Shown: piece by piece, positions 1 to 64,000 of the stretch
How the letters are laid out: every line of letters begins with the position of its first letter
Position numbering within the stretch: the stretch's first letter is position 1
Source of the DNA: a virus
Reading direction: 5' to 3' (one strand)
Virus record (IMG/VR): IMGVR_UViG_3300049718_000055
Span: 1 to 64,000 of that record
Length of the DNA stretch: 64,000 bases
Translations under genes and position numbers: made by a program
The notes under the pieces: generated by a model
Told to the model about the DNA's origin: nothing
Databases searched by the model: none
The model's input: the letters and a program-made list of their open reading frames with translations, nothing else

Positions 1-486
1 AGATCCGTGCGGGCTGCTGCTCTCCCTACTCACGATTCTCGGGCTGCTGCTCTCCCAACTCACGATTGTCGGGCTGCTGCTCCCCCAACTCTCGATTGTC
101 GGGCTGCTGCTCTCCCAACTCACGATTGTCGGGCTGCTGCTCCCCCAACTCTCGATTGTCGGGCTGCTGCTCTCCCTACTCACGATTCTCGGGCTGCTGC
201 TCTCCCAACTCACGATTCTCGGGCTGCTGCTCCCCCAACTCTCGATTGTCGGGCTGCTGCTCTCCCAACTCACGATTGTCGGGCTGCTGCTCCCCCAACT
301 CTCGATTGTCGGGCTGCTGCTCTCCCTACTCACGATTCTCGGGCTGCTGCTCTCCCAACTCACGATTCTCGGGCTGCCTGACGTGACCGTAAAAATACCG
401 GATCCAAGCAGTTCAATCTCACAACCATCTTCTTTCAAGGCCGCTTCAAATTCAGTCCGCGTTGAAACTTTAATGATTTTTCCCAT
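1..486 (-). CDS. Repeat protein (10-aa repeats, likely beta-solenoid); 3' end runs off the window
   Basis: Not in the ORF track. ATG at 486 overlaps the upstream stop (TGATG). Hand translation: MGKIIKVSTRTEFEAALKEDGCEIELLGSGIFTVTSG then (SPRIVSWESS / SPTIESWGSS)n, with no stop before position 1. Confidence 0.85.
   Translation of the reverse strand, partial: MGKIIKVSTRTEFEAALKEDGCEIELLGSGIFTVTSGSPRIVSWESSSPRIVSRESSSPTIESWGSSSPTIVSWESSSPTIESWGSSSPRIVSWESSSPRIVSRESSSPTIESWGSSSPTIVSWESSSPTIESWGSSSPTIVSWESSSPRIVSRESSSPHGS
11..377. repeat. Coding tandem repeat, 12 x 30 bp
   Basis: Unit gggctgctgctc(t/c)cc(t/a)actc(a/t)cgatt(c/g)tc, head-to-tail with no spacers. Confidence 0.98.
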
Positions 487-872
487 CAGAATGTCCCCCA
501 AAATATCGCGTTAGAAAGCCATGGTTGCCACGCCGAATCGAACAGGCAATTACTCGGCGTGTGTTTGAACATCGGCGCAATATCCTCATCCGCAAAGCCG
601 GCCAATCCACAGCCGATGCGCGTTACCTGGAATTCAAGGTCTGGATTCGCTACAGTGTATTCCAGAAAAGCCTCGACGCTACCGGCAACGTCCACCAAAG
701 AACGCGATGTGGACACATCAGCCTCTTTTGTCGGCAAAGCGTAACTGTCGCCAGTCCGCCCCTCACCGACACCCCACTCCGCTCCGTACTGCTTAAACGC
801 TACTCTCGCCGCGCCGCCACCATGGATACCGGCCAAATTACTGCCGAATACAAAGATCATTTTCCCCTCCAA
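486..872 (-). CDS. A1S_2505-family phage protein (macro-domain-like)
   Basis: Motif IFVFGSNLAGIHGGGAA...YALPT...VTRIGCGLAG. Confidence 0.8.
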   Translation of the reverse strand: MEGKMIFVFGSNLAGIHGGGAARVAFKQYGAEWGVGEGRTGDSYALPTKEADVSTSRSLVDVAGSVEAFLEYTVANPDLEFQVTRIGCGLAGFADEDIAPMFKHTPSNCLFDSAWQPWLSNAIFWGTF

Positions 873-1061
873 TCAGTTGATTTGTGAACACCTTAGCTTG
901 CTCACTGCCTTCAGGTAAAGAGTGTGCCGGTAGTCAGATTCAAAAGCATGGCACTCGTCCAGGTTCTCTACGGCCGGCCCGTCGTACTTCCCAAGAGCCC
1001 GCACAAAGTCCTCGTCCTGCCGGTCATCGAGCATCTCAGTCAAGAGCTTATCGGCGGTCAT
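873..1061 (-). CDS. Hypothetical protein
   Basis: Tightly packed with neighbours through overlapping stop/start codons. Confidence 0.6.
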   Translation of the reverse strand: MTADKLLTEMLDDRQDEDFVRALGKYDGPAVENLDECHAFESDYRHTLYLKAVSKLRCSQIN

Positions 1062-1291
1062 TGGCGTCCTTCTGCCGTTCCCTCAGAGTCATCGAACATC
1101 ACACTGTTAAACCCTCTCCCCGGAACTTCTTCCAAGTAAACTTCCGTGTGAAAACCGCCAACTTCTGTGCGTGAAACCGTGTATACCTCTCCCACTTTCA
1201 GGTATTCCGCGGCTTGCTCTTGATCGTGTTTGTATCCGTTGCCTGGGTGAGCAAATATAACCTTGCTTCCCGCTTTGCTGTAGATGTTCAT
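1058..1291 (-). CDS. Hypothetical phage protein
   Basis: Start refined to MNIYSKAG with GGAGGGG SD upstream. Confidence 0.7.
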   Translation of the reverse strand: MNIYSKAGSKVIFAHPGNGYKHDQEQAAEYLKVGEVYTVSRTEVGGFHTEVYLEEVPGRGFNSVMFDDSEGTAEGRQ

Positions 1292-1758
1292 TTCCCCTCC
1301 AGTTCCGGCATATCGCCGCCCCTCTCGTTGTTGCACTTCTTGTTGTAACACGCTTCGAGTATCCCGATTGCCTGTAGGCAGCGGTCGTCGTCCATCATAC
1401 CGAAATGGCACTCGCCTGTTGGTATCCCCATTTCCTTCGCCAGCCAAGCGTAAGCCGTATTTCTTGCATGTGACTTGCTCCAACCCCGGTGACGGATTGC
1501 CGCCCTCCAGAGAGCATCGAACAGAAAGTGGCAGCGGATCTTCAACTTCTGAAGTTGCGCGAACTTCTGAAGTTGCGCGTTTGCTAACCTGCCGAGCGGA
1601 GTCTTTCCCCCTTTGTGGCACCCAACTTTGGCCCCGCAGGTACGGCACAGATAAACATTCCCGCCATACGAACGCCCATGGTAGACCTCTGAATCCGGGA
1701 CCAGCACGGCGGGAATGTTGCAGTACGGGCAGATAACCGGAGGAATCTTTCTCCCCAT
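1288..1758 (-). CDS. DUF3268-type zinc-finger protein
   Basis: CPYC...YLCRTCGAKVGCH...PLGRLAN...H..FD.LW...AYAWLA...CHFG. Confidence 0.8.
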   Translation of the reverse strand: MGRKIPPVICPYCNIPAVLVPDSEVYHGRSYGGNVYLCRTCGAKVGCHKGGKTPLGRLANAQLQKFAQLQKLKIRCHFLFDALWRAAIRHRGWSKSHARNTAYAWLAKEMGIPTGECHFGMMDDDRCLQAIGILEACYNKKCNNERGGDMPELEGK

Positions 1759-1980
1759 CACGACCTCCGAACCAGCGGCCATACCCACCAAACCAGAACA
1801 GCCGCCAGCATCACAAAGCCCAACAGGTTCAGGAACGTGGCCATCGGCACCCCCGGAATAGATCACGCCACCACCGCGCAATCTCTCCAAAAGCTCCCTG
1901 CTTCCATAAATCCACGTACACGGGGACCATAACGAACACAGCCACCGCTCCCATCACGATTGCGACAATAAGCGGCCCCA

Positions 1981-2808
1981 TCACCGCCCCCGAGCCCGGA
2001 TGTAGGAATCAGCCGCGGCCACCACTTCATCCCGGTCCAGCGTCAAATCCATGGCAATGTCCGCCAGCGCGTCGGCCTTCTTCAGCCACTCCTCAACCTG
2101 CTTTGCGGTTGCTTCCTTGGCCTTGGTTGCCTCGCCAGCGCCCTTCTCGCGCTTCAGGGTGGTCTCACCCTTCTTCTTCGCTTCCGCAGCCGCCTTGGTC
2201 AGATTCTCTGCGGCCATGAGTGAGTTCTTCTTCGCCTCGGCTACCGCTCGGCCCTCGCTGACCTTGACGCCACCGATGCCTTCCTTGACGGCTTTCTTGA
2301 CCGCCAGGGGAGCCGCATTGAGGTCCAGAGCCTTCTTTGCGATGCGGATCGCCTTGGCCGGGTCCGTGGTGATCGACGGCGGGACGATCTTTGCCACCTG
2401 ATCCAAGGTCCAGCCGTAATCCATAAGCTGCTGGAGAGCTTTTCCGAGTTCCATCACTGTTGGCGGCAGCGCCGTGTTGTCGATGATGTTCTTGGCAAGC
2501 CGATTGGCCTCGTCTCCCTTCACAGGTACGCAGTCGATAAAGCCGTCCCACTTCTCCTTGCGGAGTTCCTGAGCGGCCGTCAGACGGCAGTAGCCGGCAT
2601 CCAGGTACACCTTGCCGCCGCTGAAAACGACATCGACGGGCTTCTTGACGCCATCCTGCCGGATCTCGTTCTTGAGCCATGCAATGTGATCCTGAGTCGC
2701 TTGGCTGTCCTTTTCGCGGTAGTTCTTGCTCCAGTCGATGATGATGATTTCAGGCCGCAACCGCGTGGCCCGAACTCCCGTTGTTCCCAAATCTTCAAGC
2801 CTTGGCAT
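1981..2808 (-). CDS. ParB/Srx N-terminal domain protein
   Basis: NYRE...LKNEIRQDGVKKPVDV...LDAGYCRLTAA (GxxR motif) followed by an HTH-like region (GWTLDQVAK). Confidence 0.75.
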   Translation of the reverse strand: MPRLEDLGTTGVRATRLRPEIIIIDWSKNYREKDSQATQDHIAWLKNEIRQDGVKKPVDVVFSGGKVYLDAGYCRLTAAQELRKEKWDGFIDCVPVKGDEANRLAKNIIDNTALPPTVMELGKALQQLMDYGWTLDQVAKIVPPSITTDPAKAIRIAKKALDLNAAPLAVKKAVKEGIGGVKVSEGRAVAEAKKNSLMAAENLTKAAAEAKKKGETTLKREKGAGEATKAKEATAKQVEEWLKKADALADIAMDLTLDRDEVVAAADSYIRARGR

Positions 2809-2853
2809 TTCTTGTTCCCTCCCTTTTACTCCCCCACTACTCCGTGGGCGGTG

Positions 2854-3024
2854 CTACTCCACTGTTTGAGTCTTCACAGAGGCTTTTGGCAAATCCTGAC
2901 GCATCCATTCTTTCTCGCCAAGAACAAGGAAATAAATCTCCCCTTGATCCGTCAGAGCCCACAAAACAGCATGACTTTTCTTGTCCTCGTTCATTACGGC
3001 AATCTGAATAATTTTTCCCTTCAT
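2854..3024 (-). CDS. Hypothetical protein
   Basis: MKGKIIQIAV with GGAGGG SD. Confidence 0.6.
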   Translation of the reverse strand: MKGKIIQIAVMNEDKKSHAVLWALTDQGEIYFLVLGEKEWMRQDLPKASVKTQTVE

Positions 3025-3202
3025 TCCCAGTCCCTCCATTTTTCCAAATTTTGGAATCCTTGCCGTGCCTTTACGGCTCCTAGATGAATGCTCACGTGCC
3101 AGAACGTCGTTTGACGGTAGCAAGGGGAGCGGAGCCGTAAAGGAAGGGCATATCCTCCAGTTCGTTGCACAGGAGATATTACTAGAATCTCCATGACTAC
3201 CG

Positions 3203-3231
3203 ACTTTATACAGGAAAATGATTATTGTCAA
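3203..3231 (-). promoter_or_regulatory. Sigma70-type promoter
   Basis: TTGACA-17bp-TAAAGT in an intergenic position. Confidence 0.7.
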
Positions 3232-3253
3232 GGGGCCTTCGTTGCACTATATA

Positions 3254-3526
3254 TTACGGGCATTCGGGGCATAAATTCGGGGCAATCCAGTTATGAGGGC
3301 AGCGCATCCCAAGCCGCAGAGAGTCCAAGTTCGCGGTCACAGAGGCGTCTTTGAGTGGGGAATCTCCATAAAGTCTCACCGACGCGACTTCTACGGCTCT
3401 GCCGGCAAGTCGGATCGTCACCGGGCCTGAGTAGTGGCGCCGGCATTGGGGGCAGACTTGCGGCGGGTCGTCTCGCACGAAGTCAAGGCCGCAGCGTTCA
3501 CAATGCCAGACGATCACGTTTTTCAT
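3254..3526 (-). CDS. Zinc-ribbon protein
   Basis: CERCG...CPQC and C-terminal CPH/CPEC. Confidence 0.6.
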   Translation of the reverse strand: MKNVIVWHCERCGLDFVRDDPPQVCPQCRRHYSGPVTIRLAGRAVEVASVRLYGDSPLKDASVTANLDSLRLGMRCPHNWIAPNLCPECP

Positions 3527-3952
3527 TTAGGTCTCGTTTGGGATCAAACCGGCACCGGGTTCTCGCAAGCCCAACGGGTAAATTTGGAAGTACGCCTGCC
3601 ACCAGTCCTCAGCAGGTTCAATGATGTACCCAATGTAGCTGCACACGCTACAGCAGAGCAGGGCCGCTTGGACTTCGGCATATCCGTCGTACACTTGGAA
3701 AATTTCTGGCTCGTTGATCCAATGACCGCACGGCCACGCGAGAAACGCCGCGAAAACCGTTGGGTAGATCGGCTTGTAATCCGCATGTTTCCAGTTGCTC
3801 GGTGGGCTCGTCTGCGGCGGCAAGGGAACCACGGGAGTTCCCACGCCTCCAGGTTGGCGGTAAATCAACTGCCCGTTCTGGTAGCCGCCGTTGTAGAGAG
3901 CGCCAACGCGGAACGGGAACAGGGGACCGAACTGTGGCGTTACCTGCGGCAT
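3527..3952 (-). CDS. Hypothetical protein
   Basis: Abuts the downstream gene; CGH...CSVC motif. Confidence 0.6.
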   Translation of the reverse strand: MPQVTPQFGPLFPFRVGALYNGGYQNGQLIYRQPGGVGTPVVPLPPQTSPPSNWKHADYKPIYPTVFAAFLAWPCGHWINEPEIFQVYDGYAEVQAALLCCSVCSYIGYIIEPAEDWWQAYFQIYPLGLREPGAGLIPNET

Positions 3953-4001
3953 GAACCCATTGTCACTCTAATGAGCCATAAAACACAACCGGGAAGTGCG
4001 A

Positions 4002-4274
4002 TCAGACAGGATTCCCTTCCCGGTCCCGAAACTGCCTCCACTGAGCCTTCCCGCGTCCCTGACGAGCTATGGACGCTGCCCCTGGATTCAGCCGCCGCTT
4101 CTTCTTCGTGATCCCCTTGCGGATGTACGTTGCATCTCGGATCTCCGGCGCCAACTCCCAGTCCTTGCTTCCACACAGCTTGCAGTTGGCCGGCGGGTCT
4201 TCGCCAAACTCCAAGTCAAAGGACTCGTGGCAAATCTCGCAAAACGCCCGCCGGACAATGACGATGATAATCAT
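4002..4274 (-). CDS. Zinc-ribbon basic protein
   Basis: CEICH...CKLCGSKDW; TAATG coupling. Confidence 0.6.
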   Translation of the reverse strand: MIIIVIVRRAFCEICHESFDLEFGEDPPANCKLCGSKDWELAPEIRDATYIRKGITKKKRRLNPGAASIARQGRGKAQWRQFRDREGNPV

Positions 4275-5008
4275 TACCGCCCCTTGGCTGGCTCACCGTA
4301 GGTGCTGATGTACTCGTAGAGCCGGTCGGACAACCACTGCTCTACAGGAACACCATCGGCTTCGGCCCATTGTTGCACGGCCTCCCAGTAGCCTTCCTGA
4401 ATCGTCACGATGACTTTGGTGGTCCCGTCAGGTTGCGGTCCAGTCGCCAACCTGACCGCGCCATTTGGCTCCAACGAGACGCCCTCTGATCCGTGCTTGT
4501 TGAGGAGTTCTTCCAGTTCGGTTATTGTCGGCCGCTTCCCCCTTGGCTCTCCACCACACGGCGGCTGCAAGTCCTTGACCGTCTCGGTCCCTACCGCCAT
4601 TGCGGTTTCCAGATCGGCTGCGGCGTCATCATCGCCAACTGCGTGATGATCGCCTGCCGGCCGCGGCTCATCGACTTCAAGAAATTCGGCATCGATTACC
4701 TCGTTTCCCGACTCTTTCAAGGCCGCTTCGAGTCCTTCATCATGTGCAACAATCTTTTCCGGCGATTCCAAATTTTGGAAAGATTCTCCGCCGTTTTCAG
4801 GCTCTAGGTTACCGGGGGTTTCGTTCCCCTCTCGGACCTCTAAAACCGCCTCTGGAACAGGTATCTGCTGTCCCTCAACTGTGGATTTATCTGTCACCTT
4901 GCTTGCCTCCTTTTGCGGCTTAACTCGTTTGTTCCCACGCGCTTTCATGCCCTTCCCGATCTGCCTCTTCTTTTGTCCCTCAACCATGATAAATTTCCTC
5001 CCATCCAC
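4274..5008 (-). CDS. Hypothetical protein, possible C-terminal ribbon-helix-helix
   Basis: Long ORF; C-terminal VIVTI...AEADGVPVEQWL. Confidence 0.6.
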   Translation of the reverse strand: MDGRKFIMVEGQKKRQIGKGMKARGNKRVKPQKEASKVTDKSTVEGQQIPVPEAVLEVREGNETPGNLEPENGGESFQNLESPEKIVAHDEGLEAALKESGNEVIDAEFLEVDEPRPAGDHHAVGDDDAAADLETAMAVGTETVKDLQPPCGGEPRGKRPTITELEELLNKHGSEGVSLEPNGAVRLATGPQPDGTTKVIVTIQEGYWEAVQQWAEADGVPVEQWLSDRLYEYISTYGEPAKGR

Positions 5009-5028
5009 AGAATCATACTACGAAAACG

Positions 5029-5337
5029 CTACTGTTGTTGGGCTGCCTTCCCTATCTTTCTCTCAACCCATGCGTAGGAACCGTGCGCTGTGAGCCTCTG
5101 AGCCGTCCTGTGGTCTTTGCCGCATGGTCCCCAGCCTGTCACCGGCCCAGTGCTTGTGACGACGCGGCAGGCGGTAGCTGGGCGCACTGGAGGGGCGGTG
5201 TGGGGCGCGGTCTGGTGCTGTGGCGGCAGGGCCTGCTTGACGGTCTGCGCCTTGCATCGATAGGACAGAAGAAACAGGGCGATCAAAAAGAACAGCCAGA
5301 CGGCTGCGGCTATGCGGTGGAACGTGCGGTCAGTCAT
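5029..5337 (-). CDS. Putative membrane/secreted protein
   Basis: MTDRTFHR then a hydrophobic stretch; AAGGAG SD. Confidence 0.55.
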   Translation of the reverse strand: MTDRTFHRIAAAVWLFFLIALFLLSYRCKAQTVKQALPPQHQTAPHTAPPVRPATACRVVTSTGPVTGWGPCGKDHRTAQRLTAHGSYAWVERKIGKAAQQQ

Positions 5338-5818
5338 GAGACTCCTTTGCTTGTGGAGCGTTGATGGGGCGGTAGTGCGTCCAAGAATGAGATAGCCATT
5401 GGCGGGCAGTTCTAAAAGGGCGCTCAAATTTGTGGATTACAGCCTCTACACCCTGTACAAATCCGTAAACTTCATACCCCTCGGGAGGCAGATGCTCTTC
5501 GTCAATTGGCACCCATACCGCCGCCTTCCGCGCCTCAGCAAGCTGGCGTTTGAGAGATTCGATTTCTTCCGCGCAGCACTCTTTGGCTAGCACGCGCTGG
5601 AGTTCATTTCGCGCTTCATTCGCGGAATCTTTCGCCTCGGCAAGTTGGCGCTCTAGCTCATCGACACGCTCCGCTGTCAGCACCCCTGTCTCAGGGATGG
5701 TGGCAAGAACACTTCGTACAGATTGCTCTGATACTCGCCGTATGTAAGTTATCTCAACTCCGGCCTTCTTCGCCTCTACTACACGCATGGCTTCCCATTT
5801 CTTCGGTGTCAGTTCCAT
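5330..5818 (-). CDS. Hypothetical coiled-coil protein
   Basis: AAGGAG SD; WVPI...LPP...WTHYRPI C-terminal module. Confidence 0.65.
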   Translation of the reverse strand: MELTPKKWEAMRVVEAKKAGVEITYIRRVSEQSVRSVLATIPETGVLTAERVDELERQLAEAKDSANEARNELQRVLAKECCAEEIESLKRQLAEARKAAVWVPIDEEHLPPEGYEVYGFVQGVEAVIHKFERPFRTARQWLSHSWTHYRPINAPQAKESHD

Positions 5819-5999
5819 GTGATTCTCCTTTCAGTGTGTGAATACAAAAGCAAGCAAGTTCGGGCCGCAGGAATAGACAACGTACAAAACGGCCAGGATG
5901 AATCCGATGCGGGTAACGCGCTCTTCGCGGGTCATAGAACTAAGTCTCCTCGTTCGTAAGGCTTCGGCCCAGGCTTCATTTTGTGGTCAACTCTACGGG

Positions 6000-6206
6000 T
6001 CATTGCAGCGCCTCCGGCTTGATGCCCTGGCAGAGTTCGTCGAGGGCGGCTTGTCGTGCATCGAGGATGCGCCGTATACGCAGTTGCTCACGAATACACT
6101 CCACGTGGTCAGGGCAGATATGATTAGCGTATTCCCTCTCAAGCCAGCCAATCTCTTCCTTGACCTGCCTGATTTTCTCCATTTCAATGTACTCTCTGTC
6201 TGTCAT
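6000..6206 (-). CDS. Hypothetical protein
   Basis: AAGGAGGT SD. Confidence 0.65.
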   Translation of the reverse strand: MTDREYIEMEKIRQVKEEIGWLEREYANHICPDHVECIREQLRIRRILDARQAALDELCQGIKPEALQ

Positions 6207-6417
6207 GACTTACCTCCTTGATGCGGCGCAGGCGTAGTGCGTCAGCAAGGACCGCTCCGTGCCCCTTGCCAAACACCGTGTCAAAAATCCCATTGATTAT
6301 TGCGCGTTGCATATCCGCATAATCATCATGTAGGCAATATACACCATTTTCATCAAAATGGGGCGGGGCGCCTTTTCTAGTTAGCGGCCGGCAAGAGATG
6401 TCCGAGATACTAACGCA

Positions 6418-6450
6418 GAAAACCCCGCCGACTCTTGCAGCCGACGGGGT
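6418..6450 (-). terminator. Intrinsic terminator after the cell-wall hydrolase
   Basis: ACCCCGTCGGCT...AGTCGGCGGGGT followed by TTTCT. Confidence 0.7.
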
Positions 6451-6468
6451 GCGTGGAGGGAAGCCTTT

Positions 6469-6924
6469 CTATTCGGTGAAGAAATACTGACCGCAGATCG
6501 TAGCCCGGTACGTCACCGCCGCCTCATTCCAGCTTGCCGGGAAAGGAACCACCGATCCATCAGGAAGCGTGTAGGGCTTAGTGGTGCCCTTTGCTAGGCC
6601 AGCAGGCGCGTAGTAAAGCGTCGAGCCATGGGTGATGTCCTCTAACTGCCCACAAGCGGCTTCTACGGCCAAACTCTTCGCGGCGTCCCATGCATCACCG
6701 TCAGGGCCATCAGCTTGTGTCGGATCAATACCGTATTCTGGATCGCTCTTGACGCTCATACTGGTGAACTGCTTTGGAGCCATGACGATGCTTTCGATAG
6801 TCGCATTGTGCTTTGCCGCCCGGTTCATCACCACATTGATGACGGAGGTCATCCCGGCTACGCCACCGCGCCGGTTCTCTTTCCACGCTACTTCCGCCAG
6901 TAAAAATCTTTCCTGACTCTCCAT
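6469..6924 (-). CDS. Cell wall hydrolase, SleB/Hydrolase_2 family (candidate endolysin)
   Basis: E.RR...V.NVVMNR...APKQFTS...DITHGSTLYY...ICGQYFF. Confidence 0.85.
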   Translation of the reverse strand: MESQERFLLAEVAWKENRRGGVAGMTSVINVVMNRAAKHNATIESIVMAPKQFTSMSVKSDPEYGIDPTQADGPDGDAWDAAKSLAVEAACGQLEDITHGSTLYYAPAGLAKGTTKPYTLPDGSVVPFPASWNEAAVTYRATICGQYFFTE

Positions 6925-6944
6925 TCATTCCCTCCAATGCTGCT

Positions 6945-6980
6945 AAAAATCCCCGGCTTCCCGCTGTCAGAGAAGCCGGG
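6945..6980 (-). terminator. Terminator-like hairpin upstream of the hydrolase
   Basis: CCCGGCTTC/GAAGCCGGG stem followed by GATTTTT. Confidence 0.55.
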
Positions 6981-7105
6981 TTCCCCAGTGAAACTTGGAG
7001 CCGGTAGGACTCTCGCAACTGCACGTTATGACTGCCGTACACATTGCGGGGATAAACCCGATCCTATCACCCCTAAAGGCACCGGCAAACTCAATCTTAC
7101 TCCCA

Positions 7106-7462
7106 TCAGGTTTGGAGCCGTTCTGGGAAGCCGCGATAGGCTTTGCGTAGAAGCTGCTCCACTGCCCGGATTACCACCTCGAAAATCTTTTCCAGCCCCT
7201 TGGGAGCCTCTACAAGCCTGAGCGGGGTCCAATCCCATAGGCGAAGGTCCATCAAGGCGCTCAGACCGGCCATCCAGCGCCCCACGGGTGCCCACAGCGC
7301 CTTGGCTGCCTCCTTTGCCTGCGGAAGCATGATGAACAGGCCAGCCGCGATCAGGAGGGCGGTAAAGAGCCAACCGAGCAGGTCGGGAGAGTTGAGCAGG
7401 CCGTGACTCACCGTGACTTGCGGGGCGGTCGGCTGTAGGCTGGTTAGGGCGTAGTCGGTCAT
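7106..7462 (-). CDS. Putative membrane protein
   Basis: One TM segment; coupled to the upstream small ORF. Confidence 0.55.
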   Translation of the reverse strand: MTDYALTSLQPTAPQVTVSHGLLNSPDLLGWLFTALLIAAGLFIMLPQAKEAAKALWAPVGRWMAGLSALMDLRLWDWTPLRLVEAPKGLEKIFEVVIRAVEQLLRKAYRGFPERLQT

Positions 7463-7551
7463 TGCTTTTCCCTCTGCCAACCAACGTAGGCTAACGACAG
7501 CAAAATAATCGCCGCCGCCGCAAGAATGATTCCAAGGAATATGTAAATCAT
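7459..7551 (-). CDS. Small single-TM peptide (30 aa)
   Basis: AGGAGG SD; MIYIFLGIILAAAAIILLSLAYVGWQREKQ. Confidence 0.6.
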   Translation of the reverse strand: MIYIFLGIILAAAAIILLSLAYVGWQREKQ

Positions 7552-7569
7552 TGGTTCCTCCTGATGGGT

Positions 7570-7780
7570 TTGCACTCCAGGCTGCGGCCTTTCACCGCCA
7601 GCGGGCCTCTCCCTGAAGTGAATTGCACGGGAAGCAACGGATTTGAACCGTCTCGGCCACAGCAGCGTTCGCGTTCTCTGCAAATTCCGTGAAACGCGCT
7701 TCCCGCGCAAACTTGTTAAAGGTCCCCGGCGGAGACCTTGCGAGTCAAGCCGGGGAGTTCTGCGCGGAAGAGCGTTCCCA
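7570..7780 (-). ncRNA. Candidate structured RNA containing a tRNA-like domain (7628-7704)
   Basis: GGGAAGC/GCTTCCC stem, T-arm GACGG-TTCAAAT-CCGTT, flanking long stems; no anticodon arm. Confidence 0.45.
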
Positions 7781-7889
7781 CTCCCGCCCTGATTGTGTTC
7801 CGTGGAAGCGTAATACAACCAGTCCGCGCATCTTGTTGGGGCAGCCGGGCCTTCTCCGGCCTCACGTTTCCTCTGTTACCGCCCCAAAG

Positions 7890-8066
7890 TTAGAAAATCT
7901 TTCCTTCGATCTTGATCGCCTTCGCCGCCGCTATAAGCTGCTTCGCATCCGGGTCCAGCGTCTTGATGAACGCCGTCGCCGCATCTGCCGTGTTCGTCCA
8001 TGCCACGATGAGCGTCTTGACGAGCGCCAGCAGACCGGGGGCGGGTTGGGATGAGGTGTCCGGCAT
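7890..8066 (-). CDS. Hypothetical protein (58 aa)
   Basis: Not in the track. TAATG coupling; MPDTSSQPAPGLLALVKTL...IEGKIF. Confidence 0.6.
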   Translation of the reverse strand: MPDTSSQPAPGLLALVKTLIVAWTNTADAATAFIKTLDPDAKQLIAAAKAIKIEGKIF

Positions 8067-8683
8067 TAGAGTCCTGCCGCTTGCATCTGCGCGTAACCCA
8101 CGTTGACTCGCGCCGTTGCCTCGTCCTGGTCGATGCCGTAGTGCTCGGCCACGAGTCGGGCGGTCTGCGCGTCATCCCGGTAGGGCTTAATCATCAAGAG
8201 CGTCACTGCGGTAGTCGAAGCTGCAATCGTCACGCCCTTGACTCCCTTGATGAGGCTCACCATGATATTCACGATGCTGGAAACGCCGTTGAGAACAGCC
8301 AGCGCCAATGCTTGACTCTTGGGATTGACAATCTTCGCAGCCGCCAGGAGCGCAGAGTTTACGTTCTGCTGCAACGCTACCAGTTGAGCGGCCAGCGTGG
8401 AGGCGAAAGTTGTCGTTGGATTCTTCAGGTAGTCTTGCGCCTGAGAGACGGCCAAGTTCGAGGCCGCGTCAAAGCCAACCGTAACAGCGGCGAAGATCGG
8501 AGCGGCAGCTGGGTCAAGCAATGCGGCTGTCGAGTCCACGGTTGCTACAGCAGCCTGTAAAGACGGAACCCAGTTAACAATGTCCTGCGCCACGGTGACG
8601 CCGTTGCAGCCCGACAAGAACGGTGTCGCGCACATGACGGCCCAAAGCGTAACGACGGTAAACAATGCGGTGATTCGTTTCAT
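8066..8683 (-). CDS. Putative lipoprotein
   Basis: MKRITALF... signal peptide with lipobox LSGC; GAGGAG SD. Confidence 0.7.
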   Translation of the reverse strand: MKRITALFTVVTLWAVMCATPFLSGCNGVTVAQDIVNWVPSLQAAVATVDSTAALLDPAAAPIFAAVTVGFDAASNLAVSQAQDYLKNPTTTFASTLAAQLVALQQNVNSALLAAAKIVNPKSQALALAVLNGVSSIVNIMVSLIKGVKGVTIAASTTAVTLLMIKPYRDDAQTARLVAEHYGIDQDEATARVNVGYAQMQAAGL

Positions 8684-8711
8684 GTATTGCTCCTCTCGGG
8701 TTGTGGTGCGG

Positions 8712-8933
8712 TTACTTGTTGACTGCGGCGATAGCAGCATCATTCGCCTGCACGGTTGCCACTTGGACCTGCGTCTCGGTGGAGTGCGTGTTGAAGTCTT
8801 TGGCAAGAAAGCCAAAAGCCGCAAGGCCGACAGCGATTCCATACCCCCACCAGCTTTTGCTTCCCTGGTAAGTGCTGAGAGCCTGAAAGATAGCCAAGGC
8901 ACATCCTACTGCGGTTGTTTTCCAATTGTTCAC
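8712..8933 (-). CDS. Holin-like small membrane protein
   Basis: NWKTT..G...GFLAKD two-TM pattern in a lysis-gene context. Confidence 0.6.
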   Translation of the reverse strand: MNNWKTTAVGCALAIFQALSTYQGSKSWWGYGIAVGLAAFGFLAKDFNTHSTETQVQVATVQANDAAIAAVNK

Positions 8934-9151
8934 GATTTCTCCTTTGCGCGGCGCTCGGCCGTACCTTTCTCTGCCCCGTTCGCAATGGCCGTAGCCGTAA
9001 GAGGCAACGCTTGTGCGTAGCGCAAAGCAGAAACAGCCAAGTCGTTAAGCGACCAGCCGCCCTTCTTTGCCTTTGATGCAAGTGCCTCTTTCAGCTTTGG
9101 GTCAACCAATGGGTTGATGCGAACTTGGATGTACTGCCATTTCGTAGCCAT
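8930..9151 (-). CDS. Ribbon-helix-helix (Arc/HicB-like) DNA-binding protein
   Basis: VRINPLVDPKLKEALASKAKKGGWSLNDL; leaderless start after a promoter. Confidence 0.65.
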   Translation of the reverse strand: MATKWQYIQVRINPLVDPKLKEALASKAKKGGWSLNDLAVSALRYAQALPLTATAIANGAEKGTAERRAKEKS

Positions 9152-9157
9152 GAGTGC

Positions 9158-9186
9158 ATTATGCACCCACGCTGCGAGCCTGTCAA
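9158..9186 (-). promoter_or_regulatory. Sigma70-type promoter, leaderless transcript
   Basis: TTGACA-17bp-CATAAT-6nt-ATG. Confidence 0.75.
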
Positions 9187-9324
9187 GCCCCTATTCCTCA
9201 GGCTCGTCCGGGTCCGGCTGCTCCTCGGCTGATGCTTCGGTTACGGGGACTTCATTTGCGCACGGCTGAGATGGCTTTGGTTTCGTGTGAGTAGGGTCTG
9301 TCGGATCGTCGTTTGGGTCTGGCA

Positions 9325-9774
9325 TTAGAATCTCCTTTCAACTGCTGATGGTATTCCTGCGTCTTGCTGGTTGTGGGCGTTCTGTGTCTCGCTGGTTGGA
9401 TATTGCTTATTTGGCTGTTGCTGCGGGAAAACTCTAGTTCTGTGAATCTCATGAATCTCTTGTGCTACAGCTTTCATGTCAACAATGAAGGTGTAGGCGC
9501 TTGTTCCAACGTACCATAACGCTCCGGCGAGAAGTGGAGCAACAATCGCGGCTACGGAGATTTTCTGCGGACGTGTCCAGTGCCGTTGCTTGTCGTTCTC
9601 AAGGTATGCAAGAACTTGATGGACGAATCCGTTTTCGGGATGCTCAGGCGTTCCGTTGAGAATCTTGTCTATCTTCTCGAATTTGGTTTCGATGTCCACG
9701 AGTTTGCACCCCACCTTACCAGGATTGGTTACTTCAGGGCAAACGTCTATCGAGCACGGCGGCATGTCATCCAT
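9325..9774 (-). CDS. Single-TM membrane protein
   Basis: SD present; central hydrophobic helix. Confidence 0.65.
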   Translation of the reverse strand: MDDMPPCSIDVCPEVTNPGKVGCKLVDIETKFEKIDKILNGTPEHPENGFVHQVLAYLENDKQRHWTRPQKISVAAIVAPLLAGALWYVGTSAYTFIVDMKAVAQEIHEIHRTRVFPQQQPNKQYPTSETQNAHNQQDAGIPSAVERRF

Positions 9775-9850
9775 TATCTTCCCTCGCTCTCCGACATCCG
9801 GTCCGGTCCGATTTGCACGGCGCGATTACTGCACTTGCTGACCGTTTAAT

Positions 9851-10087
9851 TCATACTTCTTTGATCTTGTCTTTCTCTGCCTGCCCACCAGCAATGAAGT
9901 TCGCCGATGCGGTGATCTTTAACAGGGCATTCAACAGTTCCGTGTGACCACCGTCTACCTTGGTTTCAATCGAGTCTGCTTTTTTGTCGATCTTCTTAAG
10001 CCGCTGGTAGTTGTAGTATCCGACACTGAAGGCTGCCAGTGTGGGGGCTACAGATACAATCAAGGCCACTTCTATCGCGTCTGTCAT
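9851..10087 (-). CDS. Small membrane protein (holin/antiholin-like)
   Basis: N-terminal TM segment and short coiled coil; AAGGAGG SD. Confidence 0.6.
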   Translation of the reverse strand: MTDAIEVALIVSVAPTLAAFSVGYYNYQRLKKIDKKADSIETKVDGGHTELLNALLKITASANFIAGGQAEKDKIKEV

Positions 10088-10276
10088 CGGCCCTCCTTCG
10101 GGAATCTGTCCCTGATCGGCTTTCCAATCTCCGCATAGAGCCTTTCCAGCGCCTCGTCCTCTTCCTCTTCCGTCAGCTTGGGAATGCGGCGCGGCGCGGT
10201 TGTCTTCTTCTTCTCCGGCTTGGGTTCCTCTGGCATCTCACCATCCCCCGTTCCTCGTGACCTGCACCGCTAATTC

Positions 10277-13030
10277 TTACTGCCCATAACACTGCACGTT
10301 GACATAATCGCCTGAACCCCACGGTGTTGCGACTGCCGATGAGTTGAAGTTGGTAATAGACACTGTTGTGCTGTTCGTCGCAGAAGCGCGGCACATGAAC
10401 ACACTCGTACTGAAGGTTGACATGTCTTGGCAGGTGCAGCCCCAATAGTGCGCAGCGGGAGGAAGTGTCAGGGTTCCGGTCGATGCCGTTCCGCCCGTGC
10501 CGACATTCACAGTGAAAAACCCTGTCCCGTTGGCATTAGTCATAAAAGGAGACGCACCAAATCCAGATGCGATTGTGGGGTTTGTCTGAGAAATGAGAAC
10601 TCCGGCAGGGCCGTTGATCTTCCCGGAGTAAGCTCCCGTAACCTCAAACTTCTCCGCATTCGTTGCAGGGTTCGTCGGCGTGATCGTCAAGCCAACAGAG
10701 TTCGCCGTACTGGTCGAGAAATTGATTCCCGCCTGCGAAGTGTTCCCGCTGCCGTTCGTCTGGATGGGAATTGTGCAGGTCGAACCAATCGCACACGTCT
10801 GTCCGTTAACTGCTGTTGATGCTCCAGAGTACAGCGCCTGTTGTCCATTGATTACTTGGCGTGGCTGAATCGGTGCGGCTGCCCCTAGTGCCGTAGTGCT
10901 CACATAGGGATGAATTGCGCTGCCTGGAGTGAACTGGGCACCATAAAGGTCAAGGCATTGCGTACCGGCCACTGAGCCAGCACCAATGGCCATTCCTACT
11001 TGAAATTGGGATGTGCCTGTTGTTTCTAGCGCAGTGGAATAAAGGCGCGTATAGCCGTTCGGACCTGTTCCCGCAGCGGGAACGGTGTATAAGCCAGCAT
11101 GGTTAATATTATCGCTGATTGCGAATGTGGCAGATGCACCCCCGGCATTGCACGATTTTGCGTAGATTGCCGTTGTATATGTTCCGCTACCCGGCGGTGG
11201 AGATATATTCTGCCGATATTCTGAGTAGCCTGTTGTGATTGAGAAAGTTACCTGCACGGCGCTTGTTCCGCCAATTGGATCTGAGATTCCAGTTACCGTA
11301 ACAGGTGCGCTGTCTCCAGAGCCATTCACTATGTACCATCCGGTAGTTAAGCCATCACTCCCGGTCGCCAGATTTCCTGTCACGCCTCCCCCGCTCAAAC
11401 CGTCCTTTGTAGCCCAAACACCCACAAACTCAGCATCGGTCTGCTGCGCGGGAGTGTAATCCAGATAATGCGAAGCGGGAAGGCTGCGCAGATCAAGAGG
11501 CACCCCACCAATAACAACTGCAAAGTATGAGTTATGAAACTCGCAAACACCCGTAGGGCAAACTAAATCAGGAACCAATAGGGTGCCATAAGTTGACGAA
11601 ACCGACTTAAATTCGACTTGACTTGACCCCGAACCGATTGTGATAAACGGCCCCGTAGGCGTAATTGGCTGATCATAGTTAGCTACATCATCGACAGACG
11701 CATTCCCTACATTATTCAGATTAAAACATCCAGCCGTTGCATATTCACAGAGCGAGTCGTGGATATGAACGTTACCCGCACTCCCGGAGTTTTGATTCAA
11801 CTCGAAAAGATAATGGGCAGAATATGCGCCGACCCCGTAAAGTCCTCTTGCAAAGAGAGCCATGTCTGCTATATCTATCACATTAATGGAGCCATCAAGT
11901 TGAATGCCAGGAACAGAGTTGCCACCTGCAACACGTCCAATAATATGATTCATTGTCATTTCTTGCATCCCGCCCGAGCCCACAATCCATGATTTCGCTG
12001 GATTGTTCTGGCTGAAAAGTATGTCAGTCATTTCAAAATCGACAACATAGGCACTGCTCCCAAAGTTAAATATATGTCCGCTGTTGGTTGCAGATGTCTC
12101 AGCCAGTTTAAGCCCCGATACACTAATAAATACACCACCTGTTGCAGTTGAGGGCATCGTAAACATATCGCCAGACGCGCATTGCAGCGTAGCCGCAAAA
12201 ATACCAGTATCACTAAGTCCGGATATATTCTGCCGCTGCCTGCTGTTAGCGGGACCAACAAGCATCATCGCGCCGAATGTATCGTTTACGAAAGGCTGCA
12301 AACCACATACATTGTAGACTCCAGGAGGGACAGAAATTTGCTCCCCGGTATTGATTGCCGCCTGAAACGCTGCCGTGCTCGACGCCACGCCAGTAGAGTC
12401 CACTGTTCCAAAAGCTGCGGGGTTCACTTGATTAGGAAGTACCGTAGTCCCGTCTTGCACTGGACCAGTAAACGTCGCGCCGGTCAGAGCCGCACCGCCC
12501 AAGTTCGCCAGCGCGCCCGCTGCCGTTGTCGCCGTGCAAGTCAACGTCCCAGAAACATTCTGGAGCAAAGTACAGTTTGATGTGATCCCCGCGCCAGAGA
12601 AGATATTCGTCCACGCCCCCGCTGCTGTAGTTGCGAACGTGCCACCTTGCGAAATCGGAACAGGGATTGAGATATAGCCCTGAGAAGCCGGCCCTGGAAC
12701 TACCCACGTGTAGGTCGTACCCAACTGCGGAACCGCGTTGACCACATAAAGATTTGGAGATGTAAGCGCCGCAGCATAGACAGTAAAATTACCGTTCGCG
12801 TCGGTTTGCGTCGGGTTCGGCGCCGGCAACGTCAAGCCATAGTCGTAGAAGATCGACGCCACTGGAGTGCAGGGCAACCCGCTCGACCCGGCCGCGGAAC
12901 AGATGTACACCTGAGCCCCGGCTACTGGCTGACCGTACTGTGAAATCACTTGGCCTGAAATGGGGGCAGCTTGGGACCACCCCAAAGGGCACAGGACTGC
13001 GGCGAGAGAGACGAGCCATAGACGCTTCAT
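10277..13030 (-). CDS. Tailspike/tail-fibre-like protein with pectate-lyase-like beta-helix and carbohydrate-binding-like domain
   Basis: NP...DANGNF head-binding-like motif; VNPAAFG...STAAFQAAIN...VPPGVY beta-helix entry motif; G/S/T-rich. Confidence 0.7.
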   Translation of the reverse strand: MKRLWLVSLAAVLCPLGWSQAAPISGQVISQYGQPVAGAQVYICSAAGSSGLPCTPVASIFYDYGLTLPAPNPTQTDANGNFTVYAAALTSPNLYVVNAVPQLGTTYTWVVPGPASQGYISIPVPISQGGTFATTAAGAWTNIFSGAGITSNCTLLQNVSGTLTCTATTAAGALANLGGAALTGATFTGPVQDGTTVLPNQVNPAAFGTVDSTGVASSTAAFQAAINTGEQISVPPGVYNVCGLQPFVNDTFGAMMLVGPANSRQRQNISGLSDTGIFAATLQCASGDMFTMPSTATGGVFISVSGLKLAETSATNSGHIFNFGSSAYVVDFEMTDILFSQNNPAKSWIVGSGGMQEMTMNHIIGRVAGGNSVPGIQLDGSINVIDIADMALFARGLYGVGAYSAHYLFELNQNSGSAGNVHIHDSLCEYATAGCFNLNNVGNASVDDVANYDQPITPTGPFITIGSGSSQVEFKSVSSTYGTLLVPDLVCPTGVCEFHNSYFAVVIGGVPLDLRSLPASHYLDYTPAQQTDAEFVGVWATKDGLSGGGVTGNLATGSDGLTTGWYIVNGSGDSAPVTVTGISDPIGGTSAVQVTFSITTGYSEYRQNISPPPGSGTYTTAIYAKSCNAGGASATFAISDNINHAGLYTVPAAGTGPNGYTRLYSTALETTGTSQFQVGMAIGAGSVAGTQCLDLYGAQFTPGSAIHPYVSTTALGAAAPIQPRQVINGQQALYSGASTAVNGQTCAIGSTCTIPIQTNGSGNTSQAGINFSTSTANSVGLTITPTNPATNAEKFEVTGAYSGKINGPAGVLISQTNPTIASGFGASPFMTNANGTGFFTVNVGTGGTASTGTLTLPPAAHYWGCTCQDMSTFSTSVFMCRASATNSTTVSITNFNSSAVATPWGSGDYVNVQCYGQ

Positions 13031-13075
13031 ACCCCCCATCTTAGAGGAGGTCAAGTCCAACTTTCCACAGAAAAA

Positions 13076-13486
13076 TCAGCAAGTGTCGAGAGGATCTATG
13101 AACGTGCTCATTTTGCGGCTTCCCTGAAGGCTGTTGCACCATGGACACAGTGCGCGATTCTGAGGTTTCATTTTTCCTGTTTTAGGGTCAAGGACTTCAA
13201 TGCGATCATCCTGCTTGCCTCCACTCCTAGAGACCTCGTGCCCAAATTGAGACTCCGCCTTTGGGAGTCTGCCGCCGCGGGTCTTGCATTGCGGAGAAAT
13301 CTGGAGGCCGCACCTTCCACCCTGCCGGTCCAGCATGACAAATTTCCTCCGCTGATACTCGTCGGAGCCCTTCTTGGAGGTCAACTGACACACTTCTCTA
13401 CCGTCCGGGTAGCGGAATACCCCGTCATCGTCGAGGTACTTGCGTTTCTGCTTTTGCTGCGACGGCTTGGGGAAGGCGGGGATCAT
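13076..13486 (-). CDS. HNH-like endonuclease
   Basis: RQGGRC...C...FGHE...ALCPWCNSLQGS. Confidence 0.6.
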   Translation of the reverse strand: MIPAFPKPSQQKQKRKYLDDDGVFRYPDGREVCQLTSKKGSDEYQRRKFVMLDRQGGRCGLQISPQCKTRGGRLPKAESQFGHEVSRSGGKQDDRIEVLDPKTGKMKPQNRALCPWCNSLQGSRKMSTFIDPLDTC

Positions 13487-13899
13487 GCGGACTCCTCCGA
13501 TTCCAAATTTTGGAGTGGCTTCGGCTGGAACACAACCTGTTTCCATTCCTCCATCATCTTCTCTGCGGACTCTTGGCCGTATATTTCTCCAAAGGCTTCC
13601 CTTACGTCTGCGATGATTCTTCGCTCTCCCCATCCCGCCGATAGAGCATCGCTGCTAAACTGCCGAAGGCACGGAGAAACCGGCATCTTCCTCTCGTCTG
13701 CCAACTTCTGCAATCTATCGAAGATAAATGTCAGCGGCAGCCCGTAGGTATCTCGGAAGAAAAACGTCTTCGAGAAATAGATCATTCCTCTTGCCATCAA
13801 GAGGAAATCATTGATCCGCGCAAAGACAGTACCAAGGAATACCCCTACCGCAGTACCATCCTTATTCTCTTCGATTACAAAACCCGGTTCTTGATACAT
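13483..13899 (-). CDS. Hypothetical protein with AlaRS-like DTYGLPL motif
   Basis: FFFRDTYGLPL resembles AlaRS FKLYDTYGFPL; GGAGGG SD. Confidence 0.55.
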   Translation of the reverse strand: MYQEPGFVIEENKDGTAVGVFLGTVFARINDFLLMARGMIYFSKTFFFRDTYGLPLTFIFDRLQKLADERKMPVSPCLRQFSSDALSAGWGERRIIADVREAFGEIYGQESAEKMMEEWKQVVFQPKPLQNLESEESA

Positions 13900-13900
13900 T

Positions 13901-14083
13901 TCATCCCTCCAATCCTGGATTCCGGCATGGCTTCGACTCGATCCGCTCGTACAGAACCGCATCGATCTCCCACACCTTCATAAAATAAGGAACTTCCTGC
14001 CGGGAATCGCTTACCCCAACAAAGAACCTTCGCCCATTCTTGAACGCCTCGACTCTAAGTTCTGTACCAATTCCTAAAATCAT
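13901..14083 (-). CDS. Hypothetical protein
   Basis: Coupled stop/start. Confidence 0.5.
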   Translation of the reverse strand: MILGIGTELRVEAFKNGRRFFVGVSDSRQEVPYFMKVWEIDAVLYERIESKPCRNPGLEG

Positions 14084-14853
14084 TGCTCCGAACTCCCGTT
14101 TTGCAGATTCTCCAATGCCGCCCTGAAGTCTGCTACGATCTCGTCCAGACCCGTGTATGCCTTCTCCAATACCTCGTCAGAACTCAGGCCGCTATTACTC
14201 AGTTCTTTGATTGCCGCTATGCGGTCGATGGCCTTGGAAATCGTACCGACAAGGGACACGCCCTCTTTTCTTTCGGCCACCATCAACTCAAGAGTCTTTG
14301 CCTCATTCCCCTCGCAGCCAAGTTCCTTGGAGATTTCCTGAAGGCCAGAGTCTATCGACTTCTTCTGGCTCTTCGTCATCTTGATGCTGATACAGACCAC
14401 CCGCTCCCGGCCGTCAGATGCTTTGGCGTGACCGTCAAGCTCCGTGTCCACTAAGGCTTGGAAAGTATCAGTCGAGTCCGTTGCCGCTCGGCGTAACCAG
14501 TATTCCGTAAGCCGCTTCGATTCGGGAAGGTTCATCAGTGCCTCAGCGTTCGTTAATTTCTGAGCACAAAACAATTTTTCATCCACGTTCGGAAACGCCT
14601 CAGCTATTCGGAGAACATTAAACCAGGTAGCGGTCTTAACCCCGGACGCCTCTTGCGCCTCTTTCTCGTTCGCGTAGCCAAGGATTCCGAAGAGGTTGTC
14701 TCTCTTCAGAGCCGCGGCGTGGTATCCGATTCTGAGGCTGTTAGTCGATACCAGCGGCCCCGACTGTTGAATTGCTTTCCAATGGTCACGAGCTTCCTTC
14801 TTCCGAAACTCTGCATCTTCGCTGACTGGATTCAATACGCTTACTGTTGCCAT
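14080..14853 (-). CDS. Hypothetical protein
   Basis: Long ORF downstream of dnaB. Confidence 0.7.
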   Translation of the reverse strand: MATVSVLNPVSEDAEFRKKEARDHWKAIQQSGPLVSTNSLRIGYHAAALKRDNLFGILGYANEKEAQEASGVKTATWFNVLRIAEAFPNVDEKLFCAQKLTNAEALMNLPESKRLTEYWLRRAATDSTDTFQALVDTELDGHAKASDGRERVVCISIKMTKSQKKSIDSGLQEISKELGCEGNEAKTLELMVAERKEGVSLVGTISKAIDRIAAIKELSNSGLSSDEVLEKAYTGLDEIVADFRAALENLQNGSSEQ

Positions 14854-14855
14854 GG

Positions 14856-16241
14856 TCACATTCCTTTCAGTGGTTGAATTGGGTAGCAAAACCGTACATG
14901 ATCTCGGTCAAAGTAGCAGTTGACCTTTGTCCGCTTTCCCTCGCGTTGCTTGACAATCCTTATTGCCGCATCAAGCAAATCTTTTTCGTCACGTTTTTCT
15001 GGATCTTCGATTGAAATCATAAACACATTCTGAGCCGCATGGTGAATCACGGAGCCGCCATACAGAGAGTCTTTCGTTCGCCCTGCGGACTTCTTCACAA
15101 ATTTGTCGCCCTGAGAATACTGAGACAGCACTACCAGATGAACATCCGGCTCTTCTTTTGGAATGTCGCGGAGAGTGAAAAGTATATTGCTGAACTGCTC
15201 CAGAGGAGCCATCTTCGGCAACCCTTTTATCAACTGGAGGTAATCCACGATGACGAGGATTTTATTGCCGCCAGTTTCTTTCTTCCACTTGCGGCACATC
15301 ATCTTTATTCTGCCCTTCAACTTGTCGATCCGCAACGGGCTTGTCTCGTCTATGTCGATTGGGAGCCGCGCTAGTTCTTGGCTTATCCGATTCATCTCTG
15401 GTATGTGGGTATGGGAATTCATTAAACGAGAATCGCGTAAATGATTATTGGTGAGGATTTCGCTCATCGAAGAATAAAACCGTTGCGTCAGAGCTTCCTT
15501 TGACATCTCCATCGAAAACCAGACTACCGGAGTCCCTTCGCGGGCGTTGGCAATCGACAACTGAACACCAAGTCCGGTTTTCCCGCCACTCGATTCACCG
15601 CCGATTACCGTAAACTCTCCACGGAAGCATCCGTGCGTGGCGTTATCTAAACCCTCCAAGGCCCACGTCATTTCGAGCGCCGTCCGCTCGTTGCTGATAT
15701 TGCGGTTCTTGTTTATCCTCTCCTCTACCGCTGAGGTTACTTCGCCGATTCTTACGGCCCCGCTGGTTCCTTCACCTATAACTTCCGCCAACTGCTCTTC
15801 AAGTTCCCCAACAACCTTCAATGCTGGATCGCTTTGGTCTGCGGCCTGTGCAATGGCCTTTCCGCAGATGAGCATCAACTTCCGCAGCCGAGCTTTGTCC
15901 TTCACGATCCGTACATATTCATCAATCACCGGGCGCCGCGGTAGTCCTTCCGTGAGACTGGCAAGATAGGCCACGCCGCCGATGGATTCGATCTCCTTTC
16001 GCCGAGTCAGTTCATTGGCAAGAGTGATGATGTCCACGTGGATAGCACCCTCAACTAACCCAAAGAGGATGTCGTTGATCGCTGAGAAGATGCGCCGGTG
16101 GGAGTCGAGGGAGAAGTCTTCTGCTTTAAGGTCTAGGGTGTCATCGAAAAAGCATTCATTATCGAGGAGAAGAGCCCCGAGTATGGTTCGCTCTCCGTCA
16201 ACGCTGGCCGGTAGTTGAGAGTCTTCGTATGATTGCGTCAC
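14856..16241 (-). CDS. dnaB: Replicative DNA helicase, DnaB family
   Basis: N-terminal ERTILGALL...IGGVAYL; Walker A GESSGGKT; FSMEMS; VDYLQL; LSQ; KQREG. Confidence 0.95.
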   Translation of the reverse strand: MTQSYEDSQLPASVDGERTILGALLLDNECFFDDTLDLKAEDFSLDSHRRIFSAINDILFGLVEGAIHVDIITLANELTRRKEIESIGGVAYLASLTEGLPRRPVIDEYVRIVKDKARLRKLMLICGKAIAQAADQSDPALKVVGELEEQLAEVIGEGTSGAVRIGEVTSAVEERINKNRNISNERTALEMTWALEGLDNATHGCFRGEFTVIGGESSGGKTGLGVQLSIANAREGTPVVWFSMEMSKEALTQRFYSSMSEILTNNHLRDSRLMNSHTHIPEMNRISQELARLPIDIDETSPLRIDKLKGRIKMMCRKWKKETGGNKILVIVDYLQLIKGLPKMAPLEQFSNILFTLRDIPKEEPDVHLVVLSQYSQGDKFVKKSAGRTKDSLYGGSVIHHAAQNVFMISIEDPEKRDEKDLLDAAIRIVKQREGKRTKVNCYFDRDHVRFCYPIQPLKGM

Positions 16242-16519
16242 GATAGGTCGCTCAGTTCAATGATTTCACGAGGCCAGGGGAAGCGGGTTCCCTCTTTCAA
16301 ATAGTTCTTCAGGCCGCGCTCCAATTCTTTCTCGTCAAGATCGCTCAACCCCTCAACGAAGATGCCGATGAGTTCTTCGTCTACTACGCGGTTTTTGTCG
16401 AGAGCCGCATACTTGTAGAGGTACACCCCAATCAATGCAGTCCGCTCTTGGCTAGGCGTTAGCGACTGCGGCTGCGACTGCTTCACGATTGCCTTGCCTG
16501 ATGGTAGCTGCCTCGCCAT
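16238..16519 (-). CDS. Putative helicase loader/inhibitor-like protein
   Basis: Lies between the initiator-like gene and dnaB; LSDL...RFPWPREI. Confidence 0.5.
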   Translation of the reverse strand: MARQLPSGKAIVKQSQPQSLTPSQERTALIGVYLYKYAALDKNRVVDEELIGIFVEGLSDLDEKELERGLKNYLKEGTRFPWPREIIELSDLS

Positions 16520-17081
16520 GCTTGCCCCCTCCCTCTGCCGGCTTGTTGAACCTGTCCAAAGGCCCAGCCGCATATTCATCCAACCTTCCAACCCAAACCC
16601 ATAGCGGCTGAGTACGAGCGCCGGCACGGTGTACCACTATGCTCGTCTTACGATGATTCAAAGCCTTACGCCAATCTTCTTGAGTCCACCGCTGGTGCTC
16701 CGAAAGGAACCTGCGAATTTGTACCCCATCTTTCCCGCTCATCTCAAACGGTAGCGCAGGATTAAGGAAATTCCAAAATTTGGAAAGATCGTCTACGAAC
16801 AACCTGTACCTCTCCGATTCTAAATTTTGGAGTACGACCCCCTCGCCGGCCTTCACTACCCCACATCTCCACCTATTCTTCGGTGCCTTCGCTACAAGCT
16901 CAGGAGCCGCTACAGCCGCATCCTTTAGCCCATCCAGCATATTCCCTGTCTTGCAGCGCACAAGGCCAGCCAAGGCCGCTGTGGTAGCCTCTGACCCCTC
17001 TGCAATCTTCACGGCGACATAGGCTAGGACGCCGTTGGACGACAGCCGCTCGATGATCTCTGTGTTGATTGAAACTTCCAT
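16452..17081 (-). CDS. Putative replication initiator-like protein
   Basis: Position upstream of loader and dnaB; wHTH-like N-terminus. Start uncertain (track gives 17168). Confidence 0.5.
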   Translation of the reverse strand: MEVSINTEIIERLSSNGVLAYVAVKIAEGSEATTAALAGLVRCKTGNMLDGLKDAAVAAPELVAKAPKNRWRCGVVKAGEGVVLQNLESERYRLFVDDLSKFWNFLNPALPFEMSGKDGVQIRRFLSEHQRWTQEDWRKALNHRKTSIVVHRAGARTQPLWVWVGRLDEYAAGPLDRFNKPAEGGGKHGEAATIRQGNREAVAAAVANA

Positions 17082-17235
17082 AAAATCCTCTTCTTCCGTC
17101 CCCAACGGATGGAGAGGCGGCGTTGGGGACACCGCCTCTCTGAAGGGCGCCACGCTCAGTTTCATCACTGCGCGTCACTTCCCGGCCACCAGACCGAGCA
17201 CCCTTAGACTAGCAAAATCTGCCAACACGCGCAAC

Positions 17236-17781
17236 TCAGTTGATTGCGACAGCCGCGGTCTTGCCTTCAGTCGCTTCAAACAAAGGCCGCGAGTGCTTGT
17301 CCAGAAGAGCCTCGGCAAACGATTCGAGGTCTTTCTTGTAGCAGCCGTGATGAGCAACGACGCTCTGGAATTCCTCGATGTCGTGCTTCCGCAGGCGCCA
17401 TACTTTGCGGCTTCGAGAATCGACCACCTGTTCGCCGTCACCGTCAACCGCCTGAGCAACATGACACAGTTCGTGGTCCAAGAGAGCCTTCTTCTTGGCC
17501 GCATCGAATTCCTTGTCTCCCCAGGTTTCTGCGTTCAAGGTAATCACGAAGTCCCACTCGGAGAATTCTTTCTCCAGATCCGATGCTCGATGGCACTGTC
17601 CGAGAACGATGTGGCCGTCCGCGTCCGGCTTGGTATCCAACTTCCACGCCAGCGCGATCTTCGCTTGGATGGTGTCGGAGTGGTACTTCTTCCTGATCTC
17701 AGCCATCAGCCGATACGGTTCCAACTGCGGTTTTGCTTCGGGGTCGATCAACTCAACCTTTACCTGCTTTTCCTTTGCCAT
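17236..17781 (-). CDS. Phage putative metallopeptidase
   Basis: ALLDHELCH (HExxH) and RKHDIEEF..VV..HG. Confidence 0.85.
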   Translation of the reverse strand: MAKEKQVKVELIDPEAKPQLEPYRLMAEIRKKYHSDTIQAKIALAWKLDTKPDADGHIVLGQCHRASDLEKEFSEWDFVITLNAETWGDKEFDAAKKKALLDHELCHVAQAVDGDGEQVVDSRSRKVWRLRKHDIEEFQSVVAHHGCYKKDLESFAEALLDKHSRPLFEATEGKTAAVAIN

Positions 17782-17792
17782 GAGTTTCTCCT

Positions 17793-18284
17793 TTAGAACA
17801 GCGTCCCGGCCAGTTCCGGTTTTGCTGCCGATTGATTTTCCAGTTCACCCTCAACAATCCTAACGCATACTTCAACCCGCTCCGGGGTGCCGTAGTGCTT
17901 ACGAGCTATCGACTCCACCACCTGCGCGTCATCCGCGTAAAGCAATCCAGTGAGAGAATCTTCCGTGGCCCGGACCAGCTTCGACACGTCCGGCCGAACC
18001 GACATCTCCGTTCTCTTTTTTGGAATTGACGGAGGCTTGGAGAAGTAAAAGTCCATGGTCATACTCACCGGAACCTGCTTGCCAGCCATCGGCTGCGGGA
18101 ACCCTGCGGCTTCCAACGCCACAACCGCTTCCCTTGTCACCTGCCCTCGATACGGCTTCAGATTCTTGTTGGTACTCGTGAGAATAGCCCGGTCCTTAGC
18201 TCCCCACTTGCCCTTCAGGACGAACCCCTTGACCGATCCCTGCGGCTCCGGGTGAACATACGCTGTGAATCTTACTTCGCTCAT
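17793..18284 (-). CDS. rusA: RusA-family Holliday junction resolvase
   Basis: PQGS; RPDVSKLVRATEDSLTG..YADDAQVV...KHY. Confidence 0.9.
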   Translation of the reverse strand: MSEVRFTAYVHPEPQGSVKGFVLKGKWGAKDRAILTSTNKNLKPYRGQVTREAVVALEAAGFPQPMAGKQVPVSMTMDFYFSKPPSIPKKRTEMSVRPDVSKLVRATEDSLTGLLYADDAQVVESIARKHYGTPERVEVCVRIVEGELENQSAAKPELAGTLF

Positions 18285-18384
18285 TGCCCCTCCATCGAAC
18301 AATACGGGCATGGATGCGAACTTGAATTCCACCCATGACGAGTGCAGATATACGGACACATCTTGAGTATGCGGATAATTGCCC

Positions 18385-19032
18385 TCATGCCTTCGACCCC
18401 GCTTTCTTGCCGCGCTGGTAGGCTTCAAGGATCGCTGCCTGTACAGCCTTACCTTGAGGCTCAATAAAACTTGCGATTATCTCCGTAACCTCCTCAGGCA
18501 CTTCCGGCTCCGGCTCGTCGTACATCCGGCGAACCCACGCAACAGCACACCTAATTCCATATACGATTGCGGTTCCGCCCCACAATTCCGGCTCAGAAAG
18601 TAACGCTGACCACTGCTCCGCTGTCGGCACAGGTGGATTCTCTTTCTGCCAGCGAAGAGCCTCTTCAAGCATAGGCACCACTGATTGCGGATACCACTGC
18701 ATAATCTTCTTCTCGCGTTCGTATGAGATATATTCAGATGCCTTCAACGCCGCCTTCAGCATCCCTTCAGGTACTTTGATTTGTGTGTCGCTTATCCCTT
18801 CCTCCCCAGTATTCACGTTCCTCCAAAACGATTCTGCGCTAGAGAACCATTCCCTCTCCGGTGGCGGTGTTGTCTGGTCGTGGCAGATTTCATGAGGCAA
18901 ATCCGCAGGGTGCCCAACCCTCCATGTGCAATTCAAATAACCTCCCCCGTTAGGAGTGACATATGGACACTGCGTATCTCCTCTGCTCATATCGCAATTC
19001 CATAAGTGTTTCTGTTTCTCATCTGATTTCAT
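18385..19032 (-). CDS. Hypothetical protein
   Basis: Shares a module with 59327..59968. Confidence 0.65.
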   Translation of the reverse strand: MKSDEKQKHLWNCDMSRGDTQCPYVTPNGGGYLNCTWRVGHPADLPHEICHDQTTPPPEREWFSSAESFWRNVNTGEEGISDTQIKVPEGMLKAALKASEYISYEREKKIMQWYPQSVVPMLEEALRWQKENPPVPTAEQWSALLSEPELWGGTAIVYGIRCAVAWVRRMYDEPEPEVPEEVTEIIASFIEPQGKAVQAAILEAYQRGKKAGSKA

Positions 19033-19234
19033 CCCTCTTATCCCTCCTCAAGAATTGGGCATCCGTTTTGGTAACTCGCGACTTCCGAGTTGCCTGATTC
19101 AACGCTCGCTCCAGATCCCACCGGGTCACCTTCGCGGCCATCAGTACCTTCCGCCCCGCGCCGGCCAGTTCGTCCACTCTTTCCTCGCGCTTCCTGCGCC
19201 GCTCCGTGCTCCGTTTCCTCTCCCAAGCCCTCAT
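19019..19234 (-). CDS. Small basic hypothetical protein
   Basis: Coupled to neighbours. Confidence 0.45.
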   Translation of the reverse strand: MRAWERKRSTERRRKREERVDELAGAGRKVLMAAKVTRWDLERALNQATRKSRVTKTDAQFLRRDKRDEIR

Positions 19235-19587
19235 CCCTTCTCGACCTCCACCAACTCCAGCGGCGAGTCCGTGCTCTTCACACGGAACGCCTTCCCCTTC
19301 ACTTCCACTACCAATGGCCTACGGTTTCCCGTATCGTCAAACATCCAACCAAACAATTCGTCCACCCTCACATCAAAGTACCGCCCAATCTGAAATGCCA
19401 ACTCCAGCGAAGGACTTGTCCGATGCTTCAAAACCGCTTCGGCATGGTTCCTCGATATTTTGAAGATGTCCGCAAACTCCCTGATGCTCAAACCGTGTAT
19501 CCGTGCCAACTGGTACAAGAGCGGCGTTGCCAGCGTTTCGTACACCGCCCGCTGCCGCTCTATCGTGCGCTGGAGGTTAGTGGGCAC
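19231..19587 (-). CDS. XRE/Cro-family HTH regulator
   Basis: GLSIREFADIFKISR...PSLELAFQIGRYFDVRVDELF. Confidence 0.85.
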   Translation of the reverse strand: MPTNLQRTIERQRAVYETLATPLLYQLARIHGLSIREFADIFKISRNHAEAVLKHRTSPSLELAFQIGRYFDVRVDELFGWMFDDTGNRRPLVVEVKGKAFRVKSTDSPLELVEVEKG

Positions 19588-19727
19588 TACTCGTCTTCTT
19601 CCGTGTCGTCGTCTTCTTCATAGCAGACGCAATCGCAGTCGTCTACATTGCATTTTGACGAGCCAGGATATTCGGGGATGCCACCATGCTCGTCTTCGTC
19701 ATGTCCGCAAGTGCAAGTTGTTGGCAT
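19587..19727 (-). CDS. Small Cys/His-rich acidic protein
   Basis: CTCGH...H...C...CDC; GAGGAG SD. Confidence 0.6.
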   Translation of the reverse strand: MPTTCTCGHDEDEHGGIPEYPGSSKCNVDDCDCVCYEEDDDTEEDE

Positions 19728-19907
19728 AGTCTCCTCACTTCTTCGGCGCTTCGGCCGGTTTGGTTTCCAATTTTTGGAGCGGCTTCCGCGGCAAAGACTT
19801 CCTCTTCCCAAGCCAGATGTCCGCCAATATCGGACACCCCATGAAATGAACGCCGCGAGTCGCAGCATCGCCGCAAATCTTCTGGCAAGCAGCTTCCTTC
19901 TCGCCGT

Positions 19908-20156
19908 TCATATCTTCATATTCCTATTGATGCCGTCGATGACATCCTGCACGGTCTTGAAGTTCTCCGCTTCCTCGTCGGGGATCTCAAGATCAAAATC
20001 CTCTTCAATTTGCACGACGATTTCAACCACGTCAAGAGAATCGGCCCCGAGGTCGTCCACAAGGGTTGACTTTGGGGTCACTTCTTCTTCATCCACCATC
20101 AACTGTGTGGCGATGATGGCCTTCACTTTTGCTTCAACGTCCATGCCTTCCTCCAA
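19908..20156 (-). CDS. acpP: Acyl carrier protein
   Basis: [34 protein letters not shown]. Confidence 0.95.
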
Positions 20157-20328
20157 TCTTTAGTGCGCGGGAGCCTGTGCATACAGTTGCCTTTCAGCAA
20201 AGGAGCCCCTTAAAGTCCCGCGCCTCTCCCAGCCGGCCCCTTGCGGTCGTCTGCTGCCAACTCTTTCGAGTCCCCTTTCGGGTTCAAGGCGCTCGTCGCC
20301 GTTGTGAACCTTACCGGCTGGAAACCCG

Positions 20329-20526
20329 TTACGCCTCGATCTTGATGACCAGATCCTTCTTGCCAAACGTCCTGGTATCGCTCTTTACGGCGTTGACTAA
20401 CTCGCCGTTCTCGCCGCCATACAAAGCATAGGCGCTCGTTTTGGACTTCTTCTGGTAAGCCTGTGCGACCTCACCCCCGACCGCGCTGACGAACTTGTCT
20501 CCCACTTCCAACTCTTCAAATGTCAT
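20329..20526 (-). CDS. Hypothetical protein
   Basis: MTFEELEVGDKF; SD present. Confidence 0.65.
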   Translation of the reverse strand: MTFEELEVGDKFVSAVGGEVAQAYQKKSKTSAYALYGGENGELVNAVKSDTRTFGKKDLVIKIEA

Positions 20527-20579
20527 TCTTGTCCTCTCTTTCTTTGGTTGCTACTACGTTAATGTTGATGGAAAAATCA

Positions 20580-21329
20580 CTAGCTGCGGAAATTGGTCGA
20601 TGATTGCTTGTCCAACCTGCATCCCGGCAACGAGAAACCTTCCTTGTCCAGAGCCGCTTTCTTGTCCAACCAACTTTGGTCGAGAGAAAAACATTGCATC
20701 GGAGCCGTCCCTGCTGCCACGGCCTTGAGCAATGCCTTCACGTCCGTCACCACACACTTGTACGCGGTCCTGCTGACCTGCCCAACCATCCGCACAGGAG
20801 CTTCCTGCTGAATCACAACCGGCGCCGCCTGAATCGGCTCATTCAAGAGTTGATCTGCGGCCTCTTTATCGCCAGCAGCCTCAAGTTCAACCGCCCTCGC
20901 CAAAGCCTCTTCCCGCGCAACCCGATCCGCTTCCTCACGGGCCAGACGCTCCGCTTCCTGCCGCTTGCGCTCCTGCTCTTGCATGAAGCCGGTGATGAGC
21001 CCACCAAGCCGCCGCTTCTCAGCATCAAGTGGAACTGTAAACTCCTTCTCGTGAAGCAACAGTGGAGCCTTGAAAGCGTCCACCTGCCTCTTCAGTGGCG
21101 TGTAAAAGCCCTCAACTTCTTTCGTTGCGGCCTGAAGCACCCTGCCGGCATTGTTGGCGTTCTCCAACTCTTCCGGTGTCTTCACTTGCTTGATTCCGCT
21201 GGCATCCAAAACAAGTTGGTTGATGTCTTTCTGGAGTGCGATTCTCCTGCGGTCGTACTCCCCACCCGGACCAAGAAGTTCGGCCGGAACCTTCAAAACC
21301 AATGCCGCTTCAATCGTTGCTGTTCCCAT
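20580..21329 (-). CDS. Coiled-coil phage protein of the recombination module
   Basis: Long E/A/R-rich helix; adjacent to the nuclease. Confidence 0.7.
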   Translation of the reverse strand: MGTATIEAALVLKVPAELLGPGGEYDRRRIALQKDINQLVLDASGIKQVKTPEELENANNAGRVLQAATKEVEGFYTPLKRQVDAFKAPLLLHEKEFTVPLDAEKRRLGGLITGFMQEQERKRQEAERLAREEADRVAREEALARAVELEAAGDKEAADQLLNEPIQAAPVVIQQEAPVRMVGQVSRTAYKCVVTDVKALLKAVAAGTAPMQCFSLDQSWLDKKAALDKEGFSLPGCRLDKQSSTNFRS

Positions 21330-21364
21330 GATTACCCTCCAAATTAAATTTGCCTACATCCATA

Positions 21365-22012
21365 CTACCCCAACTTCGTCAAACCCGCATTCAGCTTCAA
21401 AATAGCCGCTGCCAACAAAATCTGGAACTCTCTCTGCGCTGGCAGCAAATCAATGTAGATCGGATGGACCTCCCCGAGTTTGTCGAACTGAAGGACTACC
21501 CCCATCCAGCCGCCTTCCACCTTTTCCTGACCTGATACATACCCGCCCAACTGCCAGCGCCACGTTGGACTGGCCTTCACGCCGCTCTTCAGATCGATAA
21601 TTGCCTTGCGCTCTTTCCCTTGATGGACGATGGTTCCACGCAAGTCAACTGTGAGTCCGTACTGCATCCCAAACAACGTGTGGACCCGCATATCCTCTGC
21701 GGCCTCGTACTTGAACTGCATCGCCTTCAGCTTCATCTCAAGCCCGGTTACGGCCGGGATGATCGCTTCGTCGAGCGAATCCCAATCCAGGTCCCCGGCC
21801 ACAAGAAATTCAATAGCCCGGTGAACCGCGATTCCGTAGTTTCGCTTCCACTCAAGAACGTCCGGAGGAACCCCATCAAAATCATTACAGCCGAGGATGC
21901 TGAATACCTGGGTCGTTGAGGGAACCCGCGTATGCCGCTCGTTGAAGTAGGCATGGTCCTTGTCCCGATAAGAACCTCCCGGTATTTCAACCCCCCACTC
22001 TCCGTTCCCCAC
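21365..22012 (-). CDS. PD-(D/E)XK (Cas4-like) exonuclease
   Basis: VPSTTQV; GIAVH; YGLTVDL; IIDLKSG; QLGGY. Confidence 0.85.
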   Translation of the reverse strand: MGNGEWGVEIPGGSYRDKDHAYFNERHTRVPSTTQVFSILGCNDFDGVPPDVLEWKRNYGIAVHRAIEFLVAGDLDWDSLDEAIIPAVTGLEMKLKAMQFKYEAAEDMRVHTLFGMQYGLTVDLRGTIVHQGKERKAIIDLKSGVKASPTWRWQLGGYVSGQEKVEGGWMGVVLQFDKLGEVHPIYIDLLPAQREFQILLAAAILKLNAGLTKLG

Positions 22013-22021
22013 ATCACCCTC

Positions 22022-22399
22022 CTACCAAGGACTCGTTCCGATACGCGCCATCACCGGCCAGTTAAGATCACCGATAGCCCTCCGCTTCGACTCGGACATA
22101 AACCAAGGCTCATCAATGTACACCGGCCTCGATTCCTCCCCGCGTAGCCGCATCGGATCAGATGTGAAAAGAGGCATCGTGTCGTTCGGGTAGGCTTCCC
22201 TGTACCTGCGATAAATGCCTTCGGAAAGCATCTCGCTTGGACTGATTACCGCCGCGTTGCCGCCATGCTTCTCGTGAATGATCTGCATGATAGCTTCAGT
22301 CTTGCCTACCTGACGACGCACCCCAAGCGTCACCCCAGGGAACCATTCAATGACCTGCTTGATTCTAGCTACTCCCAATTCCATTTCTTCCCTGTCCAT
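22022..22399 (-). CDS. Small P-loop protein resembling a terminase ATPase fragment
   Basis: RRQVGKT Walker A; LRG; VYIDE Walker B. Confidence 0.55.
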   Translation of the reverse strand: MDREEMELGVARIKQVIEWFPGVTLGVRRQVGKTEAIMQIIHEKHGGNAAVISPSEMLSEGIYRRYREAYPNDTMPLFTSDPMRLRGEESRPVYIDEPWFMSESKRRAIGDLNWPVMARIGTSPW

Positions 22400-22411
22400 G
22401 CCGCCATCCCC

Positions 22412-22663
22412 TTACAACAAAAGAAACCGAAGTTCATTTACAGTAGTCCTGATCTCCCGCAGACGGTTCAGGTAAAACACCACTTCGCTGTTCGTCAGAT
22501 GGTAGAACCTCCGATAAGGATCATCCGCCTGCTGCCACTCGTGGCCCTCGTGTTCCTTCCCTTGATGCTCCATAATTTCATGCACGAAGAAGTATTTCTT
22601 ACACGCTCGGCACACTACGAAATCGCTCGGCTCGTGACTTTTGTCTTCCATCTCACCCTCCAA
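22412..22663 (-). CDS. Hypothetical protein (C2H2-like)
   Basis: CRAC...H...H. Confidence 0.55.
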   Translation of the reverse strand: MEGEMEDKSHEPSDFVVCRACKKYFFVHEIMEHQGKEHEGHEWQQADDPYRRFYHLTNSEVVFYLNRLREIRTTVNELRFLLL

Positions 22664-22675
22664 AGTTTGGAATGC

Positions 22676-22921
22676 TTACGAGATACGACGGAAGGGCTTG
22701 GTTCCCTTCCACAATTGACCAAATGTTATCCCCACCGACCCGCCGATGGCGCCGCTGGCAATCTGCACTGCTTCCTCGCGTGTCGCCGAATCGTATTCGT
22801 AAAGCGCACCGTTCTTGATGAACAGAATTCGCCCTTGGCTGGTCTCTGCGTTGAACAACACCTGGTCGATCTGCGAACTCGACTGCGACGGAATTACTTC
22901 AAAACCGCTCTCATCTGCCAT
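22676..22921 (-). CDS. KTSC-domain protein
   Basis: SSSQI..V.FN......I.F.KNGALYEY...SVG..F. Confidence 0.75.
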   Translation of the reverse strand: MADESGFEVIPSQSSSQIDQVLFNAETSQGRILFIKNGALYEYDSATREEAVQIASGAIGGSVGITFGQLWKGTKPFRRIS

Positions 22922-23065
22922 GCTTATTCCCTCCTTGAATTTTAGTTCGTTGATTGAATTCTCTCGTTTGCTGGATTGCCGTTAAGATTACTTCTCTGTC
23001 CTCCTCGTTCCCTGTGACCAGATAGACCATAACCAATTGCTGAACAGTGAGTTTGAGAGTTACTT

Positions 23066-23479
23066 TCACTGCCCCTCCACTGGAATTCCAAGTTTGGCGC
23101 AAATAACACCGTAGTCGCCGATGATACGAAAATACCTTTGATTCCGCAGACTTATAACAACAATCAATCGGCGATTATCTATTGGGTCTACGCCTTCATG
23201 AACATCAACCACTTCCCCTTTGTCGAACACGACTCGCCTGTGATCCTCTGTAATGAAATTCACCCACAGTGATTCTGCATTGACCGTTATCAGCGGATTG
23301 GCGATCTTCGCTAGGTGCTCGTTGGCCTCGGCAATCTGAGCCGTCAACTCTGCCAGTAGCATCATCGTTATGCTCATCTGCATAACATCGCGAGGAACCT
23401 TCTTAGGATCTCCCCCTACTTCTTTAACTGCGGCTTCCGTGAGAACATTTGGATAGTTTCTGATCTCTTCAGCTTTCAT
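23066..23479 (-). CDS. Hypothetical protein
   Basis: GGAGGG SD. Confidence 0.65.
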   Translation of the reverse strand: MKAEEIRNYPNVLTEAAVKEVGGDPKKVPRDVMQMSITMMLLAELTAQIAEANEHLAKIANPLITVNAESLWVNFITEDHRRVVFDKGEVVDVHEGVDPIDNRRLIVVISLRNQRYFRIIGDYGVICAKLGIPVEGQ

Positions 23480-23489
23480 CTTCCCTCCC

Positions 23490-23738
23490 TCAAAGTTGAG
23501 TTACTGCTATTGGATAGTCTCCGGGTTCAACCTGAACCCGAAGCTGCTGATTACCGCGCTGGCTCGTCAGTGATTCAAAGCCCTCGTTAAGAAGAGCCAC
23601 TTGGTATGCTACTTCCATCATGGCTCGATACATGGCTACATCTGTTGTCTTATTTATAGCCAGCAGTGGACCTTCATCTCTCCAAACCTTATCCGCCTGT
23701 TCTATTACCCCGGCTATCTGATCGCTTGTCATCCCCAT
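23490..23738 (-). CDS. Hypothetical protein
   Basis: MGMTSDQ with GGAGGG SD. Confidence 0.55.
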   Translation of the reverse strand: MGMTSDQIAGVIEQADKVWRDEGPLLAINKTTDVAMYRAMMEVAYQVALLNEGFESLTSQRGNQQLRVQVEPGDYPIAVTQL

Positions 23739-23864
23739 GCCCTCCATTTCCAAATTTTGGAATCTGCGACGTTCCCGGTTCGGCGGATGCGCCACCCCGC
23801 CAACTGCACGGCCTTCACTGAACCGTTCCGGTATTCCAGCACTCTCGCTCAAGGTGCCGGAGTC

Positions 23865-25235
23865 TTATTCAAATACATCCGACCACGCCTCTTCACCAGT
23901 GCAAAGTTTCTCAAACCACTCATACTTGGACTTTTCGAGATCCGAAAGATGATACTCCGCCAGCCCTGGATACATAGCCGCTAATACCTTCTTGATGTTC
24001 TCTTCTGTGAAGCCGGTCTTCTTCACATTCTGTGTGGCGATAGCATAAAGCCGCTGCGCCCTTCCTTTGCCGATAGTTCCCGCCTTCGCCGCCGGCAGGT
24101 TCGCTGCCGTTGTGACCGCCCCATTCTTCTTCAAGTCCTCGATTGCAGCATTGCCGGCCGCGGGATCTCCAGCCGCTTTCTCCTTGCCAAACATCTCATC
24201 AGCCACAGCCGATGCGTCCGGCGCCAGCTTCCCATCTTCAACCTTTGTCGCCTCTGCCTCTTGCACTGGAGACAACTCAATCAACGCCACGAGGGAATAG
24301 AAATCCCCATGCGGGTTCTTGTCAGTCTTCAGCTTCTCGCTCCACTTGAGCAAGCCGCGGAACTTGATGAAGTTCCCAACCACCATGTCTCCGTCGATGT
24401 TCTTCTCGTCCACTACCGCGGCTAAGGGCTCACCCTTCACCGTAATCCACAGACTGCCGGCCTGAGATTGCTTTGCGCCTTCAATGATGCCGGAGATGAC
24501 CTTCTCCCCCGGCTTCTCTGCGGCTTGAGTGGTCTGCTGCTGGACGGCCTGCTGCGCTTCCGGCTTCTTCTCGCTGGCGCGGGTGGGTTGCTGGACTGGA
24601 GGCTTCTTGTCTCTGTCTTCGTGTTCCTCGAATTGCTCATTGCCGGTCATCTCCTCGGCGGGTGTGGGCTGATAACCGGCGAGGACAACAACCCAAGAGA
24701 ATACGCCCTTGAGAGCCTTCGCTTCAGCGCGGGTTGCCGCCATAGATCGAAGCTGGAAGAGCGGTTTAGGAGTCGTCCCAACCTTAACTTTCTGCGATTT
24801 GTAGCCGCCCTTTCCATTGCGGAGATTGGCATCCCAAATCTTTTTCCCGTTATCGTCGAGGACATCCTTCCACTCGTACTTTGCGACCTCTCCCCATTGT
24901 TCCTCGTCCGAAAGGCACATCGACTCTGCGCGACCAACCTCACTCATATTGCGGTCGATCACAACAGCCACAGCCTCCCATCCACGAGCGCCGCCAAACT
25001 CCACATAGCGAGTCTCGATTGTTTTGGCCGTGCATCCGTAGAACTTTGCGACTGTTCCCCAATCTTCACGCTCCAGATATTGTTCTCCGCCAAACATGAC
25101 CGGAGATTTCTTCATGGAGACAACTTTCTTGAGAGCAATGGCAGCTTTCGTTGCCTCAGCGAGAACCTCTTCCGGTTCCCGCCACTGCGTCAAGTACGCG
25201 CCCGGTTCATAATGCGTGAGTGCTGTGCTGCTCAT
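23865..25235 (-). CDS. Putative ssDNA-annealing/recombination protein
   Basis: QYLEREDW...RSMAATRAEAKAL...GYQPTPAEEM pattern and recombination-module context. Confidence 0.55.
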   Translation of the reverse strand: MSSTALTHYEPGAYLTQWREPEEVLAEATKAAIALKKVVSMKKSPVMFGGEQYLEREDWGTVAKFYGCTAKTIETRYVEFGGARGWEAVAVVIDRNMSEVGRAESMCLSDEEQWGEVAKYEWKDVLDDNGKKIWDANLRNGKGGYKSQKVKVGTTPKPLFQLRSMAATRAEAKALKGVFSWVVVLAGYQPTPAEEMTGNEQFEEHEDRDKKPPVQQPTRASEKKPEAQQAVQQQTTQAAEKPGEKVISGIIEGAKQSQAGSLWITVKGEPLAAVVDEKNIDGDMVVGNFIKFRGLLKWSEKLKTDKNPHGDFYSLVALIELSPVQEAEATKVEDGKLAPDASAVADEMFGKEKAAGDPAAGNAAIEDLKKNGAVTTAANLPAAKAGTIGKGRAQRLYAIATQNVKKTGFTEENIKKVLAAMYPGLAEYHLSDLEKSKYEWFEKLCTGEEAWSDVFE

Positions 25236-25879
25236 ACCAAATCCCTCCAATTTTCCCTTCTGTGAATACTACCTATTGTCCCCTTTTCGACACCATAAAT
25301 CTCGCCTATTTCCCTCTGCGACAAATGTCCCACACTGCAAAGATCGCGTATGTCTAGCACTTGTTCTTTGGTTAATTTTGCCGCACCGTTCGATTCTCCC
25401 CTACAGTCATGAACTCCATAGGAACGACGCCCCTTCCGTGCCATGTCTTCGTTGTTTTCGGCAATCGTTCCGAGCGAGAGGTGCCACGGATTAACGCACG
25501 GCGGAGTATCGCACTTGTGCATCAGACACATATCGTTGATAGTCTCCGTATTTCTCGCAATCTCTTTTCCAAAGAACAAAAGAAACGACACTCGATGCGC
25601 TAAAGTAGAACGGTTGTTAAGATTGAACAGTCCGTATCCAGCCGCATTTCTCTTCGCTGTCCAAATCCAGCATCCAAACCTTTCTGGAGGCATTTTTACC
25701 TTGGAGAAGAATCTAACAATCAACCTCTCCGCCGTCATCGCTTGAGGCCGACCAGCCAGCCTGGAGAGCGTTTCAAAGGATGGGCACACATCAACTAGCC
25801 TCTTGCCATTCCACGCCTCTACCCGCTCAGCTTGACTACGCCATGCCTCATGTATCGACTTCTCGTAGAGGTTCATCAT
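25232..25879 (-). CDS. HNH homing endonuclease
   Basis: CWIW...GYG...AHRVS...HKCDTPPCVNPWHL..GT..EN..D...KGR; AKLT. Confidence 0.92.
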   Translation of the reverse strand: MMNLYEKSIHEAWRSQAERVEAWNGKRLVDVCPSFETLSRLAGRPQAMTAERLIVRFFSKVKMPPERFGCWIWTAKRNAAGYGLFNLNNRSTLAHRVSFLLFFGKEIARNTETINDMCLMHKCDTPPCVNPWHLSLGTIAENNEDMARKGRRSYGVHDCRGESNGAAKLTKEQVLDIRDLCSVGHLSQREIGEIYGVEKGTIGSIHRRENWRDLV

Positions 25880-26175
25880 GCTCCCCTCAATTGCCGAACA
25901 GCCTCGATTTCGTCTTTTGTGAGGACCGCTTTACCGTTAAGCCTTACGAAGTCGTAGGTGCCCAACAGGTCCACCAGTTTCCAAAGCCTCTCGCTTGAGG
26001 GCGAAAGAACTCCCTGCTCCCATCGGCTGATCGTGCTTTTGTTGCAGCCGTGGAAACCCTGCACCAAATCTTCCATAGAAAGCTGCGACTTTATCCTAGC
26101 CCGCGTCAAAGCCGCACCATCAATGGTTAGCAGGTTGTTTGCGCTGTACTGTCGTGTCTTGTTTCCCATGCACAC
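25876..26175 (-). CDS. XRE-family HTH regulator
   Basis: LTRARIKSQLSMEDL...STISRWEQG...PS. Confidence 0.85.
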   Translation of the reverse strand: MCMGNKTRQYSANNLLTIDGAALTRARIKSQLSMEDLVQGFHGCNKSTISRWEQGVLSPSSERLWKLVDLLGTYDFVRLNGKAVLTKDEIEAVRQLRGA

Positions 26176-26272
26176 TATCGTTGCACAGTCGTTTTAAGAT
26201 TGTCAACCCCCCTGTTTTTTAGATAATCATTTTCAGTGGCAAACCGCTGCAAACATGAGAGATAATGCCTAC

Positions 26273-26521
26273 ATGAAGACGCAAACCGTAAAGAAGCCCA
26301 AAGCCGTTACCCTCAAGAAAGTCCAGAAGGCCCAACCTGTCAAACCGAAGTTGAGCAAGAAAGACCCCGACTACTATGCGAAGATCGGAGCCATCTCCGC
26401 GGCGAAACGGAAGCTGTCGAAAGAGTATTTTTCTTCTATGGCGGCCAAAAGCCACGGCGCCGGCTCTCGTCCAGACGGATACCACGGTGGCCGCAAGCCA
26501 AAGTCTACGGATTCCGAATAG
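26273..26521 (+). CDS. Small lysine-rich protein with KGG-like repeats
   Basis: DPDYYAKIG / SKEYFSSMA; leaderless start after GATAAT. Confidence 0.6.
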   Translation: MKTQTVKKPKAVTLKKVQKAQPVKPKLSKKDPDYYAKIGAISAAKRKLSKEYFSSMAAKSHGAGSRPDGYHGGRKPKSTDSE

Positions 26522-26963
26522 GCTCTCCAAATAAATCGTTTGGCGGAAAGATCGGGTTGAGCAGTGTTCCGTTCTTCCAGTTGAGAAGGATTTTACCTGT
26601 GCGCCCGTTGCCGTCTACGAACGGGTGTATCTCCTCGAATTCCTTGTAGAACTCAAGCGGAGTCATCCCTTCTTCCGCCTCCCAAAGACGCTTCAACCGT
26701 GGTTCCACTTCTTCTGGGGGTGGACAGACACGCCACCCAACCCGAACGCCGCAACTTCTTTGCCCATGAGGATTCTTTCCAGGCTCCACAAATGTTCCAA
26801 GTTTAAGCGCGTCGTCAACCGTAAGTTTCTCGCCGCTGCCAAACCAGTTGAGAGCCCACGCCCAAGCGTCTAGCATCCATCCAACACGTTCTATGCCGTC
26901 TTGCATGGTAACATCATGCCCTTGCCGGCTAACCTCTTCACGCACGTAGTCGATTACATTCAT
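26505..26963 (-). CDS. Fic-domain protein
   Basis: HPFVDGNGRTGK. Confidence 0.92.
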   Translation of the reverse strand: MNVIDYVREEVSRQGHDVTMQDGIERVGWMLDAWAWALNWFGSGEKLTVDDALKLGTFVEPGKNPHGQRSCGVRVGWRVCPPPEEVEPRLKRLWEAEEGMTPLEFYKEFEEIHPFVDGNGRTGKILLNWKNGTLLNPIFPPNDLFGEPIRNP

Positions 26964-26995
26964 ATCCTATCCTTGTAGGCAGTATACTTCAGATT

Positions 26996-27631
26996 ATGAA
27001 TTCTCTACCTCAACGCTGGCTCTCCATCCACGGAATATGCACTGTTCTCGGATTGACTCCAAACCAAGTTCAACACTTGGCTCGAAAGAAATACCTCGTC
27101 CGAATCGGAGATCAGGCTAGACACTACCGCTACCTCGATCCCACCCCCGAGTACGCCGAACGCCTGCGGCTTGCGGCCGTCATGCTCTCCAAAAACAATG
27201 AGGTCAACATCGACCTGCCCTTGACGTTCCTGCTCACCATTAGGGAAGTTGCGGAGATCATGGGGTGGGGATTGAGTCATGCAAGATCGTATTTAGCTGA
27301 GAACAAAATCCCGTGCTATAAAAGCAAGAACAAGGCTTGCCTATTTTCTGTCTCGACCGTGCGCGACCTTATATTCGCCCGTCAAGGCCGGCATCTCGCC
27401 AAACAAAAAGCCCCCTTTTTACTGCCTGAGATTATCGCCTTTCAACGCAAGTTCCAAGCCGCAGAGGAATCCATCGTTCCCACCGATGCAGCCTTTTCCG
27501 AAGACGCGGCTTTGCAGAAAAAGATTGTCTGGATGATGAAGCAGCCGAGTCGAGACGTTCTATTGGCCGATTTTATTTCGAAGATGGAGTTGGCGAAGCA
27601 GGTTGCGACTGCAATTCGTAAACCTGAGTGA
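26996..27631 (+). CDS. DNA-binding protein with two excisionase-like HTH domains
   Basis: WLSIHGICTVLGLT and LLTIREVAEIMG...IPC. Confidence 0.7.
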   Translation: MNSLPQRWLSIHGICTVLGLTPNQVQHLARKKYLVRIGDQARHYRYLDPTPEYAERLRLAAVMLSKNNEVNIDLPLTFLLTIREVAEIMGWGLSHARSYLAENKIPCYKSKNKACLFSVSTVRDLIFARQGRHLAKQKAPFLLPEIIAFQRKFQAAEESIVPTDAAFSEDAALQKKIVWMMKQPSRDVLLADFISKMELAKQVATAIRKPE

Positions 27632-27847
27632 GTAGTTCGCGCCTCTTGCCAGTGTGATCTAAAAAGTTATTCACGGCGCAGCAGACAGCACCTATCGAAT
27701 TATCGCTCCGTGGGAGTCCGATTTCGTCTGGATAAATCTCAGTGAGTGCGATGTCGAATTCGTCTTCATCGACGTGGCAGCTTCCGCAGCATGAGACCTG
27801 ATCCTTTGTGATTCCAGCGTCCCACAGAGATTTGCACGTGATGTACA
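27573..27847 (-). CDS. Cys-rich hypothetical protein
   Basis: CCGSCH...VCC; GGAGG SD. Confidence 0.55.
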
Positions 27848-28150
27848 TTACGCCTCCTTTTTTGGAAACGGTTGCCCGCGATGAATCGGACACACGTCAA
27901 TAGTATCACCAAGCCGCTTCAATCCTGATCCCGCATCGGTTTCCTGAGCGCCTAGAGGGTGAGCGCAACTCCTGCACATTGCGGCATCGCACGTCTTGCC
28001 ATTGCCCACAGGAAAGTCGCAGAGTTTGCCTTCATTCTCACGGTAGTTGTAGTTGCAGAATTTGCACTTCATCAACCGTCCGGGTGAGGCTCCTCTGCGG
28101 TTGACGTGGACTACGACTCCATCAGCAGTCTTGTACCATTCGCAAGGCAT
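27848..28150 (-). CDS. Cys-rich zinc-finger protein
   Basis: CKFC...LCDFP...TCDAAMC..C...DVCPIH. Confidence 0.65.
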   Translation of the reverse strand: MPCEWYKTADGVVVHVNRRGASPGRLMKCKFCNYNYRENEGKLCDFPVGNGKTCDAAMCRSCAHPLGAQETDAGSGLKRLGDTIDVCPIHRGQPFPKKEA

Positions 28151-28152
28151 CG

Positions 28153-28347
28153 CTACTCAGCTACTTTCATGACTATCACGTTGGGACCGTTTGGCTCTCT
28201 AGTGGTTGGCTCTTCCACAACACGCCTAATAGAATCGCACAACTTAATCGCATCGCCGTCAGTGAGGGCACAGGCAAAGCCGTTGAGGATAGTTCCAAAC
28301 CTGATTAGGACGGGACCGGCGATGCTTCTCTCTACCCTTATGTCCAT
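28153..28347 (-). CDS. Hypothetical protein
   Basis: Packed between neighbours. Confidence 0.45.
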   Translation of the reverse strand: MDIRVERSIAGPVLIRFGTILNGFACALTDGDAIKLCDSIRRVVEEPTTREPNGPNVIVMKVAE

Positions 28348-28361
28348 GTACGCAGTTTACC

Positions 28362-28553
28362 TCAGCGCGACGTTTTGCGGGTCTTCACCTTGCGCTTCGA
28401 CTTCTTGACAACACCGTTTGCAGCCCTCACCGCGGCAGCGTCAGATCCGGTACGCTTCAGCACTGAGTTCGCTACATGACTCCACATCCGACGCTTCTTC
28501 GGAGTGTTCGCCTTTCGGTCGTGTTTCTTCGCTTCACGCGATGTCCACGGCAT
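28362..28553 (-). CDS. ChaB-like small basic protein
   Basis: MPWT...W..VANSVL......A.RAAN; AGGAGGT SD. Confidence 0.6.
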   Translation of the reverse strand: MPWTSREAKKHDRKANTPKKRRMWSHVANSVLKRTGSDAAAVRAANGVVKKSKRKVKTRKTSR

Positions 28554-28600
28554 TGCGGTTTACCTCCTACTTAGGTGGTGGCTTGATGCCGAATACATCC

Positions 28601-28819
28601 TCAAATGGTGGGAACTGCCTCAATGTTGATTTGATACCAGCGTCCAACTTCCAGTTTCTCGAAGGTTTCTTCGTCACATTCCATCGTGCATTTTTGACTA
28701 TATTTCATTGAATTACCAGTACCAAATTCAATCTTTCGATTAATCCTCTTGTCCTGTCCATACACTTCATCCTCTTTCGTCTTTCGGATTAGATGATACG
28801 CCATATCTTTTTCCTCCAT
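28601..28819 (-). CDS. Hypothetical protein
   Basis: TATACT-6nt-ATG. Confidence 0.55.
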   Translation of the reverse strand: MEEKDMAYHLIRKTKEDEVYGQDKRINRKIEFGTGNSMKYSQKCTMECDEETFEKLEVGRWYQINIEAVPTI

Positions 28820-28837
28820 GTACGCAGTATAGCGCAA

Positions 28838-31800
28838 CTACTTCGGGGGTGGTTGGATCTTCTTCGTGCCGGACCATTCGTTTACCTTCGGGATCGTCCC
28901 AAGAGGCCATGCAATCCGCTTCGCCTCTTTTGCTGATTCCTTTTCCAGATTCTTCCCGAACTTCTTTACCGTGGGGTTCTTCAATTTGCTGGTGTCATCT
29001 GCGGCTTTGGGAACAGTCGAACCGGCCATGAAAATATCCTTGTAGATGCTTCCCACCAAACGATCCAATTCGTCGGTTGCCATGTACCCCATCATCTTAT
29101 ACAGCTTCTTCTCTTCTCCCTCTGCGGCCATCATGCCAATATCTGTCCACATCTTCATTCTGTCGTTCGCCATGCCGATGAAGAGGCTATCCAGACAGAT
29201 TTTAAGGGCTCCGGACCATGGATGCTTCTCTAAGTCCCTGTAATCTTCCAGTAAATTATCCCAACTGTCCCTCGTGTGAGATTGTCCCGTTGCTCCCTCA
29301 AATGCTTTCTGAGCCCCGTGCTTCACTCCCGCCTTCAGATTCATTAAGGCAAATCCAGCGGCCGGATAAAGCAAGAAAAACGGCAACAGTGGTCTGAAGT
29401 TGCGATGATGGAATACCTCATCAAAATACCATTCCTTGATCCCCGAATAACTCTTGATCTGGAATGACTGAAGGTTGTAAGCTGCGTGTGCTACGGCATG
29501 GAGATTCTTTTCCGCATCTCCAAGACCTTCAGACATACTCAGTTTTGCCATTCTCGGCATCTGTTCCGGCTGCTCTGTGAATGCAACTTTGTTGGCAAAC
29601 ACCCTTTCGGCCTTCCACTTCGATTCTTCGTCCCAGCGGTTGTTTGCCACGGCCTTATTGATCTCGTCGTCGCTCAATAGCATACGATCTTTCAATAAAC
29701 GCCTTGAAGTCTCTGCCCGCTTTCCCCCAGCTTTCAAATCGCTGAGAACGTCAAGGTCCATCCATGCCCAAGCAATCTCTCCAACGGTAGCCCGCTGCCA
29801 GTTGTAAACATCGCTAAATCCTGTTGCTTTTAGCATTTCCTTGGCTACACCAAAGTTCTTTCCTTCAATCAGCGCAGGATTCATTCTCGGCGTTACAACC
29901 CCGACATAAAACTTTTCACGCATTCTCTCCTTCGGATGACGAAACATCCTATAATTTCCGACAAACCACGGCTTGAGACCGAGTTGTCCGGCATGAACAT
30001 TGTGGAATGCAACCGAGATCGGAGACAGGCTCATCTTCGTGATGACCTCGAAAGGCTGCATGAACCGATACATTCTTCCAACCCTTGTGTTCCAGTCTTG
30101 ATACTCAAAATACAGCTTCAAGTTTTCTGTCAAATCTTTTCTCAATGCAGAACTAGGAACGTCGGCAATCAAACTGCCAACCTTGCCCATGTCGTGACCG
30201 AGCGTGGACTCTAACGCTACTGCGCTTCCAAGCTGGTCGAAATACTTATTCAATGCCCAAATATCTTTCTTATAGAACGGATGATTAACCGTCCTTTTCG
30301 TGGTTACATTCGGGTTTCTAGGACGCTTCAAGCGGCGCTCACGGTCTCTGCTTAACTCCCCAAGCCAACGATGCGCATCTCCCGTTCCTACTTTCAATCT
30401 CTGTCTCTCCTTTTCGAGATAGCGCAACTTTGCTACATCGTCGAGAGTTTTATCGTCGCAAACTTCCGAAAGAGTCCTTATCTCTCCTGTCTCCGAGTCC
30501 GTCAATTCCATGTCCCAGTCTGTTTCATGGGGCATATAATGCGGGTTGTTTGGAACATCATATATGCTGCCGTCTTCCCGATGTACACCTTCTTTAGTTG
30601 CCAACTCGTTCGCTTCATCCATCAACAGACGCAATTCCTCTGCGGCTTTGTTGATACGAGGATCGTTCGATGCTACACGCCCCTCTTTAACATCCCACAC
30701 TTCGCGTACATCGTCATGACCCGGCCTACGCAGCCACTCCTTAACCTTCCCTTCCACTGGACCGTCTGAATTCCATTCCAATTTGTTCTCTTTGAAAATA
30801 TCAATCAAACGCATCTGGAAGTTTCCAGAGATTCCCATTTGTTTCTGCTGATAGTCGTCAAGTTTGTCAAAAACCGCTCCGGTCTTTTCTAAGTACCCGC
30901 TCTTTCTCGATACGCCCAAAGCCCTCATCCTGAAGTTCATGCCAAGAGTACGCTTCTGATAGTTTGCATATTCCTTGTCAAACCAGCGCCTCACCTTGTC
31001 TTGCATACCGATTTTTCTAGCCGCATTGATAGCAGGAATCCTGATCTTTTCTTTGATTCTCTGACCGAAAGTAGGCTCTTCCGACTCTCCAAGCCTGCGC
31101 TCTTCAAGGCCGCTCGTGTCTCTGCCAAGCATCTTCTTTGCATGATAGAGAGGGCCAGACCACTCGCCCGTTTCGGGATCATAGGTAAAACCGTGACTCT
31201 GAAGTTCGCCCTTCATTGCGTAGCTTCCAGCTTCGGCAGGGTCAATGCCCTCTGGGGTTATACCGGCCACTTCTGAGGCGTGTGCAGCCCCAAGAGCGAT
31301 GGTTTCCTTTGGGATGTCTGGATTCTTCGCCGCGGACTCGGCTATGTCGTTGATTGCCTTTTCCGCTTTCACGTTCGTCGGAGGCGGAGTAAAGGCTCTT
31401 TCCTTGTCCTGGTACATATTGGTCCAGTCCGCCCCCTCCTGAGCCCCAGTCCTCAAGCCCTTGTTCATTGCCTCCGATGCCGGCGGAATCTGGATTGCAT
31501 CCCAACTGTCGATTCCTACCACTCTGCCGGCGTGACGCACTCCAAAGTCTGCGGCCTTGACCTCGATTTCGTTGCCGTTCGCAAAATTCAATGTGTCCTG
31601 CTCGGCCCGCGTCCTCTCCACGTCGCTGTAGTTCTCCATTGCCGTAGCAAGAGAGTCCTTTATGCCATGCACGGCCGCACGAATAGACCGCATCCTCGGA
31701 GCCACAAGTTCCTTCATAATCCTGACCTGCGGCGCCGCGTCGGTCCCAAGGAAAACTACATGGACATCGGACTTGGTTCCGTCTCTCCACGGCCTGCCAA

Positions 31801-34800
31801 GGGTCTGCTCTAACAGCACTCCAGAGTAAGGCGGTCCCAACACATACATCAATCTCGGCTTGTCACCTTTCGTGTCGTTCCAGTCGCTTCCGATACCTCC
31901 AGCCGGGATGCTCAGGTAGGCCATCGGAAGTTTCCCGTCTTGGAAGTCTTTTCGCACCTTTTCACGCCCGGTATCCGACTGGTTGACGCCGCTGTAGTTT
32001 CCAATCTTATCCCCGAATTCTGCCTGCAACGCATCGAAGACGTTCGGAAGTCTTGGAAGCAATCGGCTAAACTGGCCGTTCATGGCGTCATCCATCTGCT
32101 GAAATGCAGTTGGTTCACCGCTTCTCTCTTTCCTGAACAAGTCCTCATCTGTGGTCGGAGACGCGATGATTATGCTGTACCCCTTCTCTATGTCCCTCTT
32201 TGCCATTTCAATGACATTAGGAATCATTTCGCGCTCAAGAAACGCCTTCGTGAACTGCGCTTCGTATGCGGAAATACTTTTTGGAGATAGCCCCTCGGTA
32301 AGTTTTGTACGTGTCCGCGCTCTTTCCATCAGACCGGAAATCGTGTCAAGGCCGCGCTTCATGGCGCTTGTCATCGGCACAAATCCAAAGTGGACATTGA
32401 ACCCCTCGTAGGAGAGAGTCTGCGATACCATCTGGCCGCGTTGGATCAACTGCTGGCGCAACTTTGCCATCTTTACAGGATCGAGTTCGGCTACCAGCGT
32501 CTTGTCTTTGTAGTAAGTCTTGAAATTGCTCTTCAGGAATTCCTCGTATCCGCCCTTCTTCCAGAGTCCTAACTTCTCAAGGTATCCAACCTCCAGCGGA
32601 GTGTGGAATGGAGTTGCGCTCATGTACACGCCCTTCTTGGCGTTTTGCATGATCGCCATGAGCATTTGACCTTGGCTCATGCCCTTCTTATTCTCTGCTT
32701 TCTTGAACCAGTTCCTTGCCTCTCCTGCCTCATCCGCAATCACCATATCCCACTTGATGTTCTGGTACACGGGGTTTCTTAGAGCCGTCTGATAGCTCAC
32801 TCCATACGTTCCGTTCTCGATTCCAAATTTTGGAGTATCGAGACTGAGGTCAACGCCAAATGCTTTTGCCGGTTCATCTGCGGTTTTCTCCAATAATGGA
32901 CGGTTGCGGGTTATGTATAGGGTCAACGGCTTATCGCCGGCCTCTCGGTCTCGTCCAAACTCGCTGATAATCCCCATCGCTGTCCAGGTCTTGCCCGTTC
33001 CTGTTCCGCTGGCAACCAACGCTCCGTCGCCGCGCTGCAATGCCGACATAACGATCTGTACCGTAGGTGCCTGACCGGGATGCTTGTCTTCGTCGAGAAT
33101 CCTTGCCGTCCGCTCAGTAATAGCCCAGATCGGAAGAGGAGACTCTGTAGACATCCCCGCTTTGCCAGTCCGCTTCTTCCACGATTCTTCCGTTTCAGGG
33201 GCATCGTCCGCCGTCTTGCCGACAACCGGATCGTTCGTCTCCCTCAACGGAAGCATTCTGATCGGCTCAACGCGGTCTACACCGAATCCTCGTATGGCGG
33301 GACTTCCTCCGGCTCCGTCATGTCGTGGCATCCCCAACTCGGTTTTGCCAGAAACTCTGTCAACTGTTGGAGGTCTTTGAATTCCAGCAGCCTCATGAGT
33401 TCCTTCTCGTACTCGGTTGGCTCTCTCATTTTTTCTTTCCTCCATCACCTTATGCGCTAACTCAGGATCGGTCTTCGGAGCACGTTCTTCCGTTCCGTAT
33501 TCCGCTGCGATTTTGTTTTCAAGGTCGTCAATCTGCATCTGCAAAAACTGCTTGTCGAGAATCTTGTGGCGCGGCAATGCGGAAAGTTCTCTCTTCAATT
33601 GGTTTCGACGTGCTCCCATCTCTCCGCGAGTTTCAGGCTGTGATTCTTGGAACATGACGGTCGGCGGAACATTCCCTTTAGTGTTGAACTTTACACCCCA
33701 ATTGCCATCGTCCATCTCTATCAACTGCGCTGCATCAGCCTGAATTCCCGACGATCCATACCTCGTCTCTCGGCCTATAGGAGTGAAAGCCATAACAGCC
33801 TTCGCGTAATCGTCAAACGCAAAAACTACGGTTTTACCTGGGATGTTCTTTACATCCTTCGCGCCTTCGTGAGTACGGGCCTCAATCACCCCTTTCACAT
33901 CACGGCGGACAAAGATTGCCCCTGTATCTTTTCTTGCTTGCTCAATCGGATCTACAACATCCGAAGGATTCTTTATCCTCTTCTTGGCTTTTTCAGCCGC
34001 TTCGGTTTCGGTCAGAAACTCATCTGCCGGGTCCATGCCCGTAACATGGTAGATGCGGTCTAGTGTCTCCTTGGCATCGTCCGTCACTCTAAACGGACGA
34101 AGCGGGTCTTCACGCCACTTCTTGTAGACCTGCTGGAATATCTCCTTCAACTTCGCAAGAATCTTCCCGGTCTCAGCAGAGAACAACTTTGGATTCTCGT
34201 CGCGGTTATATTTCTCAATACCCCCAATAGCTCTTTCGCTGAATTCTTCAAGAACTTTCCCAACTAAATCTGCCCTGCTTTTTCCATCCCAAAGCGCCTT
34301 CGTCGGTCCCGTGATCGTATTCAAGGCGCGAAGGTCTTCATCGCTCAAAAAAGGCAAGAATGCGTGCCATAGTTCATGCGTGACAGTCGTCTTGTCAGCC
34401 TTCTCGTGGAGATACACACGCGATGTTTTACCGATTTCGTCCCACTCGGTTCGTCCCCTGCCTCTCTCGAAGTATTTGTCGCGCTCTATGCTGCTGAGAA
34501 TCTTTTTCCTCTCAAGAACCCACTTCAGAGCGTCTTTGCGTTCAACCCCCTCCGGTTTCTCAAACTCCCAAATTGCCTCTGAAACCAGATGGAAGTTCTT
34601 CATGTGCCATTTTGCGTTTTCCTTCGTTGATTCATCAGCGTAGACAAACGTCTTCAATCCTTCGTAATCAACATAGCCCTGCTCGCGCACTTGATTGAGC
34701 AACACATCCTTGGCAACTTCTTTTTCGCTACGAGTCTTCGGCGGCGGCTTGATTCCCTTTTCCGTTTCGGCCTTCGGTTCGGCTGGTGGCTCGATTCCAA

Positions 34801-37800
34801 TTTTTGGAATCTCTTCTGCTTTTACCTCTGGCTGCGGTTCTGGCTTCTTCTCCTCTTTAGGAGCCTCATAACGGTTTTGCAGAGCCGCTTCAAATTCCTC
34901 CTGCGTTACCGGCTCAAACTTCTTCCCCTGTGATTTTGCGATCTTCTCCAACTCTGGACGAAAAGCAACATTGAAATAGTCCGCGGCGGTGTGGAGTTCT
35001 TGCCCTTCTACTTTCGGAGCAAACAACATTTCCATCCCCGGCTCACCAACAATCATGTCATTCAAGGCGCCATTGAGACGTGTCGTTTTTGAATCAAGAA
35101 GAGCGACATAGACAGCTTGCGTAACGCGGCTCGGCTCGTCTGGTTTACCTAAGAAGAAATCTCCGTTCCCATAGACGTGATTCCATGCCGGTATCGGCTT
35201 GTCGCCTTCTCTCCTGAATCTTCGAGTCTTTGCCGCCGCCGAAACAGCCTCAGTAACTTTCTCTGTGAGACCTGGATAATAAGCTCTCAGTGCTGTTACC
35301 GATCCAATTGCCTTTGTCAGAGAGGATTCTGCATCAGTTCCGCTTATCAGCCGCACAGACTCTACATCTAGAATATGAGATCCGACAAGAGCGAGAACAA
35401 ACTTATCCTTCCCCGCCTTGTTGAGAGTGGCATCCTCCCCAACGCTATCGAACCATGCCGCATTTTCGGTAGGTGGAATATGGAAATACTCTCTAGCTTT
35501 TTTGGCAAACCAATACGGATCATCGTCAATCGCCGCTCTTACGGTCGAGATGTCGTTGCCAGCTATTTTACTGGCAATCTCACTTAGGATTCCATCCTTC
35601 CCATCCAAACGCTCTTGATGGTCGGCATCGGAAAGTAGTTTCCCGTTGCTTAACGCCTCTACGTTTTCTCCTACCTGGGCGGAACTGCGGTCGTTGAATA
35701 ATCTTCCAATTCTAGCCGCTTCACCCACGGTGTCTATCGGCTTATCCAAGACCCGTACAGGGATGTAGGTTCTTCCATCATCGGGAACGTGTTTAATACC
35801 TACCTTAGCGGAGAACTTTGCTACGGCATCATTGAAAACAATCATTTCCGCATCGCGGGCCTTCGTATCCCCCATCCGAGAAATGTTCTCAAGCCACTTC
35901 TTGAGCCGTAGAAGTCTTGTGTTCCCTCCAATTACACGGCCATACGAATCGAGAATCGCTGGACCATTCTCCGGCCCATATCCTGTATCAAAATAAAGCC
36001 GATGCGTGAAGTTTTCAGGCTGAGCTTCCCCTAAGACATCTTTCGTCCGATTCTCATCGAAATCTCTGTACTGCATTTCCTTTGGAACATACTCTTCGTT
36101 GTCCTCCAGATTGTTTCCATTCCACCTGTGAGAGACAATAGGAGCTTCAATGTCCATAAGAGCGTACTGCCCCGGGTGAGATTCCTTCCCTTTGTTGACC
36201 TGGGTAGGATCGCCACGACGGGCTATAAGAATTCCCCCTCCACTTGGATAATCGCCCTTACCTGCGGCTTTCCCTACCGCATCCGCGGTTTGCTGCACTG
36301 CACGATGAAGCGTGTCCGTTGCCTCTTTTACGGCTTGTGCCCTCTTGTCAATATCCTGTTCCGTAGTGCCGGCGTTGACATCAAACGCATCACCTATCGA
36401 CCGAACAACCTCAGCAACAGCGGCCTCCTGCCGACCCTCTGCCGCCTGAACGTACTCCTTTGCCTCTTCCGCGTTACGAGGTTCCGGCGCGGGACTTCCC
36501 GCCCTGTCATTGACCCCTTGAGTCGCTTGCCGATTGTTCTCAACCCACACGGATTTAGATGCGGCCTCCGCTAACTGCTCCGGCTTATTGAAAACGATGC
36601 TGTCTCCCTTGCCAACAATCCTGCGCACTACATCGCTTGGGTTTAAGGGATTGAGGTCGTGCTGTGCGCCTCCAGAGGAAAGATACAAGTCTCCGTTTTT
36701 CCTCTCGCTTACGGTCCAAGTGCGCCCCTTCCAGTTAGCGTCTTGAACTGTGTTCCCCGGCTGCAACTGAGCGATCCTCGCCAGAGGATCTTCGCTGCCA
36801 GAGAGTTTCTGACGAACCAATGCTTCGACCGGAACACCTTCCCTGTCGGCTACCTCTTGAAGTCTTCCGGCCGCATATTCAGGATTGCTTGCCCAACCAG
36901 CGTCTCCGACCTGGGTGAGAAGATTTATAAGTGACTGCTCGGTGTCTGGCGCCGGACCCTGCTCTCCCTCTTGCGGATTTGTGCGCTCTGCGCGGCTCTG
37001 CCGGCGCCGGTTCGAGTAATCCCTCACACGCGCCAGTTTCTCTTCAGGAATAGGCTCTGCCCCTGTCGCCAGCAACTCTTGGTCAATCGAAGCAACCGCC
37101 CGCTGTGCGTCCCTGTCCCGCTCTTCCCGAGACAACCTTTCTTCTCTTGTCATCTCCCCGTAGCGGATACGTCCATAAGCCGCTAAATTCATTGCCAGAT
37201 TAGAGTAAATTCCATCCTTCTTCAAAGGAATTTTTTGTCCATCTGGACCATGAAGAAGCCCGTCGGCCCCAAGTTCCCAAACATTGCCTCTGCGGTCAAC
37301 AATCCTGTCTCCAGACCGCGTGAGCATATTCAGGTTTTCGTTGGTCAGATCCCATGCAGACGCTTCAGCCTGGGAGAGAGTCGCATCTTTCTTCTCGTAG
37401 TCCACTCCAGACTTTTCAAAGGCTTCATCGAATTCGTGGTTGAATTGCTCTCTTCCATTTGCGAACGGACCTTCTACGCCCTCACCACGAGCAGCGTCAT
37501 GCTCGTCTGGTAGACGCTCATCACCGCCAATCCCGGTCATGTCTTGAGCGTGGCGAGAATCAATTTCCTTCGCAATCAACTGCTCTGTGACATTTCCTAG
37601 ATGATCTTCCTTTGCGGCATCTTCGGCTGTTGTGGTCCTGAGAGCTTGAATCTTGGCAAGCGTTCTCGCCGACTCCTCATCCTCAACACTCGCGGCCGTC
37701 TCTGCTGATCCGAAGTACCCTGTGGAATTTAGATACTGCTTCTCCCCTGTTTCCTCGTCTTGGACATAAACCCCAAACCCGCTGCCGACTGGCTCGACGC

Positions 37801-39682
37801 CGATATACGCTTTCTGCTCAAGACGGGTTACGGGGCCATAAACCTCTTCGCCATCAACAACCGTCTTCGGAATTACTTCCGTGGCTTGTGGGCGCGGAGT
37901 CTCTTTCTCACGCTCCTCTCTAGCCTTTACGTTCCGCTGCCTTGCGGCCTCGTTGTCGGAAATGATTTTCTCGCGCTTTACTGTCTCCGCCTTTTTGTTC
38001 TCCTCTACGGCTTTGCGGATTGACTCCTGAACCGCGCTCTCATGCTGCCTTGCAACAAGCTCTTCCCGGTCTGCATGGATTTTCCTTACAGCCCGTTCCG
38101 CCGCAATCGGATTCCAGGATTCTCTTAATGCTGTGCTGTGACGATATTGAATCCGTTTCAGGTTTCTTTCGTCTGCCTTCCCTATGAGATCATGCGCTCT
38201 CTGGAAATAAGGGTCATCGTTCCATACCTTGTCGAGTACAATCGACTGCTCTTGCGGAGTTTTTAATTGCCCAAATTTCTTCCCGTCAAATAGTTCCTTA
38301 GAGGCATCATCAAGATGGCTCGTGACTACCGCCTTGGCAGCATCTTCTTTAATTCCATGCGCCAGCATTGCAAGATTGCCAAGACCGGAAAGGCCAAATT
38401 CAAGCGTTTCTGAAATATCCCCCTTCTTTGCCGCTTCCATTGTCTGCTGATAGTCCTGCCCTACTCCAGCGGCCATCTGAATCTTGAAGCCATAATCAGC
38501 AAGAGTGGAGACGGTTCTGACTGTTCTCGCAACAGCAATAGGAGCTTCCCATCCCATTTGTTCTGGAAGGCTTGCGCCCCGTGAGGCCACGATAATAGCC
38601 ACCATTGCAGGATTGGTTAGAGTTTCCCCAAGCCGCATCGAGGCATTTGAAATTCCGGCATTACCTTTTGCTACTATTCCTTTCCACTTACTTGTCTCTC
38701 CAACCCTGTCGGCCCATGTATTGTTTTTTGCCCTGATAAGGTCTGTGTCCCCTCCTTCAATACCTACGGATTTTGATGCGAGAGAGACTAGGTTGGGATG
38801 CTCCGCGTGTGGCTCTGGAATGCCCAGCAGTCTAGCGGTATTCGCTATTCCTCCCTTGATTTCATCCCACCAATTTCCGCCGGCAACTTCGAGCCTCTTC
38901 GTTGCTCTGGCAAGATCGGTAAGTCCTGCGTATTCCTGCTTTCGCTCCTCATTCCACCCTTGCTCACTGGCATAGGCATACCCTTCAGCATAGTGCTTCG
39001 CATACTCCTCTGGGGTAGAAAATGAGTGATACGCTATCTCCGCCGGGTCCGCAATTGTACGAGAGGTGTCAAAGCGATGATTTTTAAGGTCTGATTCTTC
39101 TTTTGCCTTGTGATCTTGCGCCCTCTTCAATGCGCTCTGGTATACGCCTCCCTGCTCATCTGGCGTGAGGGTTTTCTTCTCTGCATCTTCCCACTGCAAA
39201 GACATAGCATATTCTTCACCCCTTGCGGGATTTAGATGATGCAGTTGCACACCATCCCTGTATCGGCTGACTCTTTCAATTGCCCTGTCTTTGCTTTGCC
39301 CTTCGTTTATAGTGCGGGCATAGATTCTCTGCTCGGGTGTCATCCACGAATCGTCATACGTTCCGCTCTGCATACTGCGGGCATTTTCCGATTCGACTGA
39401 CGAAGGCCCAATTGTCGCATGGTGAGGGCCGGCGCCTGTCGCTTGGAGAATCTTTTCCTGTGGGGTCTGAACAGCGGTTGCACCGTGCTTTTCAGCCAGT
39501 GCCGCGAAGTCTGTCTTTGGGGTCTTACTTACATTTTGAATAACAGGTTGGGCAGCTTGAGACTTCGACGAACCTCCAAATTGCTTGGCGAGACTCTGGT
39601 AATCGACGTTTGGGCCTTCCTTCTTTTGCCCAACTACGCCACCAAATTGTCCTGCGAGTTTTTCATAATCAGTCGGCATCAC
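28838..39682 (-). CDS. Giant polyvalent internal virion protein (DarB-like): ParB-like domain, zincin motif, Strawberry-notch-type SF2 helicase
   Basis: GPAIL...IGGNTR; TTVTHELWH; GTGTGKT, DEAG, SATPF, AGGIG, EQTLGRPWR. Confidence 0.8.
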   Translation of the reverse strand: MMPTDYEKLAGQFGGVVGQKKEGPNVDYQSLAKQFGGSSKSQAAQPVIQNVSKTPKTDFAALAEKHGATAVQTPQEKILQATGAGPHHATIGPSSVESENARSMQSGTYDDSWMTPEQRIYARTINEGQSKDRAIERVSRYRDGVQLHHLNPARGEEYAMSLQWEDAEKKTLTPDEQGGVYQSALKRAQDHKAKEESDLKNHRFDTSRTIADPAEIAYHSFSTPEEYAKHYAEGYAYASEQGWNEERKQEYAGLTDLARATKRLEVAGGNWWDEIKGGIANTARLLGIPEPHAEHPNLVSLASKSVGIEGGDTDLIRAKNNTWADRVGETSKWKGIVAKGNAGISNASMRLGETLTNPAMVAIIVASRGASLPEQMGWEAPIAVARTVRTVSTLADYGFKIQMAAGVGQDYQQTMEAAKKGDISETLEFGLSGLGNLAMLAHGIKEDAAKAVVTSHLDDASKELFDGKKFGQLKTPQEQSIVLDKVWNDDPYFQRAHDLIGKADERNLKRIQYRHSTALRESWNPIAAERAVRKIHADREELVARQHESAVQESIRKAVEENKKAETVKREKIISDNEAARQRNVKAREEREKETPRPQATEVIPKTVVDGEEVYGPVTRLEQKAYIGVEPVGSGFGVYVQDEETGEKQYLNSTGYFGSAETAASVEDEESARTLAKIQALRTTTAEDAAKEDHLGNVTEQLIAKEIDSRHAQDMTGIGGDERLPDEHDAARGEGVEGPFANGREQFNHEFDEAFEKSGVDYEKKDATLSQAEASAWDLTNENLNMLTRSGDRIVDRRGNVWELGADGLLHGPDGQKIPLKKDGIYSNLAMNLAAYGRIRYGEMTREERLSREERDRDAQRAVASIDQELLATGAEPIPEEKLARVRDYSNRRRQSRAERTNPQEGEQGPAPDTEQSLINLLTQVGDAGWASNPEYAAGRLQEVADREGVPVEALVRQKLSGSEDPLARIAQLQPGNTVQDANWKGRTWTVSERKNGDLYLSSGGAQHDLNPLNPSDVVRRIVGKGDSIVFNKPEQLAEAASKSVWVENNRQATQGVNDRAGSPAPEPRNAEEAKEYVQAAEGRQEAAVAEVVRSIGDAFDVNAGTTEQDIDKRAQAVKEATDTLHRAVQQTADAVGKAAGKGDYPSGGGILIARRGDPTQVNKGKESHPGQYALMDIEAPIVSHRWNGNNLEDNEEYVPKEMQYRDFDENRTKDVLGEAQPENFTHRLYFDTGYGPENGPAILDSYGRVIGGNTRLLRLKKWLENISRMGDTKARDAEMIVFNDAVAKFSAKVGIKHVPDDGRTYIPVRVLDKPIDTVGEAARIGRLFNDRSSAQVGENVEALSNGKLLSDADHQERLDGKDGILSEIASKIAGNDISTVRAAIDDDPYWFAKKAREYFHIPPTENAAWFDSVGEDATLNKAGKDKFVLALVGSHILDVESVRLISGTDAESSLTKAIGSVTALRAYYPGLTEKVTEAVSAAAKTRRFRREGDKPIPAWNHVYGNGDFFLGKPDEPSRVTQAVYVALLDSKTTRLNGALNDMIVGEPGMEMLFAPKVEGQELHTAADYFNVAFRPELEKIAKSQGKKFEPVTQEEFEAALQNRYEAPKEEKKPEPQPEVKAEEIPKIGIEPPAEPKAETEKGIKPPPKTRSEKEVAKDVLLNQVREQGYVDYEGLKTFVYADESTKENAKWHMKNFHLVSEAIWEFEKPEGVERKDALKWVLERKKILSSIERDKYFERGRGRTEWDEIGKTSRVYLHEKADKTTVTHELWHAFLPFLSDEDLRALNTITGPTKALWDGKSRADLVGKVLEEFSERAIGGIEKYNRDENPKLFSAETGKILAKLKEIFQQVYKKWREDPLRPFRVTDDAKETLDRIYHVTGMDPADEFLTETEAAEKAKKRIKNPSDVVDPIEQARKDTGAIFVRRDVKGVIEARTHEGAKDVKNIPGKTVVFAFDDYAKAVMAFTPIGRETRYGSSGIQADAAQLIEMDDGNWGVKFNTKGNVPPTVMFQESQPETRGEMGARRNQLKRELSALPRHKILDKQFLQMQIDDLENKIAAEYGTEERAPKTDPELAHKVMEERKNERANRVREGTHEAAGIQRPPTVDRVSGKTELGMPRHDGAGGSPAIRGFGVDRVEPIRMLPLRETNDPVVGKTADDAPETEESWKKRTGKAGMSTESPLPIWAITERTARILDEDKHPGQAPTVQIVMSALQRGDGALVASGTGTGKTWTAMGIISEFGRDREAGDKPLTLYITRNRPLLEKTADEPAKAFGVDLSLDTPKFGIENGTYGVSYQTALRNPVYQNIKWDMVIADEAGEARNWFKKAENKKGMSQGQMLMAIMQNAKKGVYMSATPFHTPLEVGYLEKLGLWKKGGYEEFLKSNFKTYYKDKTLVAELDPVKMAKLRQQLIQRGQMVSQTLSYEGFNVHFGFVPMTSAMKRGLDTISGLMERARTRTKLTEGLSPKSISAYEAQFTKAFLEREMIPNVIEMAKRDIEKGYSIIIASPTTDEDLFRKERSGEPTAFQQMDDAMNGQFSRLLPRLPNVFDALQAEFGDKIGNYSGVNQSDTGREKVRKDFQDGKLPMAYLSIPAGGIGSDWNDTKGDKPRLMYVLGPPYSGVLLEQTLGRPWRDGTKSDVHVVFLGTDAAPQVRIMKELVAPRMRSIRAAVHGIKDSLATAMENYSDVERTRAEQDTLNFANGNEIEVKAADFGVRHAGRVVGIDSWDAIQIPPASEAMNKGLRTGAQEGADWTNMYQDKERAFTPPPTNVKAEKAINDIAESAAKNPDIPKETIALGAAHASEVAGITPEGIDPAEAGSYAMKGELQSHGFTYDPETGEWSGPLYHAKKMLGRDTSGLEERRLGESEEPTFGQRIKEKIRIPAINAARKIGMQDKVRRWFDKEYANYQKRTLGMNFRMRALGVSRKSGYLEKTGAVFDKLDDYQQKQMGISGNFQMRLIDIFKENKLEWNSDGPVEGKVKEWLRRPGHDDVREVWDVKEGRVASNDPRINKAAEELRLLMDEANELATKEGVHREDGSIYDVPNNPHYMPHETDWDMELTDSETGEIRTLSEVCDDKTLDDVAKLRYLEKERQRLKVGTGDAHRWLGELSRDRERRLKRPRNPNVTTKRTVNHPFYKKDIWALNKYFDQLGSAVALESTLGHDMGKVGSLIADVPSSALRKDLTENLKLYFEYQDWNTRVGRMYRFMQPFEVITKMSLSPISVAFHNVHAGQLGLKPWFVGNYRMFRHPKERMREKFYVGVVTPRMNPALIEGKNFGVAKEMLKATGFSDVYNWQRATVGEIAWAWMDLDVLSDLKAGGKRAETSRRLLKDRMLLSDDEINKAVANNRWDEESKWKAERVFANKVAFTEQPEQMPRMAKLSMSEGLGDAEKNLHAVAHAAYNLQSFQIKSYSGIKEWYFDEVFHHRNFRPLLPFFLLYPAAGFALMNLKAGVKHGAQKAFEGATGQSHTRDSWDNLLEDYRDLEKHPWSGALKICLDSLFIGMANDRMKMWTDIGMMAAEGEEKKLYKMMGYMATDELDRLVGSIYKDIFMAGSTVPKAADDTSKLKNPTVKKFGKNLEKESAKEAKRIAWPLGTIPKVNEWSGTKKIQPPPK

Positions 39683-41361
39683 TTAATCCCGGCTGCTTGC
39701 TTGAAGGCGTCAGCCGATTTCTGGTCTGGGAATGTGTAGGTATTTCCGTCTGGAGCTTGAATCGCTATGGTCCCCTGCTGCTGTCCCCCTGTTGTCCCAC
39801 CAATCGACTTTACGGCAGAGTCGTACTCTTCCGCAACGCTTTGCTTTGCGCCGTCAAGAAACTTCTTCGCTCTGGTGTAGGCCGCATCTTTGGCCTGTTG
39901 AGCAGCCTCGAGAATCGACGGGTCGCCAGTAGCCGCCGTCTTTTGAGCCGCTGCAAATGCCTTGTCCGCAGCGGCAAGGTCGGCCTTGTATTGATTCTCA
40001 GCCTTCCGGTAGCCTTCCTTCTGCTTCTGAGTAGCCTGCCGGGTTACTGAGGCTGTGAGAGCCGTCTGCTTGCCTCCCGGCGGCGGGGTGATTCCAGCCT
40101 TTGCGGTCTTGCCAGCCTGCGGTGGACGGCCAATCCCTTGCGCTCCCTGCCCGGTAGGAGACGCCTTTGCCGTTGGAGGCTTACTGATCCCTGCCGAAGC
40201 GGGAGAAGCCTGCCTCGAAGCCGCTGGAGGTGGCTGTATGGCCACCGGAGTGGCCTTGCGCGTCGCTGTGGTCTTCCTGTCTCCCTGCGGGGTGGTAGAG
40301 GACGTACTCGTGGTGGCTGTCTGAAGAGTTTTATCCGCCCTCGCTTGCTGCCTTGCTGCCGTCAGTTGCTCTGTGGTGGCGTTTTCTCTCGTTACCCCAA
40401 ACTTTTCCTTTAGAAACTTATCCTCTGCTTCGGCGTCGGAACCGGCCTTTGGCGCCGCGCTCCCTGCCGTTGCGTTCCATCCCTCCGGCTGTCTCCCAGG
40501 AACATACCAACCCCTACGGCTTCCGTCTGGAGAGGAGTATTCCTTCGGAGTACCCCTTCCAGATTCCCGCTCCCTTTGCTCGATTCTTCCCTTTGCCGCA
40601 TCGATTGGCTTGACGCCGGTCTCAGGGTCTACGTCAAACACCTGCTTCTTTACTTCGGGCGGGAGAATAGCCTGTTGTTTTTCATCAAGGCTGCCGTATA
40701 GAGCAACCATATTGGAGTCCGCAGCGGCTTGCTGCTTGCTCTGGACTTCCTGTTGTTGTTCCTGCAACTTAACATTTTGTTCTTTCCCTTGCTGGGTCTG
40801 ACCTAGCGGCCTTGCCTGCATGGTCATCAAAGCAAGTTGGGGAACGATATGCTGGTTCGCCGCAAGAAAATCTCGAATGTTGCTGAATCCCGCGCTGGCT
40901 TGTTTCTTGTCTTTGCCGCCCGTTGAACCAGAGCCTCCCGATGCGCTCTTCTTCCCCTTCTGTGTCTTATCAGGAATCATTATCGAACTGATCCCAGCTA
41001 GAGCCGTGTCTGTTGTTCCCTTATATGCAATGAAAGCAGGGTCTTTTTCGTCGTTCGGCTTCGCTTCTCCAGAGTCGATTTTCTGCTGGTACTGATCCCT
41101 CGCTGCCCCTATCGCCGCTTGCGCAGAATTGTACATTGCCTCTGCTTGAGCTTGCTTCCGCTGTTCTTTTACCTTGTGCCCCTGCATGAAACCCTTGAGC
41201 ATGGCATCGCCGATTGCCAGAGCACCTGTTCCACGTCTTCCAAATTGGCCATTTAGAGGTTGCGCAGGCCCGCCGCCGCCGGTATTGTTCATGGGCAGTT
41301 GAACAAGCGGAATCGTACTGACATACGGCTTGATCTCGGTTTGGGGAGTATTTACTGGCAA
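39679..41361 (-). CDS. Putative internal virion/ejection protein
   Basis: A/Q/G/K-rich, Cys-free; C-terminal APDGNTYTFPD; upstream of the giant protein. Confidence 0.6.
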   Translation of the reverse strand: MPVNTPQTEIKPYVSTIPLVQLPMNNTGGGGPAQPLNGQFGRRGTGALAIGDAMLKGFMQGHKVKEQRKQAQAEAMYNSAQAAIGAARDQYQQKIDSGEAKPNDEKDPAFIAYKGTTDTALAGISSIMIPDKTQKGKKSASGGSGSTGGKDKKQASAGFSNIRDFLAANQHIVPQLALMTMQARPLGQTQQGKEQNVKLQEQQQEVQSKQQAAADSNMVALYGSLDEKQQAILPPEVKKQVFDVDPETGVKPIDAAKGRIEQRERESGRGTPKEYSSPDGSRRGWYVPGRQPEGWNATAGSAAPKAGSDAEAEDKFLKEKFGVTRENATTEQLTAARQQARADKTLQTATTSTSSTTPQGDRKTTATRKATPVAIQPPPAASRQASPASAGISKPPTAKASPTGQGAQGIGRPPQAGKTAKAGITPPPGGKQTALTASVTRQATQKQKEGYRKAENQYKADLAAADKAFAAAQKTAATGDPSILEAAQQAKDAAYTRAKKFLDGAKQSVAEEYDSAVKSIGGTTGGQQQGTIAIQAPDGNTYTFPDQKSADAFKQAAGIK

Positions 41362-41365
41362 CGTC

Positions 41366-41737
41366 TTACCTCGATGAATCCTTGCGTTCCTTCTTCCGCT
41401 TCTTGTCGGGCTTCTTTCCGCCCACTGTGCTCATTCCAACCTTATGAACGCCAACACGCTTCGCCTTCTTCCGTTTCGGGATGATCCGGTCCTCGGCCTT
41501 AGTGCGTTTCGCTTTGCGAATTTTACCGCCGGTCCTATACTCGACAGGGTGAATGTGCTCTGCGTATTTCCCCGCAGATTCCGTCTCCGAACGACCACCC
41601 GCGGCCATAGCCTTGCCTACCTGCTGGAGAACAATTCCCCCTGGGCTTGATGGCTTTCCGCCGCCGGCGCCGCCCTTCGCGCCGCCTTTTCCCCCACCCT
41701 GAACCATGCTCATTATGCCGCTTGCGCTGTCTCCCAT
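41366..41737 (-). CDS. Small Gly/Lys-rich virion-like protein
   Basis: YRTGGKI motif; basic tail. Confidence 0.65.
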   Translation of the reverse strand: MGDSASGIMSMVQGGGKGGAKGGAGGGKPSSPGGIVLQQVGKAMAAGGRSETESAGKYAEHIHPVEYRTGGKIRKAKRTKAEDRIIPKRKKAKRVGVHKVGMSTVGGKKPDKKRKKERKDSSR

Positions 41738-41739
41738 AA

Positions 41740-41949
41740 CTACCTCCCCGCCGATCTTTCGTCCTTCTTCCGCTTGCCCTTCGCGCTCTTCATTAGACGC
41801 TCAGAATTCTTGGTTTTCCGTACCTTGCCACCGCGCTTCAGAATGGCCGGAATTTCTACACCATACTTCATAAAAGGAGTCTTGTACCACGGAGTTCCCT
41901 TGTGGGGTTCCCACTTACCGTTTTTCCCTTTGAGAATTTCGCTACTCAT
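41740..41949 (-). CDS. Small basic virion-like protein
   Basis: LKRGGKV motif; basic tail. Confidence 0.6.
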   Translation of the reverse strand: MSSEILKGKNGKWEPHKGTPWYKTPFMKYGVEIPAILKRGGKVRKTKNSERLMKSAKGKRKKDERSAGR

Positions 41950-41951
41950 TT

Positions 41952-42368
41952 TTAGCTCCTTCCGGCGTCTTTGCGATCTTTCTTCCGCTTGTCCTTCTTG
42001 CGCTTCTTGTCGGTCAACGTCATCCCGGCTCTCTTCATCAGGCGCTCAACTTTCTTGCGCTTGTCGGCAGGAATCACCCGCTCATTCTCATGTGCGATGA
42101 TCGGGACAGCCCGATTCTTCCTCTTCGATTTTCCTACTCTGCCACCCTTTTTGTAGCGAACTGGCTGGATACTATCGCTTATTTTCCCGGCGTTAGACGA
42201 TTCGATATTGGCCCAATCCTGCATGGCCTTCCCCGCAGAAGACGAGGCTTTCTTCAAGCGTCCGCCCATGCCTCCGCTGCCGCTCGAAGACCCTCCCGAG
42301 GAACCGCTCTTCGACTGCTGCTGAATTCCCTGTTGAACCATTCCCTGCCAACCGCCACTAGCAGCCAT
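41952..42368 (-). CDS. Small Gly/Lys-rich virion-like protein
   Basis: Start refined to MAASGG; YKKGGRV...IIAHENERVIP. Confidence 0.65.
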   Translation of the reverse strand: MAASGGWQGMVQQGIQQQSKSGSSGGSSSGSGGMGGRLKKASSSAGKAMQDWANIESSNAGKISDSIQPVRYKKGGRVGKSKRKNRAVPIIAHENERVIPADKRKKVERLMKRAGMTLTDKKRKKDKRKKDRKDAGRS

Positions 42369-43158
42369 AAGGCGCTCCTTTCGATTTCTTCGCTTGCGAT
42401 AGGAACCAGTCAAACAGCGGCTTGAGGACAAACCTAACCGCCGCGTTCCTCTTGAATTGCCGCGCAACTCTCTGCCCATACTCCCGGTACATCCACATGA
42501 CCGCAGACCCCACAAACGTCTTCGCGTAGACTCTATTGAGCCACCTGCGAACCAAGAGAGTCCGTTCGTCGAAGTCTCCCCAATACGCCATTGCAATCCA
42601 GCACGCTTCTCCACCAGCCTCAAGCAGTGAGCCCCCGACACTCCCCCACAGTCCCATTTGAGTAGCTTTTTGCTCGTTGGAAATCTGCTGAATCTGCCCA
42701 TATTGGTTAGACGCCGAGTTCATTCCACGCAATCCTGTCTCTGTGGCCTGATTCCCCTGCGACACGTTCTGACCGCCCAAACTTGCCAGAGACGAGAACG
42801 CTCCCGTATACGATCCGGTCGTAAGGTTGCTGATCTGCGCCCCCTTTGACAAGTCCGCATCCGAGATTGCAAGGTCTCGCGCCCCTCCTCTTGGGGCGTT
42901 CTGCATGATGTTTTGGAGTTGCTGATTCGACTGCCCGGTAATGCTCTGAATGGCCGGTGCGTTTGCCCTCGCTAGCGCGTTCGGATCACCGCTGGCCAGT
43001 TTATTGTAATAGGATTCTGATTTTTCAAGTCCAGGAAGGGCGAGATTAAAGAGAGTGGAGCCCTCTTCGGCGCTCTGTTTTCCAGAAGCCGTCATCATGT
43101 CAGCTAAATTCGCTTGACTGGCCTGTAGTTGGGCGTCCTCGCCTGAACTCTTTCCCAC
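42358..43158 (-). CDS. Putative ejection protein with CFI-box-CTERM-like domain
   Basis: Q/S/A/G-rich N-terminus; C-terminal CWIAMAYWG...RRWL...G....Y..YG..VA. Confidence 0.65.
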   Translation of the reverse strand: MGKSSGEDAQLQASQANLADMMTASGKQSAEEGSTLFNLALPGLEKSESYYNKLASGDPNALARANAPAIQSITGQSNQQLQNIMQNAPRGGARDLAISDADLSKGAQISNLTTGSYTGAFSSLASLGGQNVSQGNQATETGLRGMNSASNQYGQIQQISNEQKATQMGLWGSVGGSLLEAGGEACWIAMAYWGDFDERTLLVRRWLNRVYAKTFVGSAVMWMYREYGQRVARQFKRNAAVRFVLKPLFDWFLSQAKKSKGAPYGC

Positions 43159-43190
43159 GGATGCACTCCTACATGGAAGGGTACAACCGA

Positions 43191-43799
43191 TTAGGCGTTC
43201 GTTGCCACTAATTTCTTCGACTCAAACCATTTCTCGAACGCTGGAGTAAAATCATTTACCTCAAGTATCATGGCAACCGCTGAAACCAACTTGCCGCGGT
43301 AGAAGTGGAAACGTCTCACTACGCCTTGATGCTTGAACCCAAGCCGCTCCGCAAACCTCTGCGCCGGCTTGTTCTCTTCAAGAAGTACCCCGTGGATGAC
43401 ATCGATCTTCAACCCTTCCGTCCAATATGCGATTCCGAGCATCCCTAAATCGTACATATAGCGGCTTCTCTTGATAAACGCGAACCCGCATAATGCCGCT
43501 CTCTCCCCGTCAACCCCCTTTGGAAGTTCCACCCAAGCATAGCCGACCGGATGAACGATCTCCTCTGGAGTCCCCTGATTCTCAACCTCGCAGAGTATTT
43601 GAGTCACCCTCTTGGATTCATCGAATGATCGAATGAACTGGTCGTGAGAGGGATTTTCTCCGCACATGATGTACTCCAAACGGCCGAGTTCCTTGCTGCG
43701 GTAGTAGAGCGTAGAGAGCATTCCATCCCGGTAAACTGCGGTTCCAGGAGAAAACGGAATCACCGCCGCGTTTTTCGTCATGTATTTCCAGCCGTCCAT
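43191..43799 (-). CDS. GNAT-family acetyltransferase (virion-module type)
   Basis: ENKPAQRFAERLGFKHQGVVR. Confidence 0.75.
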   Translation of the reverse strand: MDGWKYMTKNAAVIPFSPGTAVYRDGMLSTLYYRSKELGRLEYIMCGENPSHDQFIRSFDESKRVTQILCEVENQGTPEEIVHPVGYAWVELPKGVDGERAALCGFAFIKRSRYMYDLGMLGIAYWTEGLKIDVIHGVLLEENKPAQRFAERLGFKHQGVVRRFHFYRGKLVSAVAMILEVNDFTPAFEKWFESKKLVATNA

Positions 43800-43841
43800 C
43801 ACGCCTCCCTTGTCTCTTCGGCACTCCAAAAATTAGAATCC

Positions 43842-44627
43842 CTACGCATTGATGATGTAGGCCGCGGTTCCAACGGCACTATTCAAATAGCCGCTGGCCG
43901 TTGCGATAGCCTTGATTGTCTCGCTTCCATATACTCCGATAGCGCCCGTGTACAGAGTGGATGAAGTCGTCGGCGTGCTCCCATCGGTAGTGTAGTAAAT
44001 CACCGCCCCCGGCGTCGTGCAACTAATCGCCACCGACTGCACTGTTGTATAAGACCCCGCCGCCGGCAAGAACGTCGGCGTTGCTGCCGTTAATCCGATA
44101 GTGAACAATGCGGTCGCTACCGCGCTGGTGTTGAAACCCGTTGCCGTCGCTATCGCCTTAACTGTCTCAGTGGACGTAATGGTGATTGGGGCGCTGTACA
44201 AAGTTGAAGACGTGGTTGGTGTCGATCCGTCAGTGGTGTAATAAATGGACGCTCCCGGTGATGAGCAACTGATCGCCACCGCTTGTCCTGAAGCGTAATT
44301 TCCCGCTGACGGAGAAAACGATGGTGTGGCCGCAGGATTGAGTGCAGGTCCGCTGATTGCCGCCCCCGCCAGAGATGTAAGTGAATTGGTCAACGTCTGA
44401 TTCGCTCCGTTATACGCCGTGTGCTGTGATGCAATCCAAGAGGTCACCTGAGCGATACTGCTGTTGAATTGGATGATGAACTGAGAGGCGTCTAGGCCGT
44501 AGTTGCGGGTAGGCCCGAGCCATGTACTTACCCCGTCCGTAGTCGAGGAATGCACCCGTACAGTGATGTGACCGCTTGCTTGATCTACTTGAACACTGTC
44601 AACAATGATTGATGTGGTATTTGCCAC
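43842..44627 (-). CDS. Protein with two chitobiase/Fn3-associated Ig-like repeats
   Basis: 2 x ATP.F.P.AG.Y...V.IS...GA.IYYTTDGSTPTTSSTLY...I....T.KAIA. Confidence 0.85.
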   Translation of the reverse strand: MANTTSIIVDSVQVDQASGHITVRVHSSTTDGVSTWLGPTRNYGLDASQFIIQFNSSIAQVTSWIASQHTAYNGANQTLTNSLTSLAGAAISGPALNPAATPSFSPSAGNYASGQAVAISCSSPGASIYYTTDGSTPTTSSTLYSAPITITSTETVKAIATATGFNTSAVATALFTIGLTAATPTFLPAAGSYTTVQSVAISCTTPGAVIYYTTDGSTPTTSSTLYTGAIGVYGSETIKAIATASGYLNSAVGTAAYIINA

Positions 44628-44636
44628 TTCACCCTC

Positions 44637-45821
44637 CTAGAAAAATACACCCGCGGTCGGAGAACCCACTATCGGAGATCCGCCGCCTCCACTCAATGAC
44701 ACCTGCCCACCAGAGTTCGTCAACACCACCACAGCAACTATTTGGTTCCCATCAAAATTTACCTGAAGCCTATTTTGTGCAGTATCGCCAGAATACGGCC
44801 CCGAAAGAATGACAATTCGGCTTCCCTTTTTGACGCTGTAGTACCACACGTTCCCTACTTCAACGCTTCCCCCAGACCCGCTAACGGTTCCCAGGGAGGC
44901 TTGATAGGTGAACGTATACGGCGGAGTTGCTGAACTGATCGGATATGAGCCATTGAACCCCGCAGGGGATACTCCGGCAATCGTCATCGAACTTTGAGCC
45001 GTGAGCCCCGTGGCTACATAGGTAACCACCGTCACAAGGTTTCCCACACTGGAGATTGAATGGATTCCATACGAGGTAGGAAGGGAAAGGGTATCCGTCC
45101 TTCCGTACAAATAGGTTTTACTTCCATCGGCAAAAGTGAAGGGGCTGGCCGGAATGGTTACCGTCACGCTTCCGGCATTTGTTATTGCAGCCACTAGGAA
45201 ATAGGCGCTTCCAACCGAGCCGGACTGAGTGGGATAAACCTTGTCCCCAATCGCATAATTCAACCCTCCAAAAACACTTCCCCCTGTGACCACCCCGCCA
45301 GCCGCCGTAATCGCAGCCAAAGCCCCCGTGCCGCTTCCCGAAGTGGTCGTAGGCAGGTTGGAAGCATTGCTGTACCCAGAAGTTCCGCCAGCCCCCAGAG
45401 AAGACGAAGTGATTACCCCGCCCGAGATAGAGTTCGTTGTCAGCGGAATGATGTTGTTGGCGTTTGGGGGAGTTGACATAAGATCGTTCAACCAGGAGCT
45501 TTGCTGCTCCCTCTGTGAATTTGAATTTATCATCCGATACGTGTCGAGAGAGTTTCCGCTGTTTGCCTGAAGCTGCGGCTTCAAAGCGGCAGCACTGTAC
45601 GAAGTCTTCGCCGCCCCGCTCGTCAACGCATCACTATCCGAGGTCGGCGCCGCAACATTCTTGATATTATTGCCACCGAGGTTGAGATGATTGCTCAACT
45701 CGACTTCCCCATTATGACCGCCAAGAGTGTTCACGTTGTCAATCAGTTGGCTCATCAATTGGCTCTCTGGAAGAGACAGGGAGGAAAAGTTTATCTTTCC
45801 GAGTTTGGAAGACTTCGGCAT
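44637..45821 (-). CDS. Virion structural (tail-associated) protein
   Basis: G/S/T-rich; IKNVAAPTSDSDA motif. Confidence 0.6.
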   Translation of the reverse strand: MPKSSKLGKINFSSLSLPESQLMSQLIDNVNTLGGHNGEVELSNHLNLGGNNIKNVAAPTSDSDALTSGAAKTSYSAAALKPQLQANSGNSLDTYRMINSNSQREQQSSWLNDLMSTPPNANNIIPLTTNSISGGVITSSSLGAGGTSGYSNASNLPTTTSGSGTGALAAITAAGGVVTGGSVFGGLNYAIGDKVYPTQSGSVGSAYFLVAAITNAGSVTVTIPASPFTFADGSKTYLYGRTDTLSLPTSYGIHSISSVGNLVTVVTYVATGLTAQSSMTIAGVSPAGFNGSYPISSATPPYTFTYQASLGTVSGSGGSVEVGNVWYYSVKKGSRIVILSGPYSGDTAQNRLQVNFDGNQIVAVVVLTNSGGQVSLSGGGGSPIVGSPTAGVFF

Positions 45822-46075
45822 TATCCAGCTACCTCTACTAGTTTTCCGTGCTGTTCCCACGGCGTAACGACATCATCAGGAACAGGACCAAAACACCTTC
45901 CTTCGTTCTTGCATTCCGATATTCCCGATCTTGACATTCTAGAATCAGGTTTTCCGTGAAAGATATGACGCTTCCCGTCAGTCTTTGAAATCTTCGGAAT
46001 CCAATACTGTTCGCACCCCCAGCAGTATCCGTCAACCTGAAACCTTGGAAATTCGGATTGGATCGTCTCTGGCAT
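45821..46075 (-). CDS. Hypothetical protein
   Basis: TATACT-6nt-ATG; TAATG coupling. Confidence 0.5.
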   Translation of the reverse strand: MPETIQSEFPRFQVDGYCWGCEQYWIPKISKTDGKRHIFHGKPDSRMSRSGISECKNEGRCFGPVPDDVVTPWEQHGKLVEVAG

Positions 46076-46153
46076 GGAATCAGTATACCCCAATGTAGGC
46101 ATAAACAGAAAAGCCTCTTCCGAAGAAGAGGCCCGTCTGCGGATAGGGGAAGC

Positions 46154-46501
46154 CTAAGCCGGGGTTGTAAATTGCACTGCCACGCTTTGCGTGAGTTGGG
46201 CCGGCGGAACGACAGCGTTCGTGGTGATTGTGAACGCCTGAGTCCAGGTCGAAACCACGCCGTCATTATCAGTGACCGTGGCAGCAGCCGTTCCAGTGAC
46301 AGCGCCGGCCGAGGCCGCTACGCCGGTAACAGTGGCGGTCAAGCCGTCAGCATTGAGAACCACGGTCGCGGACGGGTCCGAGAACGTGTACGAGACGGCA
46401 GAGAGTACGCCGCCAGAGAGGGTGACGCCATCGGCCAAAAGGGGCTGAATGGACGCCTGCGAAGTTTGACCAACATTGAGGGTCAAAGCATTGTTTGCCA
46501 T
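46154..46501 (-). CDS. Ig-like domain protein
   Basis: LTLNVGQT...SDPSATV...VTGVAA; AGGAG SD. Confidence 0.7.
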   Translation of the reverse strand: MANNALTLNVGQTSQASIQPLLADGVTLSGGVLSAVSYTFSDPSATVVLNADGLTATVTGVAASAGAVTGTAAATVTDNDGVVSTWTQAFTITTNAVVPPAQLTQSVAVQFTTPA

Positions 46502-46728
46502 GGGTGAGTCTCCTGTGAAACGAACTTCGATTGAGTAGGTTGCGAGTTTGGGTTTGAGTTCACGGCGAATCTCTCTGAGCAACCGCTCAATCCGATGTCT
46601 TGCATAGAGCGTTGCCCATTGACATTCTAAAATTTCACGTAATTGTTCGAGTGGATTCTCCAAATGGTCCCTCCACCAATCTCTTAACTACACTATACCA
46701 CTACATTTTGAATCTGTGGTGAGCAATA

Positions 46729-46812
46729 TGGAGCGGGGGACGGGATTTGAACCCGCGTGTCTCTCGACGGCAGCTTGGAAGGCTGCTGACCTACCAGTTG
46801 GTCATCCCCCGC
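46729..46812 (-). tRNA. tRNA-Gly(TCC), long variable arm
   Basis: GCAGC-CTTCCAA-GCTGC; CCA encoded. Confidence 0.9.
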
Positions 46813-46817
46813 AAACT

Positions 46818-46891
46818 TGGTGCTCCCCGCAGAAATCGAATCCGCATTGGCCGATAATCGGTCGGCTTTCCTACCATTGGAAGAGAGGAGC
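46818..46891 (-). tRNA. tRNA-Ile(GAT), atypical loop
   Basis: GCCGA-CCGATTA-TCGGC; CCA. Confidence 0.8.
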
Positions 46892-46892
46892 A

Positions 46893-46966
46893 TGGGGCCG
46901 GGAGCGAGAATCGAACTCGCGCCTCATCCGTACCAGGGATGCAGTCTCCCACTAAAATATCCCGGC
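46893..46966 (-). tRNA. tRNA-Thr(GGT)
   Basis: CATCC-CTGGTAC-GGATG; CCA. Confidence 0.88.
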
Positions 46967-46972
46967 TCTACT

Positions 46973-47050
46973 TGGTGCGGATGGCAGGACTCGAACCTGC
47001 GGTAATTCTTCTTTGTAGGAGAAGCGGCGTCGCCACTGGCCCACATCCGC
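46973..47050 (-). tRNA. tRNA-Val(TAC)
   Basis: CTTCT-CCTACAA-AGAAG; CCA. Confidence 0.85.
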
Positions 47051-47055
47051 AAAAC

Positions 47056-47133
47056 TGGTACTCCCGGTTGGACTCGAACCAACATCAATCCACTTACGGA
47101 CACTCGCTTCGGAGGCGAGACCGATACGGGAGC
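47056..47133 (-). tRNA. tRNA-Arg(CCG), no canonical D-arm
   Basis: CTCGC-CTCCGAA-GCGAG; normal T-arm and acceptor stem. Confidence 0.8.
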
Positions 47134-47138
47134 ATAAC

Positions 47139-47215
47139 TGGGGCCGCTGGCCGGAATCGAACCGGCGTCATCCAACTACTCTTGCCGGTTTAGGAAACCG
47201 GAGAGATACAGCGGC
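47139..47215 (-). tRNA. tRNA-Arg(CCT), no canonical D-arm
   Basis: CCGGT-TTCCTAA-ACCGG. Confidence 0.8.
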
Positions 47216-47219
47216 AAAC

Positions 47220-47296
47220 TGGCGCTCCCGGCAGGAGTCGAACCCGCGTCATCCGTCTACGGCCTCCTGTTTAGAAGACAGTGCCGATACGGGAGC
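47220..47296 (-). tRNA. tRNA-Arg(TCT), no canonical D-arm
   Basis: CTGT-CTTCTAA-ACAG. Confidence 0.8.
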
Positions 47297-47298
47297 AT

Positions 47299-47384
47299 TG
47301 GTGGAGCCGGTGGGACTCGAACCCACATTGGGTTACCCCGCTGATTAAAAGTCAGGTCTCTGCATCCAATTCGAGTACGACTCC
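47299..47384 (-). tRNA. tRNA-Lys(TTT), long variable arm
   Basis: CTGA-CTTTTAA-TCAG; V-arm GGGTAACCC. Confidence 0.88.
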
Positions 47385-47390
47385 GAAACT

Positions 47391-47465
47391 TGGTGGGTCG
47401 CCGGGGAATCGAACCCCGCTCTTTCGATTAAGAGTCGAGTGCATCGCCGACAATGCTTGCAACCC
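47391..47465 (-). tRNA. tRNA-Lys(CTT)
   Basis: TCGA-CTCTTAA-TCGA. Confidence 0.9.
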
Positions 47466-47468
47466 ACA

Positions 47469-47562
47469 TGGTAGGGGATGAAGGTGTCGAACCTTCCCGT
47501 TGCGCTAATCTGGCGCTCTCCAGAGTTTATAAGACTCCGCCGCACGGCCGATGCTATCCCCC
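47469..47562 (-). tRNA. tRNA with TAT anticodon (Ile), long variable arm
   Basis: GGAGT-CTTATAA-ACTCT; 94 nt. Confidence 0.8.
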
Positions 47563-47568
47563 AAAACT

Positions 47569-47640
47569 TGGTGCCGCGCCTGAAAATCGAATTCAGCAAA
47601 CAGGGTTATGAATCCTGCGTTCTCTCCAGAGATGCGCGGC
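47569..47640 (-). tRNA. tRNA-Met/Ile2(CAT), short D-arm
   Basis: CAGGA-TTCATAA-CCCTG. Confidence 0.75.
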
Positions 47641-47641
47641 T

Positions 47642-47715
47642 TGGCAGGGGATACAGGACTCGAACCCGTAAATTCCGCTCTGGAGGCGGACGTTTTTCCA
47701 TTAGACTAATCCCCT
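47642..47715 (-). tRNA. tRNA-Trp(CCA)
   Basis: TCCGC-CTCCAGA-GCGGA. Confidence 0.92.
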
Positions 47716-47729
47716 ATGTCAAAGAGCAT

Positions 47730-47756
47730 AAAAAACCCGCTCCTGAGAGCGGGCCT
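47730..47756 (-). terminator. Attenuator terminator 3
   Basis: AGGCCCGCTC-TCAG-GAGCGGGTTTTTT. Confidence 0.85.
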
Positions 47757-47780
47757 GTCGCAACAAAAACGCAGCAGACC

Positions 47781-47852
47781 CTAAAACACGACTCCCCAAA
47801 TGACCCGCTTCCCGGTCATTCTGGTTATCACGTGTTTGGTCCTGATCTGCAT
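47781..47852 (-). CDS. Leader peptide 3, MQIRTKHVITRMTGKRVIWGVVF
   Basis: Lies between promoter and terminator; codons match the 12 downstream tRNAs. Confidence 0.8.
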   Translation of the reverse strand: MQIRTKHVITRMTGKRVIWGVVF

Positions 47853-47872
47853 GAATTCCCACCTGCAAGTAC

Positions 47873-47901
47873 AGCGTACATCAACTTTCCGTTTTGTGCA
47901 A
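47873..47901 (-). promoter_or_regulatory. Promoter of tRNA block 3
   Basis: TTGCAC-17bp-TACGCT. Confidence 0.65.
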
Positions 47902-47905
47902 CTGC

Positions 47906-49090
47906 TCAGTCCTTGTAAGGATCAAATTCACGGGCAGATGCCATAGCCACTCCGACCGGGGTCAACACGTGAAGAACTTTGATCGAATCTCCACACGCCG
48001 CAAGAACTCCGTCTAGCCGTTTGTAGCAGTCTGGAGATTCGTCTAACCCGGCGCCACGCAGTTCAATTCCGGCCTTCCTTACCCATCCATCCATCATCTC
48101 CTGAGTTACTCTTCCAGGGCGCTTGCACTCGCCTGTCTTGCGGTCGAAAGTCCCCTTCGCCTCCATGCGACCCATTGCACGGCCAGCGCCGTGAACGGTT
48201 GAGTAAAGGCTGTACTTGGCATCCTCGTTCTCCATGCCCTCCAAGATGACGGACTTCTCGCCCATCGTTCCTCCAACGAATCCCTTCTGTCCAGGGAACG
48301 CCGGAGTGGCTCCCTTGCGAACAACCCACAGCATCTCACCACCATGCTCTTCCCGCCATGCGAAGTTGTGATGGTTGTGAACCTCTTCAATAGCCTTAGC
48401 TCCAAGAATCTTAATCACGCGGTCGCAGACCCAGTTCCTTCCTGCATAAGCGTACTCGCCGGCAAGAGACATAGCCTGTAGATATTCGCTGCCTAGTGCG
48501 CTGTCTACCGACAAGACACATGGCTCCACATCCATTCCGTCTTTTGCTCCTGCTGCTTTCAAAAACCACGTTGCAATCTTATGCCCGAGGCCGCGAGAAC
48601 CGAAATGAACACCCACCCAAACGCGGTCTTCTTCGTCTGTAAAAAGATCTACATAATGGTTTCCAGAACCCAAAGTCCCAAGTTGCTGATGAGCCATTTC
48701 CTTGAGCGGGGAGGTCATTGAAAGACTCCAGGCATCATGCTCGAAAACCTGATCGTCTACACGCTCGTCGTCATTCTTTCTCCCAACCCCAAAACTGACT
48801 ATATTCCATACGTCATCCATTATCGGCTTGATGCTGCCACGCAACATCCAGCCTTCCATGTCGGTCAACACGGCCTTGTTTCCACAGCCGATGTCGTATC
48901 CCACTCCGGTTGGGCTGATGGAATTTCTATAAGCCACAACACCGCCAATGGGCACACCGTACCCAAGGTGGTTATCTGGCATCAATGCCACTTTGTCCGC
49001 GGTTTTCGCACAGGTCCGAATCTGGTTGAGAGTCTTTTCTTCAGCTTCCCCAAATACCGGTATAGTTCCATCTACTAACTGCATCCCCAT
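47906..49090 (-). CDS. rtcB: RNA 3'-phosphate/5'-OH ligase RtcB
   Basis: MPDNHLGYGVPIGG; VGYDIGCG; GTLGSGNHY; HFGSRG; HNHHN; RKGAT; HGAGR; DESP..YK. Confidence 0.96.
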   Translation of the reverse strand: MGMQLVDGTIPVFGEAEEKTLNQIRTCAKTADKVALMPDNHLGYGVPIGGVVAYRNSISPTGVGYDIGCGNKAVLTDMEGWMLRGSIKPIMDDVWNIVSFGVGRKNDDERVDDQVFEHDAWSLSMTSPLKEMAHQQLGTLGSGNHYVDLFTDEEDRVWVGVHFGSRGLGHKIATWFLKAAGAKDGMDVEPCVLSVDSALGSEYLQAMSLAGEYAYAGRNWVCDRVIKILGAKAIEEVHNHHNFAWREEHGGEMLWVVRKGATPAFPGQKGFVGGTMGEKSVILEGMENEDAKYSLYSTVHGAGRAMGRMEAKGTFDRKTGECKRPGRVTQEMMDGWVRKAGIELRGAGLDESPDCYKRLDGVLAACGDSIKVLHVLTPVGVAMASAREFDPYKD

Positions 49091-49105
49091 ACCCTCCTTT
49101 TTATT

Positions 49106-49180
49106 TGGTGAGCGCGGAGGGAATCGAACCCCCATCGTTGCGTTCGTAGCGCAGCACTCTATCCGTTGAGCTACGCGCCC
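49106..49180 (-). tRNA. tRNA-Arg(ACG)
   Basis: TGCG-CTACGAA-CGCA. Confidence 0.93.
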
Positions 49181-49191
49181 ACATTCAAACT

Positions 49192-49265
49192 TGGTCTCCG
49201 AGGGCGGACTCGAACCGCCGACACCGCGCCCCGAACGCGGGATGTTTCCACTACACTACTCAGAG
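49192..49265 (-). tRNA. tRNA-Pro(CGG)
   Basis: CCGCG-TTCGGGG-CGCGG. Confidence 0.92.
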
Positions 49266-49266
49266 A

Positions 49267-49340
49267 TGGTCAGCGAGGGGAGAATTGAACTCCCACCACA
49301 AGTTCCCAAGACTTGGATGCAACCATTACACCACTCACTG
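49267..49340 (-). tRNA. tRNA-Pro(TGG)
   Basis: CAAGT-CTTGGGA-ACTTG. Confidence 0.9.
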
Positions 49341-49348
49341 ATTAAAAG

Positions 49349-49517
49349 TTATGCGTGACGGAATCAAACCGTCTCCACCCGCTCCAATGCGGGAGTGCTA
49401 TCCGTCCAGAGTCGTGTCGATCTTGAGCCGCTACGTATCGCCCCAAAACGCATTCCACTGTACTGCCTTCGCTACGCTCCGTCGAGCTTCACTTTGGCTT
49501 CATTACACCAACGCATA
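49349..49517 (-). ncRNA. tRNA-like RNA with a ~95-nt insertion in the D-loop
   Basis: TATGCGT/ACGCATA acceptor stem, GTGT/GCAC D-stem, CCCGC-ATTGGA-GCGGG, T-arm GACGG-TTTGATT-CCGTC; no CCA. Confidence 0.65.
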
Positions 49518-49519
49518 CT

Positions 49520-49595
49520 TGGTGCCGACTACCCGTATCGAGCGGGTTTCCATCGCTCTTCAGGCGATTGCTATGACCTCATCAGCTAAGTCGGC
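49520..49595 (-). tRNA. tRNA-Phe(GAA)
   Basis: ATCGC-CTGAAGA-GCGAT. Confidence 0.9.
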
Positions 49596-49600
49596 AAAAC

Positions 49601-49676
49601 TGGTGGACCTAGAGGGGCTTGAGTCCTCGACCTCCCCGGTGCAAACGGGGTGCTACTCCATCTGAGCTATAGGCCC
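49601..49676 (-). tRNA. tRNA-Ala(TGC)
   Basis: CCCCG-TTTGCAC-CGGGG; G3:U70 present. Confidence 0.92.
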
Positions 49677-49684
49677 GTAAAACT

Positions 49685-49760
49685 TGGAGGGAAAGGTGGG
49701 AGTTGGACCCACTAGAACCTGTTCCACAGACAGGCGCCGCACCGTTTGGCTTCAGTCCCC
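49685..49760 (-). tRNA. tRNA-His(GTG), weak acceptor stem
   Basis: CCTGT-CTGTGGA-ACAGG. Confidence 0.78.
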
Positions 49761-49770
49761 ATAAAGCTGT

Positions 49771-49842
49771 TGGGGCCGGATGTGGGAATCTAACCCACCG
49801 CGCAGGCCGTACAAAGGGCTGCTGCTACTCAGAGCATCCGGC
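49771..49842 (-). tRNA. tRNA-Thr(TGT), atypical D-arm
   Basis: Loop TTTGTAC; perfect acceptor and T stems. Confidence 0.72.
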
Positions 49843-50391
49843 TCAGTTAAACGCATACCTCTTATCACCTTCGGAGTCCGTGAATAAAAACGGACCCCAC
49901 TCATTTACCTCGGCGCCGAGAGACCTCAACAAAAATCGCGGCGTGTGAATCGACTGCGGCAGCGGCCGGCGAAGCAACTTCATTCCAGCTTCCTCCGGCG
50001 TCCGGTCGGCCTTGCGGTGATTATCTTTGGCGCAACATGAAACCAAGTTGCTCCACGATGGCGATCCTCCTCTTGACTTTGGAATTATGTGGTCAAGAGT
50101 TAGTTCGCTAGTCTTGAACCTTTCTCCGCAATACATACACCTTTCTCCGTCACGAAGAAAAATGTTCTTGCGGCTTACAACTTGAAGCCTAATTGGGACG
50201 TGGCGATAAGCGCGAAGCCTGATTACCGATGGAGCATAGATTCCAAGTCCGCGATGGATAAGTACATCGGTAGGAACCTCAACCAGAGCAACACCTTTCG
50301 TAATAAGAGTCAGAGCCTTCTTAACTGAAACTATGCGAAGCGGCTCATACGATGCATTGAGAAGAAGTGTTGCGCTTTTTCCTATTGTCAT
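49843..50391 (-). CDS. HNH endonuclease
   Basis: LLLNASYEPL; SRKNIFLRDGERCMYCG; TLDHIIPKSRGG..SWSNLV.CC...N..K..RTPEEAGM. Confidence 0.93.
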   Translation of the reverse strand: MTIGKSATLLLNASYEPLRIVSVKKALTLITKGVALVEVPTDVLIHRGLGIYAPSVIRLRAYRHVPIRLQVVSRKNIFLRDGERCMYCGERFKTSELTLDHIIPKSRGGSPSWSNLVSCCAKDNHRKADRTPEEAGMKLLRRPLPQSIHTPRFLLRSLGAEVNEWGPFLFTDSEGDKRYAFN

Positions 50392-51163
50392 AGTCACCAC
50401 GCTCCCAACGTTCTTTCAGTAAAGCAGACATCTTCGCCTTAGTTTCTTCCTTGTGCTTCATACCTTTGTTTCCAGGTACTCTGCCTTTCCTGATTGCCGA
50501 CTGTTTAGCCCGTGTTTCTTCGGAAGCCTTTTTACCTGTCAGAGAGCGAGAAATCTTTGCTTTACTCTCTTCTGAAAGTTTCCTTCGTCTGTTCGCCGCA
50601 GAAATCTTCTCACTAAATCCCTGCGGTTTAGGTCTCCCCTTCAAAGCAGCAGATCGTTTTGCTTTTTCTTCCTCCGACATTGGGCCTAATTTCCGGCCCC
50701 TAAATGATGCCGACATACGCGCTTTGGTTTCTTCCGAACGCTTTGAACCAGTCCTAGATTTAATCATCTTGGCTATCGCCTCTGCTGTGTGTCTCAATCC
50801 CTTATGCACAGCAGATACTTTCGCTTTCATTTCGGCTGTTCTAACCGCTCCTGATCCTCCCTCGCCCCCATCTGTTCTATTTCTCAAGCATCCAGTTCCA
50901 AGGTTAATTCTCCCATGGAATTTTATTAGCTGCTTCTCCATGAAAAACGCTTCGTCCTCTGACAAATCTTTGGCAATAATTACAATCATCGATTTATCTT
51001 TTGGAGTACGTATCGCTTCAATAGGATTTTTCTTATAGGCTCTTAACCCGTGTCCTTTCCCTATGTAATAAGGAGAACCCGCTGGGCCGTGTTCGGAGGC
51101 AAAAGTCCTCACGTATTGGTATACGTAAAACCCAGAGATTACAGGTCTCCTATAGTTACTCAC
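50345..51163 (-). CDS. GIY-YIG endonuclease with NUMOD3 repeats
   Basis: FYVYQY...YYIGKG...R; LRNRTDGGEG; repeated SEETKAKMS. Start refined to GTG 51163. Confidence 0.88.
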   Translation of the reverse strand: MSNYRRPVISGFYVYQYVRTFASEHGPAGSPYYIGKGHGLRAYKKNPIEAIRTPKDKSMIVIIAKDLSEDEAFFMEKQLIKFHGRINLGTGCLRNRTDGGEGGSGAVRTAEMKAKVSAVHKGLRHTAEAIAKMIKSRTGSKRSEETKARMSASFRGRKLGPMSEEEKAKRSAALKGRPKPQGFSEKISAANRRRKLSEESKAKISRSLTGKKASEETRAKQSAIRKGRVPGNKGMKHKEETKAKMSALLKERWERGDYDNRKKRNTSSQCIV

Positions 51164-51187
51164 TGTCTTACTCTCTTTCCTTAAAAG

Positions 51188-51262
51188 TGGAGCCGGGTAG
51201 CGAAATCGAATCGCTGTCTGTGGGATACGAATCCACTGCTCTGCCATCTGAGCTAACCCGAC
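51188..51262 (-). tRNA. tRNA-Thr(CGT)
   Basis: GTGGA-TTCGTAT-CCCAC. Confidence 0.88.
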
Positions 51263-51345
51263 TATGTTTTTCTGCTAACCTCTTCCACACTTCTCGGAGA
51301 TCGGCATTCAAATGAAACCTGTGCGGCATGTCAACCTCCAAAATT

Positions 51346-51419
51346 TGGAGCGGTTTGCCGGATTTGAACCGGCGCTTTCGCCCTGGCAAGGCAACGTCTT
51401 ACCACTCGACTAAAACCGC
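51346..51419 (-). tRNA. tRNA-Gly(GCC)
   Basis: TTGCC-TTGCCAG-GGCGA. Confidence 0.9.
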
Positions 51420-51424
51420 TTCAC

Positions 51425-51498
51425 TGGCTCCGAGAGTAGGAGTCGAACCTACACAGCGAGCTTCAAAGACTCGCGGCCTACCGTTAACCGATCTCGGA
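51425..51498 (-). tRNA. tRNA-Gln(TTG)
   Basis: CGAGT-CTTTGAA-GCTCG. Confidence 0.92.
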
Positions 51499-51505
51499 TC
51501 AAACT

Positions 51506-51581
51506 TGGCTGGGAAGGCAAGTCTCGAACTTGCTACCTTCCGGGTCAGAGCCGGACGTTCTACCCGTTGAACTTCTTCCCA
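51506..51581 (-). tRNA. tRNA-Gln(CTG)
   Basis: TCCGG-CTCTGAC-CCGGA. Confidence 0.92.
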
Positions 51582-51590
51582 ACTTCAAAC

Positions 51591-51665
51591 TGGCTGTGCA
51601 GGTGGGAGTCGGACCCACATCCTCTCGCTTAACAGGCGAACGCTCGACCATTGAGCTACCGCACA
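51591..51665 (-). tRNA. tRNA-Asn(GTT)
   Basis: TCGC-CTGTTAA-GCGA. Confidence 0.9.
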
Positions 51666-51667
51666 TC

Positions 51668-51706
51668 AAAAAGCCCCTAACCGCTTATTCTCGGCTAGGG
51701 GCTTTT
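51668..51706 (-). terminator. Attenuator terminator 2
   Basis: AAAAGCCCCTAGCCG...CGGTTAGGGGCTTTTT. Confidence 0.85.
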
Positions 51707-51749
51707 CCTCATTTGCTACGTTGTAGCAGTTGAATCTTTGCGCCCAAGC

Positions 51750-51812
51750 CTACACGGGATTACCGAACGCTTGTGGCGTTGTCGGCTGTCCGGTATGGGC
51801 TCGGTTCATCAT
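51750..51812 (-). CDS. Leader peptide 2, MMNRAHTGQPTTPQAFGNPV
   Basis: Starts 7 nt after the -10 box; codons match the 12 downstream tRNAs. Confidence 0.8.
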   Translation of the reverse strand: MMNRAHTGQPTTPQAFGNPV

Positions 51813-51819
51813 GTTTCCT

Positions 51820-51848
51820 ACTTTACCGCCGTTCGCAATTTCTGTCAA
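51820..51848 (-). promoter_or_regulatory. Promoter of tRNA block 2
   Basis: TTGACA-17bp-TAAAGT. Confidence 0.8.
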
Positions 51849-51857
51849 ATCATTTTC

Positions 51858-51934
51858 TGGTAGGGTTGGTGGAACTCGAATCCACTAGGACATGATTGAA
51901 GGTCATGGTGCTCGTCCGCTTTGCATTCAACCCC
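51858..51934 (-). tRNA. tRNA-Glu(TTC)
   Basis: CATGA-CCTTCAA-TCATG. Confidence 0.8.
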
Positions 51935-51939
51935 ATAAC

Positions 51940-52016
51940 TGGCGCGGTAGACGGAAATCGAATCCGTGTACACGATCTTGAGAGAATCGCTGGAGAACCA
52001 GCACCCCTGCTACCGC
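51940..52016 (-). tRNA. tRNA-Glu(CTC)
   Basis: CGATT-CTCTCAA-GATCG. Confidence 0.8.
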
Positions 52017-52017
52017 A

Positions 52018-52092
52018 TGGCGGTCCCACGGGGAGTTGAACCCCGAACGCCTCTTAGACAGAGAGGAATCATTGCCGTTAGACCATGGGACC
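52018..52092 (-). tRNA. tRNA-Asp(GTC)
   Basis: CCTCT-CTGTCTA-AGAGG. Confidence 0.9.
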
Positions 52093-52095
52093 AAA

Positions 52096-52212
52096 AGTTC
52101 CGTTTTGTTTGCCTAGCGGCCCAGTCTCCCATCGCATTAGCAGAATTCCGACTGAGGTTCATCCACTGCGGACTCGAGTCCGTTTGCTAGACTCTTGCCA
52201 GAACGGTACTGG
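52096..52212 (-). ncRNA. Candidate structured ncRNA inside the tRNA array
   Basis: Terminal stem AGTaCCGTT/AACGGaACT; GTCTAGC/GCTAGGC; perfect palindrome CGGACTCGAGTCCG. Confidence 0.45.
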
Positions 52213-52221
52213 CCTTTGGAT

Positions 52222-52296
52222 TGGTTGCGTGGGGAGGACTCGAACCTCCGGTCTCCAGCTTATGAGGCTGGCGAGATGCCGCTTCTCTACCTCGCC
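52222..52296 (-). tRNA. tRNA-Met(CAT), initiator-like
   Basis: CCAGC-CTCATAA-GCTGG; 1:72 mismatch; GCAACCA end. Confidence 0.88.
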
Positions 52297-52301
52297 ATTT
52301 C

Positions 52302-52330
52302 AGTATGCCACTACTCTTTCATGTTGGCAA
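52302..52330 (-). promoter_or_regulatory. Promoter of the Met/Asp/Glu/Glu block (no attenuator)
   Basis: TTGCCA-17bp-CATACT; +1 falls near the tRNA-Met 5' end. Confidence 0.65.
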
Positions 52331-52333
52331 GTA

Positions 52334-52419
52334 TGGTGCATCGCCCCAGGCTCGAACTGGGCTGCTCCGAAGAGCGGCAGGTTTACAGTCTGCTGGCCGT
52401 CCACCCGACCATGCGATGC
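52334..52419 (-). tRNA. tRNA-Tyr(GTA)
   Basis: GCAGA-CTGTAAA-CCTGC; long V-arm. Confidence 0.88.
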
Positions 52420-52423
52420 AAAA

Positions 52424-52513
52424 TGGAGGAAGGTGGAGTAATCGAAACCCTACGCCATCGCTGACGCACCACGGTTTTCAGGACCGTTCGCCGACCATTC
52501 AGCGGCACCTTCC
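52424..52513 (-). tRNA. tRNA-Ser(TGA)
   Basis: ACGGT-CCTGAAA-ACCGT; long V-arm. Confidence 0.88.
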
Positions 52514-52517
52514 AAAC

Positions 52518-52605
52518 TGGCGGAGACGATCCGATTTGAACGGATGGAACCTTGCGGTTCGGAGGTTTAGCAAACCTCTGGATTAGACCGCTCTCCCACG
52601 TCTCC
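52518..52605 (-). tRNA. tRNA-Ser(GCT)
   Basis: GAGGT-TTGCTAA-ACCTC; long V-arm. Confidence 0.93.
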
Positions 52606-52610
52606 AAACT

Positions 52611-52686
52611 TGGTGCCGATGGTCGGGTACGAGCCGACAAGCCTGAAGGTTTGAGCTTCAGAGGTATTCCTTCCCATCACATCGGC
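52611..52686 (-). tRNA. tRNA-Leu(CAA), short variable loop
   Basis: TGAAG-CTCAAAC-CTTCA. Confidence 0.8.
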
Positions 52687-52691
52687 AAAAC

Positions 52692-52767
52692 TGGTGCGGG
52701 TGGAGGGACTCGAACCCCCATGAGACTGATCCTAAGTCAGCCGCGTATTCCATTCCGCCACACCCGC
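52692..52767 (-). tRNA. tRNA-Leu(TAG), short variable loop
   Basis: GCTGA-CTTAGGA-TCAGT. Confidence 0.88.
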
Positions 52768-52778
52768 ACATCTCAAAC

Positions 52779-52851
52779 TGGAGTACCGGGCCGGACTTTA
52801 ACCGGCTTCAACGGTTTTGCAGACCGTCCGCTCGCCCTTCGCTTCCGGTAC
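52779..52851 (-). tRNA. tRNA-Cys(GCA)
   Basis: ACGGT-CTGCAAA-ACCGT; U73. Confidence 0.85.
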
Positions 52852-52852
52852 A

Positions 52853-52930
52853 TGGTGCGGGTGAACGGTGTCGAACCGATCCTAAACTGGGCTTAAACCA
52901 GTTGCCTCTTCCAACGTGGGCTACACCCGC
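52853..52930 (-). tRNA. tRNA-Leu(TAA), short variable loop
   Basis: ACTGG-TTTAAGC-CCAGT. Confidence 0.88.
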
Positions 52931-52931
52931 A

Positions 52932-52967
52932 CAAAACAAAGCCGCCGATCTCTTCGACCGGCGGCTC
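52932..52967 (-). terminator. Attenuator terminator 1
   Basis: GAGCCGCCGGTC-GAAGA-GATCGGCGGCTT-TGTTTTG. Confidence 0.85.
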
Positions 52968-52992
52968 GTGAATTCCAAACTTTGGAATCAGT

Positions 52993-53058
52993 TCACATAA
53001 GCCCCCGGCCCGTCAATGGCAGGCAATACGAGGATAGCGAACTGAGTAAAATTCTCAT
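52993..53058 (-). CDS. Leader peptide 1, MRILLSSLSSYCLPLTGRGLM
   Basis: Leaderless start; contains all six Leu codons plus Ser, Tyr and Cys codons, matching the 7 downstream tRNAs. Confidence 0.8.
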   Translation of the reverse strand: MRILLSSLSSYCLPLTGRGLM

Positions 53059-53064
53059 ATCCAA

Positions 53065-53093
53065 ATCTTCCCACAGATAATCATTATTGTCAA
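53065..53093 (-). promoter_or_regulatory. Promoter of tRNA block 1
   Basis: TTGACA-17bp-GAAGAT-6nt-ATG. Confidence 0.7.
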
Positions 53094-53156
53094 TCGGTCA
53101 TTCCGGTACAGTTAAATTCCCCTCTTCGTCCTCCAATTGAGGCTGAGGTGTACACC

Positions 53157-53372
53157 ATGCCACTAAGTTTGTTTTGGATCATCGCCGTTGTAATCATTGC
53201 CGGAGTAGTTCTTTGGGCTCTAAACTCGTTCCCTGCCATTGACCCCACCATGAAGCAGATCGCCAGAGTGCTTATCATCGTGCTCGTGGTTATCATGGTT
53301 CTCTACTTCCTGTTTGGATTGCTTGCAGGTGGTGGTGCGGGATTCCATAGCTTCCCCGGTCCTTGCCGCTAA
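53157..53372 (+). CDS. Small two-TM membrane protein
   Basis: IIAGVVLWALN..P.IDP.MKQI..VLIIV; GAGGTG SD. Confidence 0.8.
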   Translation: MPLSLFWIIAVVIIAGVVLWALNSFPAIDPTMKQIARVLIIVLVVIMVLYFLFGLLAGGGAGFHSFPGPCR

Positions 53373-53384
53373 TCTTGCCGGCAC

Positions 53385-53414
53385 AAAAAAGCGGCAGACC
53401 CGAAAGCCTGCCGC
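53385..53414 (-). terminator. Intrinsic terminator insulating the tRNA array from upstream transcription
   Basis: GCGGCAGGCTTTCGGGTCTGCCGC-TTTTTT. Confidence 0.85.
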
Positions 53415-53482
53415 ATTCCCCATGATTTGATCTGCGTTGTTATGAATAAACTCTACATCCGGTCGTAGAAGTTGTCAACCGC

Positions 53483-56400
53483 TCATGGCTCCACAAACAA
53501 TACTTTCTCGTAGCCTCTCCCTTGGCACTGGACCTTGTACCACAAATTAGAATCAGGCCAAAGAATAAAGTCCTCCGTACTTGTTCCGACCATTCTCAGT
53601 GTACGGAACGAGATTGCCGGTAGTCGGGTCCGCAATGGATTGCGAAAGCCGCCAGCTTGCGGCATTACAAATGTGAATCCAGCCGTTGGATTATCGTCGT
53701 AGAACACGTTGACAATGATCGGCGCACCCGCTGAGTAAATCCAGAAAACGTCGCGCGCAAATTTGGAAGATGCCTCCGAAATATTGATCTTGTAAGTGTC
53801 GAACGTCTTCCTCGTCCTCGGCAGTACCAGAGCCTCTACAGCGGCTTGGTACAGGTACGCGAACGTGGACAGATTCCCGACGATCTGGAGACTGATTTTG
53901 TAGGCTTGCTGGCCGAGTCCGTTGAGCAACGGCAGGTTGATCTTGCCGCGAGTCGAGTTGCTGATCGTTCCGAGTGGGACCGTGATTGCGCCGTCATTAA
54001 ACAAGGCGTTGACGGTCAAGGTCTGCCCCCCGAGGTTGCAGTCAACCACAATCGCGTTGTACTGTTTCTGGTTTGCCGGCGAGCTTTGGAATGAGTAAGC
54101 AGTCTGGAGATTGATTGCAATCGGCCCCGCGGCCAGTACGCCCCCGCTTGATACTTGATCGTAGGGAAGGTTTTGCCGGTCAATGTGTACGAGCCCGTTT
54201 GAATCGCCGTAGAGCAACTGATTCGTATCGGCCTCAAGCATCAAGCATTGCGCGTCAACGTCATCATTCCTGAATCGCTTGTACTGAGCGTGGTATACCA
54301 ACCGATGCCGGTTTCCGTCCGTACCGATGTAACTGAAAAATACCATTGAGTTCCAGTACGAAGCCACCGTCTGCGACAACTTCGTTTGGTCCGCTTCGAC
54401 AATCGGAGTGGAACCTACGCCCTGGAAAAGGAACTCAACCTGGAGACTCATGTACACCGACTCCCCACCAGTAAAAGCACGTAGACCATCTGCGGCTTGG
54501 TAGGCAATCATCTCTTCGGTCGCCACGTACCCAAATGGCGCCACACAACCATGCGCACAAGACGTGGGATATGGTGCCTGTTTTGCCGGACTGTCCGGTG
54601 GAACCATCCACCATCCGCTTTTGATACAACTGACCATGATATTTCCCTTGAAAGGCACCACGGCCGTAATGTAATCATCCGGCGTAGAGATGATGATGTT
54701 GTTCGCTTCACCCACGTACTGCGGAGCGTTTCCGGTGCTGAAGTAAAGCGTTGACGGGTTGTTCGGATCTCCCCAATACCATGCCTTGTTGAAAGCTATG
54801 ACCATGCCGTAGACCGGCTGGCCTACCTTAATACTCGCCTGGACCTGCTCTCCAGCCGCATGATAATTCTGGACAAAGGCAGTGAAAGAACTCACTCCGA
54901 CTGTCAATACCACTACGGTTTCAAAGTTGTTTGCTTGAGCCGTTGGATTCCCCAACAAGACTTGCTGGCGCACTGAGATGTTCGCCATGCTTGCCGGGTT
55001 TATCGTCACTACAGAGCCCACCGGAATATCTGGCAGCGTGTAATAGATCGTGACCACTAGATTGTTGACATAGACGGTTGCCGCTGATGATCCTAAGTTG
55101 TCTCCGCCTACAAGCGTCTGAGTAAAATCAGCATTGACGATTGCAGGAGTAATCGTAGTGCCCCACAAATTTCCACTTCCACCAAAGACATAAGTCTGCG
55201 GAGCTAGTGTCAAGGAAATCTCTGCCGGAAGGGCGGCTCCGGGAATATTTATACTTGCGGTCATCTTAGGACCGAGCACGCTCGTATAAGCATCAAAGCT
55301 GACTTTAATTCCGGTGATGGTCGCGGTTAAGGGGATGCTCGGAAGACTGAAGTCTCCCTGCAAGGCCCCAATCCCTTGCGAAGCAGGTGCCGACACGGAC
55401 GTATAAAGTGATGAAGATGTAGCGTTGGTTGGATTTACCCAAGTAGACCCGACCGGATTCGATCCTGTGATTGACGGAGAAACCTGTAATGTTCCTACAA
55501 TAGCAGCGTTCAGTGTAGTATTCACCGGAACCGGAAGAAGACTCGGAACCGGAACATCGTTCGTAAACGAAACCATATCCGCTCCGGCTATCAGGTAGTC
55601 CGGTGCCGTGTCGGTATACTGGACTATCCCCCCGCCCTCTATGCTGATCGGGATTTCGTCTATTCGCCTGAAGTTATCTCCGTAGGTTCCCCCTCTTCTA
55701 TAGATTCTCAGATACCCGATCTGACCATCCTGCAACTGTCCTGCGGGTCCGTAAGTCTTAGTGTTGATTTTTAACAACACCGGCTGGCGCCGCGGGTAGA
55801 CCCAGTTCGTATGGTTAGGCGGGTTCTGATTCGTCATTATCGGAGATGGATTCGATTCCGTTCCATCCACGTCATTTAAGAACGTCGCAACATAGTCATA
55901 GGCTACTCCACCAAGAGTATCTGGACCTGCCCCTCCAAACAGTACCAGAGAAGAAAGTTTAATCGTCGAGCTTGAGTTGTCATTCATCACAATCGTGATC
56001 TGATAGCCGTTGACGTTTGACCAGTTGTAGACCGCATCTTTATAGTCCGCCATCCCTGCTCCAGAAAAATCTGACAACTGGAAGAGAAGCGGCGTCCAGA
56101 TATTTTTCCCTGTATCCAGTTCTCCGATAGACCCGGCTCCATTTCCGTAAAGGCTGAGACTATCCTCAAGAACAGCTTCCGTTAGAAGAGTAGTTACGCT
56201 ACTTGTCCCAGAGGCAGAAGATGTTGCTAAAGTAGTCAACTCCTGCAAAGGTCCTTGGGAAATTACTTTATAGAAATAGTCGCTCTCGAATGATCCGTCT
56301 CCGCAATCAAAACTTAGCGTTATGCTCTGGATTTGCGTTTGGTCGCTGACAAACATATAGAGACCAATGTAATCAGATTGGTTGTCGGATACAGTCTCGC

Positions 56401-57319
56401 TAGAGGGGATAGGATATGGACCTATCGGAAGCCCACTAAACGGCGCTGTGATCGTTGCGGTTGTGGACGCCGGCACGATAACCGAAAGAGAGAGGCTTGA
56501 TATTGACGCCCCAACAGAGTGAGTCTTTGTAAAATCTGCAACAAACCCGGTTGGCGTCACCAAGAGGACTAAAACTGTTTCCTGATTTGATCCTGTATCG
56601 ATGGTCAAATGCTGAAACAAATAGATTGCATTATTGTCTGCGACTGCCGTGGAAACTGGGTACGTCACCTCCTGAATCCCAATTGCCTTCACCGCAGAGG
56701 AAAGATTCGTGTTTACATAGGTTTCGATTGAATCGCTGCTTGTTGCTGAAAACGTGTATGGCGTCGTGTCGCTCACATAGTCGTCAAGTACGACAAGCGT
56801 CGTTGGAGATTGAGACTGAGCGGTGACCGGGAACTGTGGAGGAAAAATTCCTCCCTGCTGGGGAGCAGAGAATGTTCCGTCGTCCTTCCAAAAACCGTTT
56901 GAATCCGAGAAAAACGCACTCACGGTGCTCGTAAAATCAGTATTAGAGAACGATTGAATCGAACATGGGTTTCCGCTGAATGACGTGGATATTTTTGTGA
57001 ATGCGCCCGGAGTAAGCGCCCCCCGGCGCCATAGAGACCCGTCTGCCGTCACGCAGTATCTTGCGTATGCTCCGGCGAGTTGCCCGAGCTTGAAGAGACT
57101 GACACATTTTCCTGATAGCGGGTAGACCTCCCCACCCAACACGCCAGTGCTGTTTACGATTACGCTGCCCAATTTTTGGGCATAGGCTCCTTCCGCCAAC
57201 TCTTCGACGTTGCACTCGTTTAGCAGACCTTGGGGGTCCACGAGGTCATCTACCTGACGGGCAAAGATTCCCTTGCTTTTGAACAGCAAAACACTCTCGG
57301 CATAGTGCGGATCGGGCAT
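53483..57319 (-). CDS. Tail nozzle/stabilisation-like structural protein
   Basis: 1278 aa, beta-rich; NNPSTLYFS...ITAV...HGCVAP propeller-like motifs. Confidence 0.6.
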   Translation of the reverse strand: MPDPHYAESVLLFKSKGIFARQVDDLVDPQGLLNECNVEELAEGAYAQKLGSVIVNSTGVLGGEVYPLSGKCVSLFKLGQLAGAYARYCVTADGSLWRRGALTPGAFTKISTSFSGNPCSIQSFSNTDFTSTVSAFFSDSNGFWKDDGTFSAPQQGGIFPPQFPVTAQSQSPTTLVVLDDYVSDTTPYTFSATSSDSIETYVNTNLSSAVKAIGIQEVTYPVSTAVADNNAIYLFQHLTIDTGSNQETVLVLLVTPTGFVADFTKTHSVGASISSLSLSVIVPASTTATITAPFSGLPIGPYPIPSSETVSDNQSDYIGLYMFVSDQTQIQSITLSFDCGDGSFESDYFYKVISQGPLQELTTLATSSASGTSSVTTLLTEAVLEDSLSLYGNGAGSIGELDTGKNIWTPLLFQLSDFSGAGMADYKDAVYNWSNVNGYQITIVMNDNSSSTIKLSSLVLFGGAGPDTLGGVAYDYVATFLNDVDGTESNPSPIMTNQNPPNHTNWVYPRRQPVLLKINTKTYGPAGQLQDGQIGYLRIYRRGGTYGDNFRRIDEIPISIEGGGIVQYTDTAPDYLIAGADMVSFTNDVPVPSLLPVPVNTTLNAAIVGTLQVSPSITGSNPVGSTWVNPTNATSSSLYTSVSAPASQGIGALQGDFSLPSIPLTATITGIKVSFDAYTSVLGPKMTASINIPGAALPAEISLTLAPQTYVFGGSGNLWGTTITPAIVNADFTQTLVGGDNLGSSAATVYVNNLVVTIYYTLPDIPVGSVVTINPASMANISVRQQVLLGNPTAQANNFETVVVLTVGVSSFTAFVQNYHAAGEQVQASIKVGQPVYGMVIAFNKAWYWGDPNNPSTLYFSTGNAPQYVGEANNIIISTPDDYITAVVPFKGNIMVSCIKSGWWMVPPDSPAKQAPYPTSCAHGCVAPFGYVATEEMIAYQAADGLRAFTGGESVYMSLQVEFLFQGVGSTPIVEADQTKLSQTVASYWNSMVFFSYIGTDGNRHRLVYHAQYKRFRNDDVDAQCLMLEADTNQLLYGDSNGLVHIDRQNLPYDQVSSGGVLAAGPIAINLQTAYSFQSSPANQKQYNAIVVDCNLGGQTLTVNALFNDGAITVPLGTISNSTRGKINLPLLNGLGQQAYKISLQIVGNLSTFAYLYQAAVEALVLPRTRKTFDTYKINISEASSKFARDVFWIYSAGAPIIVNVFYDDNPTAGFTFVMPQAGGFRNPLRTRLPAISFRTLRMVGTSTEDFILWPDSNLWYKVQCQGRGYEKVLFVEP

Positions 57320-57660
57320 GACCACAGAATACCGCTGTCTAAGCTGTAGATGCCACTATTTTCCCCACATAAACCGAAACCCGTTCAAAACGCCCAGAAC
57401 AAACAGCAGACTAACTGCCATCAAAAAGTATTCCTGCCATTCGAATTTTAGGTTTCTCTTTGCGTTCCTGTGTCGCATCACGCCTCCTGCCGAACCAGCG
57501 GCCTTCTGGACGCTTCCCGCATCCGCCTGATGATCTCGTTCAAACATTCCTCTTCCCGGCGCTTCGCGTAGTTGTTTCCCTCGTCCAAAGCCGCAGACTC
57601 CAACGATTCCGTCCACTCGTTGAATAAATCATTGTTGCTGATCTTCTGAAGGTTCACGTC

Positions 57661-58083
57661 TTACTCTCCGGTCCAGAGCTTCTCAAGCACTTCCTTGACC
57701 CCAAGCATCACCATCCCGTAAGGGGTTCTATAAATCCCCCCTTTACCTGGACGCAAAAATTCCGAGAAATCCTGCTCAAGTAAATGGCCGTTCGCGGATC
57801 TTATCTGCTCAAGCGCCCTGCCTGCCATCATCAAGTTCTGCTTGCGGTGGTATTCTTGATTTTCTTGACTCTCCATCTCCCTTTCCAGTTCATCCTCGAA
57901 GTCTTGGCCGATGATTCGTTCGAGGATAGACATAGCAGCATTCATGCGCTTATGAATAAATTCCTCTTCAGGGTCATTCTCCGGCTGTCTCGTGATTCCT
58001 GCGTAGGTTTGCATGGCCCTCTCCAAGTGCGGTTTAACGAATTGGATATACTCTCTGGTTCCGCAAATAACGTCCGGTTGCAT
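57661..58083 (-). CDS. Hypothetical protein
   Basis: GGAG SD. Confidence 0.65.
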   Translation of the reverse strand: MQPDVICGTREYIQFVKPHLERAMQTYAGITRQPENDPEEEFIHKRMNAAMSILERIIGQDFEDELEREMESQENQEYHRKQNLMMAGRALEQIRSANGHLLEQDFSEFLRPGKGGIYRTPYGMVMLGVKEVLEKLWTGE

Positions 58084-58105
58084 GGTTACTCCAAATTTTG
58101 GAATC

Positions 58106-58570
58106 CTACAATTGCTTGAGGCTAATCTTGCCGCCGTTTTTATCGATGAGCTTCGCCTGATTCAAAGCGGCCACCACGTTCGTCACTGTTCGAGTAGCGC
58201 ATCCAAGGATGATGCGAAGTTGGGTTTGGTTCATCTCTCCATGAACCATCAAGGCGTCGATTGCCCTTGCCGTCGCGCCCCCGAGCCTCTGCTTCCACTG
58301 CTCCCATGCGGCGCTATTTCGAGGACTTGCCGCGCTGGTTGAAGTCCCATCCGAAACACCCATCGACTCGATCTCACCAAACACCTGCCTGAGTGCTTGA
58401 TAAAGTGGGTTGAGGGCACTGCGCAATTCACGAACCCCATCCTCAACCGAATTCGCCCTTCCTTGCTCAACCAGACGAGCCGATTCACTTTCCCGTAGTT
58501 GAGATTTCAATCGGATAATCGTTTCGTCGCGGTCGTCAACCGCACCTTCAAGCAGTAGTGGTCGCAGCAC
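58106..58570 (-). CDS. Coiled-coil plus C-terminal winged-helix protein
   Basis: HGEMNQTQLRIILG...V...LNQAKLIDKNG. Confidence 0.6.
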   Translation of the reverse strand: MLRPLLLEGAVDDRDETIIRLKSQLRESESARLVEQGRANSVEDGVRELRSALNPLYQALRQVFGEIESMGVSDGTSTSAASPRNSAAWEQWKQRLGGATARAIDALMVHGEMNQTQLRIILGCATRTVTNVVAALNQAKLIDKNGGKISLKQL

Positions 58571-59165
58571 TTGATCCTCCTGTCAACTTCGCCCGGAATG
58601 CTCCGAGGGTTTGCGTAAGAATCGCCGGAGCCCCAACCCTCTCAAGGCCGCGGATATAAGAGAAGGCTAGCCGTAGAGCGCATAGATTCAGCCGCGCCTC
58701 GCTGTATTGGTCAATCCCCATCACAAATTCGTGAGCGTGAGCGTGAGATCCGGTAATCCAGTTCTTTGCTTGAGTCCGCCATTCTGCTAGGCGCTTGAAT
58801 GCTTCTGGGTCGCCACCATCAGAATTATCGGGATGCACCTTACGAGCTTTTAGTTTGAAAGCAGAGTCAATTTCGCCAAAGGTCGGCATGGGCGTTTCCA
58901 GCCCTAATCCCTGCTGCCAACCAAAGTCTTCTTTCTTCATCGTCCACCATACCGCCACTCCAGGGTCCAGACGATCATCCCCGGTACGGGTTATTAGAAT
59001 CGAGGTAGCTCCCATTTTGTCCAGTTCGCCGGCAAGCATGTTCTGGTACTCTTGACGAGTTTTCTTCCAAGCGTGCTGCGGACGGCGTTCCCTGATGCGG
59101 GTCCGCTCACAACCATCCGGCCAGCGCAGTTTCAGTTCTTCTGCTACTTCAATCTTCTTCGCCAT
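58548..59165 (-). CDS. Phage J-domain (DnaJ-like) protein
   Basis: LRWPDG.ERT; DPGVAVWW; AF..KARKVHPD..GGDPEAFKRL. Confidence 0.8.
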   Translation of the reverse strand: MAKKIEVAEELKLRWPDGCERTRIRERRPQHAWKKTRQEYQNMLAGELDKMGATSILITRTGDDRLDPGVAVWWTMKKEDFGWQQGLGLETPMPTFGEIDSAFKLKARKVHPDNSDGGDPEAFKRLAEWRTQAKNWITGSHAHAHEFVMGIDQYSEARLNLCALRLAFSYIRGLERVGAPAILTQTLGAFRAKLTGGSSAATTTA

Positions 59166-59334
59166 CTTCATCTCCTTCGGTAAACCGCTCACCGCATTCC
59201 AAACATTCGTACACAGCGTTTCCGTCATCGTCCTCGCCAAGAGATTCTAGTTCGTCGCTGCCGCATTCAGGACACACAACGGTTTCTTCTATCTCTTCGT
59301 CGTCGTAAAATTCGTCGTCAAGGTCTTCAGGCAT
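59149..59334 (-). CDS. Acidic zinc-ribbon protein
   Basis: CPECGS...YECLECG. Confidence 0.7.
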   Translation of the reverse strand: MPEDLDDEFYDDEEIEETVVCPECGSDELESLGEDDDGNAVYECLECGERFTEGDEDGEED

Positions 59335-59968
59335 GGCTATCCTTCCCGAGAAGGTGAGCTTCGTGCATCATGCGAAAGAACTCCATGCCTCGATCATCAG
59401 AACTTTTGTCTAGAACAGAATAGGTTGTCGCAAATCCGCACGAACAAACAACCGCCCTAGATGAACCGATATTGTTTGAGAACACTTCCTGACGGCATTC
59501 TGGTACGGATGGTTGCGGCATAACTTTTATGCGTGGGTAAAACTCCCCAACCTTCGGTTGCTCAGGGTCAGATTCAGTGAATTGCTGTATGCGGGTTACG
59601 CTGTGAATAAGGACTGCACCTGATTCCTGTTTCAGAAGAGTGCATTTGTAGGCTCCACCAGGAGTATAGATGGTGACGACTTCCGGCGCAGCTTCCGGCT
59701 CTGGGGCAAGGTACATCCGGCGAACCGTTTCGATAGCCTCACTAGACGCCAATCCCCACCACCCTGGACTTGAAACAAGACTCAATGCTAAAGCAACTAG
59801 CTTTTTGTCCTGCCAGAGGATGAAGGCTTCGAGAGCCTTGGGGAGTTTCTGCGCGATGATATGGACAATCACCGGACTATCGTGATAGACCCCATTAGAA
59901 GGTTGCAGAAACGCTTCCTTCGCCACCTTCAACCCCTCTTCAGGTACTGCGTAGTGTTGCTCGGTCAT
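59327..59968 (-). CDS. Hypothetical protein
   Basis: Shares a module with 18385..19032. Confidence 0.6.
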   Translation of the reverse strand: MTEQHYAVPEEGLKVAKEAFLQPSNGVYHDSPVIVHIIAQKLPKALEAFILWQDKKLVALALSLVSSPGWWGLASSEAIETVRRMYLAPEPEAAPEVVTIYTPGGAYKCTLLKQESGAVLIHSVTRIQQFTESDPEQPKVGEFYPRIKVMPQPSVPECRQEVFSNNIGSSRAVVCSCGFATTYSVLDKSSDDRGMEFFRMMHEAHLLGKDSHA

Positions 59969-60250
59969 CACTGTCTCCCTCATTTCTTTTGCGTTGCAAG
60001 GCGAACTGTATTTTCCTTGACCCCGCCGCCGCATCTTCTCTTTGAATCCAGGCGGGCATTTCACATAACCTTTAAACACTCTTCCCATCAGAATTCCTCC
60101 AGTTCCACTCTCATGGCCTACTCCATCCTCTCGCTCGTGACTTGTGACTTCGAGAATTACTCTTGTGATGCCTTCGAGGAGTACCGCACTGCGTAGCCGC
60201 GAAGAACAGTCCTATAACAACCACAACGGCAATCACTACTCCCAGTGCGT

Positions 60251-60454
60251 TCAAAGTTCCTCCAGTTCTACGGTAGCCACCTTGAACCGCTTCCCGGCGT
60301 TGGGACAAGAAATGTCGGTAGGATGCGGATAATAGCGGCCCGTTCCTTCAATCCTTGCGTTCTTTGATGTTGCCCACATCTCAACTCCGCATCCTTCGCA
60401 ACAAATGGAGCGCGGGTACGCCGTCGCCTTCCCTGCCTTGTCCTCTGCCATCAC
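60251..60454 (-). CDS. Small Cys/His protein
   Basis: CEGCG...HP....CPNAGK. Confidence 0.55.
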   Translation of the reverse strand: MMAEDKAGKATAYPRSICCEGCGVEMWATSKNARIEGTGRYYPHPTDISCPNAGKRFKVATVELEEL

Positions 60455-60591
60455 GGTCTCCGTTTATGGCGGAACTTTTTCTTGCCGCCATTAGAACTCA
60501 AAAACATTCCAACGAAAAACAACGCGAGTAGTCCCACAAAAATCCATCTAGCCATCACTTCAACTCTCCTCTCCCAATCCGGCAGACCGGC

Positions 60592-60894
60592 CTACTTCTC
60601 CCTCACCCACCAGCAGTTCTCAACATTGTCCCGAAGATGCGTACCTGCGGCATTCAACACAAACCGCGAATCCAGCGTTCCAGGCGCCACAATCTCCAAG
60701 GACCGCGACCGGTTGCGAGAATCCTTCAGCAAACCCTTCTCCTTCAGATGCCCGATATGCTTGGAAACCGTTGCTAATGATTTCAGCCCGAGTCCGTCCG
60801 CAATTTCATCGAACGATGGAGAGTAGCGATTTGTCTCAATGAACCCCTTTATGAAGTCGAGAACTCGTCTTTGACTCTTCGTGACAGCCGCCAT
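60592..60894 (-). CDS. LexA-type DNA-binding domain protein lacking the peptidase domain
   Basis: TKSQRRVLDFI......YSPSFDEIA..LGLKS.ATV..H...L..KG.L.....RSRSLEI. Confidence 0.88.
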   Translation of the reverse strand: MAAVTKSQRRVLDFIKGFIETNRYSPSFDEIADGLGLKSLATVSKHIGHLKEKGLLKDSRNRSRSLEIVAPGTLDSRFVLNAAGTHLRDNVENCWWVREK

Positions 60895-60938
60895 TTATTC
60901 CCCTCCACTTGATTAGCGTACCACGTTGGCAGTTTCCG

Positions 60939-61217
60939 TCAAGGGGTAGAGGTTTTCAAATCTTCATCGGACCAAATTTTCACCCTCCCGCAAGGCATAG
61001 TGAAACTCTTCGGGTCTGATACGGACTTCTCTACGTTCACTAAAGCCCATGCCGCACAATGCTTACACTCGATCTTCCATGAACCTTTGTCGGGAGCCTG
61101 CGGGAGTTCTACTGTACAGGAATCTCCCGAGCATACTGAAGCCGCTGGAGGAAAACCCCTCCAACTCTTGCGTTCTTTCGCGTTCTCTGGAATAAAGAAG
61201 AGATAGTGTTCGCTCAT
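60939..61217 (-). CDS. Cys-containing hypothetical protein
   Basis: C...ECKHC...PC. Confidence 0.5.
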   Translation of the reverse strand: MSEHYLFFIPENAKERKSWRGFPPAASVCSGDSCTVELPQAPDKGSWKIECKHCAAWALVNVEKSVSDPKSFTMPCGRVKIWSDEDLKTSTP

Positions 61218-61237
61218 AGATTTTCCAAACTTTGGAA

Positions 61238-61969
61238 TCAGCCCTTCGGGAATTCCTTCCACTCGCGGCCGTCGAGCAGCGGAGAATGAACCAGCTTACC
61301 GTTGACCTTCATCTGCTTCAGAAAATAAGGAACGCCGGCCGCAGAGCATTGGTCTCTCAGTGAACGGAAAGCATTATCGTCCACGTCACGCGAACCGACG
61401 CCGCTCTCACAACCTCCAATCACCCAATTTATCCCAGTTGGAGGATGGAGCCAAGATTCAACGTGGATCTCTTCGAGAAGAGGCTCTGCGCTAATTCCGT
61501 GGACCACCGCTGGAATTCTCGTGATAAGAGGTATCCTCTTGTTCGCAGATTCTTGATTCTCCGTGGAAGTCATCAACCACACATTCTCATAGCCGCCACC
61601 CCAGTCCGGCGGCAAGCAATCCGCAATCCTCTCAGCCCTCTTCGTGCAAAGCTGGTAGATGAACTGCGGAGTCCGCCGCATAATATCCCACGCTTCCTCT
61701 CTCCACGGGTCCGCTTCCTCGATAAAGAAGTCAGACCATGAATCAACGAAAATGTACTTGATGTCGGGATATTTCTCAGTGTTCTTCGCCCACCGCAGAG
61801 GCGCGTTAAATGTGACCGGGTTTGATCGCACGACCACGTTCGGATTCTGTCCGTAGCGCGTCTTCTCCGAAAACATATAGCAGTTCTTGCAGCCGGCGCT
61901 TACCTTGTGGCATCCCTGCCAGCAATTCCAAGTTGCGTCGGTCCACGCGATTCCAGTTTTGCTTCCCAT
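61238..61969 (-). CDS. DUF5131 (phage Gp37/Gp68) family protein
   Basis: TGIAWTDATWN.WQGC.KVSAGCKNCY; SWSDFF; SAEPLL; WVIGGCESG; VPYFLKQ. Confidence 0.93.
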   Translation of the reverse strand: MGSKTGIAWTDATWNCWQGCHKVSAGCKNCYMFSEKTRYGQNPNVVVRSNPVTFNAPLRWAKNTEKYPDIKYIFVDSWSDFFIEEADPWREEAWDIMRRTPQFIYQLCTKRAERIADCLPPDWGGGYENVWLMTSTENQESANKRIPLITRIPAVVHGISAEPLLEEIHVESWLHPPTGINWVIGGCESGVGSRDVDDNAFRSLRDQCSAAGVPYFLKQMKVNGKLVHSPLLDGREWKEFPKG

Positions 61970-61973
61970 AGAA

Positions 61974-62774
61974 TTACCCTCCGTTTTCCAAAGTTTGGAG
62001 TTCGCGCGGATCTGTACCTTTTACGTGCGAGAGAGTTCCATCTTCAGATCTCGTCCACTGACGCGCTTCATTGATGTCCATTTTCTTACTGACCTCAGTG
62101 TGCAAGTCGCATCCAATCGAGTCTGCAATCACACTCAAGCAAATAGCCACGTCCGCCAATTCTTCCTTAGCGTGTCCATGATTCCCGCAATAAAGATCAA
62201 CCTCAAGCTCGTCTAGTTCTTTCCGTAGACGCCTCAACCTATCCATAGGGAAACCTCCGCCATCGTTTTTCTTGTACCAAGTTCCAATACGGCGTTGCTC
62301 TGCCGAACGAAGACGGGGAGAGGTCTTATTCAACTGGCTTCGGATTTCTCCCAAGTCTGCTGTGACTAAATCAGCCATCTTCACCATGAGGTCCGGTTCT
62401 CTCATTCCAGGGATGTAGACATACACGTGGCAGTTTGCGCCTACAGCCCAGCCCATTTCCATCGAAGCACTAGGACCGCACGGCATGACCATCACGCAAG
62501 CGTCTGCCTGTTCGAGAGCATCCATGTCTCGATGAAAACCCTCAATAGCTCGTGGATTTTTCAGGCCATCAATGTACTTCTGAATATCACTCGGCCATTT
62601 CTGCCAATCAGGATCAATCTCCGACCAGTGGAATCCTCCCGGCCCGTGGATTCCTTCACCCCAACCGTCACCATCTTCTTTGAAGTCATAGACTCTGTGA
62701 CCGTCTTTTCTTAGAACCTTTACAACCTCTGGCTGGAAATCATTTCTCCAAGAACTCGCAACGTAAATGTTCAT
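61974..62774 (-). CDS. Nucleoside deoxyribosyltransferase-like domain fused to MazG-like pyrophosphatase
   Basis: IYVASSWRN...D...L..AD......PCG.SA..E.GWA; C-terminal KELDEL...EELADV....KKMDINEARQW. Confidence 0.8.
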   Translation of the reverse strand: MNIYVASSWRNDFQPEVVKVLRKDGHRVYDFKEDGDGWGEGIHGPGGFHWSEIDPDWQKWPSDIQKYIDGLKNPRAIEGFHRDMDALEQADACVMVMPCGPSASMEMGWAVGANCHVYVYIPGMREPDLMVKMADLVTADLGEIRSQLNKTSPRLRSAEQRRIGTWYKKNDGGGFPMDRLRRLRKELDELEVDLYCGNHGHAKEELADVAICLSVIADSIGCDLHTEVSKKMDINEARQWTRSEDGTLSHVKGTDPRELQTLENGG

Positions 62775-63235
62775 TATCCCTCCATATTAGGAATCTTACC
62801 ATGTTGGCAGATATTTATGTGAGGGGTCTTTTCCATCTACAAAAAAGAATAAAAGTCCCCACTGACCGCTCGTACTTTGAGCGGACAGTGAACAAGCCGT
62901 AGGCGCGTTAGACACACTTCGTCCTTGGGGAACAATACCCCAAAACAGAAAATTCAAGCCGAGAATGCCTACGCCTATGCGTGAACGATATTCATCGCTC
63001 CGTCGCACCGTACCGAGCTCTCGCCCCCCGCGTTTTCGCCGGAGCGTAGGTCTTCCCTACGGGTAATGCGGTCCAAGTCGCCACCAAAACCATTTGACTC
63101 AGCATCCTTGCTCGTGCTTTTGGATTGAATTGAGGATTTGGGGCGAAAATACGCGCCGTCGATCTTCTTTTCCTAAGCGAACTAAGAATATACATAAAAC
63201 CGCTTGCAATACAACAGAATTCTGATAATCTGATG

Positions 63236-63372
63236 ATGTGGGCGGATGGCCAGACCGTCCTCGCGTCTCTCTTCGATTCCTAAGCAGCTTCGCCCTGTAG
63301 ACGCCGCCCACACCTTTTACCTCGTTGCTCCAACCTATCCTCCAAGCCCCGGCCCCACCGGGGCTCTTTTTT
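63236..63372 (+). ncRNA. Candidate small RNA with its own promoter and terminator
   Basis: TTGCAA-16bp-TAATCT upstream; TGTGGGCG/CGCCCACA and GCGTCT/AGACGC stems. Confidence 0.45.
63345..63372 (+). terminator. Intrinsic terminator
   Basis: AGCCCCGG-CCCCA-CCGGGGCT-CTTTTTT. Confidence 0.8.
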
Positions 63373-63414
63373 GCCTGTTTTCCACAAATTCTCAATCCGT
63401 GAGATACTGCCTAC

Positions 63415-63849
63415 ATGAGACCTCGTAAAATCGTACTCTGCGTCAACGACAACGAAGACGAACTCTCAGTCCTGAAGTTCATGCTGGAAACCAACGGCTA
63501 CCGTGTCCTTGCCGCGGCCGGCGGCGAACAGGCCATCGCTCTCTTCACTGAGCATCAGGTTGAACTCGTGCTGGCCGACTACGACATGCCGCAAATGAAC
63601 GGCGCCCAACTCGTAAACCGCCTCAAACAGATTGCGCCCCACATCCCCATGGTCATACTCGGAGATCCGAAGTCCATGGCCGGCGAGATGCACGATGCCG
63701 ATGCCCTGCTCTGCAAAAAGACCGTAGCCTCCGCAGAGTTGCTGGACCGCATCAAAGTCATGGCCGCAAGGAAGCGTGGACCCTCGGCAGAGTATTGTAT
63801 TCGGAGACGCGAAGCCGCTGCACGACGTAAAGCACTGGTGGCCGCATGA
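63415..63849 (+). CDS. Single-domain response regulator receiver
   Basis: VLCVNDN...LVLADYDMPQMNG...IPMVIL...K. Confidence 0.9.
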   Translation: MRPRKIVLCVNDNEDELSVLKFMLETNGYRVLAAAGGEQAIALFTEHQVELVLADYDMPQMNGAQLVNRLKQIAPHIPMVILGDPKSMAGEMHDADALLCKKTVASAELLDRIKVMAARKRGPSAEYCIRRREAAARRKALVAA

Positions 63850-64000
63850 TCGTCCAAATCTGTTCCATAAAACGCGGCATCATCAACCCTCCCGAGCCGC
63901 TGGAGAACAGCGAACAAATAGAAGCCCTATGGTGGGCTCAGGACCATCCTGTAAATTCCACACCTTTAAGCCGCTACAGGGAGAGTGAGATTTTTAGGCA

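Follow-up and report, generated by a model that had tools for sequence, protein, structure and literature searches.

A dispersed 17-bp palindrome in large peat phages: candidate loading sites for a partner-less ParB-like protein

Introduction

Control or organisation of a replicon by protein clamps on DNA has so far been shown for plasmid RK2 and for the chromosomal proteins ParB and Noc. RK2 carries about a dozen OB sites over a replicon of about 60 kb. We know of no description of such a clamp-control layout, as known from RK2, in a lytic phage. Dispersed palindromes have been reported in phages, for example in the Cluster O mycobacteriophages, and to our knowledge have never been explained.

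Two ParB-family proteins are of most interest here. Noc of the Bacillus subtilis chromosome is a ParA-less CTPase with many dispersed palindromic sites, which regulates cell division and has a membrane-targeting N-terminus. KorB of RK2 also belongs to the ParB family of CTPases but has no dedicated role in partition, and the core of its OB site, TTTAGC-G-GCTAAA, is a 13-bp palindrome of the form 6-N-6 (PMC11790492).

The closest published analogue in phages comes from the Cluster O mycobacteriophages such as Corndog, whose 17-bp dyad repeat TGTTCGGNNNCCGAACA is a palindrome of invariant arms around a free centre (PMC4351075). It occurs more than 30 times in a non-temperate phage; many copies fall in short gaps between genes or close to gene 5' ends, and about one third are within genes (PMC4351075). 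The repeats lie off predicted promoters, and the genome encodes a protein with a ParB-like domain; the authors found that the repeats are not tightly tied to translation starts, and drew no link to the ParB-like protein (PMC4351075). Other short conserved motifs repeated at gene junctions are the start-associated sequences of Cluster K and the stoperators of Cluster A, which are asymmetric and oriented with transcription (PMC4351075).

Sequence and abundance of the palindrome

The DNA analysed (the window) is a 64-kb stretch of a phage record of 88,632 bp, here called G000. It contains 12 exact copies of TCCAAANTTTGGA, against 0.00 expected from 100 dinucleotide shuffles. There are also three copies with one mismatch (16819, 19766 and 34796) and one with two mismatches (43825). 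These agree with the 12 exact and four near copies counted in a first-pass annotation. The copy at 43825 may be due to chance, since 3.4 matches with up to two mismatches are expected. The whole record has 17 exact copies (0 expected), or 22 with at most one mismatch, at a mean interval of about 4–5 kb.

The conserved unit is 17 bp long, A-(T/C)-TCCAAA-N-TTTGGA-(A/G)-T. At ±7, 53 of the 74 half-sites have T and 18 have C, and at ±8 A is found in 47 of 74. An earlier extension of the motif to 19 bp thus holds out to ±8, but G at ±9 is present in only 26 of 74. The 6-N-6 geometry of the core matches that of OB, and the density of sites resembles that on RK2. In comparison with the Cluster O repeats, the palindrome has the same length, invariant arms and free centre, but the sequence is unrelated, the Cluster O arms are 7-N3-7, and the host phylum is different. 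The pooled flanks are symmetric and the motif is a strict palindrome, so it cannot be equated with the start-associated sequences or stoperators, which are asymmetric.

Position of the sites relative to genes

The copies in the window that bear on the argument are given below; no strand is assigned to a palindromic site.

3043..3055: exact site, about 145 nt after TTGACA-17-TAAAGT; a 56-aa ORF (2854-3024) starts 19 nt further on, ahead of the ParB-like gene
3203..3231, minus strand: promoter of the ParB-like operon, sigma-70-like (TTGACA-17-TAAAGT); the site is downstream in the leader, off the promoter
4767..4779: exact site within gene 4274-4987, read as FQNLE; the orthologues in G001 and G002 have it at the same codon column
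13502..13514: exact site within the final codons of gene 13483-13899 (LQNLE), 16 nt before the start of 13076-13486; counterpart in G001 at 80942
16772..16784: exact site within gene 16452-17081 (SKFWN), found in G000 only
16819..16831: one-mismatch copy in gene 16452-17081 (LQNLE); the orthologous sites of G001 and G003 are exact
19766..19778: one-mismatch copy, 39 nt before a small ORF preceding the XRE gene; G001 apparently has an exact site at the matching place, 74206 (placed by gene order, unaligned)
22659..22671: exact site, 5 nt past a stop and 8 nt before a start; GGAG is the Shine-Dalgarno sequence (SD)
23749..23761: exact site; gene 23490-23732 starts 17 nt further on; probable G001 counterpart at 71142 (placed by gene order, unaligned)
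32822..32834: exact site within the gene for a 3613-aa helicase-containing protein (PKFG)
34796..34808: one-mismatch copy within the same 3613-aa ORF (PKIG)
51337..51349: exact site whose beginning overlaps the discriminator base and CCA end of tRNA-Gly(GCC), with an ATG 8 nt further on; G001 has both site and flanks (47261)
52974..52986: exact site; a strong terminator hairpin (52967-52939) follows after 7 nt, ahead of a tRNA block; G001 counterpart at 45155
58090..58102: exact site, 4 nt past a stop; gene 57661-58083 starts 7 nt further on; exactly here the nucleotide homology with G001 sets in
61224..61236: exact site, 2 nt past the stop codon that ends gene 61238-61969, with an ATG 7 nt further on
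61987..61999: exact site within the final codons of gene 61974-62774 (LQTLE), 18 nt before the start of 61238-61969

All phage genes are on one strand. Over the four related phages there are 61 exact sites in total, and 31 of these are no more than 25 nt upstream of a start codon, where 4.5% is expected. The usual order at these junctions is stop codon, site, SD and ATG, the site typically lying 0–6 nt past the previous stop. About 40% of the 61 are intragenic. In the window, the eight exact copies at 3043, 13502, 22659, 23749, 51337, 58090, 61224 and 61987 are 7–19 nt upstream of minus-strand start codons, and at 22659, 51337 and 58090 the motif's own GGAG forms the SD.

These positions bear out most of what the first-pass annotation had said of placement: clustering before starts, overlap with the SD, a copy ahead of the operon of the ParB-like gene (3043, before the small ORF), the peptides read through the in-gene copies, and a pair of copies (16772 and 16819, 47 bp apart) inside one 209-aa gene. 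The product of that gene, then described as initiator-like, has no family match. The copy said to cap an antiterminator (52974) simply adjoins a terminator.

The sites do not coincide with predicted promoters and are not part of sigma-70 or sigma-54 promoters. Sigma-54 enhancer sites were also considered and rejected: the −24/−12 promoter sequence TGGYAY-N5-TTGCW was not found in G000 or G001. A further candidate was a set of hairpin promoters for an N4-type virion RNA polymerase. The 3613-aa ORF contains only helicase-type domains (AAA_34, ResIII, DEAD), with no PHROG match. It is a polyvalent protein with a helicase part, and the idea was dropped for this reason.

The position of the sites immediately after stops and before starts, with GGAG as SD in several, raises the question of a function in mRNA. 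The site would then form an intercistronic hairpin with a stem of 5–8 bp and a 3-nt loop, acting as the target of an RNA-binding protein or endoribonuclease, or keeping the SD covered up to the moment at which the ribosome on the upstream gene terminates (translational coupling). The presence of all genes on one strand fits this, as does the observation that 5 of 14 one-mismatch copies change position 8 of the mRNA strand and none the mirror position 6. However, the position-8 bias is also compatible with an A-rich coding strand. The large intragenic fraction, with some sites at a conserved codon, counts against it. The bases at ±7 do not pair within a single site and there are no compensatory changes; sequence rather than pairing is conserved, and there is thus no hairpin signature. 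Spacing also argues for DNA: sites are more evenly spaced than random in G001 (CV 0.55) and G003 (CV 0.46), each with P of about 0.001, although not in G000 (CV 0.89). We therefore regard an mRNA element as improbable. If the sites act as DNA, the order stop, site, SD may simply arise because short gene junctions would be the cheapest home for a fixed 17-mer in a compact genome, and a roadblock role at these junctions is possible.

Conservation in related phages and hosts

The scan was extended to the complete record, related phages and host candidates, as the first-pass annotation had proposed. Three relatives of G000 contain 20, 17 and 7 copies of the palindrome, and the reversed control gives 0. 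Most genes of G000 and G001 are 50–85% identical, and G001 counterparts were assigned to about 11 of the 17 sites in G000, a tally that includes some sites in aligned HSPs and others placed from gene order. Three phages, with proteins 38–58% identical, have the site of gene 4274-4987 at the same codon. Two in-gene copies hold their codon position while the proteins diverge to this extent, which indicates selection on the nucleic acid, as had been suggested from the different reading frames of the in-gene copies. Gene 16452-17081 shows site turnover between G000 and its relatives.

More distant relatives have a common theme, GTCC-(AT-rich, 6–7 bp)-GGAC, with different spacing. A separate palindrome in G002, GCGTGA-N3-TCACGC (one exact and five one-mismatch copies, 0.35 expected), is unconserved in relatives and is probably not meaningful. 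A megablast search with 20 kb gave no match among GenBank phages. Matches to the source DNA were to peat and permafrost DNA runs, with no RNA run listed.

Alternatively, the sites could be recombination junctions or linkers for module exchange between related phages. The genomes are strongly mosaic, G001 homology blocks end 1–8 nt from the sites at 58090, 69270, 81923 and 84981, and one 3-kb block has sites at both ends. However, mosaic junctions fall at gene boundaries anyway, where most sites lie, and other sites are inside conserved blocks or genes. Recombination would also leave the strict palindrome and the even spacing unexplained. In Cluster O, no coincidence of the repeats with rearrangements was reported (PMC4351075), which likewise counts against recombination, and we consider it very improbable.

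Another question is whether the reader is something else, either a different phage protein or a host DNA-binding protein. In 401 Acidobacteriota genomes the motif occurs at most four times per genome, the same as the control, so there is no enrichment in these host candidates; one of the genomes counted, G071, is unpublished, and its single match does not affect the result. Equal abundance in the host, which had been put forward as the sign of a host motif, is thus not seen in these genomes. A 14-base version of the motif, searched in one genome per prokaryote species, gave only scattered single matches among the matches listed. A host factor is further disfavoured by lineage-specific changes in the site, which argue for a co-evolving phage reader. 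The case for another phage protein comes mainly from G005, a complete relative with about 20 copies of a related palindrome, TCCCAATTGGGA. These are mostly away from starts (a further point against an mRNA element), and in this genome neither a ParB-like gene (by HMM) nor an XRE gene was found. The differently spaced theme of the distant relatives points the same way, and most of the phage proteins have no family match. Five site-adjacent G005 proteins without a Pfam match were considered as readers; the one of 271 aa is unrelated to ParB, and none was retained. Overall, a reader of this kind is unlikely.

The ParB-like protein

The leading candidate reader is encoded next to the first site.

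1981..2808, minus strand: ParB/KorB/Noc-family protein of 275 aa, with G72-x-x-R75-x-x-A78, an HTH domain and C-terminal helices

G72, C74, R75 and A78, within the GxxRxxA nucleotide-binding motif, are invariant in 33 homologues. The protein matches a PHROG ParB family and has profile matches to solved ParB proteins and to sulfiredoxin, whereas the Pfam ParB_N match is weak (translated search, E 0.011). An AlphaFold model was obtained with a pLDDT of 85.6. Foldseek places Noc (7NFU), KorB (8QA9) and ParB at the top, with a probability of 1.00 over 200–246 columns, although identity to KorB is only 17–18%. On this model, the protein is a true ParB/KorB/Noc fold with GxxRxxA, and CTP binding is predicted.

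No ParA-type Walker ATPase partner was found with PF13614 in G000, G001 or G002, a search that was positive in 14 of 14 control genomes, and a ParABS partition system was therefore rejected. The analogy with the dispersed centromere sites of N15, drawn in the first annotation, is weakened because there is no ParA/SopA. A role as activator of a thymine dioxygenase was also considered, but the phage has no Tet/JBP gene, and the ParB class linked to these enzymes has no DNA-binding domain (PMC13229309).

A site is found 14–50 nt before the ParB-like gene in most lineages (proteins 36–78% identical), and is often repeated 90–176 nt after it. L296 is an exception to the upstream site, as is G002, which has no site within 3 kb of the gene. 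The upstream site is inherited, so its recurrence represents conservation rather than many independent events. More distant homologues have different multi-copy palindromes near the gene, situated between the −35 and −10 boxes in L299 and L303 and at +10 in L301; G013 has four copies, and G010 has seven copies of a 6-N-6 site. These distant phages have only 3–7 copies each, and a large array is thus not an automatic consequence of having a ParB-like protein.

Some observations fit this protein less well. The ParB-like proteins of G000 and G001 are 48% identical and belong to different deep clades, yet the 17-bp site is identical. The lineage preference at ±7 (T or G) tracks the phage backbone and not the ParB tree, and the predicted recognition-helix residues differ between phages that have one palindrome core in common. 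A search for a specificity residue covarying with ±7 was unsuccessful: either phylogeny or a recombinant C-terminus accounts for the columns that discriminate.

An XRE-type regulator as a second candidate

The main rival reader is a conserved XRE regulator.

19231..19545, minus strand: XRE-type HTH protein of 104 aa, matching HTH_3; 95% identical in G001

In this case the sites would be operators of the XRE dimer, acting as a genome-wide repressor or timing switch. There is precedent, in that the phiC31 repressor acts on many conserved inverted repeats. The protein also matches a PHROG transcriptional regulator, and its closest solved relative is the repressor CylR2. Its identity between G000 and G001 is above the level of most genes. 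The gene was found only in the four genomes and five contigs that have the palindrome, and not in G004, G005 or G010–G018. The recognition helix begins with S-(K/R)-(N/S/T)-H-A, a sequence that hardly changes, and its one variable position (N versus S/T) tracks the base at ±7 (T versus G). The unit of small ORF and XRE gene is preceded by a near copy in G000 and an exact site in G001. However, the XRE-bearing records all belong to one phage clade, so both the co-occurrence and the N/S/T pattern could be due to ancestry alone. In G002, G003, L109 and L111 there is no site within 1.5 kb upstream of the gene, and an autoregulated XRE repressor without a nearby upstream site is unusual. XRE regulators usually have few operators, compared with the roughly 20 sites here, and no integrase or other sign of lysogeny was found in the phage. 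We consider it rather unlikely that the XRE protein is the reader. By analogy with KorA and KorB, it might act jointly with the ParB-like protein.

Discussion

It is well supported by the sequence comparisons that the palindromes are cis-acting DNA sites for a dimeric DNA-binding protein encoded by the phage. We hypothesise further that they are loading sites similar to OB, with the partner-less ParB/KorB/Noc-type CTPase (1981-2808) as the likeliest reader, and give this a probability of about 0.5. The first-pass annotation had proposed the same protein or another phage regulator. The genuine fold, the GxxRxxA motif, the lack of ParA, the site before the gene and the 6-N-6 geometry speak for it, while the XRE rival, the array in G005 and the tracking of ±7 speak against.

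The comparison with RK2 is the closest in terms of mechanism. In both there is a dispersed, multi-copy 13-bp 6-N-6 palindrome, with some sites far from promoters and one at the operon of the ParB-family protein, and KorB is among the best fold matches. There are also differences: the phage is lytic-looking and not a plasmid, no KorA-like clamp lock was identified, half of the sites are in the fixed order stop, site, SD and many are intragenic, and the reader is a candidate proposed here from sequence and a structural model. Noc is the best fold match, but no membrane-targeting helix or cell-division role is evident in the phage protein. The phage array has the features of the Cluster O type of dyad repeat, with an unrelated sequence.

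By this mechanism, dimers of the ParB-like protein would nucleate at the approximately 20 sites. They would then close as clamps in a CTP-dependent way and slide along the adjoining DNA. With sites every 4–5 kb, such a clamp could reach the whole genome. By analogy with KorB and RK2, the likeliest outcome would be genome-wide modulation of transcription, including that of its own operon; alternatively, the clamps may organise or protect the genome. Thus we tentatively suggest that large lytic peat phages use a partner-less CTP clamp, loaded at about 20 sites of 17 bp, to govern or organise a whole genome of 90–100 kb; this is a possibility that we hold less firmly than the proposed identity of the reader.

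The array is tied to a ParB-family CTPase through the protein fold, the conserved site at its own gene and the lineage-specific palindromes. The 17-mer would be a marker for an entire clade of peat phages, which are abundant, and it offers a testable protein–DNA pair. If the proposal is true, these phages have plasmid-style long-range control by clamps, which would also explain the orphan arrays of phages such as the Cluster O mycobacteriophages. Confirmed binding would extend long-range regulation by clamps, or clamp-based organisation of the genome, to virulent phages.

The palindromic sites and their conservation

The palindrome TCCAAANTTTGGA is found 12 times in the window, where dinucleotide shuffles give an expectation of 0.00, and 17 times across the 88,632-bp record, in which the reversed control is found 0 times. 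The recount agrees with the 12 exact copies of the first-pass annotation. Of the "4 near copies" also claimed there, three hold, with one mismatch each; the fourth differs at two positions and could have arisen by chance. The peptides quoted there for copies within genes are right.

The anatomy of the site was derived from 61 exact sites, pooled across this phage (G000) and three relatives (G001, G002 and G003) that were reached via the capsid protein. The conserved unit is 17 bp long, and reads A-(T/C)-TCCAAA-N-TTTGGA-(A/G)-T in G000 and G001, and A-(G/C)-TCCAAA-N-TTTGGA-(C/G)-T in G002 and G003. The centre base is unconstrained. The two bases at ±7 from the centre of a site vary independently of one another and often could not pair, and therefore it is the sequence that is conserved, and not a stem.

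G001 (97 kb, with terminal repeats, and a capsid protein 94% identical to that of G000) has 20 copies, G003 has 17 and G002 has 7. By our own tally, made partly from aligned HSPs and partly from gene order, about 11 of the 17 sites in G000 have a counterpart in G001. The gene at 4274-4987 carries its site in an identical codon column in G000, G001 and G002, even though the proteins are just 38–58% identical and the codons flanking the site differ, which bears out the earlier suggestion that selection acts on the nucleic acid. Within the gene at 16452-17081, where G000 has its near copy at 16819, the orthologous sites of G001 and G003 are exact; a second copy, itself exact, has arisen in G000 at a distance of 47 bp, and G002 has kept a site at another position in the gene. 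The array is real, strongly selected and conserved across the clade.

The first-pass annotation had noted that equal abundance in the host would make this a host motif. A scan of 401 Acidobacteriota genomes (among them the unpublished G071, which has a single match) found a match in 45, with at most 4 per genome, which is the level of the reversed control; the density in the phage is thousands of times higher. It is therefore no host motif in these 401 genomes, a set that may exclude the true host. A 14-base version of the motif, searched against one genome per prokaryote species, gave no more than scattered single hits among the matches listed. A 2.4-Mb bacterial genome (G021; L237) has 12 copies of TCCAAA(C/G)TTTGGA on five contigs, in pairs or triplets spaced 21 and 42 bp. 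This array has no connection to the phage, and is either a repeated element or a set of binding sites.

More distant phages have other arrays. G004 (contigs L095-L100; 108 kb, capsid 55% identical) lacks a palindrome array. The asymmetric sequence GGGA(A/G)TGTTAG occurs there 29 times, always on the same strand and concentrated in the regions of small genes at either end, often in triplets about 25 nt apart; the copies have the look of phage promoters or of a set of iterons. G005 (L101-L106; 102 kb, with terminal repeats) has about 20 copies of GTCCCAATTGGGAC with at most one mismatch, genome-wide and mostly away from gene starts. Variants in spelling and spacing (CGTCCAA-NN-TTGGACG, GTCCATATATGGAC and TCCAAATTTGGA) are found in L046, L047, L048, L051 and L078, with the common pattern GTCC, 6–7 AT-rich bases, GGAC.

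Genome context and placement of the sites

The IMG/VR phage record, of which the window makes up the first 64 kb, is linear and about 91% complete, with 137 of 151 genes in an ORF-based map on the minus strand. It encodes a terminase, a major head protein, a DnaB-type helicase and RtcB, and there are 24 tRNAs in the window; a search for an integrase found none. DNA runs containing the window sequence are of peat and permafrost origin. The main features are as follows.

1981-2808, minus strand: ParB-like protein, 275 residues
19231-19545, minus strand: XRE-type HTH protein, 104 residues
28838-39679, minus strand: ORF of 3613 residues, recognisable only in its central helicase region (AAA_34, ResIII, DEAD)
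47906-49084: RtcB, among tRNA blocks
3231, 9186, 51848 and 53478: clear sigma-70-like promoters, TTGACA-17-TAnAGT
52974, and 66012 and 86546 beyond the window: sites of G000 that are followed by terminator-like hairpins

The 3613-residue protein has relatives with 34–40% identity over parts of its length, and is reminiscent of the giant polyvalent proteins that phages and plasmids encode; an N4-like RNA polymerase was rejected as its identity. An acyl carrier protein and a peptide deformylase are encoded at 19908-20144 and at L006:6630-7238 (82630-83238 of the record). Positions 1-370 hold at least 12 copies of a 30-bp tandem repeat (GGGCTGCTGCTC... unit) reaching the left end of the record. 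The unit may code for a repeat of 10 residues in a protein, and the array may also explain why the assembly ends at this point.

For 31 of the 61 sites, the distance from the end of the site to a start codon is 25 nt or less, compared to about 4.5% at random positions. The common order is a stop codon, 0–6 nt, the site, the SD and ATG. The outermost bases of the site often belong to the stop codon (TGAT-TCCAAA or TAG-TCCAAA), and at several sites the SD is the motif's own GGAG. About 40% of sites lie within genes. None of the clear sigma-70-like promoters overlaps a site, and a search for sigma-54 promoters found none. The site at 51337-51349 starts within a tRNA-Gly gene (51346-51419), in the discriminator base and the CCA end that the gene encodes, and is retained in G001 together with its flanks.

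Sites are spaced more evenly than random in G001 (CV 0.55) and G003 (CV 0.46), with P about 0.001 in each, and no more evenly than random in G000 (CV 0.89). The stop-site-SD order is what might be expected if the palindrome acted at the RNA level, but such a role is at odds with the conserved copies inside genes, the absence of compensatory change and the even spacing. The sites could alternatively mark mosaic junctions, given that some blocks of homology with G001 stop at sites; gene boundaries are, however, the usual position of such ends regardless of sites.

Candidate binding proteins

The sites are most likely docking sites for a putative phage-encoded DNA-binding protein. The ParB-like protein, proposed in the first-pass annotation, matches a PHROG ParB family and solved ParB proteins, and its structural model (pLDDT 85.6) aligns with Noc, KorB and ParB across both the N-terminal and the DNA-binding domain. 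The GxxRxxA motif is invariant in 33 homologues. No ParA was found in the phage, and no Tet/JBP partner.

Where viral and metagenome loci encode a ParB-like protein 36–78% identical to that of G000, a site lies 14–50 nt before the gene, often with a second 90–176 nt past it. G000 has a 56-residue ORF (2854-3024), absent from G001, inserted between the conserved upstream site and the SD of the ParB-like gene; apart from this, the SD and spacer before the ATG are the same in both. L283 and L297 have, in the stretch from the preceding stop codon to the site, a GC-rich hairpin whose loop is TTCG. Among more distant homologues, different palindromes take the place of the usual site: L299 and L303 have GTATCGATCCGATAC between a -35 and a -10 box; L301 has CTCCAGAACTGGAG at about +10; and the phages G013 and G010 have 4 copies of GTGCGATATCGCAC and 7 of TGACAGNCTGTCA, respectively. 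The 6-N-6 form recurs in several distant ParB-like lineages, and is also that of the KorB operator OB.

Several observations count against this protein. The complete genome of G005 has about 20 copies of TCCCAATTGGGA, yet homologues of the ParB-like and XRE proteins are both absent from it. In G002 the ParB-like gene has no site nearby. The proteins of G000 and G001 are 48% identical and belong to different deep clades, yet their 17-mer is identical. The gene itself appears to be a mosaic in which the C-terminus is shared; by eye, the last 60 or so residues are roughly 80% alike in G000 and G001 (1981-2808 against L080:2710-3570). Finally, the preference at ±7 tracks the phage backbone, as does the XRE protein. 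The latter is 95% identical in G001 and present only in records bearing this palindrome, but no conserved site lies near its gene in G002, G003, L109 or L111, a point in favour of the ParB-like protein. We consider the XRE protein the second candidate reader of the sites, with a probability well below that of the ParB-like protein.

Comparison with known systems

The nearest published phage pattern is the 17-bp dyad repeat of the Cluster O mycobacteriophages, which is unexplained; their genomes also encode a protein with a ParB-like domain (PMC4351075). The nearest mechanism is that of KorB and its OB sites on RK2 (PMC11790492). For the present array, we put the chance that the sites are read by a ParB/KorB-type protein without a partner at about even (roughly 0.5).

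Follow-up and report, generated by a model that had tools for sequence, protein, structure and literature searches.

Phage tRNA gene arrays are usually seen as constitutive codon-usage patches, or as spares against anticodon nucleases; to our knowledge, how phages control their own tRNA genes is essentially unknown. Among known systems, the nearest are the leader-peptide attenuators of enterobacterial amino-acid operons, where multivalent leaders include those of thr (Thr and Ile codons) and of ilvGMEDA and ilvBN (Ile, Leu, and Val), alongside trpL, hisL, leuL, and pheL. These have a promoter, a short ORF whose regulatory codons specify several amino acids, and an intrinsic terminator, a layout found again in the peat-soil phage described here. 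They also use alternative pairing set by ribosome position, with a ribosome at the stop codon masking the antiterminator strand, as is proposed below for the phage. The differences are that enterobacterial attenuators control biosynthetic enzymes through runs of repeated codons, whereas the phage units precede tRNA genes and carry about one codon each for 8-12 tRNAs; several phage leaders appear leaderless; and phage RNA that is not translated should, by prediction, give read-through and not super-attenuation.

In E. coli pheST, an attenuator controls the aminoacyl-tRNA synthetase for one amino acid. This too is leader-peptide attenuation of a translation-apparatus gene, tuned by cognate codons, but it acts on one synthetase gene and not on tRNA genes. 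T-box elements, which control synthetase and amino-acid genes, bind tRNA directly through one specifier codon within a conserved fold, which has a Stem I bearing the specifier loop and a T-box sequence in the antiterminator; as in the phage proposal, the choice between terminator and antiterminator is made by the state of a specific tRNA, via codon-anticodon pairing. The phage elements differ in showing the features of a translated ORF.

Two further systems resemble the locus in gene content. The trn operon of Anabaena sp. PCC 7120 is a long, inducible tRNA array co-regulated with rtcB (PMC8421152, PMC10272220); like the phage locus, it is a supernumerary array tied to RtcB, and it is turned on when translation is impaired, as is proposed for the phage. 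Its control has been assigned to the repressor TrcR and to direct repeats that overlie the -10 box and start site of the promoter, and neither paper mentions a leader, attenuator, or terminator (PMC8421152, PMC10272220). T4-like and T5-like phages have tRNA gene regions with homing endonucleases such as SegB (PMC2330249), and share with this locus a clustered array into which homing-endonuclease genes of the GIY-YIG and HNH types have moved; codon-matched leader attenuators have not been described for them in the literature that could be searched. The first-pass annotation of this DNA knew of no described attenuator governing tRNA genes through their own codons, and the literature search likewise found no published control of this kind for tRNA genes.

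The locus and its tRNA genes

The window (the whole 64,000-nt stretch analysed) is positions 1 to 64,000 of IMG/VR record IMGVR_UViG_3300049718_000055, and the locus lies at 46,729 to 53,093. It has three minus-strand blocks of tRNA genes, each behind a codon-matched small ORF and a transcription stop signal. ARAGORN with default settings found 24 tRNAs; relaxed ARAGORN, Rfam, and reading of anticodon loops added 11 more (Cys(GCA), Ser(TGA), Glu(TTC), Thr(TGT), His(GTG), Ala(TGC), a second CAT, Arg(TCT), Arg(CCT), Arg(CCG), and Ile(GAT)). The resulting total of 35 equals the list in the first-pass annotation, and the recurring unit described there (20-23-codon ORF, hairpin with T-run, tRNA block) is seen at all three minus-strand sites.

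The three leader ORFs, 20-23 codons long, are each followed by a GC-rich hairpin and a T-run that ends 2-17 nt before the tRNA block. An intrinsic terminator stands between leader ORF and tRNA genes in all three window units, as it does in their homologues, and the gene-end terminators of this phage have hairpins of this type too. Hairpin and T-run were located at 52967-52939 (A), 51707-51668 (B), and 47756-47733 (C). Because the terminators end 8 nt (A), 2 nt (B), and 17 nt (C) before the first tRNA, a promoter would not fit between hairpin and tRNA.

Unit A and the adjoining tRNA genes comprise:

53065..53093, minus strand: promoter A (TTGACA, 17 nt, GAAGAT; -10 ends 6 nt before the ATG)
52993..53058, minus strand: leader A ORF (21 codons; matches 8/8 block A tRNAs)
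52994..53010, minus strand: putative antiterminator strand of leader A (last codons and stop; pairs with the terminator 5′ arm)
52931..52967, minus strand: intrinsic terminator A (12-bp stem, 5-nt loop, T-run; ends 8 nt before tRNA-Leu)
52222..52930, minus strand: block A, tRNAs Leu(TAA), Cys(GCA), Leu(TAG), Leu(CAA), Ser(GCT), Ser(TGA), Tyr(GTA), Met(CAT)
51858..52092, minus strand: tRNAs Asp(GTC), Glu(CTC), Glu(TTC), whose codons are absent from all window leaders

With the -10 ending so close to the ATG, the leader A transcript is probably leaderless; this promoter geometry recurs in the related contigs L009, L090, and L012. The leader has many Leu, Ser, Tyr, and Cys codons, and each of the six Leu codons is present once.

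Unit B carries two homing-endonuclease-like genes and an RNA ligase gene in addition to its tRNAs:

51820..51848, minus strand: promoter B (TTGACA, 17 nt, TAAAGT; -10 ends 7 nt before the ATG)
51750..51812, minus strand: leader B ORF (20 codons; 12/12 block B tRNAs matched; rank 1 of 111 ORFs)
51668..51707, minus strand: intrinsic terminator B (16-bp stem, 8-nt loop, T-run; ends 2 nt before tRNA-Asn)
51188..51665, minus strand: block B, first part, tRNAs Asn(GTT), Gln(CTG), Gln(TTG), Gly(GCC), Thr(CGT)
49843..51163, minus strand: two homing-endonuclease-like genes inside block B (NUMOD3/GIY-YIG-like gene and HNH gene)
51163-50345, minus strand: the first of these (NUMOD3 repeats, GIY-YIG-like N-terminus)
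50400-49843, minus strand: the second (HNH)
49106..49842, minus strand: block B, second part, tRNAs Thr(TGT), His(GTG), Ala(TGC), Phe(GAA), a 180-nt spacer, then Pro(TGG), Pro(CGG), Arg(ACG)
47906..49090, minus strand: RtcB RNA ligase gene (PF01139, E=2e-69)

The leader B transcript, like that of leader A, probably starts leaderless. Its predicted peptide has two Met, then only Asn, Arg, Ala, His, Thr, Gly, Gln, Pro, and Phe, with Val as last residue. The rtcB gene lies within unit B, directly behind tRNA-Arg(ACG), and has its own Shine-Dalgarno sequence.

Unit C comprises:

47859..47901, minus strand: weak promoter-like site before leader C (approximately TTGCAC, 17 nt, TACGCT), with a Shine-Dalgarno sequence also in this interval
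47781..47852, minus strand: leader C ORF (23 codons; 12/12 block C tRNAs matched; rank 1 of 111 ORFs)
47751..47781, minus strand: hairpin 1, a putative antiterminator (5′ arm begins at the stop codon)
47727..47756, minus strand: intrinsic terminator C (10-bp stem, 4-nt loop, T-run; ends 17 nt before tRNA-Trp)
46729..47715, minus strand: block C, tRNAs Trp(CCA), CAT, Ile(TAT), Lys(CTT), Lys(TTT), Arg(TCT), Arg(CCT), Arg(CCG), Val(TAC), Thr(GGT), Ile(GAT), Gly(TCC)

The sigma70-type promoter attributed earlier to every unit is supported for A and B (TTGACA, 17-nt spacing), but leader C has only the weak site. Its ATG has a Shine-Dalgarno sequence (AGGTGG) 6 nt upstream, and its L009 homologue has a better promoter (TTGACA/TACTAT). 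The codons of leader C include TGG, ATA, AAA, AAG, AGA, AGG, CGG, three ACC, ATC/ATT, GGA/GGG, and GTG.

The first-pass annotation gave the Asp and Glu tRNAs a separate, unattenuated promoter. A promoter scan of the 130-nt spacer before tRNA-Asp gave no match, and in the related contig L092 tRNA-Asp starts just 1 nt after tRNA-Met; this proposal is not supported. Most likely these three genes are co-transcribed with block A, or from a promoter-like site at 52330-52302; a contig from an RNA library covers 52077-52283. That no window leader has an Asp or Glu codon is correct, and it leaves the Asp, Glu, and Glu tRNAs sampled by no window leader, a weakness of the model proposed below.

Codon match between leaders and tRNA blocks

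Under strict wobble rules, a cognate codon is present in the unit's own leader for 8/8 (A), 12/12 (B), and 12/12 (C) tRNAs, bearing out in full (32/32) the first-pass claim that every block tRNA can read its own leader; the other leaders cover 1-6 tRNAs per block. Random re-partitions of the tRNAs (200,000) gave a mean of 17.6 and a maximum of 28, against 32 observed. For random ORFs with phage codon usage, the probability of covering a whole block is 9e-4, 1e-4, and 1.3e-4 for the respective units, or jointly about 1e-11 before correction. The match is 22/24 if only ARAGORN-default tRNAs are used (permutation maximum 20), and 32/35 if Asp/Glu/Glu are counted in unit A, an assignment under which the enrichment of leader A is modest (rank 3). 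The window contains 478 ATG-ORFs of 15-35 codons, of which only leaders B and C reach 12/12 for their blocks. Leader codons are mostly single per tRNA, not runs of regulatory codons.

The match was also said to hold at isoacceptor level. It does exceed chance there (29/35, P=6e-5): 12/14 Thr, Gly, and Arg codons of leaders B and C are read by their own block, and wherever a U34 isoacceptor is paired with a C34 one, the leader has an A-ending as well as a G-ending codon. It is imperfect, however; in L096 and L098, block B has Gly(TCC) but the leader has only GGC.

Related contigs

A search of related arrays for codon/anticodon co-variation, suggested with the original annotation, found the leader ORFs retained in ten phage contigs, with codons that follow tRNA content. 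They are open at 18-37 codons in all relatives, and the ATG lies 6-8 nt past the -10 hexamer in 10/13 leaders. When all ATG-ORFs of a locus (n=111-180) were ranked, for the window, L009, L090, L012, and L020, the ORF directly upstream was the best match for 10/12 blocks; upstream ORFs of all three L095 units and both L161 units also rank 1. In the window and in five related arrangements, leaders match their own block to a significant degree. The window, L009, L090, and L095-L100 have shared ancestry, and their matches are not independent events.

Leader content changes with the block. TGG is present in leader C where block C holds tRNA-Trp (window, L009, L090, L095-L100), and in leader 1 where block 1 does (L012, L020, L161). 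Asp and Glu codons track the Asp and Glu tRNAs of the unit (leader 2 of L012 and L020; leader A of L095 and L097). In L012, 24/28 codons of leader 2 are read by its own block and 0/28 by block 1. The L009 leader B has the same nine amino acids in different order and length, and relatives of leader C, as natural variants, show an in-frame 3-nt deletion at 47811. No matched ORFs were found in the unrelated RtcB-adjacent arrays used as negative controls (L031, L086, L068).

Predicted pairing between the stop region and the terminator

The claim that a strand at the leader stop can pair with the 5′ arm of the terminator holds clearly for A, more weakly for B, and in another form for C. In leader A, the stop-region strand pairs with 14/15 nt delimited as the terminator 5′ arm (duplex energy -21.4 kcal/mol, where shuffled strands give -11.0; P=0.002), and this type of complementarity persists despite different sequence in L009, L095, and L097. 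In leader B, the strand just past the stop (leader nt 63-73) can pair with 9/16 nt of the 5′ arm (P=0.048 against shuffled strands). Taking both values obtained for each, the native duplex beats shuffled strands with P=0.002 and <0.002 for A, and P=0.048 and 0.014 for B. For the C family, duplex complementarity was not better than that of shuffled strands. There the 3′ arm of hairpin 1 has 5-6 nt in common with the terminator 5′ arm, an overlap kept in 8 C-family homologues though the stems differ, and the terminator stem shows compensatory changes.

Folding of the alternative structures gave a mixed result: strand pairing is supported, but minimum-energy folds of full leaders A and B retain the terminator in most simulated stall positions, so a switch would have to be kinetic. 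Until the terminator 3′ arm has been made, the 5′ arm is predicted to pair with the stop-region strand, provided that no ribosome occupies the stop.

Proposed mechanism and alternatives

The units are proposed to be three ribosome-mediated transcription attenuators that adjust tRNA output to tRNA supply. Each would begin at a sigma70-type promoter followed by a short ORF with about one codon per downstream tRNA gene. If all leader codons are decoded quickly, the ribosome would reach the stop codon and cover the surrounding strand, the terminator hairpin would form, and RNA polymerase would stop just before the first tRNA gene. If a sampled tRNA is scarce, the ribosome would stall upstream, leaving the stop-region strand to pair with the terminator 5′ arm and permitting read-through into the tRNA block and, in unit B, also into rtcB. 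Each unit would thus sense what it makes, and so keep its own share of the 35 tRNAs under negative feedback. Some leader codons lie near the stop, and stalling there would not yield read-through.

The core of the first-pass reading, sub-operons gated by a codon-matched leader ORF and terminator, survived every computational test run, and the attenuator model is considered probable, if some way from secure. To the observed anatomy, codon/anticodon match, conservation with co-variation, and strand complementarity, it adds leader translation, stall-dependent read-through, and a physiological trigger (the loss of host tRNAs, or heavy demand for tRNA in late infection), all of them inferred. Signs of translation are the fixed promoter-ATG distance, the in-frame 3-nt indel, and the open ORFs in relatives; neither translation nor regulated termination has direct evidence behind it. 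On the link to host anticodon nucleases, the sequence carries nothing that bears either way.

The alternative with most in its favor, though still unlikely, is that the ORFs are real and translated without any intrinsic-terminator switch, the hairpins being constant partial terminators or processing signals. A stalled ribosome might then mask a C-rich Rho loading site, in a tnaC-type control, or translation might alter the processing or stability of tRNA precursors. Leader 1 of L012 and L020 fits such a scheme: it is codon-matched (9/9 tRNAs) and ends 20-22 nt before the first tRNA, its RNA is C-rich and G-poor, and no canonical terminator (hairpin with T-run) lies before that tRNA, so the ORF there must work differently. 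The retention of terminators A and B in full-length minimum-energy folds and the non-significant C-family duplex test point the same way. Against this, a canonical hairpin and T-run stand right before the first tRNA in the three window units and their homologues (ten contigs), and complementarity between stop region and terminator arm is maintained even where sequences differ. Should the ORFs instead be functionless chance features, and the hairpins plain terminators or insulators between transcription units, it could be argued that short ORFs are common (the 478 noted above) and that leader A is only modestly enriched, at rank 3, with Asp/Glu in its unit. This is disfavored and has the least credit of the explanations considered: the three full covers (jointly about 1e-11, uncorrected), the rank-1 results across loci, and the co-variation of codon content with blocks all speak against it, and without promoter room after the hairpin, plain efficient terminators would silence the arrays.

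The remaining alternatives accept a regulatory leader and change what it senses. It is improbable that these are ordinary attenuators sensing amino-acid starvation by charging, with the likeness to anticodons arising only from the grouping of tRNAs by amino acid. Classical attenuators do answer to charged tRNA, and leaders and blocks agree best by amino acid, with imperfect agreement by codon; however, extra tRNA cannot relieve amino-acid starvation, which would leave the coupling to tRNA genes without benefit, and both the above-chance isoacceptor match (29/35, P=6e-5) and the paired A- and G-ending codons count against it. Very little weight is given to direct binding of tRNAs by the leader RNA through codon-anticodon pairing without ribosomes, as in a multi-specifier T-box. 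A codon list upstream of a terminator/antiterminator pair is indeed T-box logic, but an Rfam scan of 45500-54500 gave no match to RF00230 or any other cis-regulatory family at E<=1, the codons keep one frame from an ATG at fixed promoter distance to the stop, indels in relatives are in frame, and no acceptor-end-binding bulge is apparent.

Implications

The balance of evidence tips, without great confidence, toward leader ORFs that list the codons read by the tRNAs encoded beyond a terminator being an undescribed class of phage regulation, present in several unrelated phage lineages. Each sub-operon, here including RtcB, would be transcribed in proportion to slow decoding, giving a self-correcting tRNA supply that would react automatically to a host defense nuclease destroying particular tRNAs. 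With RtcB placed in the same gated unit B, a single signal would govern both the replacement and the repair of tRNAs. The sequence signature is simple (the codon set of the ORF equals the anticodon set of the block), and could help in annotating the transcription units of tRNA arrays and in forecasting the tRNAs whose loss in infection a phage anticipates; synthetic sensors of decoding speed for chosen codons are another possible use. If the leaders do list the downstream anticodons, the ribosome itself would measure tRNA supply, with correction block by block, and the principle of attenuation would be widened from amino-acid supply to tRNA supply.

Organization of the tRNA array

The window covers the first 64 kb of a viral contig that is 88.6 kb long and about 91% complete. 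No close relative was found among GenBank phages, where matches were limited to the RtcB gene and single tRNAs; the public runs containing this contig are peat, bog, and permafrost metagenomes. Every tRNA gene lies in a single minus-strand array (52930-46729). ARAGORN called 24 of them at default settings, and relaxed ARAGORN, the Rfam tRNA model, and direct reading of anticodon stem-loops added 11: Cys(GCA), Ser(TGA), Glu(TTC), Thr(TGT), His(GTG), a second CAT, Ala(TGC, with a G3:U70 pair), Arg(TCT), Arg(CCT), Arg(CCG), and Ile(GAT). This agrees with the 35 tRNAs of the first-pass annotation, made from sequence without searches, and covers all 20 amino acids. ARAGORN missed these 11 at default and miscalled two when relaxed; Rfam intervals and an anticodon-loop reader were used instead. 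Four of the 35 are supported by relaxed ARAGORN only, three of which have homologues called at default in the related phage contig L009.

The architecture described in that annotation, with a short ORF, a terminator, and a tRNA block recurring three times, is indeed present (units A to C):

53058-52993, minus strand: leader A, ATG-initiated ORF of 21 codons
52967-52939, minus strand: terminator A, GC-rich hairpin with T-run, ending 8 nt before the first tRNA of its block
51812-51750, minus strand: leader B, ATG-initiated ORF of 20 codons
51707-51668, minus strand: terminator B, GC-rich hairpin with T-run, ending 2 nt before the first tRNA of its block
47852-47781, minus strand: leader C, ATG-initiated ORF of 23 codons
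47756-47733, minus strand: terminator C, GC-rich hairpin with T-run, ending 17 nt before the first tRNA of its block

No promoter fits between hairpin and tRNA, so the blocks can be transcribed only by read-through. Ordinary genes of this phage end in similar hairpins (53414-53391 and 46134-46111). Unit B also includes rtcB and two homing-endonuclease-like genes. Between its tRNA genes (51163-49843, minus strand) are a NUMOD3-repeat endonuclease with a GIY-YIG-like N-terminus and an HNH endonuclease; relatives have other insertions at other array positions (e.g., 6725-7350 and 7900-8420 in reverse-complement coordinates of contig L090).

Leaders A and B are preceded by TTGACA, a 17-nt spacer, and a -10 hexamer ending 6-7 nt upstream of the ATG, and leader C by a weak promoter and a Shine-Dalgarno sequence. 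The -10 hexamer ends 6-8 nt from the ATG in 10 of 13 leaders (window, 53093-53058 and 51848-51812; L009, L090, and L012). Given this short distance, the leader transcripts, those of A and B in particular, are predicted from promoter spacing to be probably leaderless mRNAs, which would be informative on translation initiation in the host, for which peat Acidobacteriota are a candidate. Between promoter A and the terminator of a 1280-aa gene is an ORF for a strongly hydrophobic 74-aa protein (53148-53372, plus strand), with no significant Pfam match.

Several of the tRNAs are structurally unusual. Arg(TCT), Arg(CCT), and Arg(CCG) (47296-47059, minus strand) have only about 7 nt between acceptor and anticodon stem, and an 18-19-nt variable region with a D-loop-like motif, as though the D arm had been transferred to the 3' side of the anticodon arm. 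They go undetected by ARAGORN; they score 31-35 bits with the Rfam tRNA model, with weak tmRNA and permuted-tmRNA matches at the same place. In L009, the homologues of Arg(CCT) and Arg(CCG) give normal tRNA calls. Ile(TAT) (47562-47469), Lys(TTT) (47384-47299), and Gly(TCC) (46812-46729), all minus strand, measure 94, 86, and 84 nt and have long extra arms that are not typical of their classes; the best Rfam match of Ile(TAT) and Gly(TCC) is the tRNA-Sec model. C33 replaces the near-universal U33 in Ser(TGA) (52513-52424), Glu(TTC) (51934-51858), and Ile(GAT) (46891-46818), all minus strand, and L009:3497-3587 is grouped with these; the change may help these tRNAs escape nucleases that cut the anticodon loop, or may reflect decay. 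The 180-nt spacer that separates Phe from Pro(TGG) (49519-49341, minus strand) includes a T-arm-like piece and may be a decayed tRNA.

Codon match between leaders and tRNA blocks

The claim that every tRNA has a codon in its own leader holds for blocks A to C: under strict wobble rules, 8 of 8, 12 of 12, and 12 of 12 tRNAs have a cognate codon there, against 1-6 in the other leaders. Leader A includes all six Leu codons, each once. ORFs generated at random from phage codon usage match every tRNA of a block with probabilities of 9e-4, 1e-4, and 1.3e-4. Of the 478 ATG-ORFs with 15-35 codons found in the window, none but the leaders achieves the full 12/12 for B or C. When the 32 tRNAs were reassigned to blocks at random 200,000 times, matches averaged 17.6 and peaked at 28. 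With Asp, Glu, and Glu assigned to unit A, 32 of 35 are matched (maximum 27 on random reassignment); with ARAGORN-default tRNAs only, 22 of 24 (maximum 20). Thr, Gly, and Arg each have tRNAs in two blocks; for these amino acids, the leader's own block reads 12 of 14 codons (29 of 35 with L009 added), which largely, but not fully, upholds within the window the isoacceptor-level match also proposed. The codon match is real and far beyond chance.

Related arrays

Array-bearing contigs were found by RtcB searches and leader DNA word searches; one, L093, was rejected as a false word match within a coding region. The three-unit order of the window is common to L009, L092, and L095-L100. In L089 and L090, leader C immediately follows tRNA-Tyr. 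L012, L020, and L161 have two units, the first with Ser, Tyr, four Leu, Trp, Cys, and Ser, and the second with nearly all others.

The block-specific match is significant in all five fully analysed arrangements (P <= 1e-4 for tRNAs matched). To avoid choosing ORFs by eye, all ATG-ORFs of each locus, on both strands, were ranked by per-block enrichment; the immediate upstream ORF ranked first of 111-180 for 10 of 12 blocks. Without preset block ends, it still ranked first for all three units of L095, both of L161, unit B of L097, and unit C of L098.

Codons and anticodons also co-vary as the first-pass annotation would have it, Trp, Asp, and Glu codons moving with their tRNAs. TGG is in leader C if Trp heads block C, and in leader 1 if Trp is in block 1; Asp and Glu codons are in leader 2 of L012 and L020 and leader A of L095 and L097, the units that have those tRNAs. 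Of the 28 codons of L012 leader 2, 24 are read by its own block and none by block 1. L009 leader B is longer and reordered, yet draws on the same nine amino acids, with a tail added; leader peptide sequences drift, and the codon set is kept. There are exceptions. In the window and L092, Asp/Glu tRNAs follow block A, and leader A has no Asp or Glu codon; most leader C homologues retaining Arg(CCT) lack AGG; and the isoacceptor-level match fails in L096 and L098, where block B has Gly(TCC) and the leader only GGC. Taken together, the comparisons show that selection has favoured leaders in which the codons spell out the tRNAs located downstream. No codon-matched ORFs were found in L031, L086, and L068, arrays beside more distant RtcB genes used as negative controls; such leaders are lineage-restricted, not universal.

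A possible terminator switch

Attenuation would require that ribosome position determine whether a strand near the stop codon pairs with the terminator 5' arm. Folding supports this only in part. In minimum-energy folds of whole leaders with the ribosome footprint masked, the terminators are mostly kept; this method leaves the switch undecided, and it means that a switch, if there is one, has to be kinetic. When the RNA is cut short of the terminator 3' arm, pairing in the folds does change: a ribosome on the stop codon leaves the 5' arm almost entirely unpaired, and with a ribosome stalled at least 7-10 codons upstream the arm pairs with the strand flanking the stop codon (14 of 15 nt in A, 9 of 16 in B, and 10 of 10 in C).

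The leader A duplex outperforms shuffled strands by a wide margin in both the window (P = 0.002) and L009 (P < 0.002), despite differing sequences, and L095 and L097 leader A have the same stop-region pairing to the terminator arm. Support for leader B is marginal (P = 0.048 and 0.014). Duplex energy was no better than shuffles for the C family, L090 leader A, and leader 2 of L012 and L020. In all eight C homologues a hairpin begins 0-3 nt past the stop codon and overlaps the terminator 5' arm by 5-6 nt; their terminator stems differ, with two compensatory pairs. Automatic picking gave no terminator for the L095-L098 leader B homologues, L009 leader B', or L012 leader 2, and L095 leader B was compared by eye only.

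Leader 1 of L012 (3339-3474) and L020 (6893-6999) matches nine of nine tRNAs and ends 20-22 nt upstream of the first, with no canonical terminator before that tRNA. Its RNA is C-rich and G-poor, resembling a Rho loading site, and this ORF must act by different means, perhaps through Rho. A non-classical mechanism for codon-matched ORFs thus remains alive as a rival to ribosome-mediated attenuation.

Transcription of the Asp and Glu tRNAs

The separate promoter first proposed for the Asp and Glu tRNAs was not confirmed. None was found by a promoter scan of the 130-nt spacer before tRNA-Asp, Asp is 1 nt after Met in L092, and a peat RNA-library contig (52077-52283) spans Met, spacer, and Asp exactly. 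The likeliest arrangement is therefore that Asp, Glu, and Glu belong to unit A, or that they are transcribed from a promoter-like site at 52330-52302 (minus strand; TTGCCA, 17 nt, TG-CATACT). Its -10 ends 6 nt before the first base of tRNA-Met, and a start there would coincide with the mature 5' end of that tRNA. The spacer also has a GTG-started mini-ORF of nine codons (about 52165-52136, minus strand) that includes two codons for Glu and one for Asp and is not followed by a hairpin; it could be a vestigial or minimal Asp/Glu leader, or chance.

Further peat metatranscriptome contigs are identical to multi-tRNA stretches (47184-47442, 52391-52541, and 52672-52824). As a weak hint, these are compatible with natural precursor transcripts; DNA carry-over is not excluded. 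The RNA run, available as contigs only, with transcript ends unreadable, gave no cover on leaders or rtcB, which proves nothing.

Proposed regulation of tRNA supply

A T-box-like reading of the leaders was rejected: an Rfam search of 45500-54500 (E <= 1) gave no T-box or other cis-regulatory match. The closest precedent in print is the trn array of Anabaena, which translational stress induces along with rtcB (PMC8421152, PMC10272220). Control there is by promoter repeats and the repressor TrcR, in contrast to the leader ORF and terminator here, and neither paper mentions a leader or terminator. Full-text literature, in coverage that leaves out most subscription journals, yielded no case of tRNA genes controlled by a leader peptide.

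A response to host anticodon nucleases is a plausible role for the system, but the sequence offers no evidence on this point. The likeliest mechanism, in which we have reasonable but by no means complete confidence, is ribosome-mediated attenuation through which tRNA supply feeds back on itself. This would be a variation on a known regulatory principle, directed at a new class of target, the tRNA genes.

Follow-up and report, generated by a model that had tools for sequence, protein, structure and literature searches.

A probable leader-peptide attenuator that inventories the tRNAs of a downstream 12-gene phage block

The reason why phages carry tRNA genes, and the means by which they adjust tRNA levels, have been under debate for decades, the main explanations being codon compensation, replacement of tRNAs when those of the host are degraded, and escape from defences that target tRNAs (e.g. 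PMC10264068). The locus analysed here, which lies in a window of 64,000 nucleotides of DNA from a peat-soil phage, raises the question of how the synthesis of such tRNAs may be controlled. A short open reading frame (ORF), an intrinsic terminator and a block of 12 tRNA genes follow one another, and every one of these elements is on the minus strand. Our results suggest that the leader is probably a ribosome-mediated (leader-peptide) transcription attenuator of the trp type that controls the block. Each of the 12 tRNAs has one or more codons in the leader, which lies ahead of what appears to be a switchable stop, and the phage therefore probably makes these tRNAs only when their codons are read slowly.

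With default settings ARAGORN recovers just seven tRNAs in the block. Relaxed ARAGORN, direct reading of the sequence and comparison with homologues give 12, which is the list that an earlier note on this DNA had given, and these 12 tRNAs serve eight amino acids:

46729-47715, minus strand, putatively gated block of 12 tRNA genes (ARAGORN, sequence reading, homologues)
47715-47642, minus strand, tRNA-Trp (cca)
47640-47569, minus strand, tRNA (cat)
47562-47469, minus strand, tRNA-Ile (tat)
47465-47391, minus strand, tRNA-Lys (ctt)
47384-47299, minus strand, tRNA-Lys (ttt)
47296-47220, minus strand, tRNA-Arg (tct)
47215-47139, minus strand, tRNA-Arg (cct)
47133-47056, minus strand, tRNA-Arg (ccg)
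47050-46973, minus strand, tRNA-Val (tac)
46966-46893, minus strand, tRNA-Thr (ggt)
46891-46818, minus strand, tRNA-Ile (gat)
46812-46729, minus strand, tRNA-Gly (tcc)

No sigma-70-like promoter was found inside the block on the minus strand. The three Arg tRNAs are odd, and in an Rfam scan of 44000-55000 (E<=1) they gave weak tRNA-Sec and tmRNA matches alone. One contig from the peat metatranscriptome X19 is identical to 47184-47442, and an RNA-library contig from a relative bridges the leader and tRNA-Trp; these contigs were not counted as support because DNA carry-over is possible and they do not show 3' ends.

The elements that precede tRNA-Trp are the following:

47873-47901, minus strand, candidate promoter, read from the sequence (TTGCAC at 47901-47896, 17-nt spacer, TACGCT at 47878-47873)
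47857-47864, minus strand, Shine-Dalgarno-like AGGTGGGA, ending 4 nt before the ATG, with its AGGTGG core 6 nt before the ATG
47852 (ATG)-47781 (TAG), minus strand, leader ORF of 23 codons plus TAG, encoding MQIRTKHVITRMTGKRVIWGVVF (ORF call)
47730-47756, minus strand, intrinsic terminator with AGGCCCGCTC, loop TCAG, GAGCGGGTTT and a T run, dG about -16.9 (fold and terminator scan)
47717-47723, minus strand, conserved TTTGACA-like motif between the terminator and tRNA-Trp (comparison with variants)

The candidate promoter is weak, with matches at 7 of the 12 consensus positions, and a consensus scan did not flag 47873-47901; the site is homologous to the TTGCAA/TTGACA-17-TACAGT/TACTAT/TATAGT of relatives. 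We compared nine leader variants from related peat/tundra phages. In five of them the start codon lies 6-7 nt past the -10 box, so that the ORF is leaderless and has no 5' UTR, and in the other four it stands behind a Shine-Dalgarno sequence, the UTR-bearing relatives having GGAAGGA or AAGGA. A short ORF with a usable start near the 5' end of the transcript, which is expected of an attenuator, is thus found in the window and in the five leaderless relatives. An intrinsic terminator between the leader ORF and the genes to be regulated, also expected, is found in all nine variants. In the window its stem (47756-47733) has 10 pairs followed by the T run, and among the eight other variants it takes five more sequences with compensatory changes (helix 5).

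The codon inventory in the earlier note was reproduced on the ORF at 47852-47781, which contains ATC/ATA/ATT, AAA/AAG, AGG/AGA/CGG, GGG/GGA, TGG, three ACC, two GTG, two GTC and an internal ATG. These codons cover all 12 anticodons of the block, 11 of them exactly. By standard wobble the block reads 17 of the 22 leader codons; the figure of 19 of 22 that had been put forward is reached only if the block's one Val tRNA (UAC) is taken to read both GTC codons. The chance of 12/12 coverage is P ~ 6e-5, and 17 or more matched codons occurred in none of 300,000 ORFs simulated from the phage's own codon usage (P < 3e-6). Coverage of 12/12 is unique to the leader ORF among 540 small ORFs in the genome. 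The enrichment of cognate codons is specific to the reading frame, since the other two frames of the leader DNA cover only 2/12, and in the nine variants pooled frame 0 matches at 75% versus 24% and 20% for the others. Each tRNA is represented by one to three leader codons, with no runs of the kind found in his or trp, and sensitivity to a mild shortage is therefore doubtful. The description of AGA, AGG, CGG and ATA as rare does not hold in the phage's own genes, where the three Arg codons each have a share of 16-21% among Arg codons and ATA has one of 15% among Ile codons. The match is compatible with the suggestion that the odd Arg tRNAs and the TAT tRNA are functional decoders, but a match does not in itself demonstrate decoding; the same leader codons are present in relatives that have canonical Arg tRNAs at the same positions.

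Among the nine variants anticodon coverage is kept at 11-12 of 12 while the middle of the peptide varies, and all indels in the ORF preserve the frame. These observations bear on the possibility that the locus is an ordinary small peptide gene with its terminator, or that the terminator is that of the RtcB operon, the codon match being without regulatory meaning and the tRNAs being expressed via constitutive leak-through or an unrecognised promoter. The terminator does lie downstream of RtcB on the same strand, and the TTTGACA that follows it is conserved (TTTGACA/TTTGAAA in six variants, TTAGACA in L101, AGGACA in L102, and also present in the phage Tunturi_5). However, the element stays with the Trp-led block, ahead of tRNA-Trp, behind at least three different upstream neighbours, namely RtcB, a membrane-protein gene and tRNA-Arg, which rules out a plain RtcB terminator. 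A second promoter at TTTGACA was rejected as no acceptable -10 box was found at 16-18 nt in the window and in relative G004, the two copies checked. A peptide gene is also difficult to reconcile with a peptide that drifts while codon coverage persists. In a second leader of this genome, leader 2, the residue order is reshuffled among relatives, and every relative that was scored against block 2 still covers 12/12. We regard this explanation as the least probable of the alternatives discussed here.

The correspondence between leader and block is found in other leaders as well. The three leaders of this genome cover their own blocks 8/8, 12/12 and 12/12, and the same leaders cover only 1-6 anticodons of the other blocks. 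Two unrelated leaders in the distant phage L011 cover 8/8 and 19/22 (P ~ 0.002 each), and each is depleted for the codons of the other block. Tunturi_5 and Tunturiibacter psychrotolerans X4BP1 are a cultured phage-host pair (PMC11924767). In Tunturi_5, coverage is 15/15 for gp308, with 33/48 codons matched (P=3e-4), and 13/13 for a second leader, with 24/36 matched (P=2.5e-5). The Trp block of Tunturi_5 has Asp and Glu tRNAs, and its leader has six Asp and two Glu codons; the phage also has three Ala tRNAs, and its second leader contains GCA, GCC and GCG. L011 and the cultured Tunturi_5 obey the same rule, the content of the leader tracking that of the block. A quick scan of four other tRNA-bearing phages from the RtcB search (L005, L023, L057 and L058) found no convincing leaders, and for the Asp/Glu/Glu tRNAs of the window no clear ORF-plus-terminator was found in the 129-nt gap at 52221-52093. 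One possible Thr/Pro-rich leader was noted in L005, before L005:1246.

A translated ORF in this position might instead gauge general translation capacity, that is, ribosome availability or host shut-off, or the coupling of transcription to translation, and not the supply of specific tRNAs. The codon panel would then merely let the phage's own tRNAs read the leader. The small number of codons per tRNA, only one to three, fits such a gauge, as does the fact that a ribosome lagging from any cause would give an identical fold outcome. A general gauge needs no block-specific panels, however, and the three leaders here match their own block and are depleted for the others. The same own-block specificity is seen in L011 and Tunturi_5, where leader content follows differences in block content, and we therefore consider a general gauge unlikely.

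The elements that may make up a switch in the RNA of the leader are the following:

47838-47844, minus strand, region 1, CAGGACC (codons 3-5), pairing with the stop-proximal strand in the consensus ground-state fold (RNAalifold, helix 1)
47799-47820, minus strand, apical hairpin AATGACC/GGTCATT within the ORF (fold, helix 4)
47802-47809, minus strand, AGCGGGTC, inner alternative antiterminator strand, the second option of the earlier note (duplex energy)
47775-47781, minus strand, GGGTCTG, stop-proximal antiterminator strand, overlapping the G of the TAG (prefix folds, duplex energy)
47751-47757, minus strand, CAGGCCC, antiterminator 3' strand, overlapping the terminator 5' arm (prefix folds, duplex energy)

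Both of the antiterminator pairings that had been named, GGGTCTG/CAGGCCC and AGCGGGTC/GGCCCGCT, exist, and so does the AATGACC/GGTCATT hairpin, which shows a compensatory change to CCATT/GATGG in L096 and L101 and which may act as a pause hairpin. In a comparison of 14-nt duplexes with the terminator 5' arm, the segment holding AGCGGGTC, which pairs with GGCCCGCT, is the strongest partner in the leader (-16.1), and the best duplex of the stop-proximal segment, which starts with GGGTCTG and pairs with CAGGCCC, has -13.5. The antiterminator layout proposed earlier is sustained in part: AGCGGGTC/GGCCCGCT is the strongest pairing in the window, but in five of the nine variants the stop-proximal pairing clearly exceeds it in strength; the segment equivalent to AGCGGGTC reaches only -8.5 to -13.4 in relatives. 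The 1:2 pairing is not the one that had been claimed, as the conserved pairing is instead that of codons 3-5 (CAGGACC) with the stop-proximal strand. In the conserved antiterminator, CAGRCC and the terminator arm together are the partner of the stop-proximal strand.

The consensus long leader hairpin and terminator are 90.5% paired versus 81% for shuffled sequences, with none of 500 shuffles reaching the observed value, and nine pairs of the consensus leader structure have changed on both sides. The antiterminator pairing was assessed free of alignment, from duplex energies against random 33-mers; a column-wise covariation count on alignment A3 was dropped, since in this MAFFT alignment the position of CAG-RCC differs by one column from variant to variant. 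In six of the nine variants the duplex that the stop-proximal strand forms with the terminator arm beats random 33-mers (P<=0.004), and that of the window copy is marginal (P=0.078). Prefix folds that end before the 3' arm predict that the terminator 5' arm is sequestered when the A site is anywhere from codon 2 to about 3-4 codons before the stop. A ribosome at the stop is predicted to free the arm, giving a clean switch, in five of the nine variants (G001, G002, G003, G004 and L092); in the window copy the arm is then still predicted to be paired with the inner strand, and there is no clean switch. In all nine variants a ribosome positioned on the stop codon would have the equivalent of the stop-proximal strand within its footprint. 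In prefix folds without a ribosome the antiterminator is mostly predicted. When the full-length RNA was folded to minimum energy under ribosome masks, the terminator won in every case (window, G001 and G004); such folds do not discriminate and were replaced by the prefix folds, and this outcome implies that the switch must be kinetic, as in trp.

The high nucleotide conservation and the covariation of the long hairpin would also be expected of an untranslated RNA element, such as a 5' leader with a defined structure, a hairpin for processing or stability, or a small RNA with its 3' end at the terminator, in which the ORF is incidental. Such an element accounts neither for a codon match that is specific to the frame nor for indels that keep it. 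It also does not explain why the start codon has a constant spacing from the -10 box or is preceded by a Shine-Dalgarno sequence, or why the stop codon always puts the terminating ribosome on the antiterminator strand. No Rfam family, T-box included, matched 47716-47905 in the scan of 44000-55000 (E<=1). We consider an untranslated element very unlikely.

The anatomy of the sequence, the codon-match statistics and, among relatives, conservation and co-variation are direct observations. Statistics and sequence comparison lend strong support to the core of the attenuator model, in which a translated leader that inventories the downstream tRNAs is joined to a terminator and its antiterminator, because the match is specific to the frame, nine variants keep the coverage, indels preserve the frame, start codons are consistently placed and the arrangement is found in two independent lineages. 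Translation of the leader ORF, the switch itself and its polarity we infer. Transcription would begin at the weak local promoter or would enter from the RtcB/tRNA operon upstream. When decoding is fast the lead ribosome would get to the stop codon, where, to judge from folding, its footprint would mask GGGTCTG; after its release the stop-proximal strand would re-pair with codons 3-5, the terminator hairpin would form and transcription would end 15 nt upstream of tRNA-Trp. If any of the 12 aminoacyl-tRNAs is scarce, for example early in infection, with poor host isoacceptors or after cleavage by an anticodon nuclease, folding predicts a different outcome. The ribosome would lag within the ORF, and the stop-proximal strand, possibly also the inner AGCGGGTC here, would pair with the terminator 5' arm, resulting in read-through into the tRNA genes. 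The net outcome would be that the tRNA block exerts negative feedback on its own synthesis.

Multivalent leader-peptide attenuators are known in enterobacterial amino-acid operons, for example thrL (Thr, Ile) and ilvL of ilvGMEDA (Leu, Val, Ile), and related leaders are trpL, hisL and pheL. Like these, the phage element has a short promoter-proximal ORF with codons for more than one amino acid and an intrinsic terminator before the regulated genes. It also shares with them an alternative helix, here a predicted one, that captures the terminator 5' arm when the ribosome lags, and a full-length fold that favours the terminator, so that the choice is kinetic. Unlike them, it is a phage element that would gate tRNA genes and not biosynthetic genes; the classical scope of attenuators is amino-acid biosynthesis or synthetase genes, whereas 12 tRNA genes lie downstream here. 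The enterobacterial leaders have runs of codons for one to three amino acids, whereas the phage leader has about one codon per downstream anticodon, and many of the phage copies, unlike the enterobacterial ones, are leaderless mRNAs. The molecules sensed by the phage element would be the molecules produced, which would make the feedback direct. In trp an untranslated leader terminates more strongly, whereas the phage prefix folds without a ribosome mostly give the antiterminator.

Another parallel is pheM, the leader of the pheST operon of E. coli, in which the synthetase for a single amino acid is under leader-peptide attenuation. As in the phage, a component of the decoding machinery is controlled through cognate regulatory codons, but the genes gated by pheM are not tRNA genes, and a panel of many codons is absent from it. 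T-box riboswitches bind uncharged tRNA directly and do not need translation. They resemble the phage element in sensing tRNA status and in choosing between terminator and antiterminator upstream of translation-related genes; the phage signal differs in being an in-frame codon panel, and a covariance-model match is absent at 47716-47905 (Rfam, E<=1). The trn operon of Anabaena sp. PCC 7120 is a long tRNA array that is induced by translational stress and co-regulated with rtcB (PMC8421152), and is controlled by the protein repressor TrcR, whose targets are direct repeats that overlie the -10 box and transcription start site (PMC10272220). An accessory tRNA array linked to rtcB and a rise in expression when translation is impaired, on the phage side a proposed one, are common to both systems. 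The Anabaena control differs in being exerted by a protein repressor, the terms attenuat-, leader and terminator do not occur in its paper, and TrcR-type direct repeats, TGTWNWWNWNNWGTANYNWA, have 0 matches in the whole window. We found no published leader-peptide attenuation of tRNA genes in the literature, and the results of a pheU/pheV literature search gave no pointer to attenuation of tRNA genes.

The leader rule can be used in annotation to delimit tRNA transcription units, and it lends indirect support to odd tRNAs that are overlooked by standard tRNA finders. The Tunturi_5 pair bears the same elements, which makes the question experimentally testable, and the leaders are of a size that suits reporter and in-vitro transcription-translation assays. 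A leader that reports how fast the very codons read by its downstream tRNAs are decoded would, for the first time, tie the supply of phage tRNAs to demand at the level of regulation, and attenuation, classically a control of amino-acid metabolism, would then reach the decoding machinery itself. We tentatively propose, as a possibility that stops a little short of being probable, that phage tRNA arrays are autoregulated by leader ORFs that inventory their block and serve as sensors of the tRNA pool, and that this is a general, as yet unpublished, principle across unrelated lineages. Loss of a matching host tRNA, through a defence anticodon nuclease or poor isoacceptors, would induce exactly the replacement tRNAs, leader 2 would also induce the RtcB repair ligase, and synthesis would stop once decoding recovers.

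The window covers the initial 64 kb of an IMG/VR virus record that is 88.6 kb long and has an estimated completeness of 91%, and the metagenomes containing its DNA sequence are chiefly from peat, bog and permafrost. In the phage collection the nearest isolate is Tunturi_5, a jumbo phage that infects the acidobacterium Tunturiibacter (68.5% nucleotide identity in the RtcB gene). The leader, terminator, tRNA blocks and RtcB all lie on the minus strand of the window, and the 23-codon ORF studied here, leader 3, lies between RtcB and a block of 12 tRNA genes (block 3, 47715-46729).

Features of the leader 3 locus
Ends at 47906, minus strand: RtcB gene (Pfam PF01139, E 2e-69), upstream of leader 3
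47901-47873, minus strand: weak promoter-like pair TTGCAC-17 nt-TACGCT, read from the sequence
Between this pair and the ORF, minus strand: Shine-Dalgarno-like AGGTGGGA
47852-47781, minus strand: leader 3 ORF, 23 codons, peptide MQIRTKHVITRMTGKRVIWGVVF, coverage 12/12 of block 3
47756-47733, minus strand: intrinsic terminator, 10 pairs and a T run
47715, minus strand: start of tRNA-Trp, 15 nt past the T run of the terminator

A conserved TTTGACA-like motif (47717-47723, minus strand) separates the terminator from tRNA-Trp. It is exact in five of the nine leader 3 variants described below, near in the others (TTTGAAA, TTAGACA, AGGACA) and also present in Tunturi_5; no usable -10 box was seen 3' of it.

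The codon match between leader 3 and block 3 is real and far beyond chance. All 12 anticodons are covered, 11 by exact Watson-Crick pairing and Val-UAC via GTG. The earlier note counted 19 of 22 matching codons, a figure that stands if GTC is credited to the phage's only Val tRNA, but under standard wobble the block reads 17 of the 22 post-start codons. The outsider codons CAG, CAC and TTT have their decoding tRNAs in the block before this one. Random ORFs built with the codon frequencies of the phage (300,000 draws) put the P of 12/12 coverage at about 6e-5, and none of them reached a match of 17/22 codons. The whole genome contains 540 ORFs with lengths of 18-30 codons, of which leader 3 alone has full coverage. 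Read in its two alternative frames, this DNA covers just 2/12 anticodons, and in the nine variants pooled the matched codon fraction is 75% in frame versus 24% and 20% out of frame. The match is thus frame-specific, and base composition or constraints on RNA structure therefore do not explain it. The sampled codons had been labelled rare, which does not suit this phage, where AGA, AGG and CGG make up 16%, 17% and 21% of Arg codons and ATA 15% of Ile codons.

Default ARAGORN finds only seven tRNAs in 47715-46729; relaxed ARAGORN, direct reading of the sequence and homologues add the CAT tRNA, Ile(GAT) and three Arg tRNAs (TCT, CCT, CCG), which recovers the 12 tRNAs listed previously. The three tandem tRNA-Arg genes (47056-47296, minus strand), which neither ARAGORN at default settings nor the tRNA model of Rfam detects, fold non-canonically. 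Their anticodon is at positions 22-24, and a helix of 3-4 bp, between positions 11-13 and the bases directly 3' of the anticodon stem, covaries over 13 copies (CGG/CCG, CTC/GAG, TCC/GGA, CCC/GGG) and is followed by a D-loop-like GTAnnnGGA. At these positions the Arg tRNAs of two relatives (L096 and L101) are canonical. The suggestion that the odd tRNAs are functional decoders is consistent with the codon match, but the match alone is no proof of it, because these relatives carry the same leader codons. Elsewhere in the block, tRNA-Ile(TAT) (47469-47562, minus strand) measures 94 nt and its variable arm is long and class-II-like, the CAT tRNA (47569-47640, minus strand), missed by default ARAGORN, has a very small D-loop, and Lys(TTT) and Gly(TCC) are over-long at 86 and 84 nt.

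Two further cassettes built like that of leader 3 are found in the phage genome.

Leaders 1 and 2
53058-52993, minus strand: leader 1 ORF, peptide MRILLSSLSSYCLPLTGRGLM, coverage 8/8 of its own block (Leu x3, Cys, Ser x2, Tyr, Met)
51812-51750, minus strand: leader 2 ORF, peptide MMNRAHTGQPTTPQAFGNPV, coverage 12/12 of its own block (Asn, Gln x2, Gly-GCC, Thr x2, His, Ala, Phe, Pro x2, Arg-ACG)

In a leader-by-block matrix the diagonal dominates: from the other blocks each leader covers just 1-6 anticodons. The leader 1 region (52939-53093, minus strand) uses each of the six Leu codons once and also has Ser, Tyr and Cys codons; its start is 6 nt past the -10 box and a terminator lies downstream (52967-52939, minus strand). 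Codons of the Asp, Glu and Glu tRNAs beyond a 129-nt gap are not sampled by leader 1. A small hydrophobic plus-strand ORF (53148-53372) converges on a hairpin at 53414-53391 (region 53148-53423) that may be a bidirectional terminator between this ORF and a 1280-aa minus-strand gene. In the leader 2 region (51672-51848, minus strand) the start is 7 nt past the promoter TTGACA-17-TAAAGT. Block 2 also holds two homing-endonuclease-type genes, the insertions at 49846-51184 (minus strand) comprising an HNH endonuclease gene (PF14279/PF01844) and a NUMOD3-motif gene; relatives have similar insertions at other array positions. A 179-nt gap between tRNA-Phe and tRNA-Pro (49341-49519, minus strand) has tRNA-like ends, with matching acceptor 5' and 3' strands and a T-arm, around ~100 nt of extra sequence, and may be an interrupted or intron-bearing tRNA. 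RtcB comes after block 2, and may therefore be gated jointly with the block 2 tRNAs.

Searches by RtcB, DNA pattern and peptide pattern gave nine distinct versions of leader 3: the window, four syntenic IMG/VR phages (G001-G004) and four other metagenome variants. The 12-tRNA block is invariant throughout and coverage is 11-12/12 in all versions, while the middle of the peptide varies from RMTGKRVIWG to TITIAKRMGWG and all indels in the ORF preserve the frame. In five variants the start codon is 6-7 nt past a -10 box, therefore implying a leaderless mRNA; in the remaining four it stands behind AGGTGG, GGAAGGA or AAGGA. The element is always before tRNA-Trp, with RtcB, a membrane-protein gene or tRNA-Arg as its upstream neighbour. 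Leader 2 is present in 6/6 genomes with the region available (the window, G001-G004 and the metagenome relative L092). Its residue order is reshuffled, yet the window, G001, G003 and L092, the genomes in which it was scored against block 2, all have 12/12 coverage, which points to selection on codon content and not on the peptide.

Leaders of this kind are also found in two further, independent lineages.

Leaders in the distant phage L011 and in Tunturi_5 (L103, PP885688.1)
L011 2944-3030: leader, coverage 8/8
L011 3883-3969: leader, coverage 19/22
L103 5220-5369, minus strand: gp308, annotated as a hypothetical protein, 49 aa, 15/15 anticodons, terminator downstream
L103 about 17607-17720, minus strand: unannotated 37-codon ORF, 13/13 anticodons, terminator downstream

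L011 has an RtcB 61% identical and a different tRNA order. Its two unrelated leaders match their own blocks with a P of about 0.002 each, and each is depleted for the codons of the other block. The second has a stop-overlapping antiterminator (CCCCGTAG/CTACGGGG) and then a terminator; no clear terminator was seen after the first. In Tunturi_5, gp308 and its terminator precede a Trp-led tRNA block with additional Asp and Glu tRNAs, and gp308, whose codons include six Asp and two Glu, matches at 33/48 codons (P=3e-4), its 15 anticodons being distinct. The second Tunturi_5 leader matches at 24/36 codons (P=2.5e-5), with GCA, GCC and GCG present, matching the phage's three Ala tRNAs. Together the L011 and Tunturi_5 matches indicate that leader content follows block content across lineages.

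The RNAalifold consensus of the nine leader 3 variants is a long hairpin and a terminator. In the hairpin CAGGACC (codons 3-5) pairs with GGGTCTG at the stop codon (47781-47775, minus strand), with AATGACC/GGTCATT as the cap. Of the consensus cells 90.5% are paired, versus 81% in shuffles (0/500 reach it) and 28-59% with the partners slid, and nine pairs, including some in the apical hairpin and the terminator, are changed on both sides. In folds of transcripts that stop at the terminator loop and so lack the 3' arm, the stop-proximal strand sequesters the terminator 5' arm while the A site is between codon 2 and ~3-4 codons before the stop; with the ribosome at the stop the arm is released in 5/9 variants. 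The stop-proximal strand is inside the footprint of the terminating ribosome in 9/9. Compared with random 33-mers, its duplex with the terminator arm is stronger in six variants at P<=0.004; for the window (P=0.078), G001 and L092 the difference is marginal. In G001 the partner strand is now CCGGGG, matched by a CCCCGG terminator arm. The alternative antiterminator of the earlier note, the inner strand AGCGGGTC, is within the strongest partner segment of the terminator arm in this genome (-16.1 vs -13.5 for the stop-proximal strand), and either strand may be the one used in this copy. The inner pairing is clearly weaker than the stop-proximal one in five variants; in G001 and L092 the two are roughly equal. 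As in the trp attenuator, thermodynamics favour the terminator once the RNA is full-length, and the choice must therefore be kinetic. The predicted switch also resembles trp in its logic of regions 1:2, 2:3 and 3:4.

Judged from sequence and predicted folds, leader 3 is probably a ribosome-mediated attenuator through which the tRNA block would respond to how fast its own codons are decoded. A full-text literature search, including the Anabaena trn-operon and Tunturi papers, turned up no account of tRNA genes under leader-peptide attenuation. The nearest published case is the long tRNA array of Anabaena, which shares its regulation with rtcB and is switched on by translational stress (PMC8421152). 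That array is controlled by the repressor TrcR acting at promoter repeats (PMC10272220), which are absent from the window. On this reading leader 3 would apply the logic of classical attenuation to a new target, through a new leader design of one codon per tRNA, and a cultured phage-host pair (Tunturi_5/Tunturiibacter) now allows tests of translation, termination and tRNA-dependent read-through.
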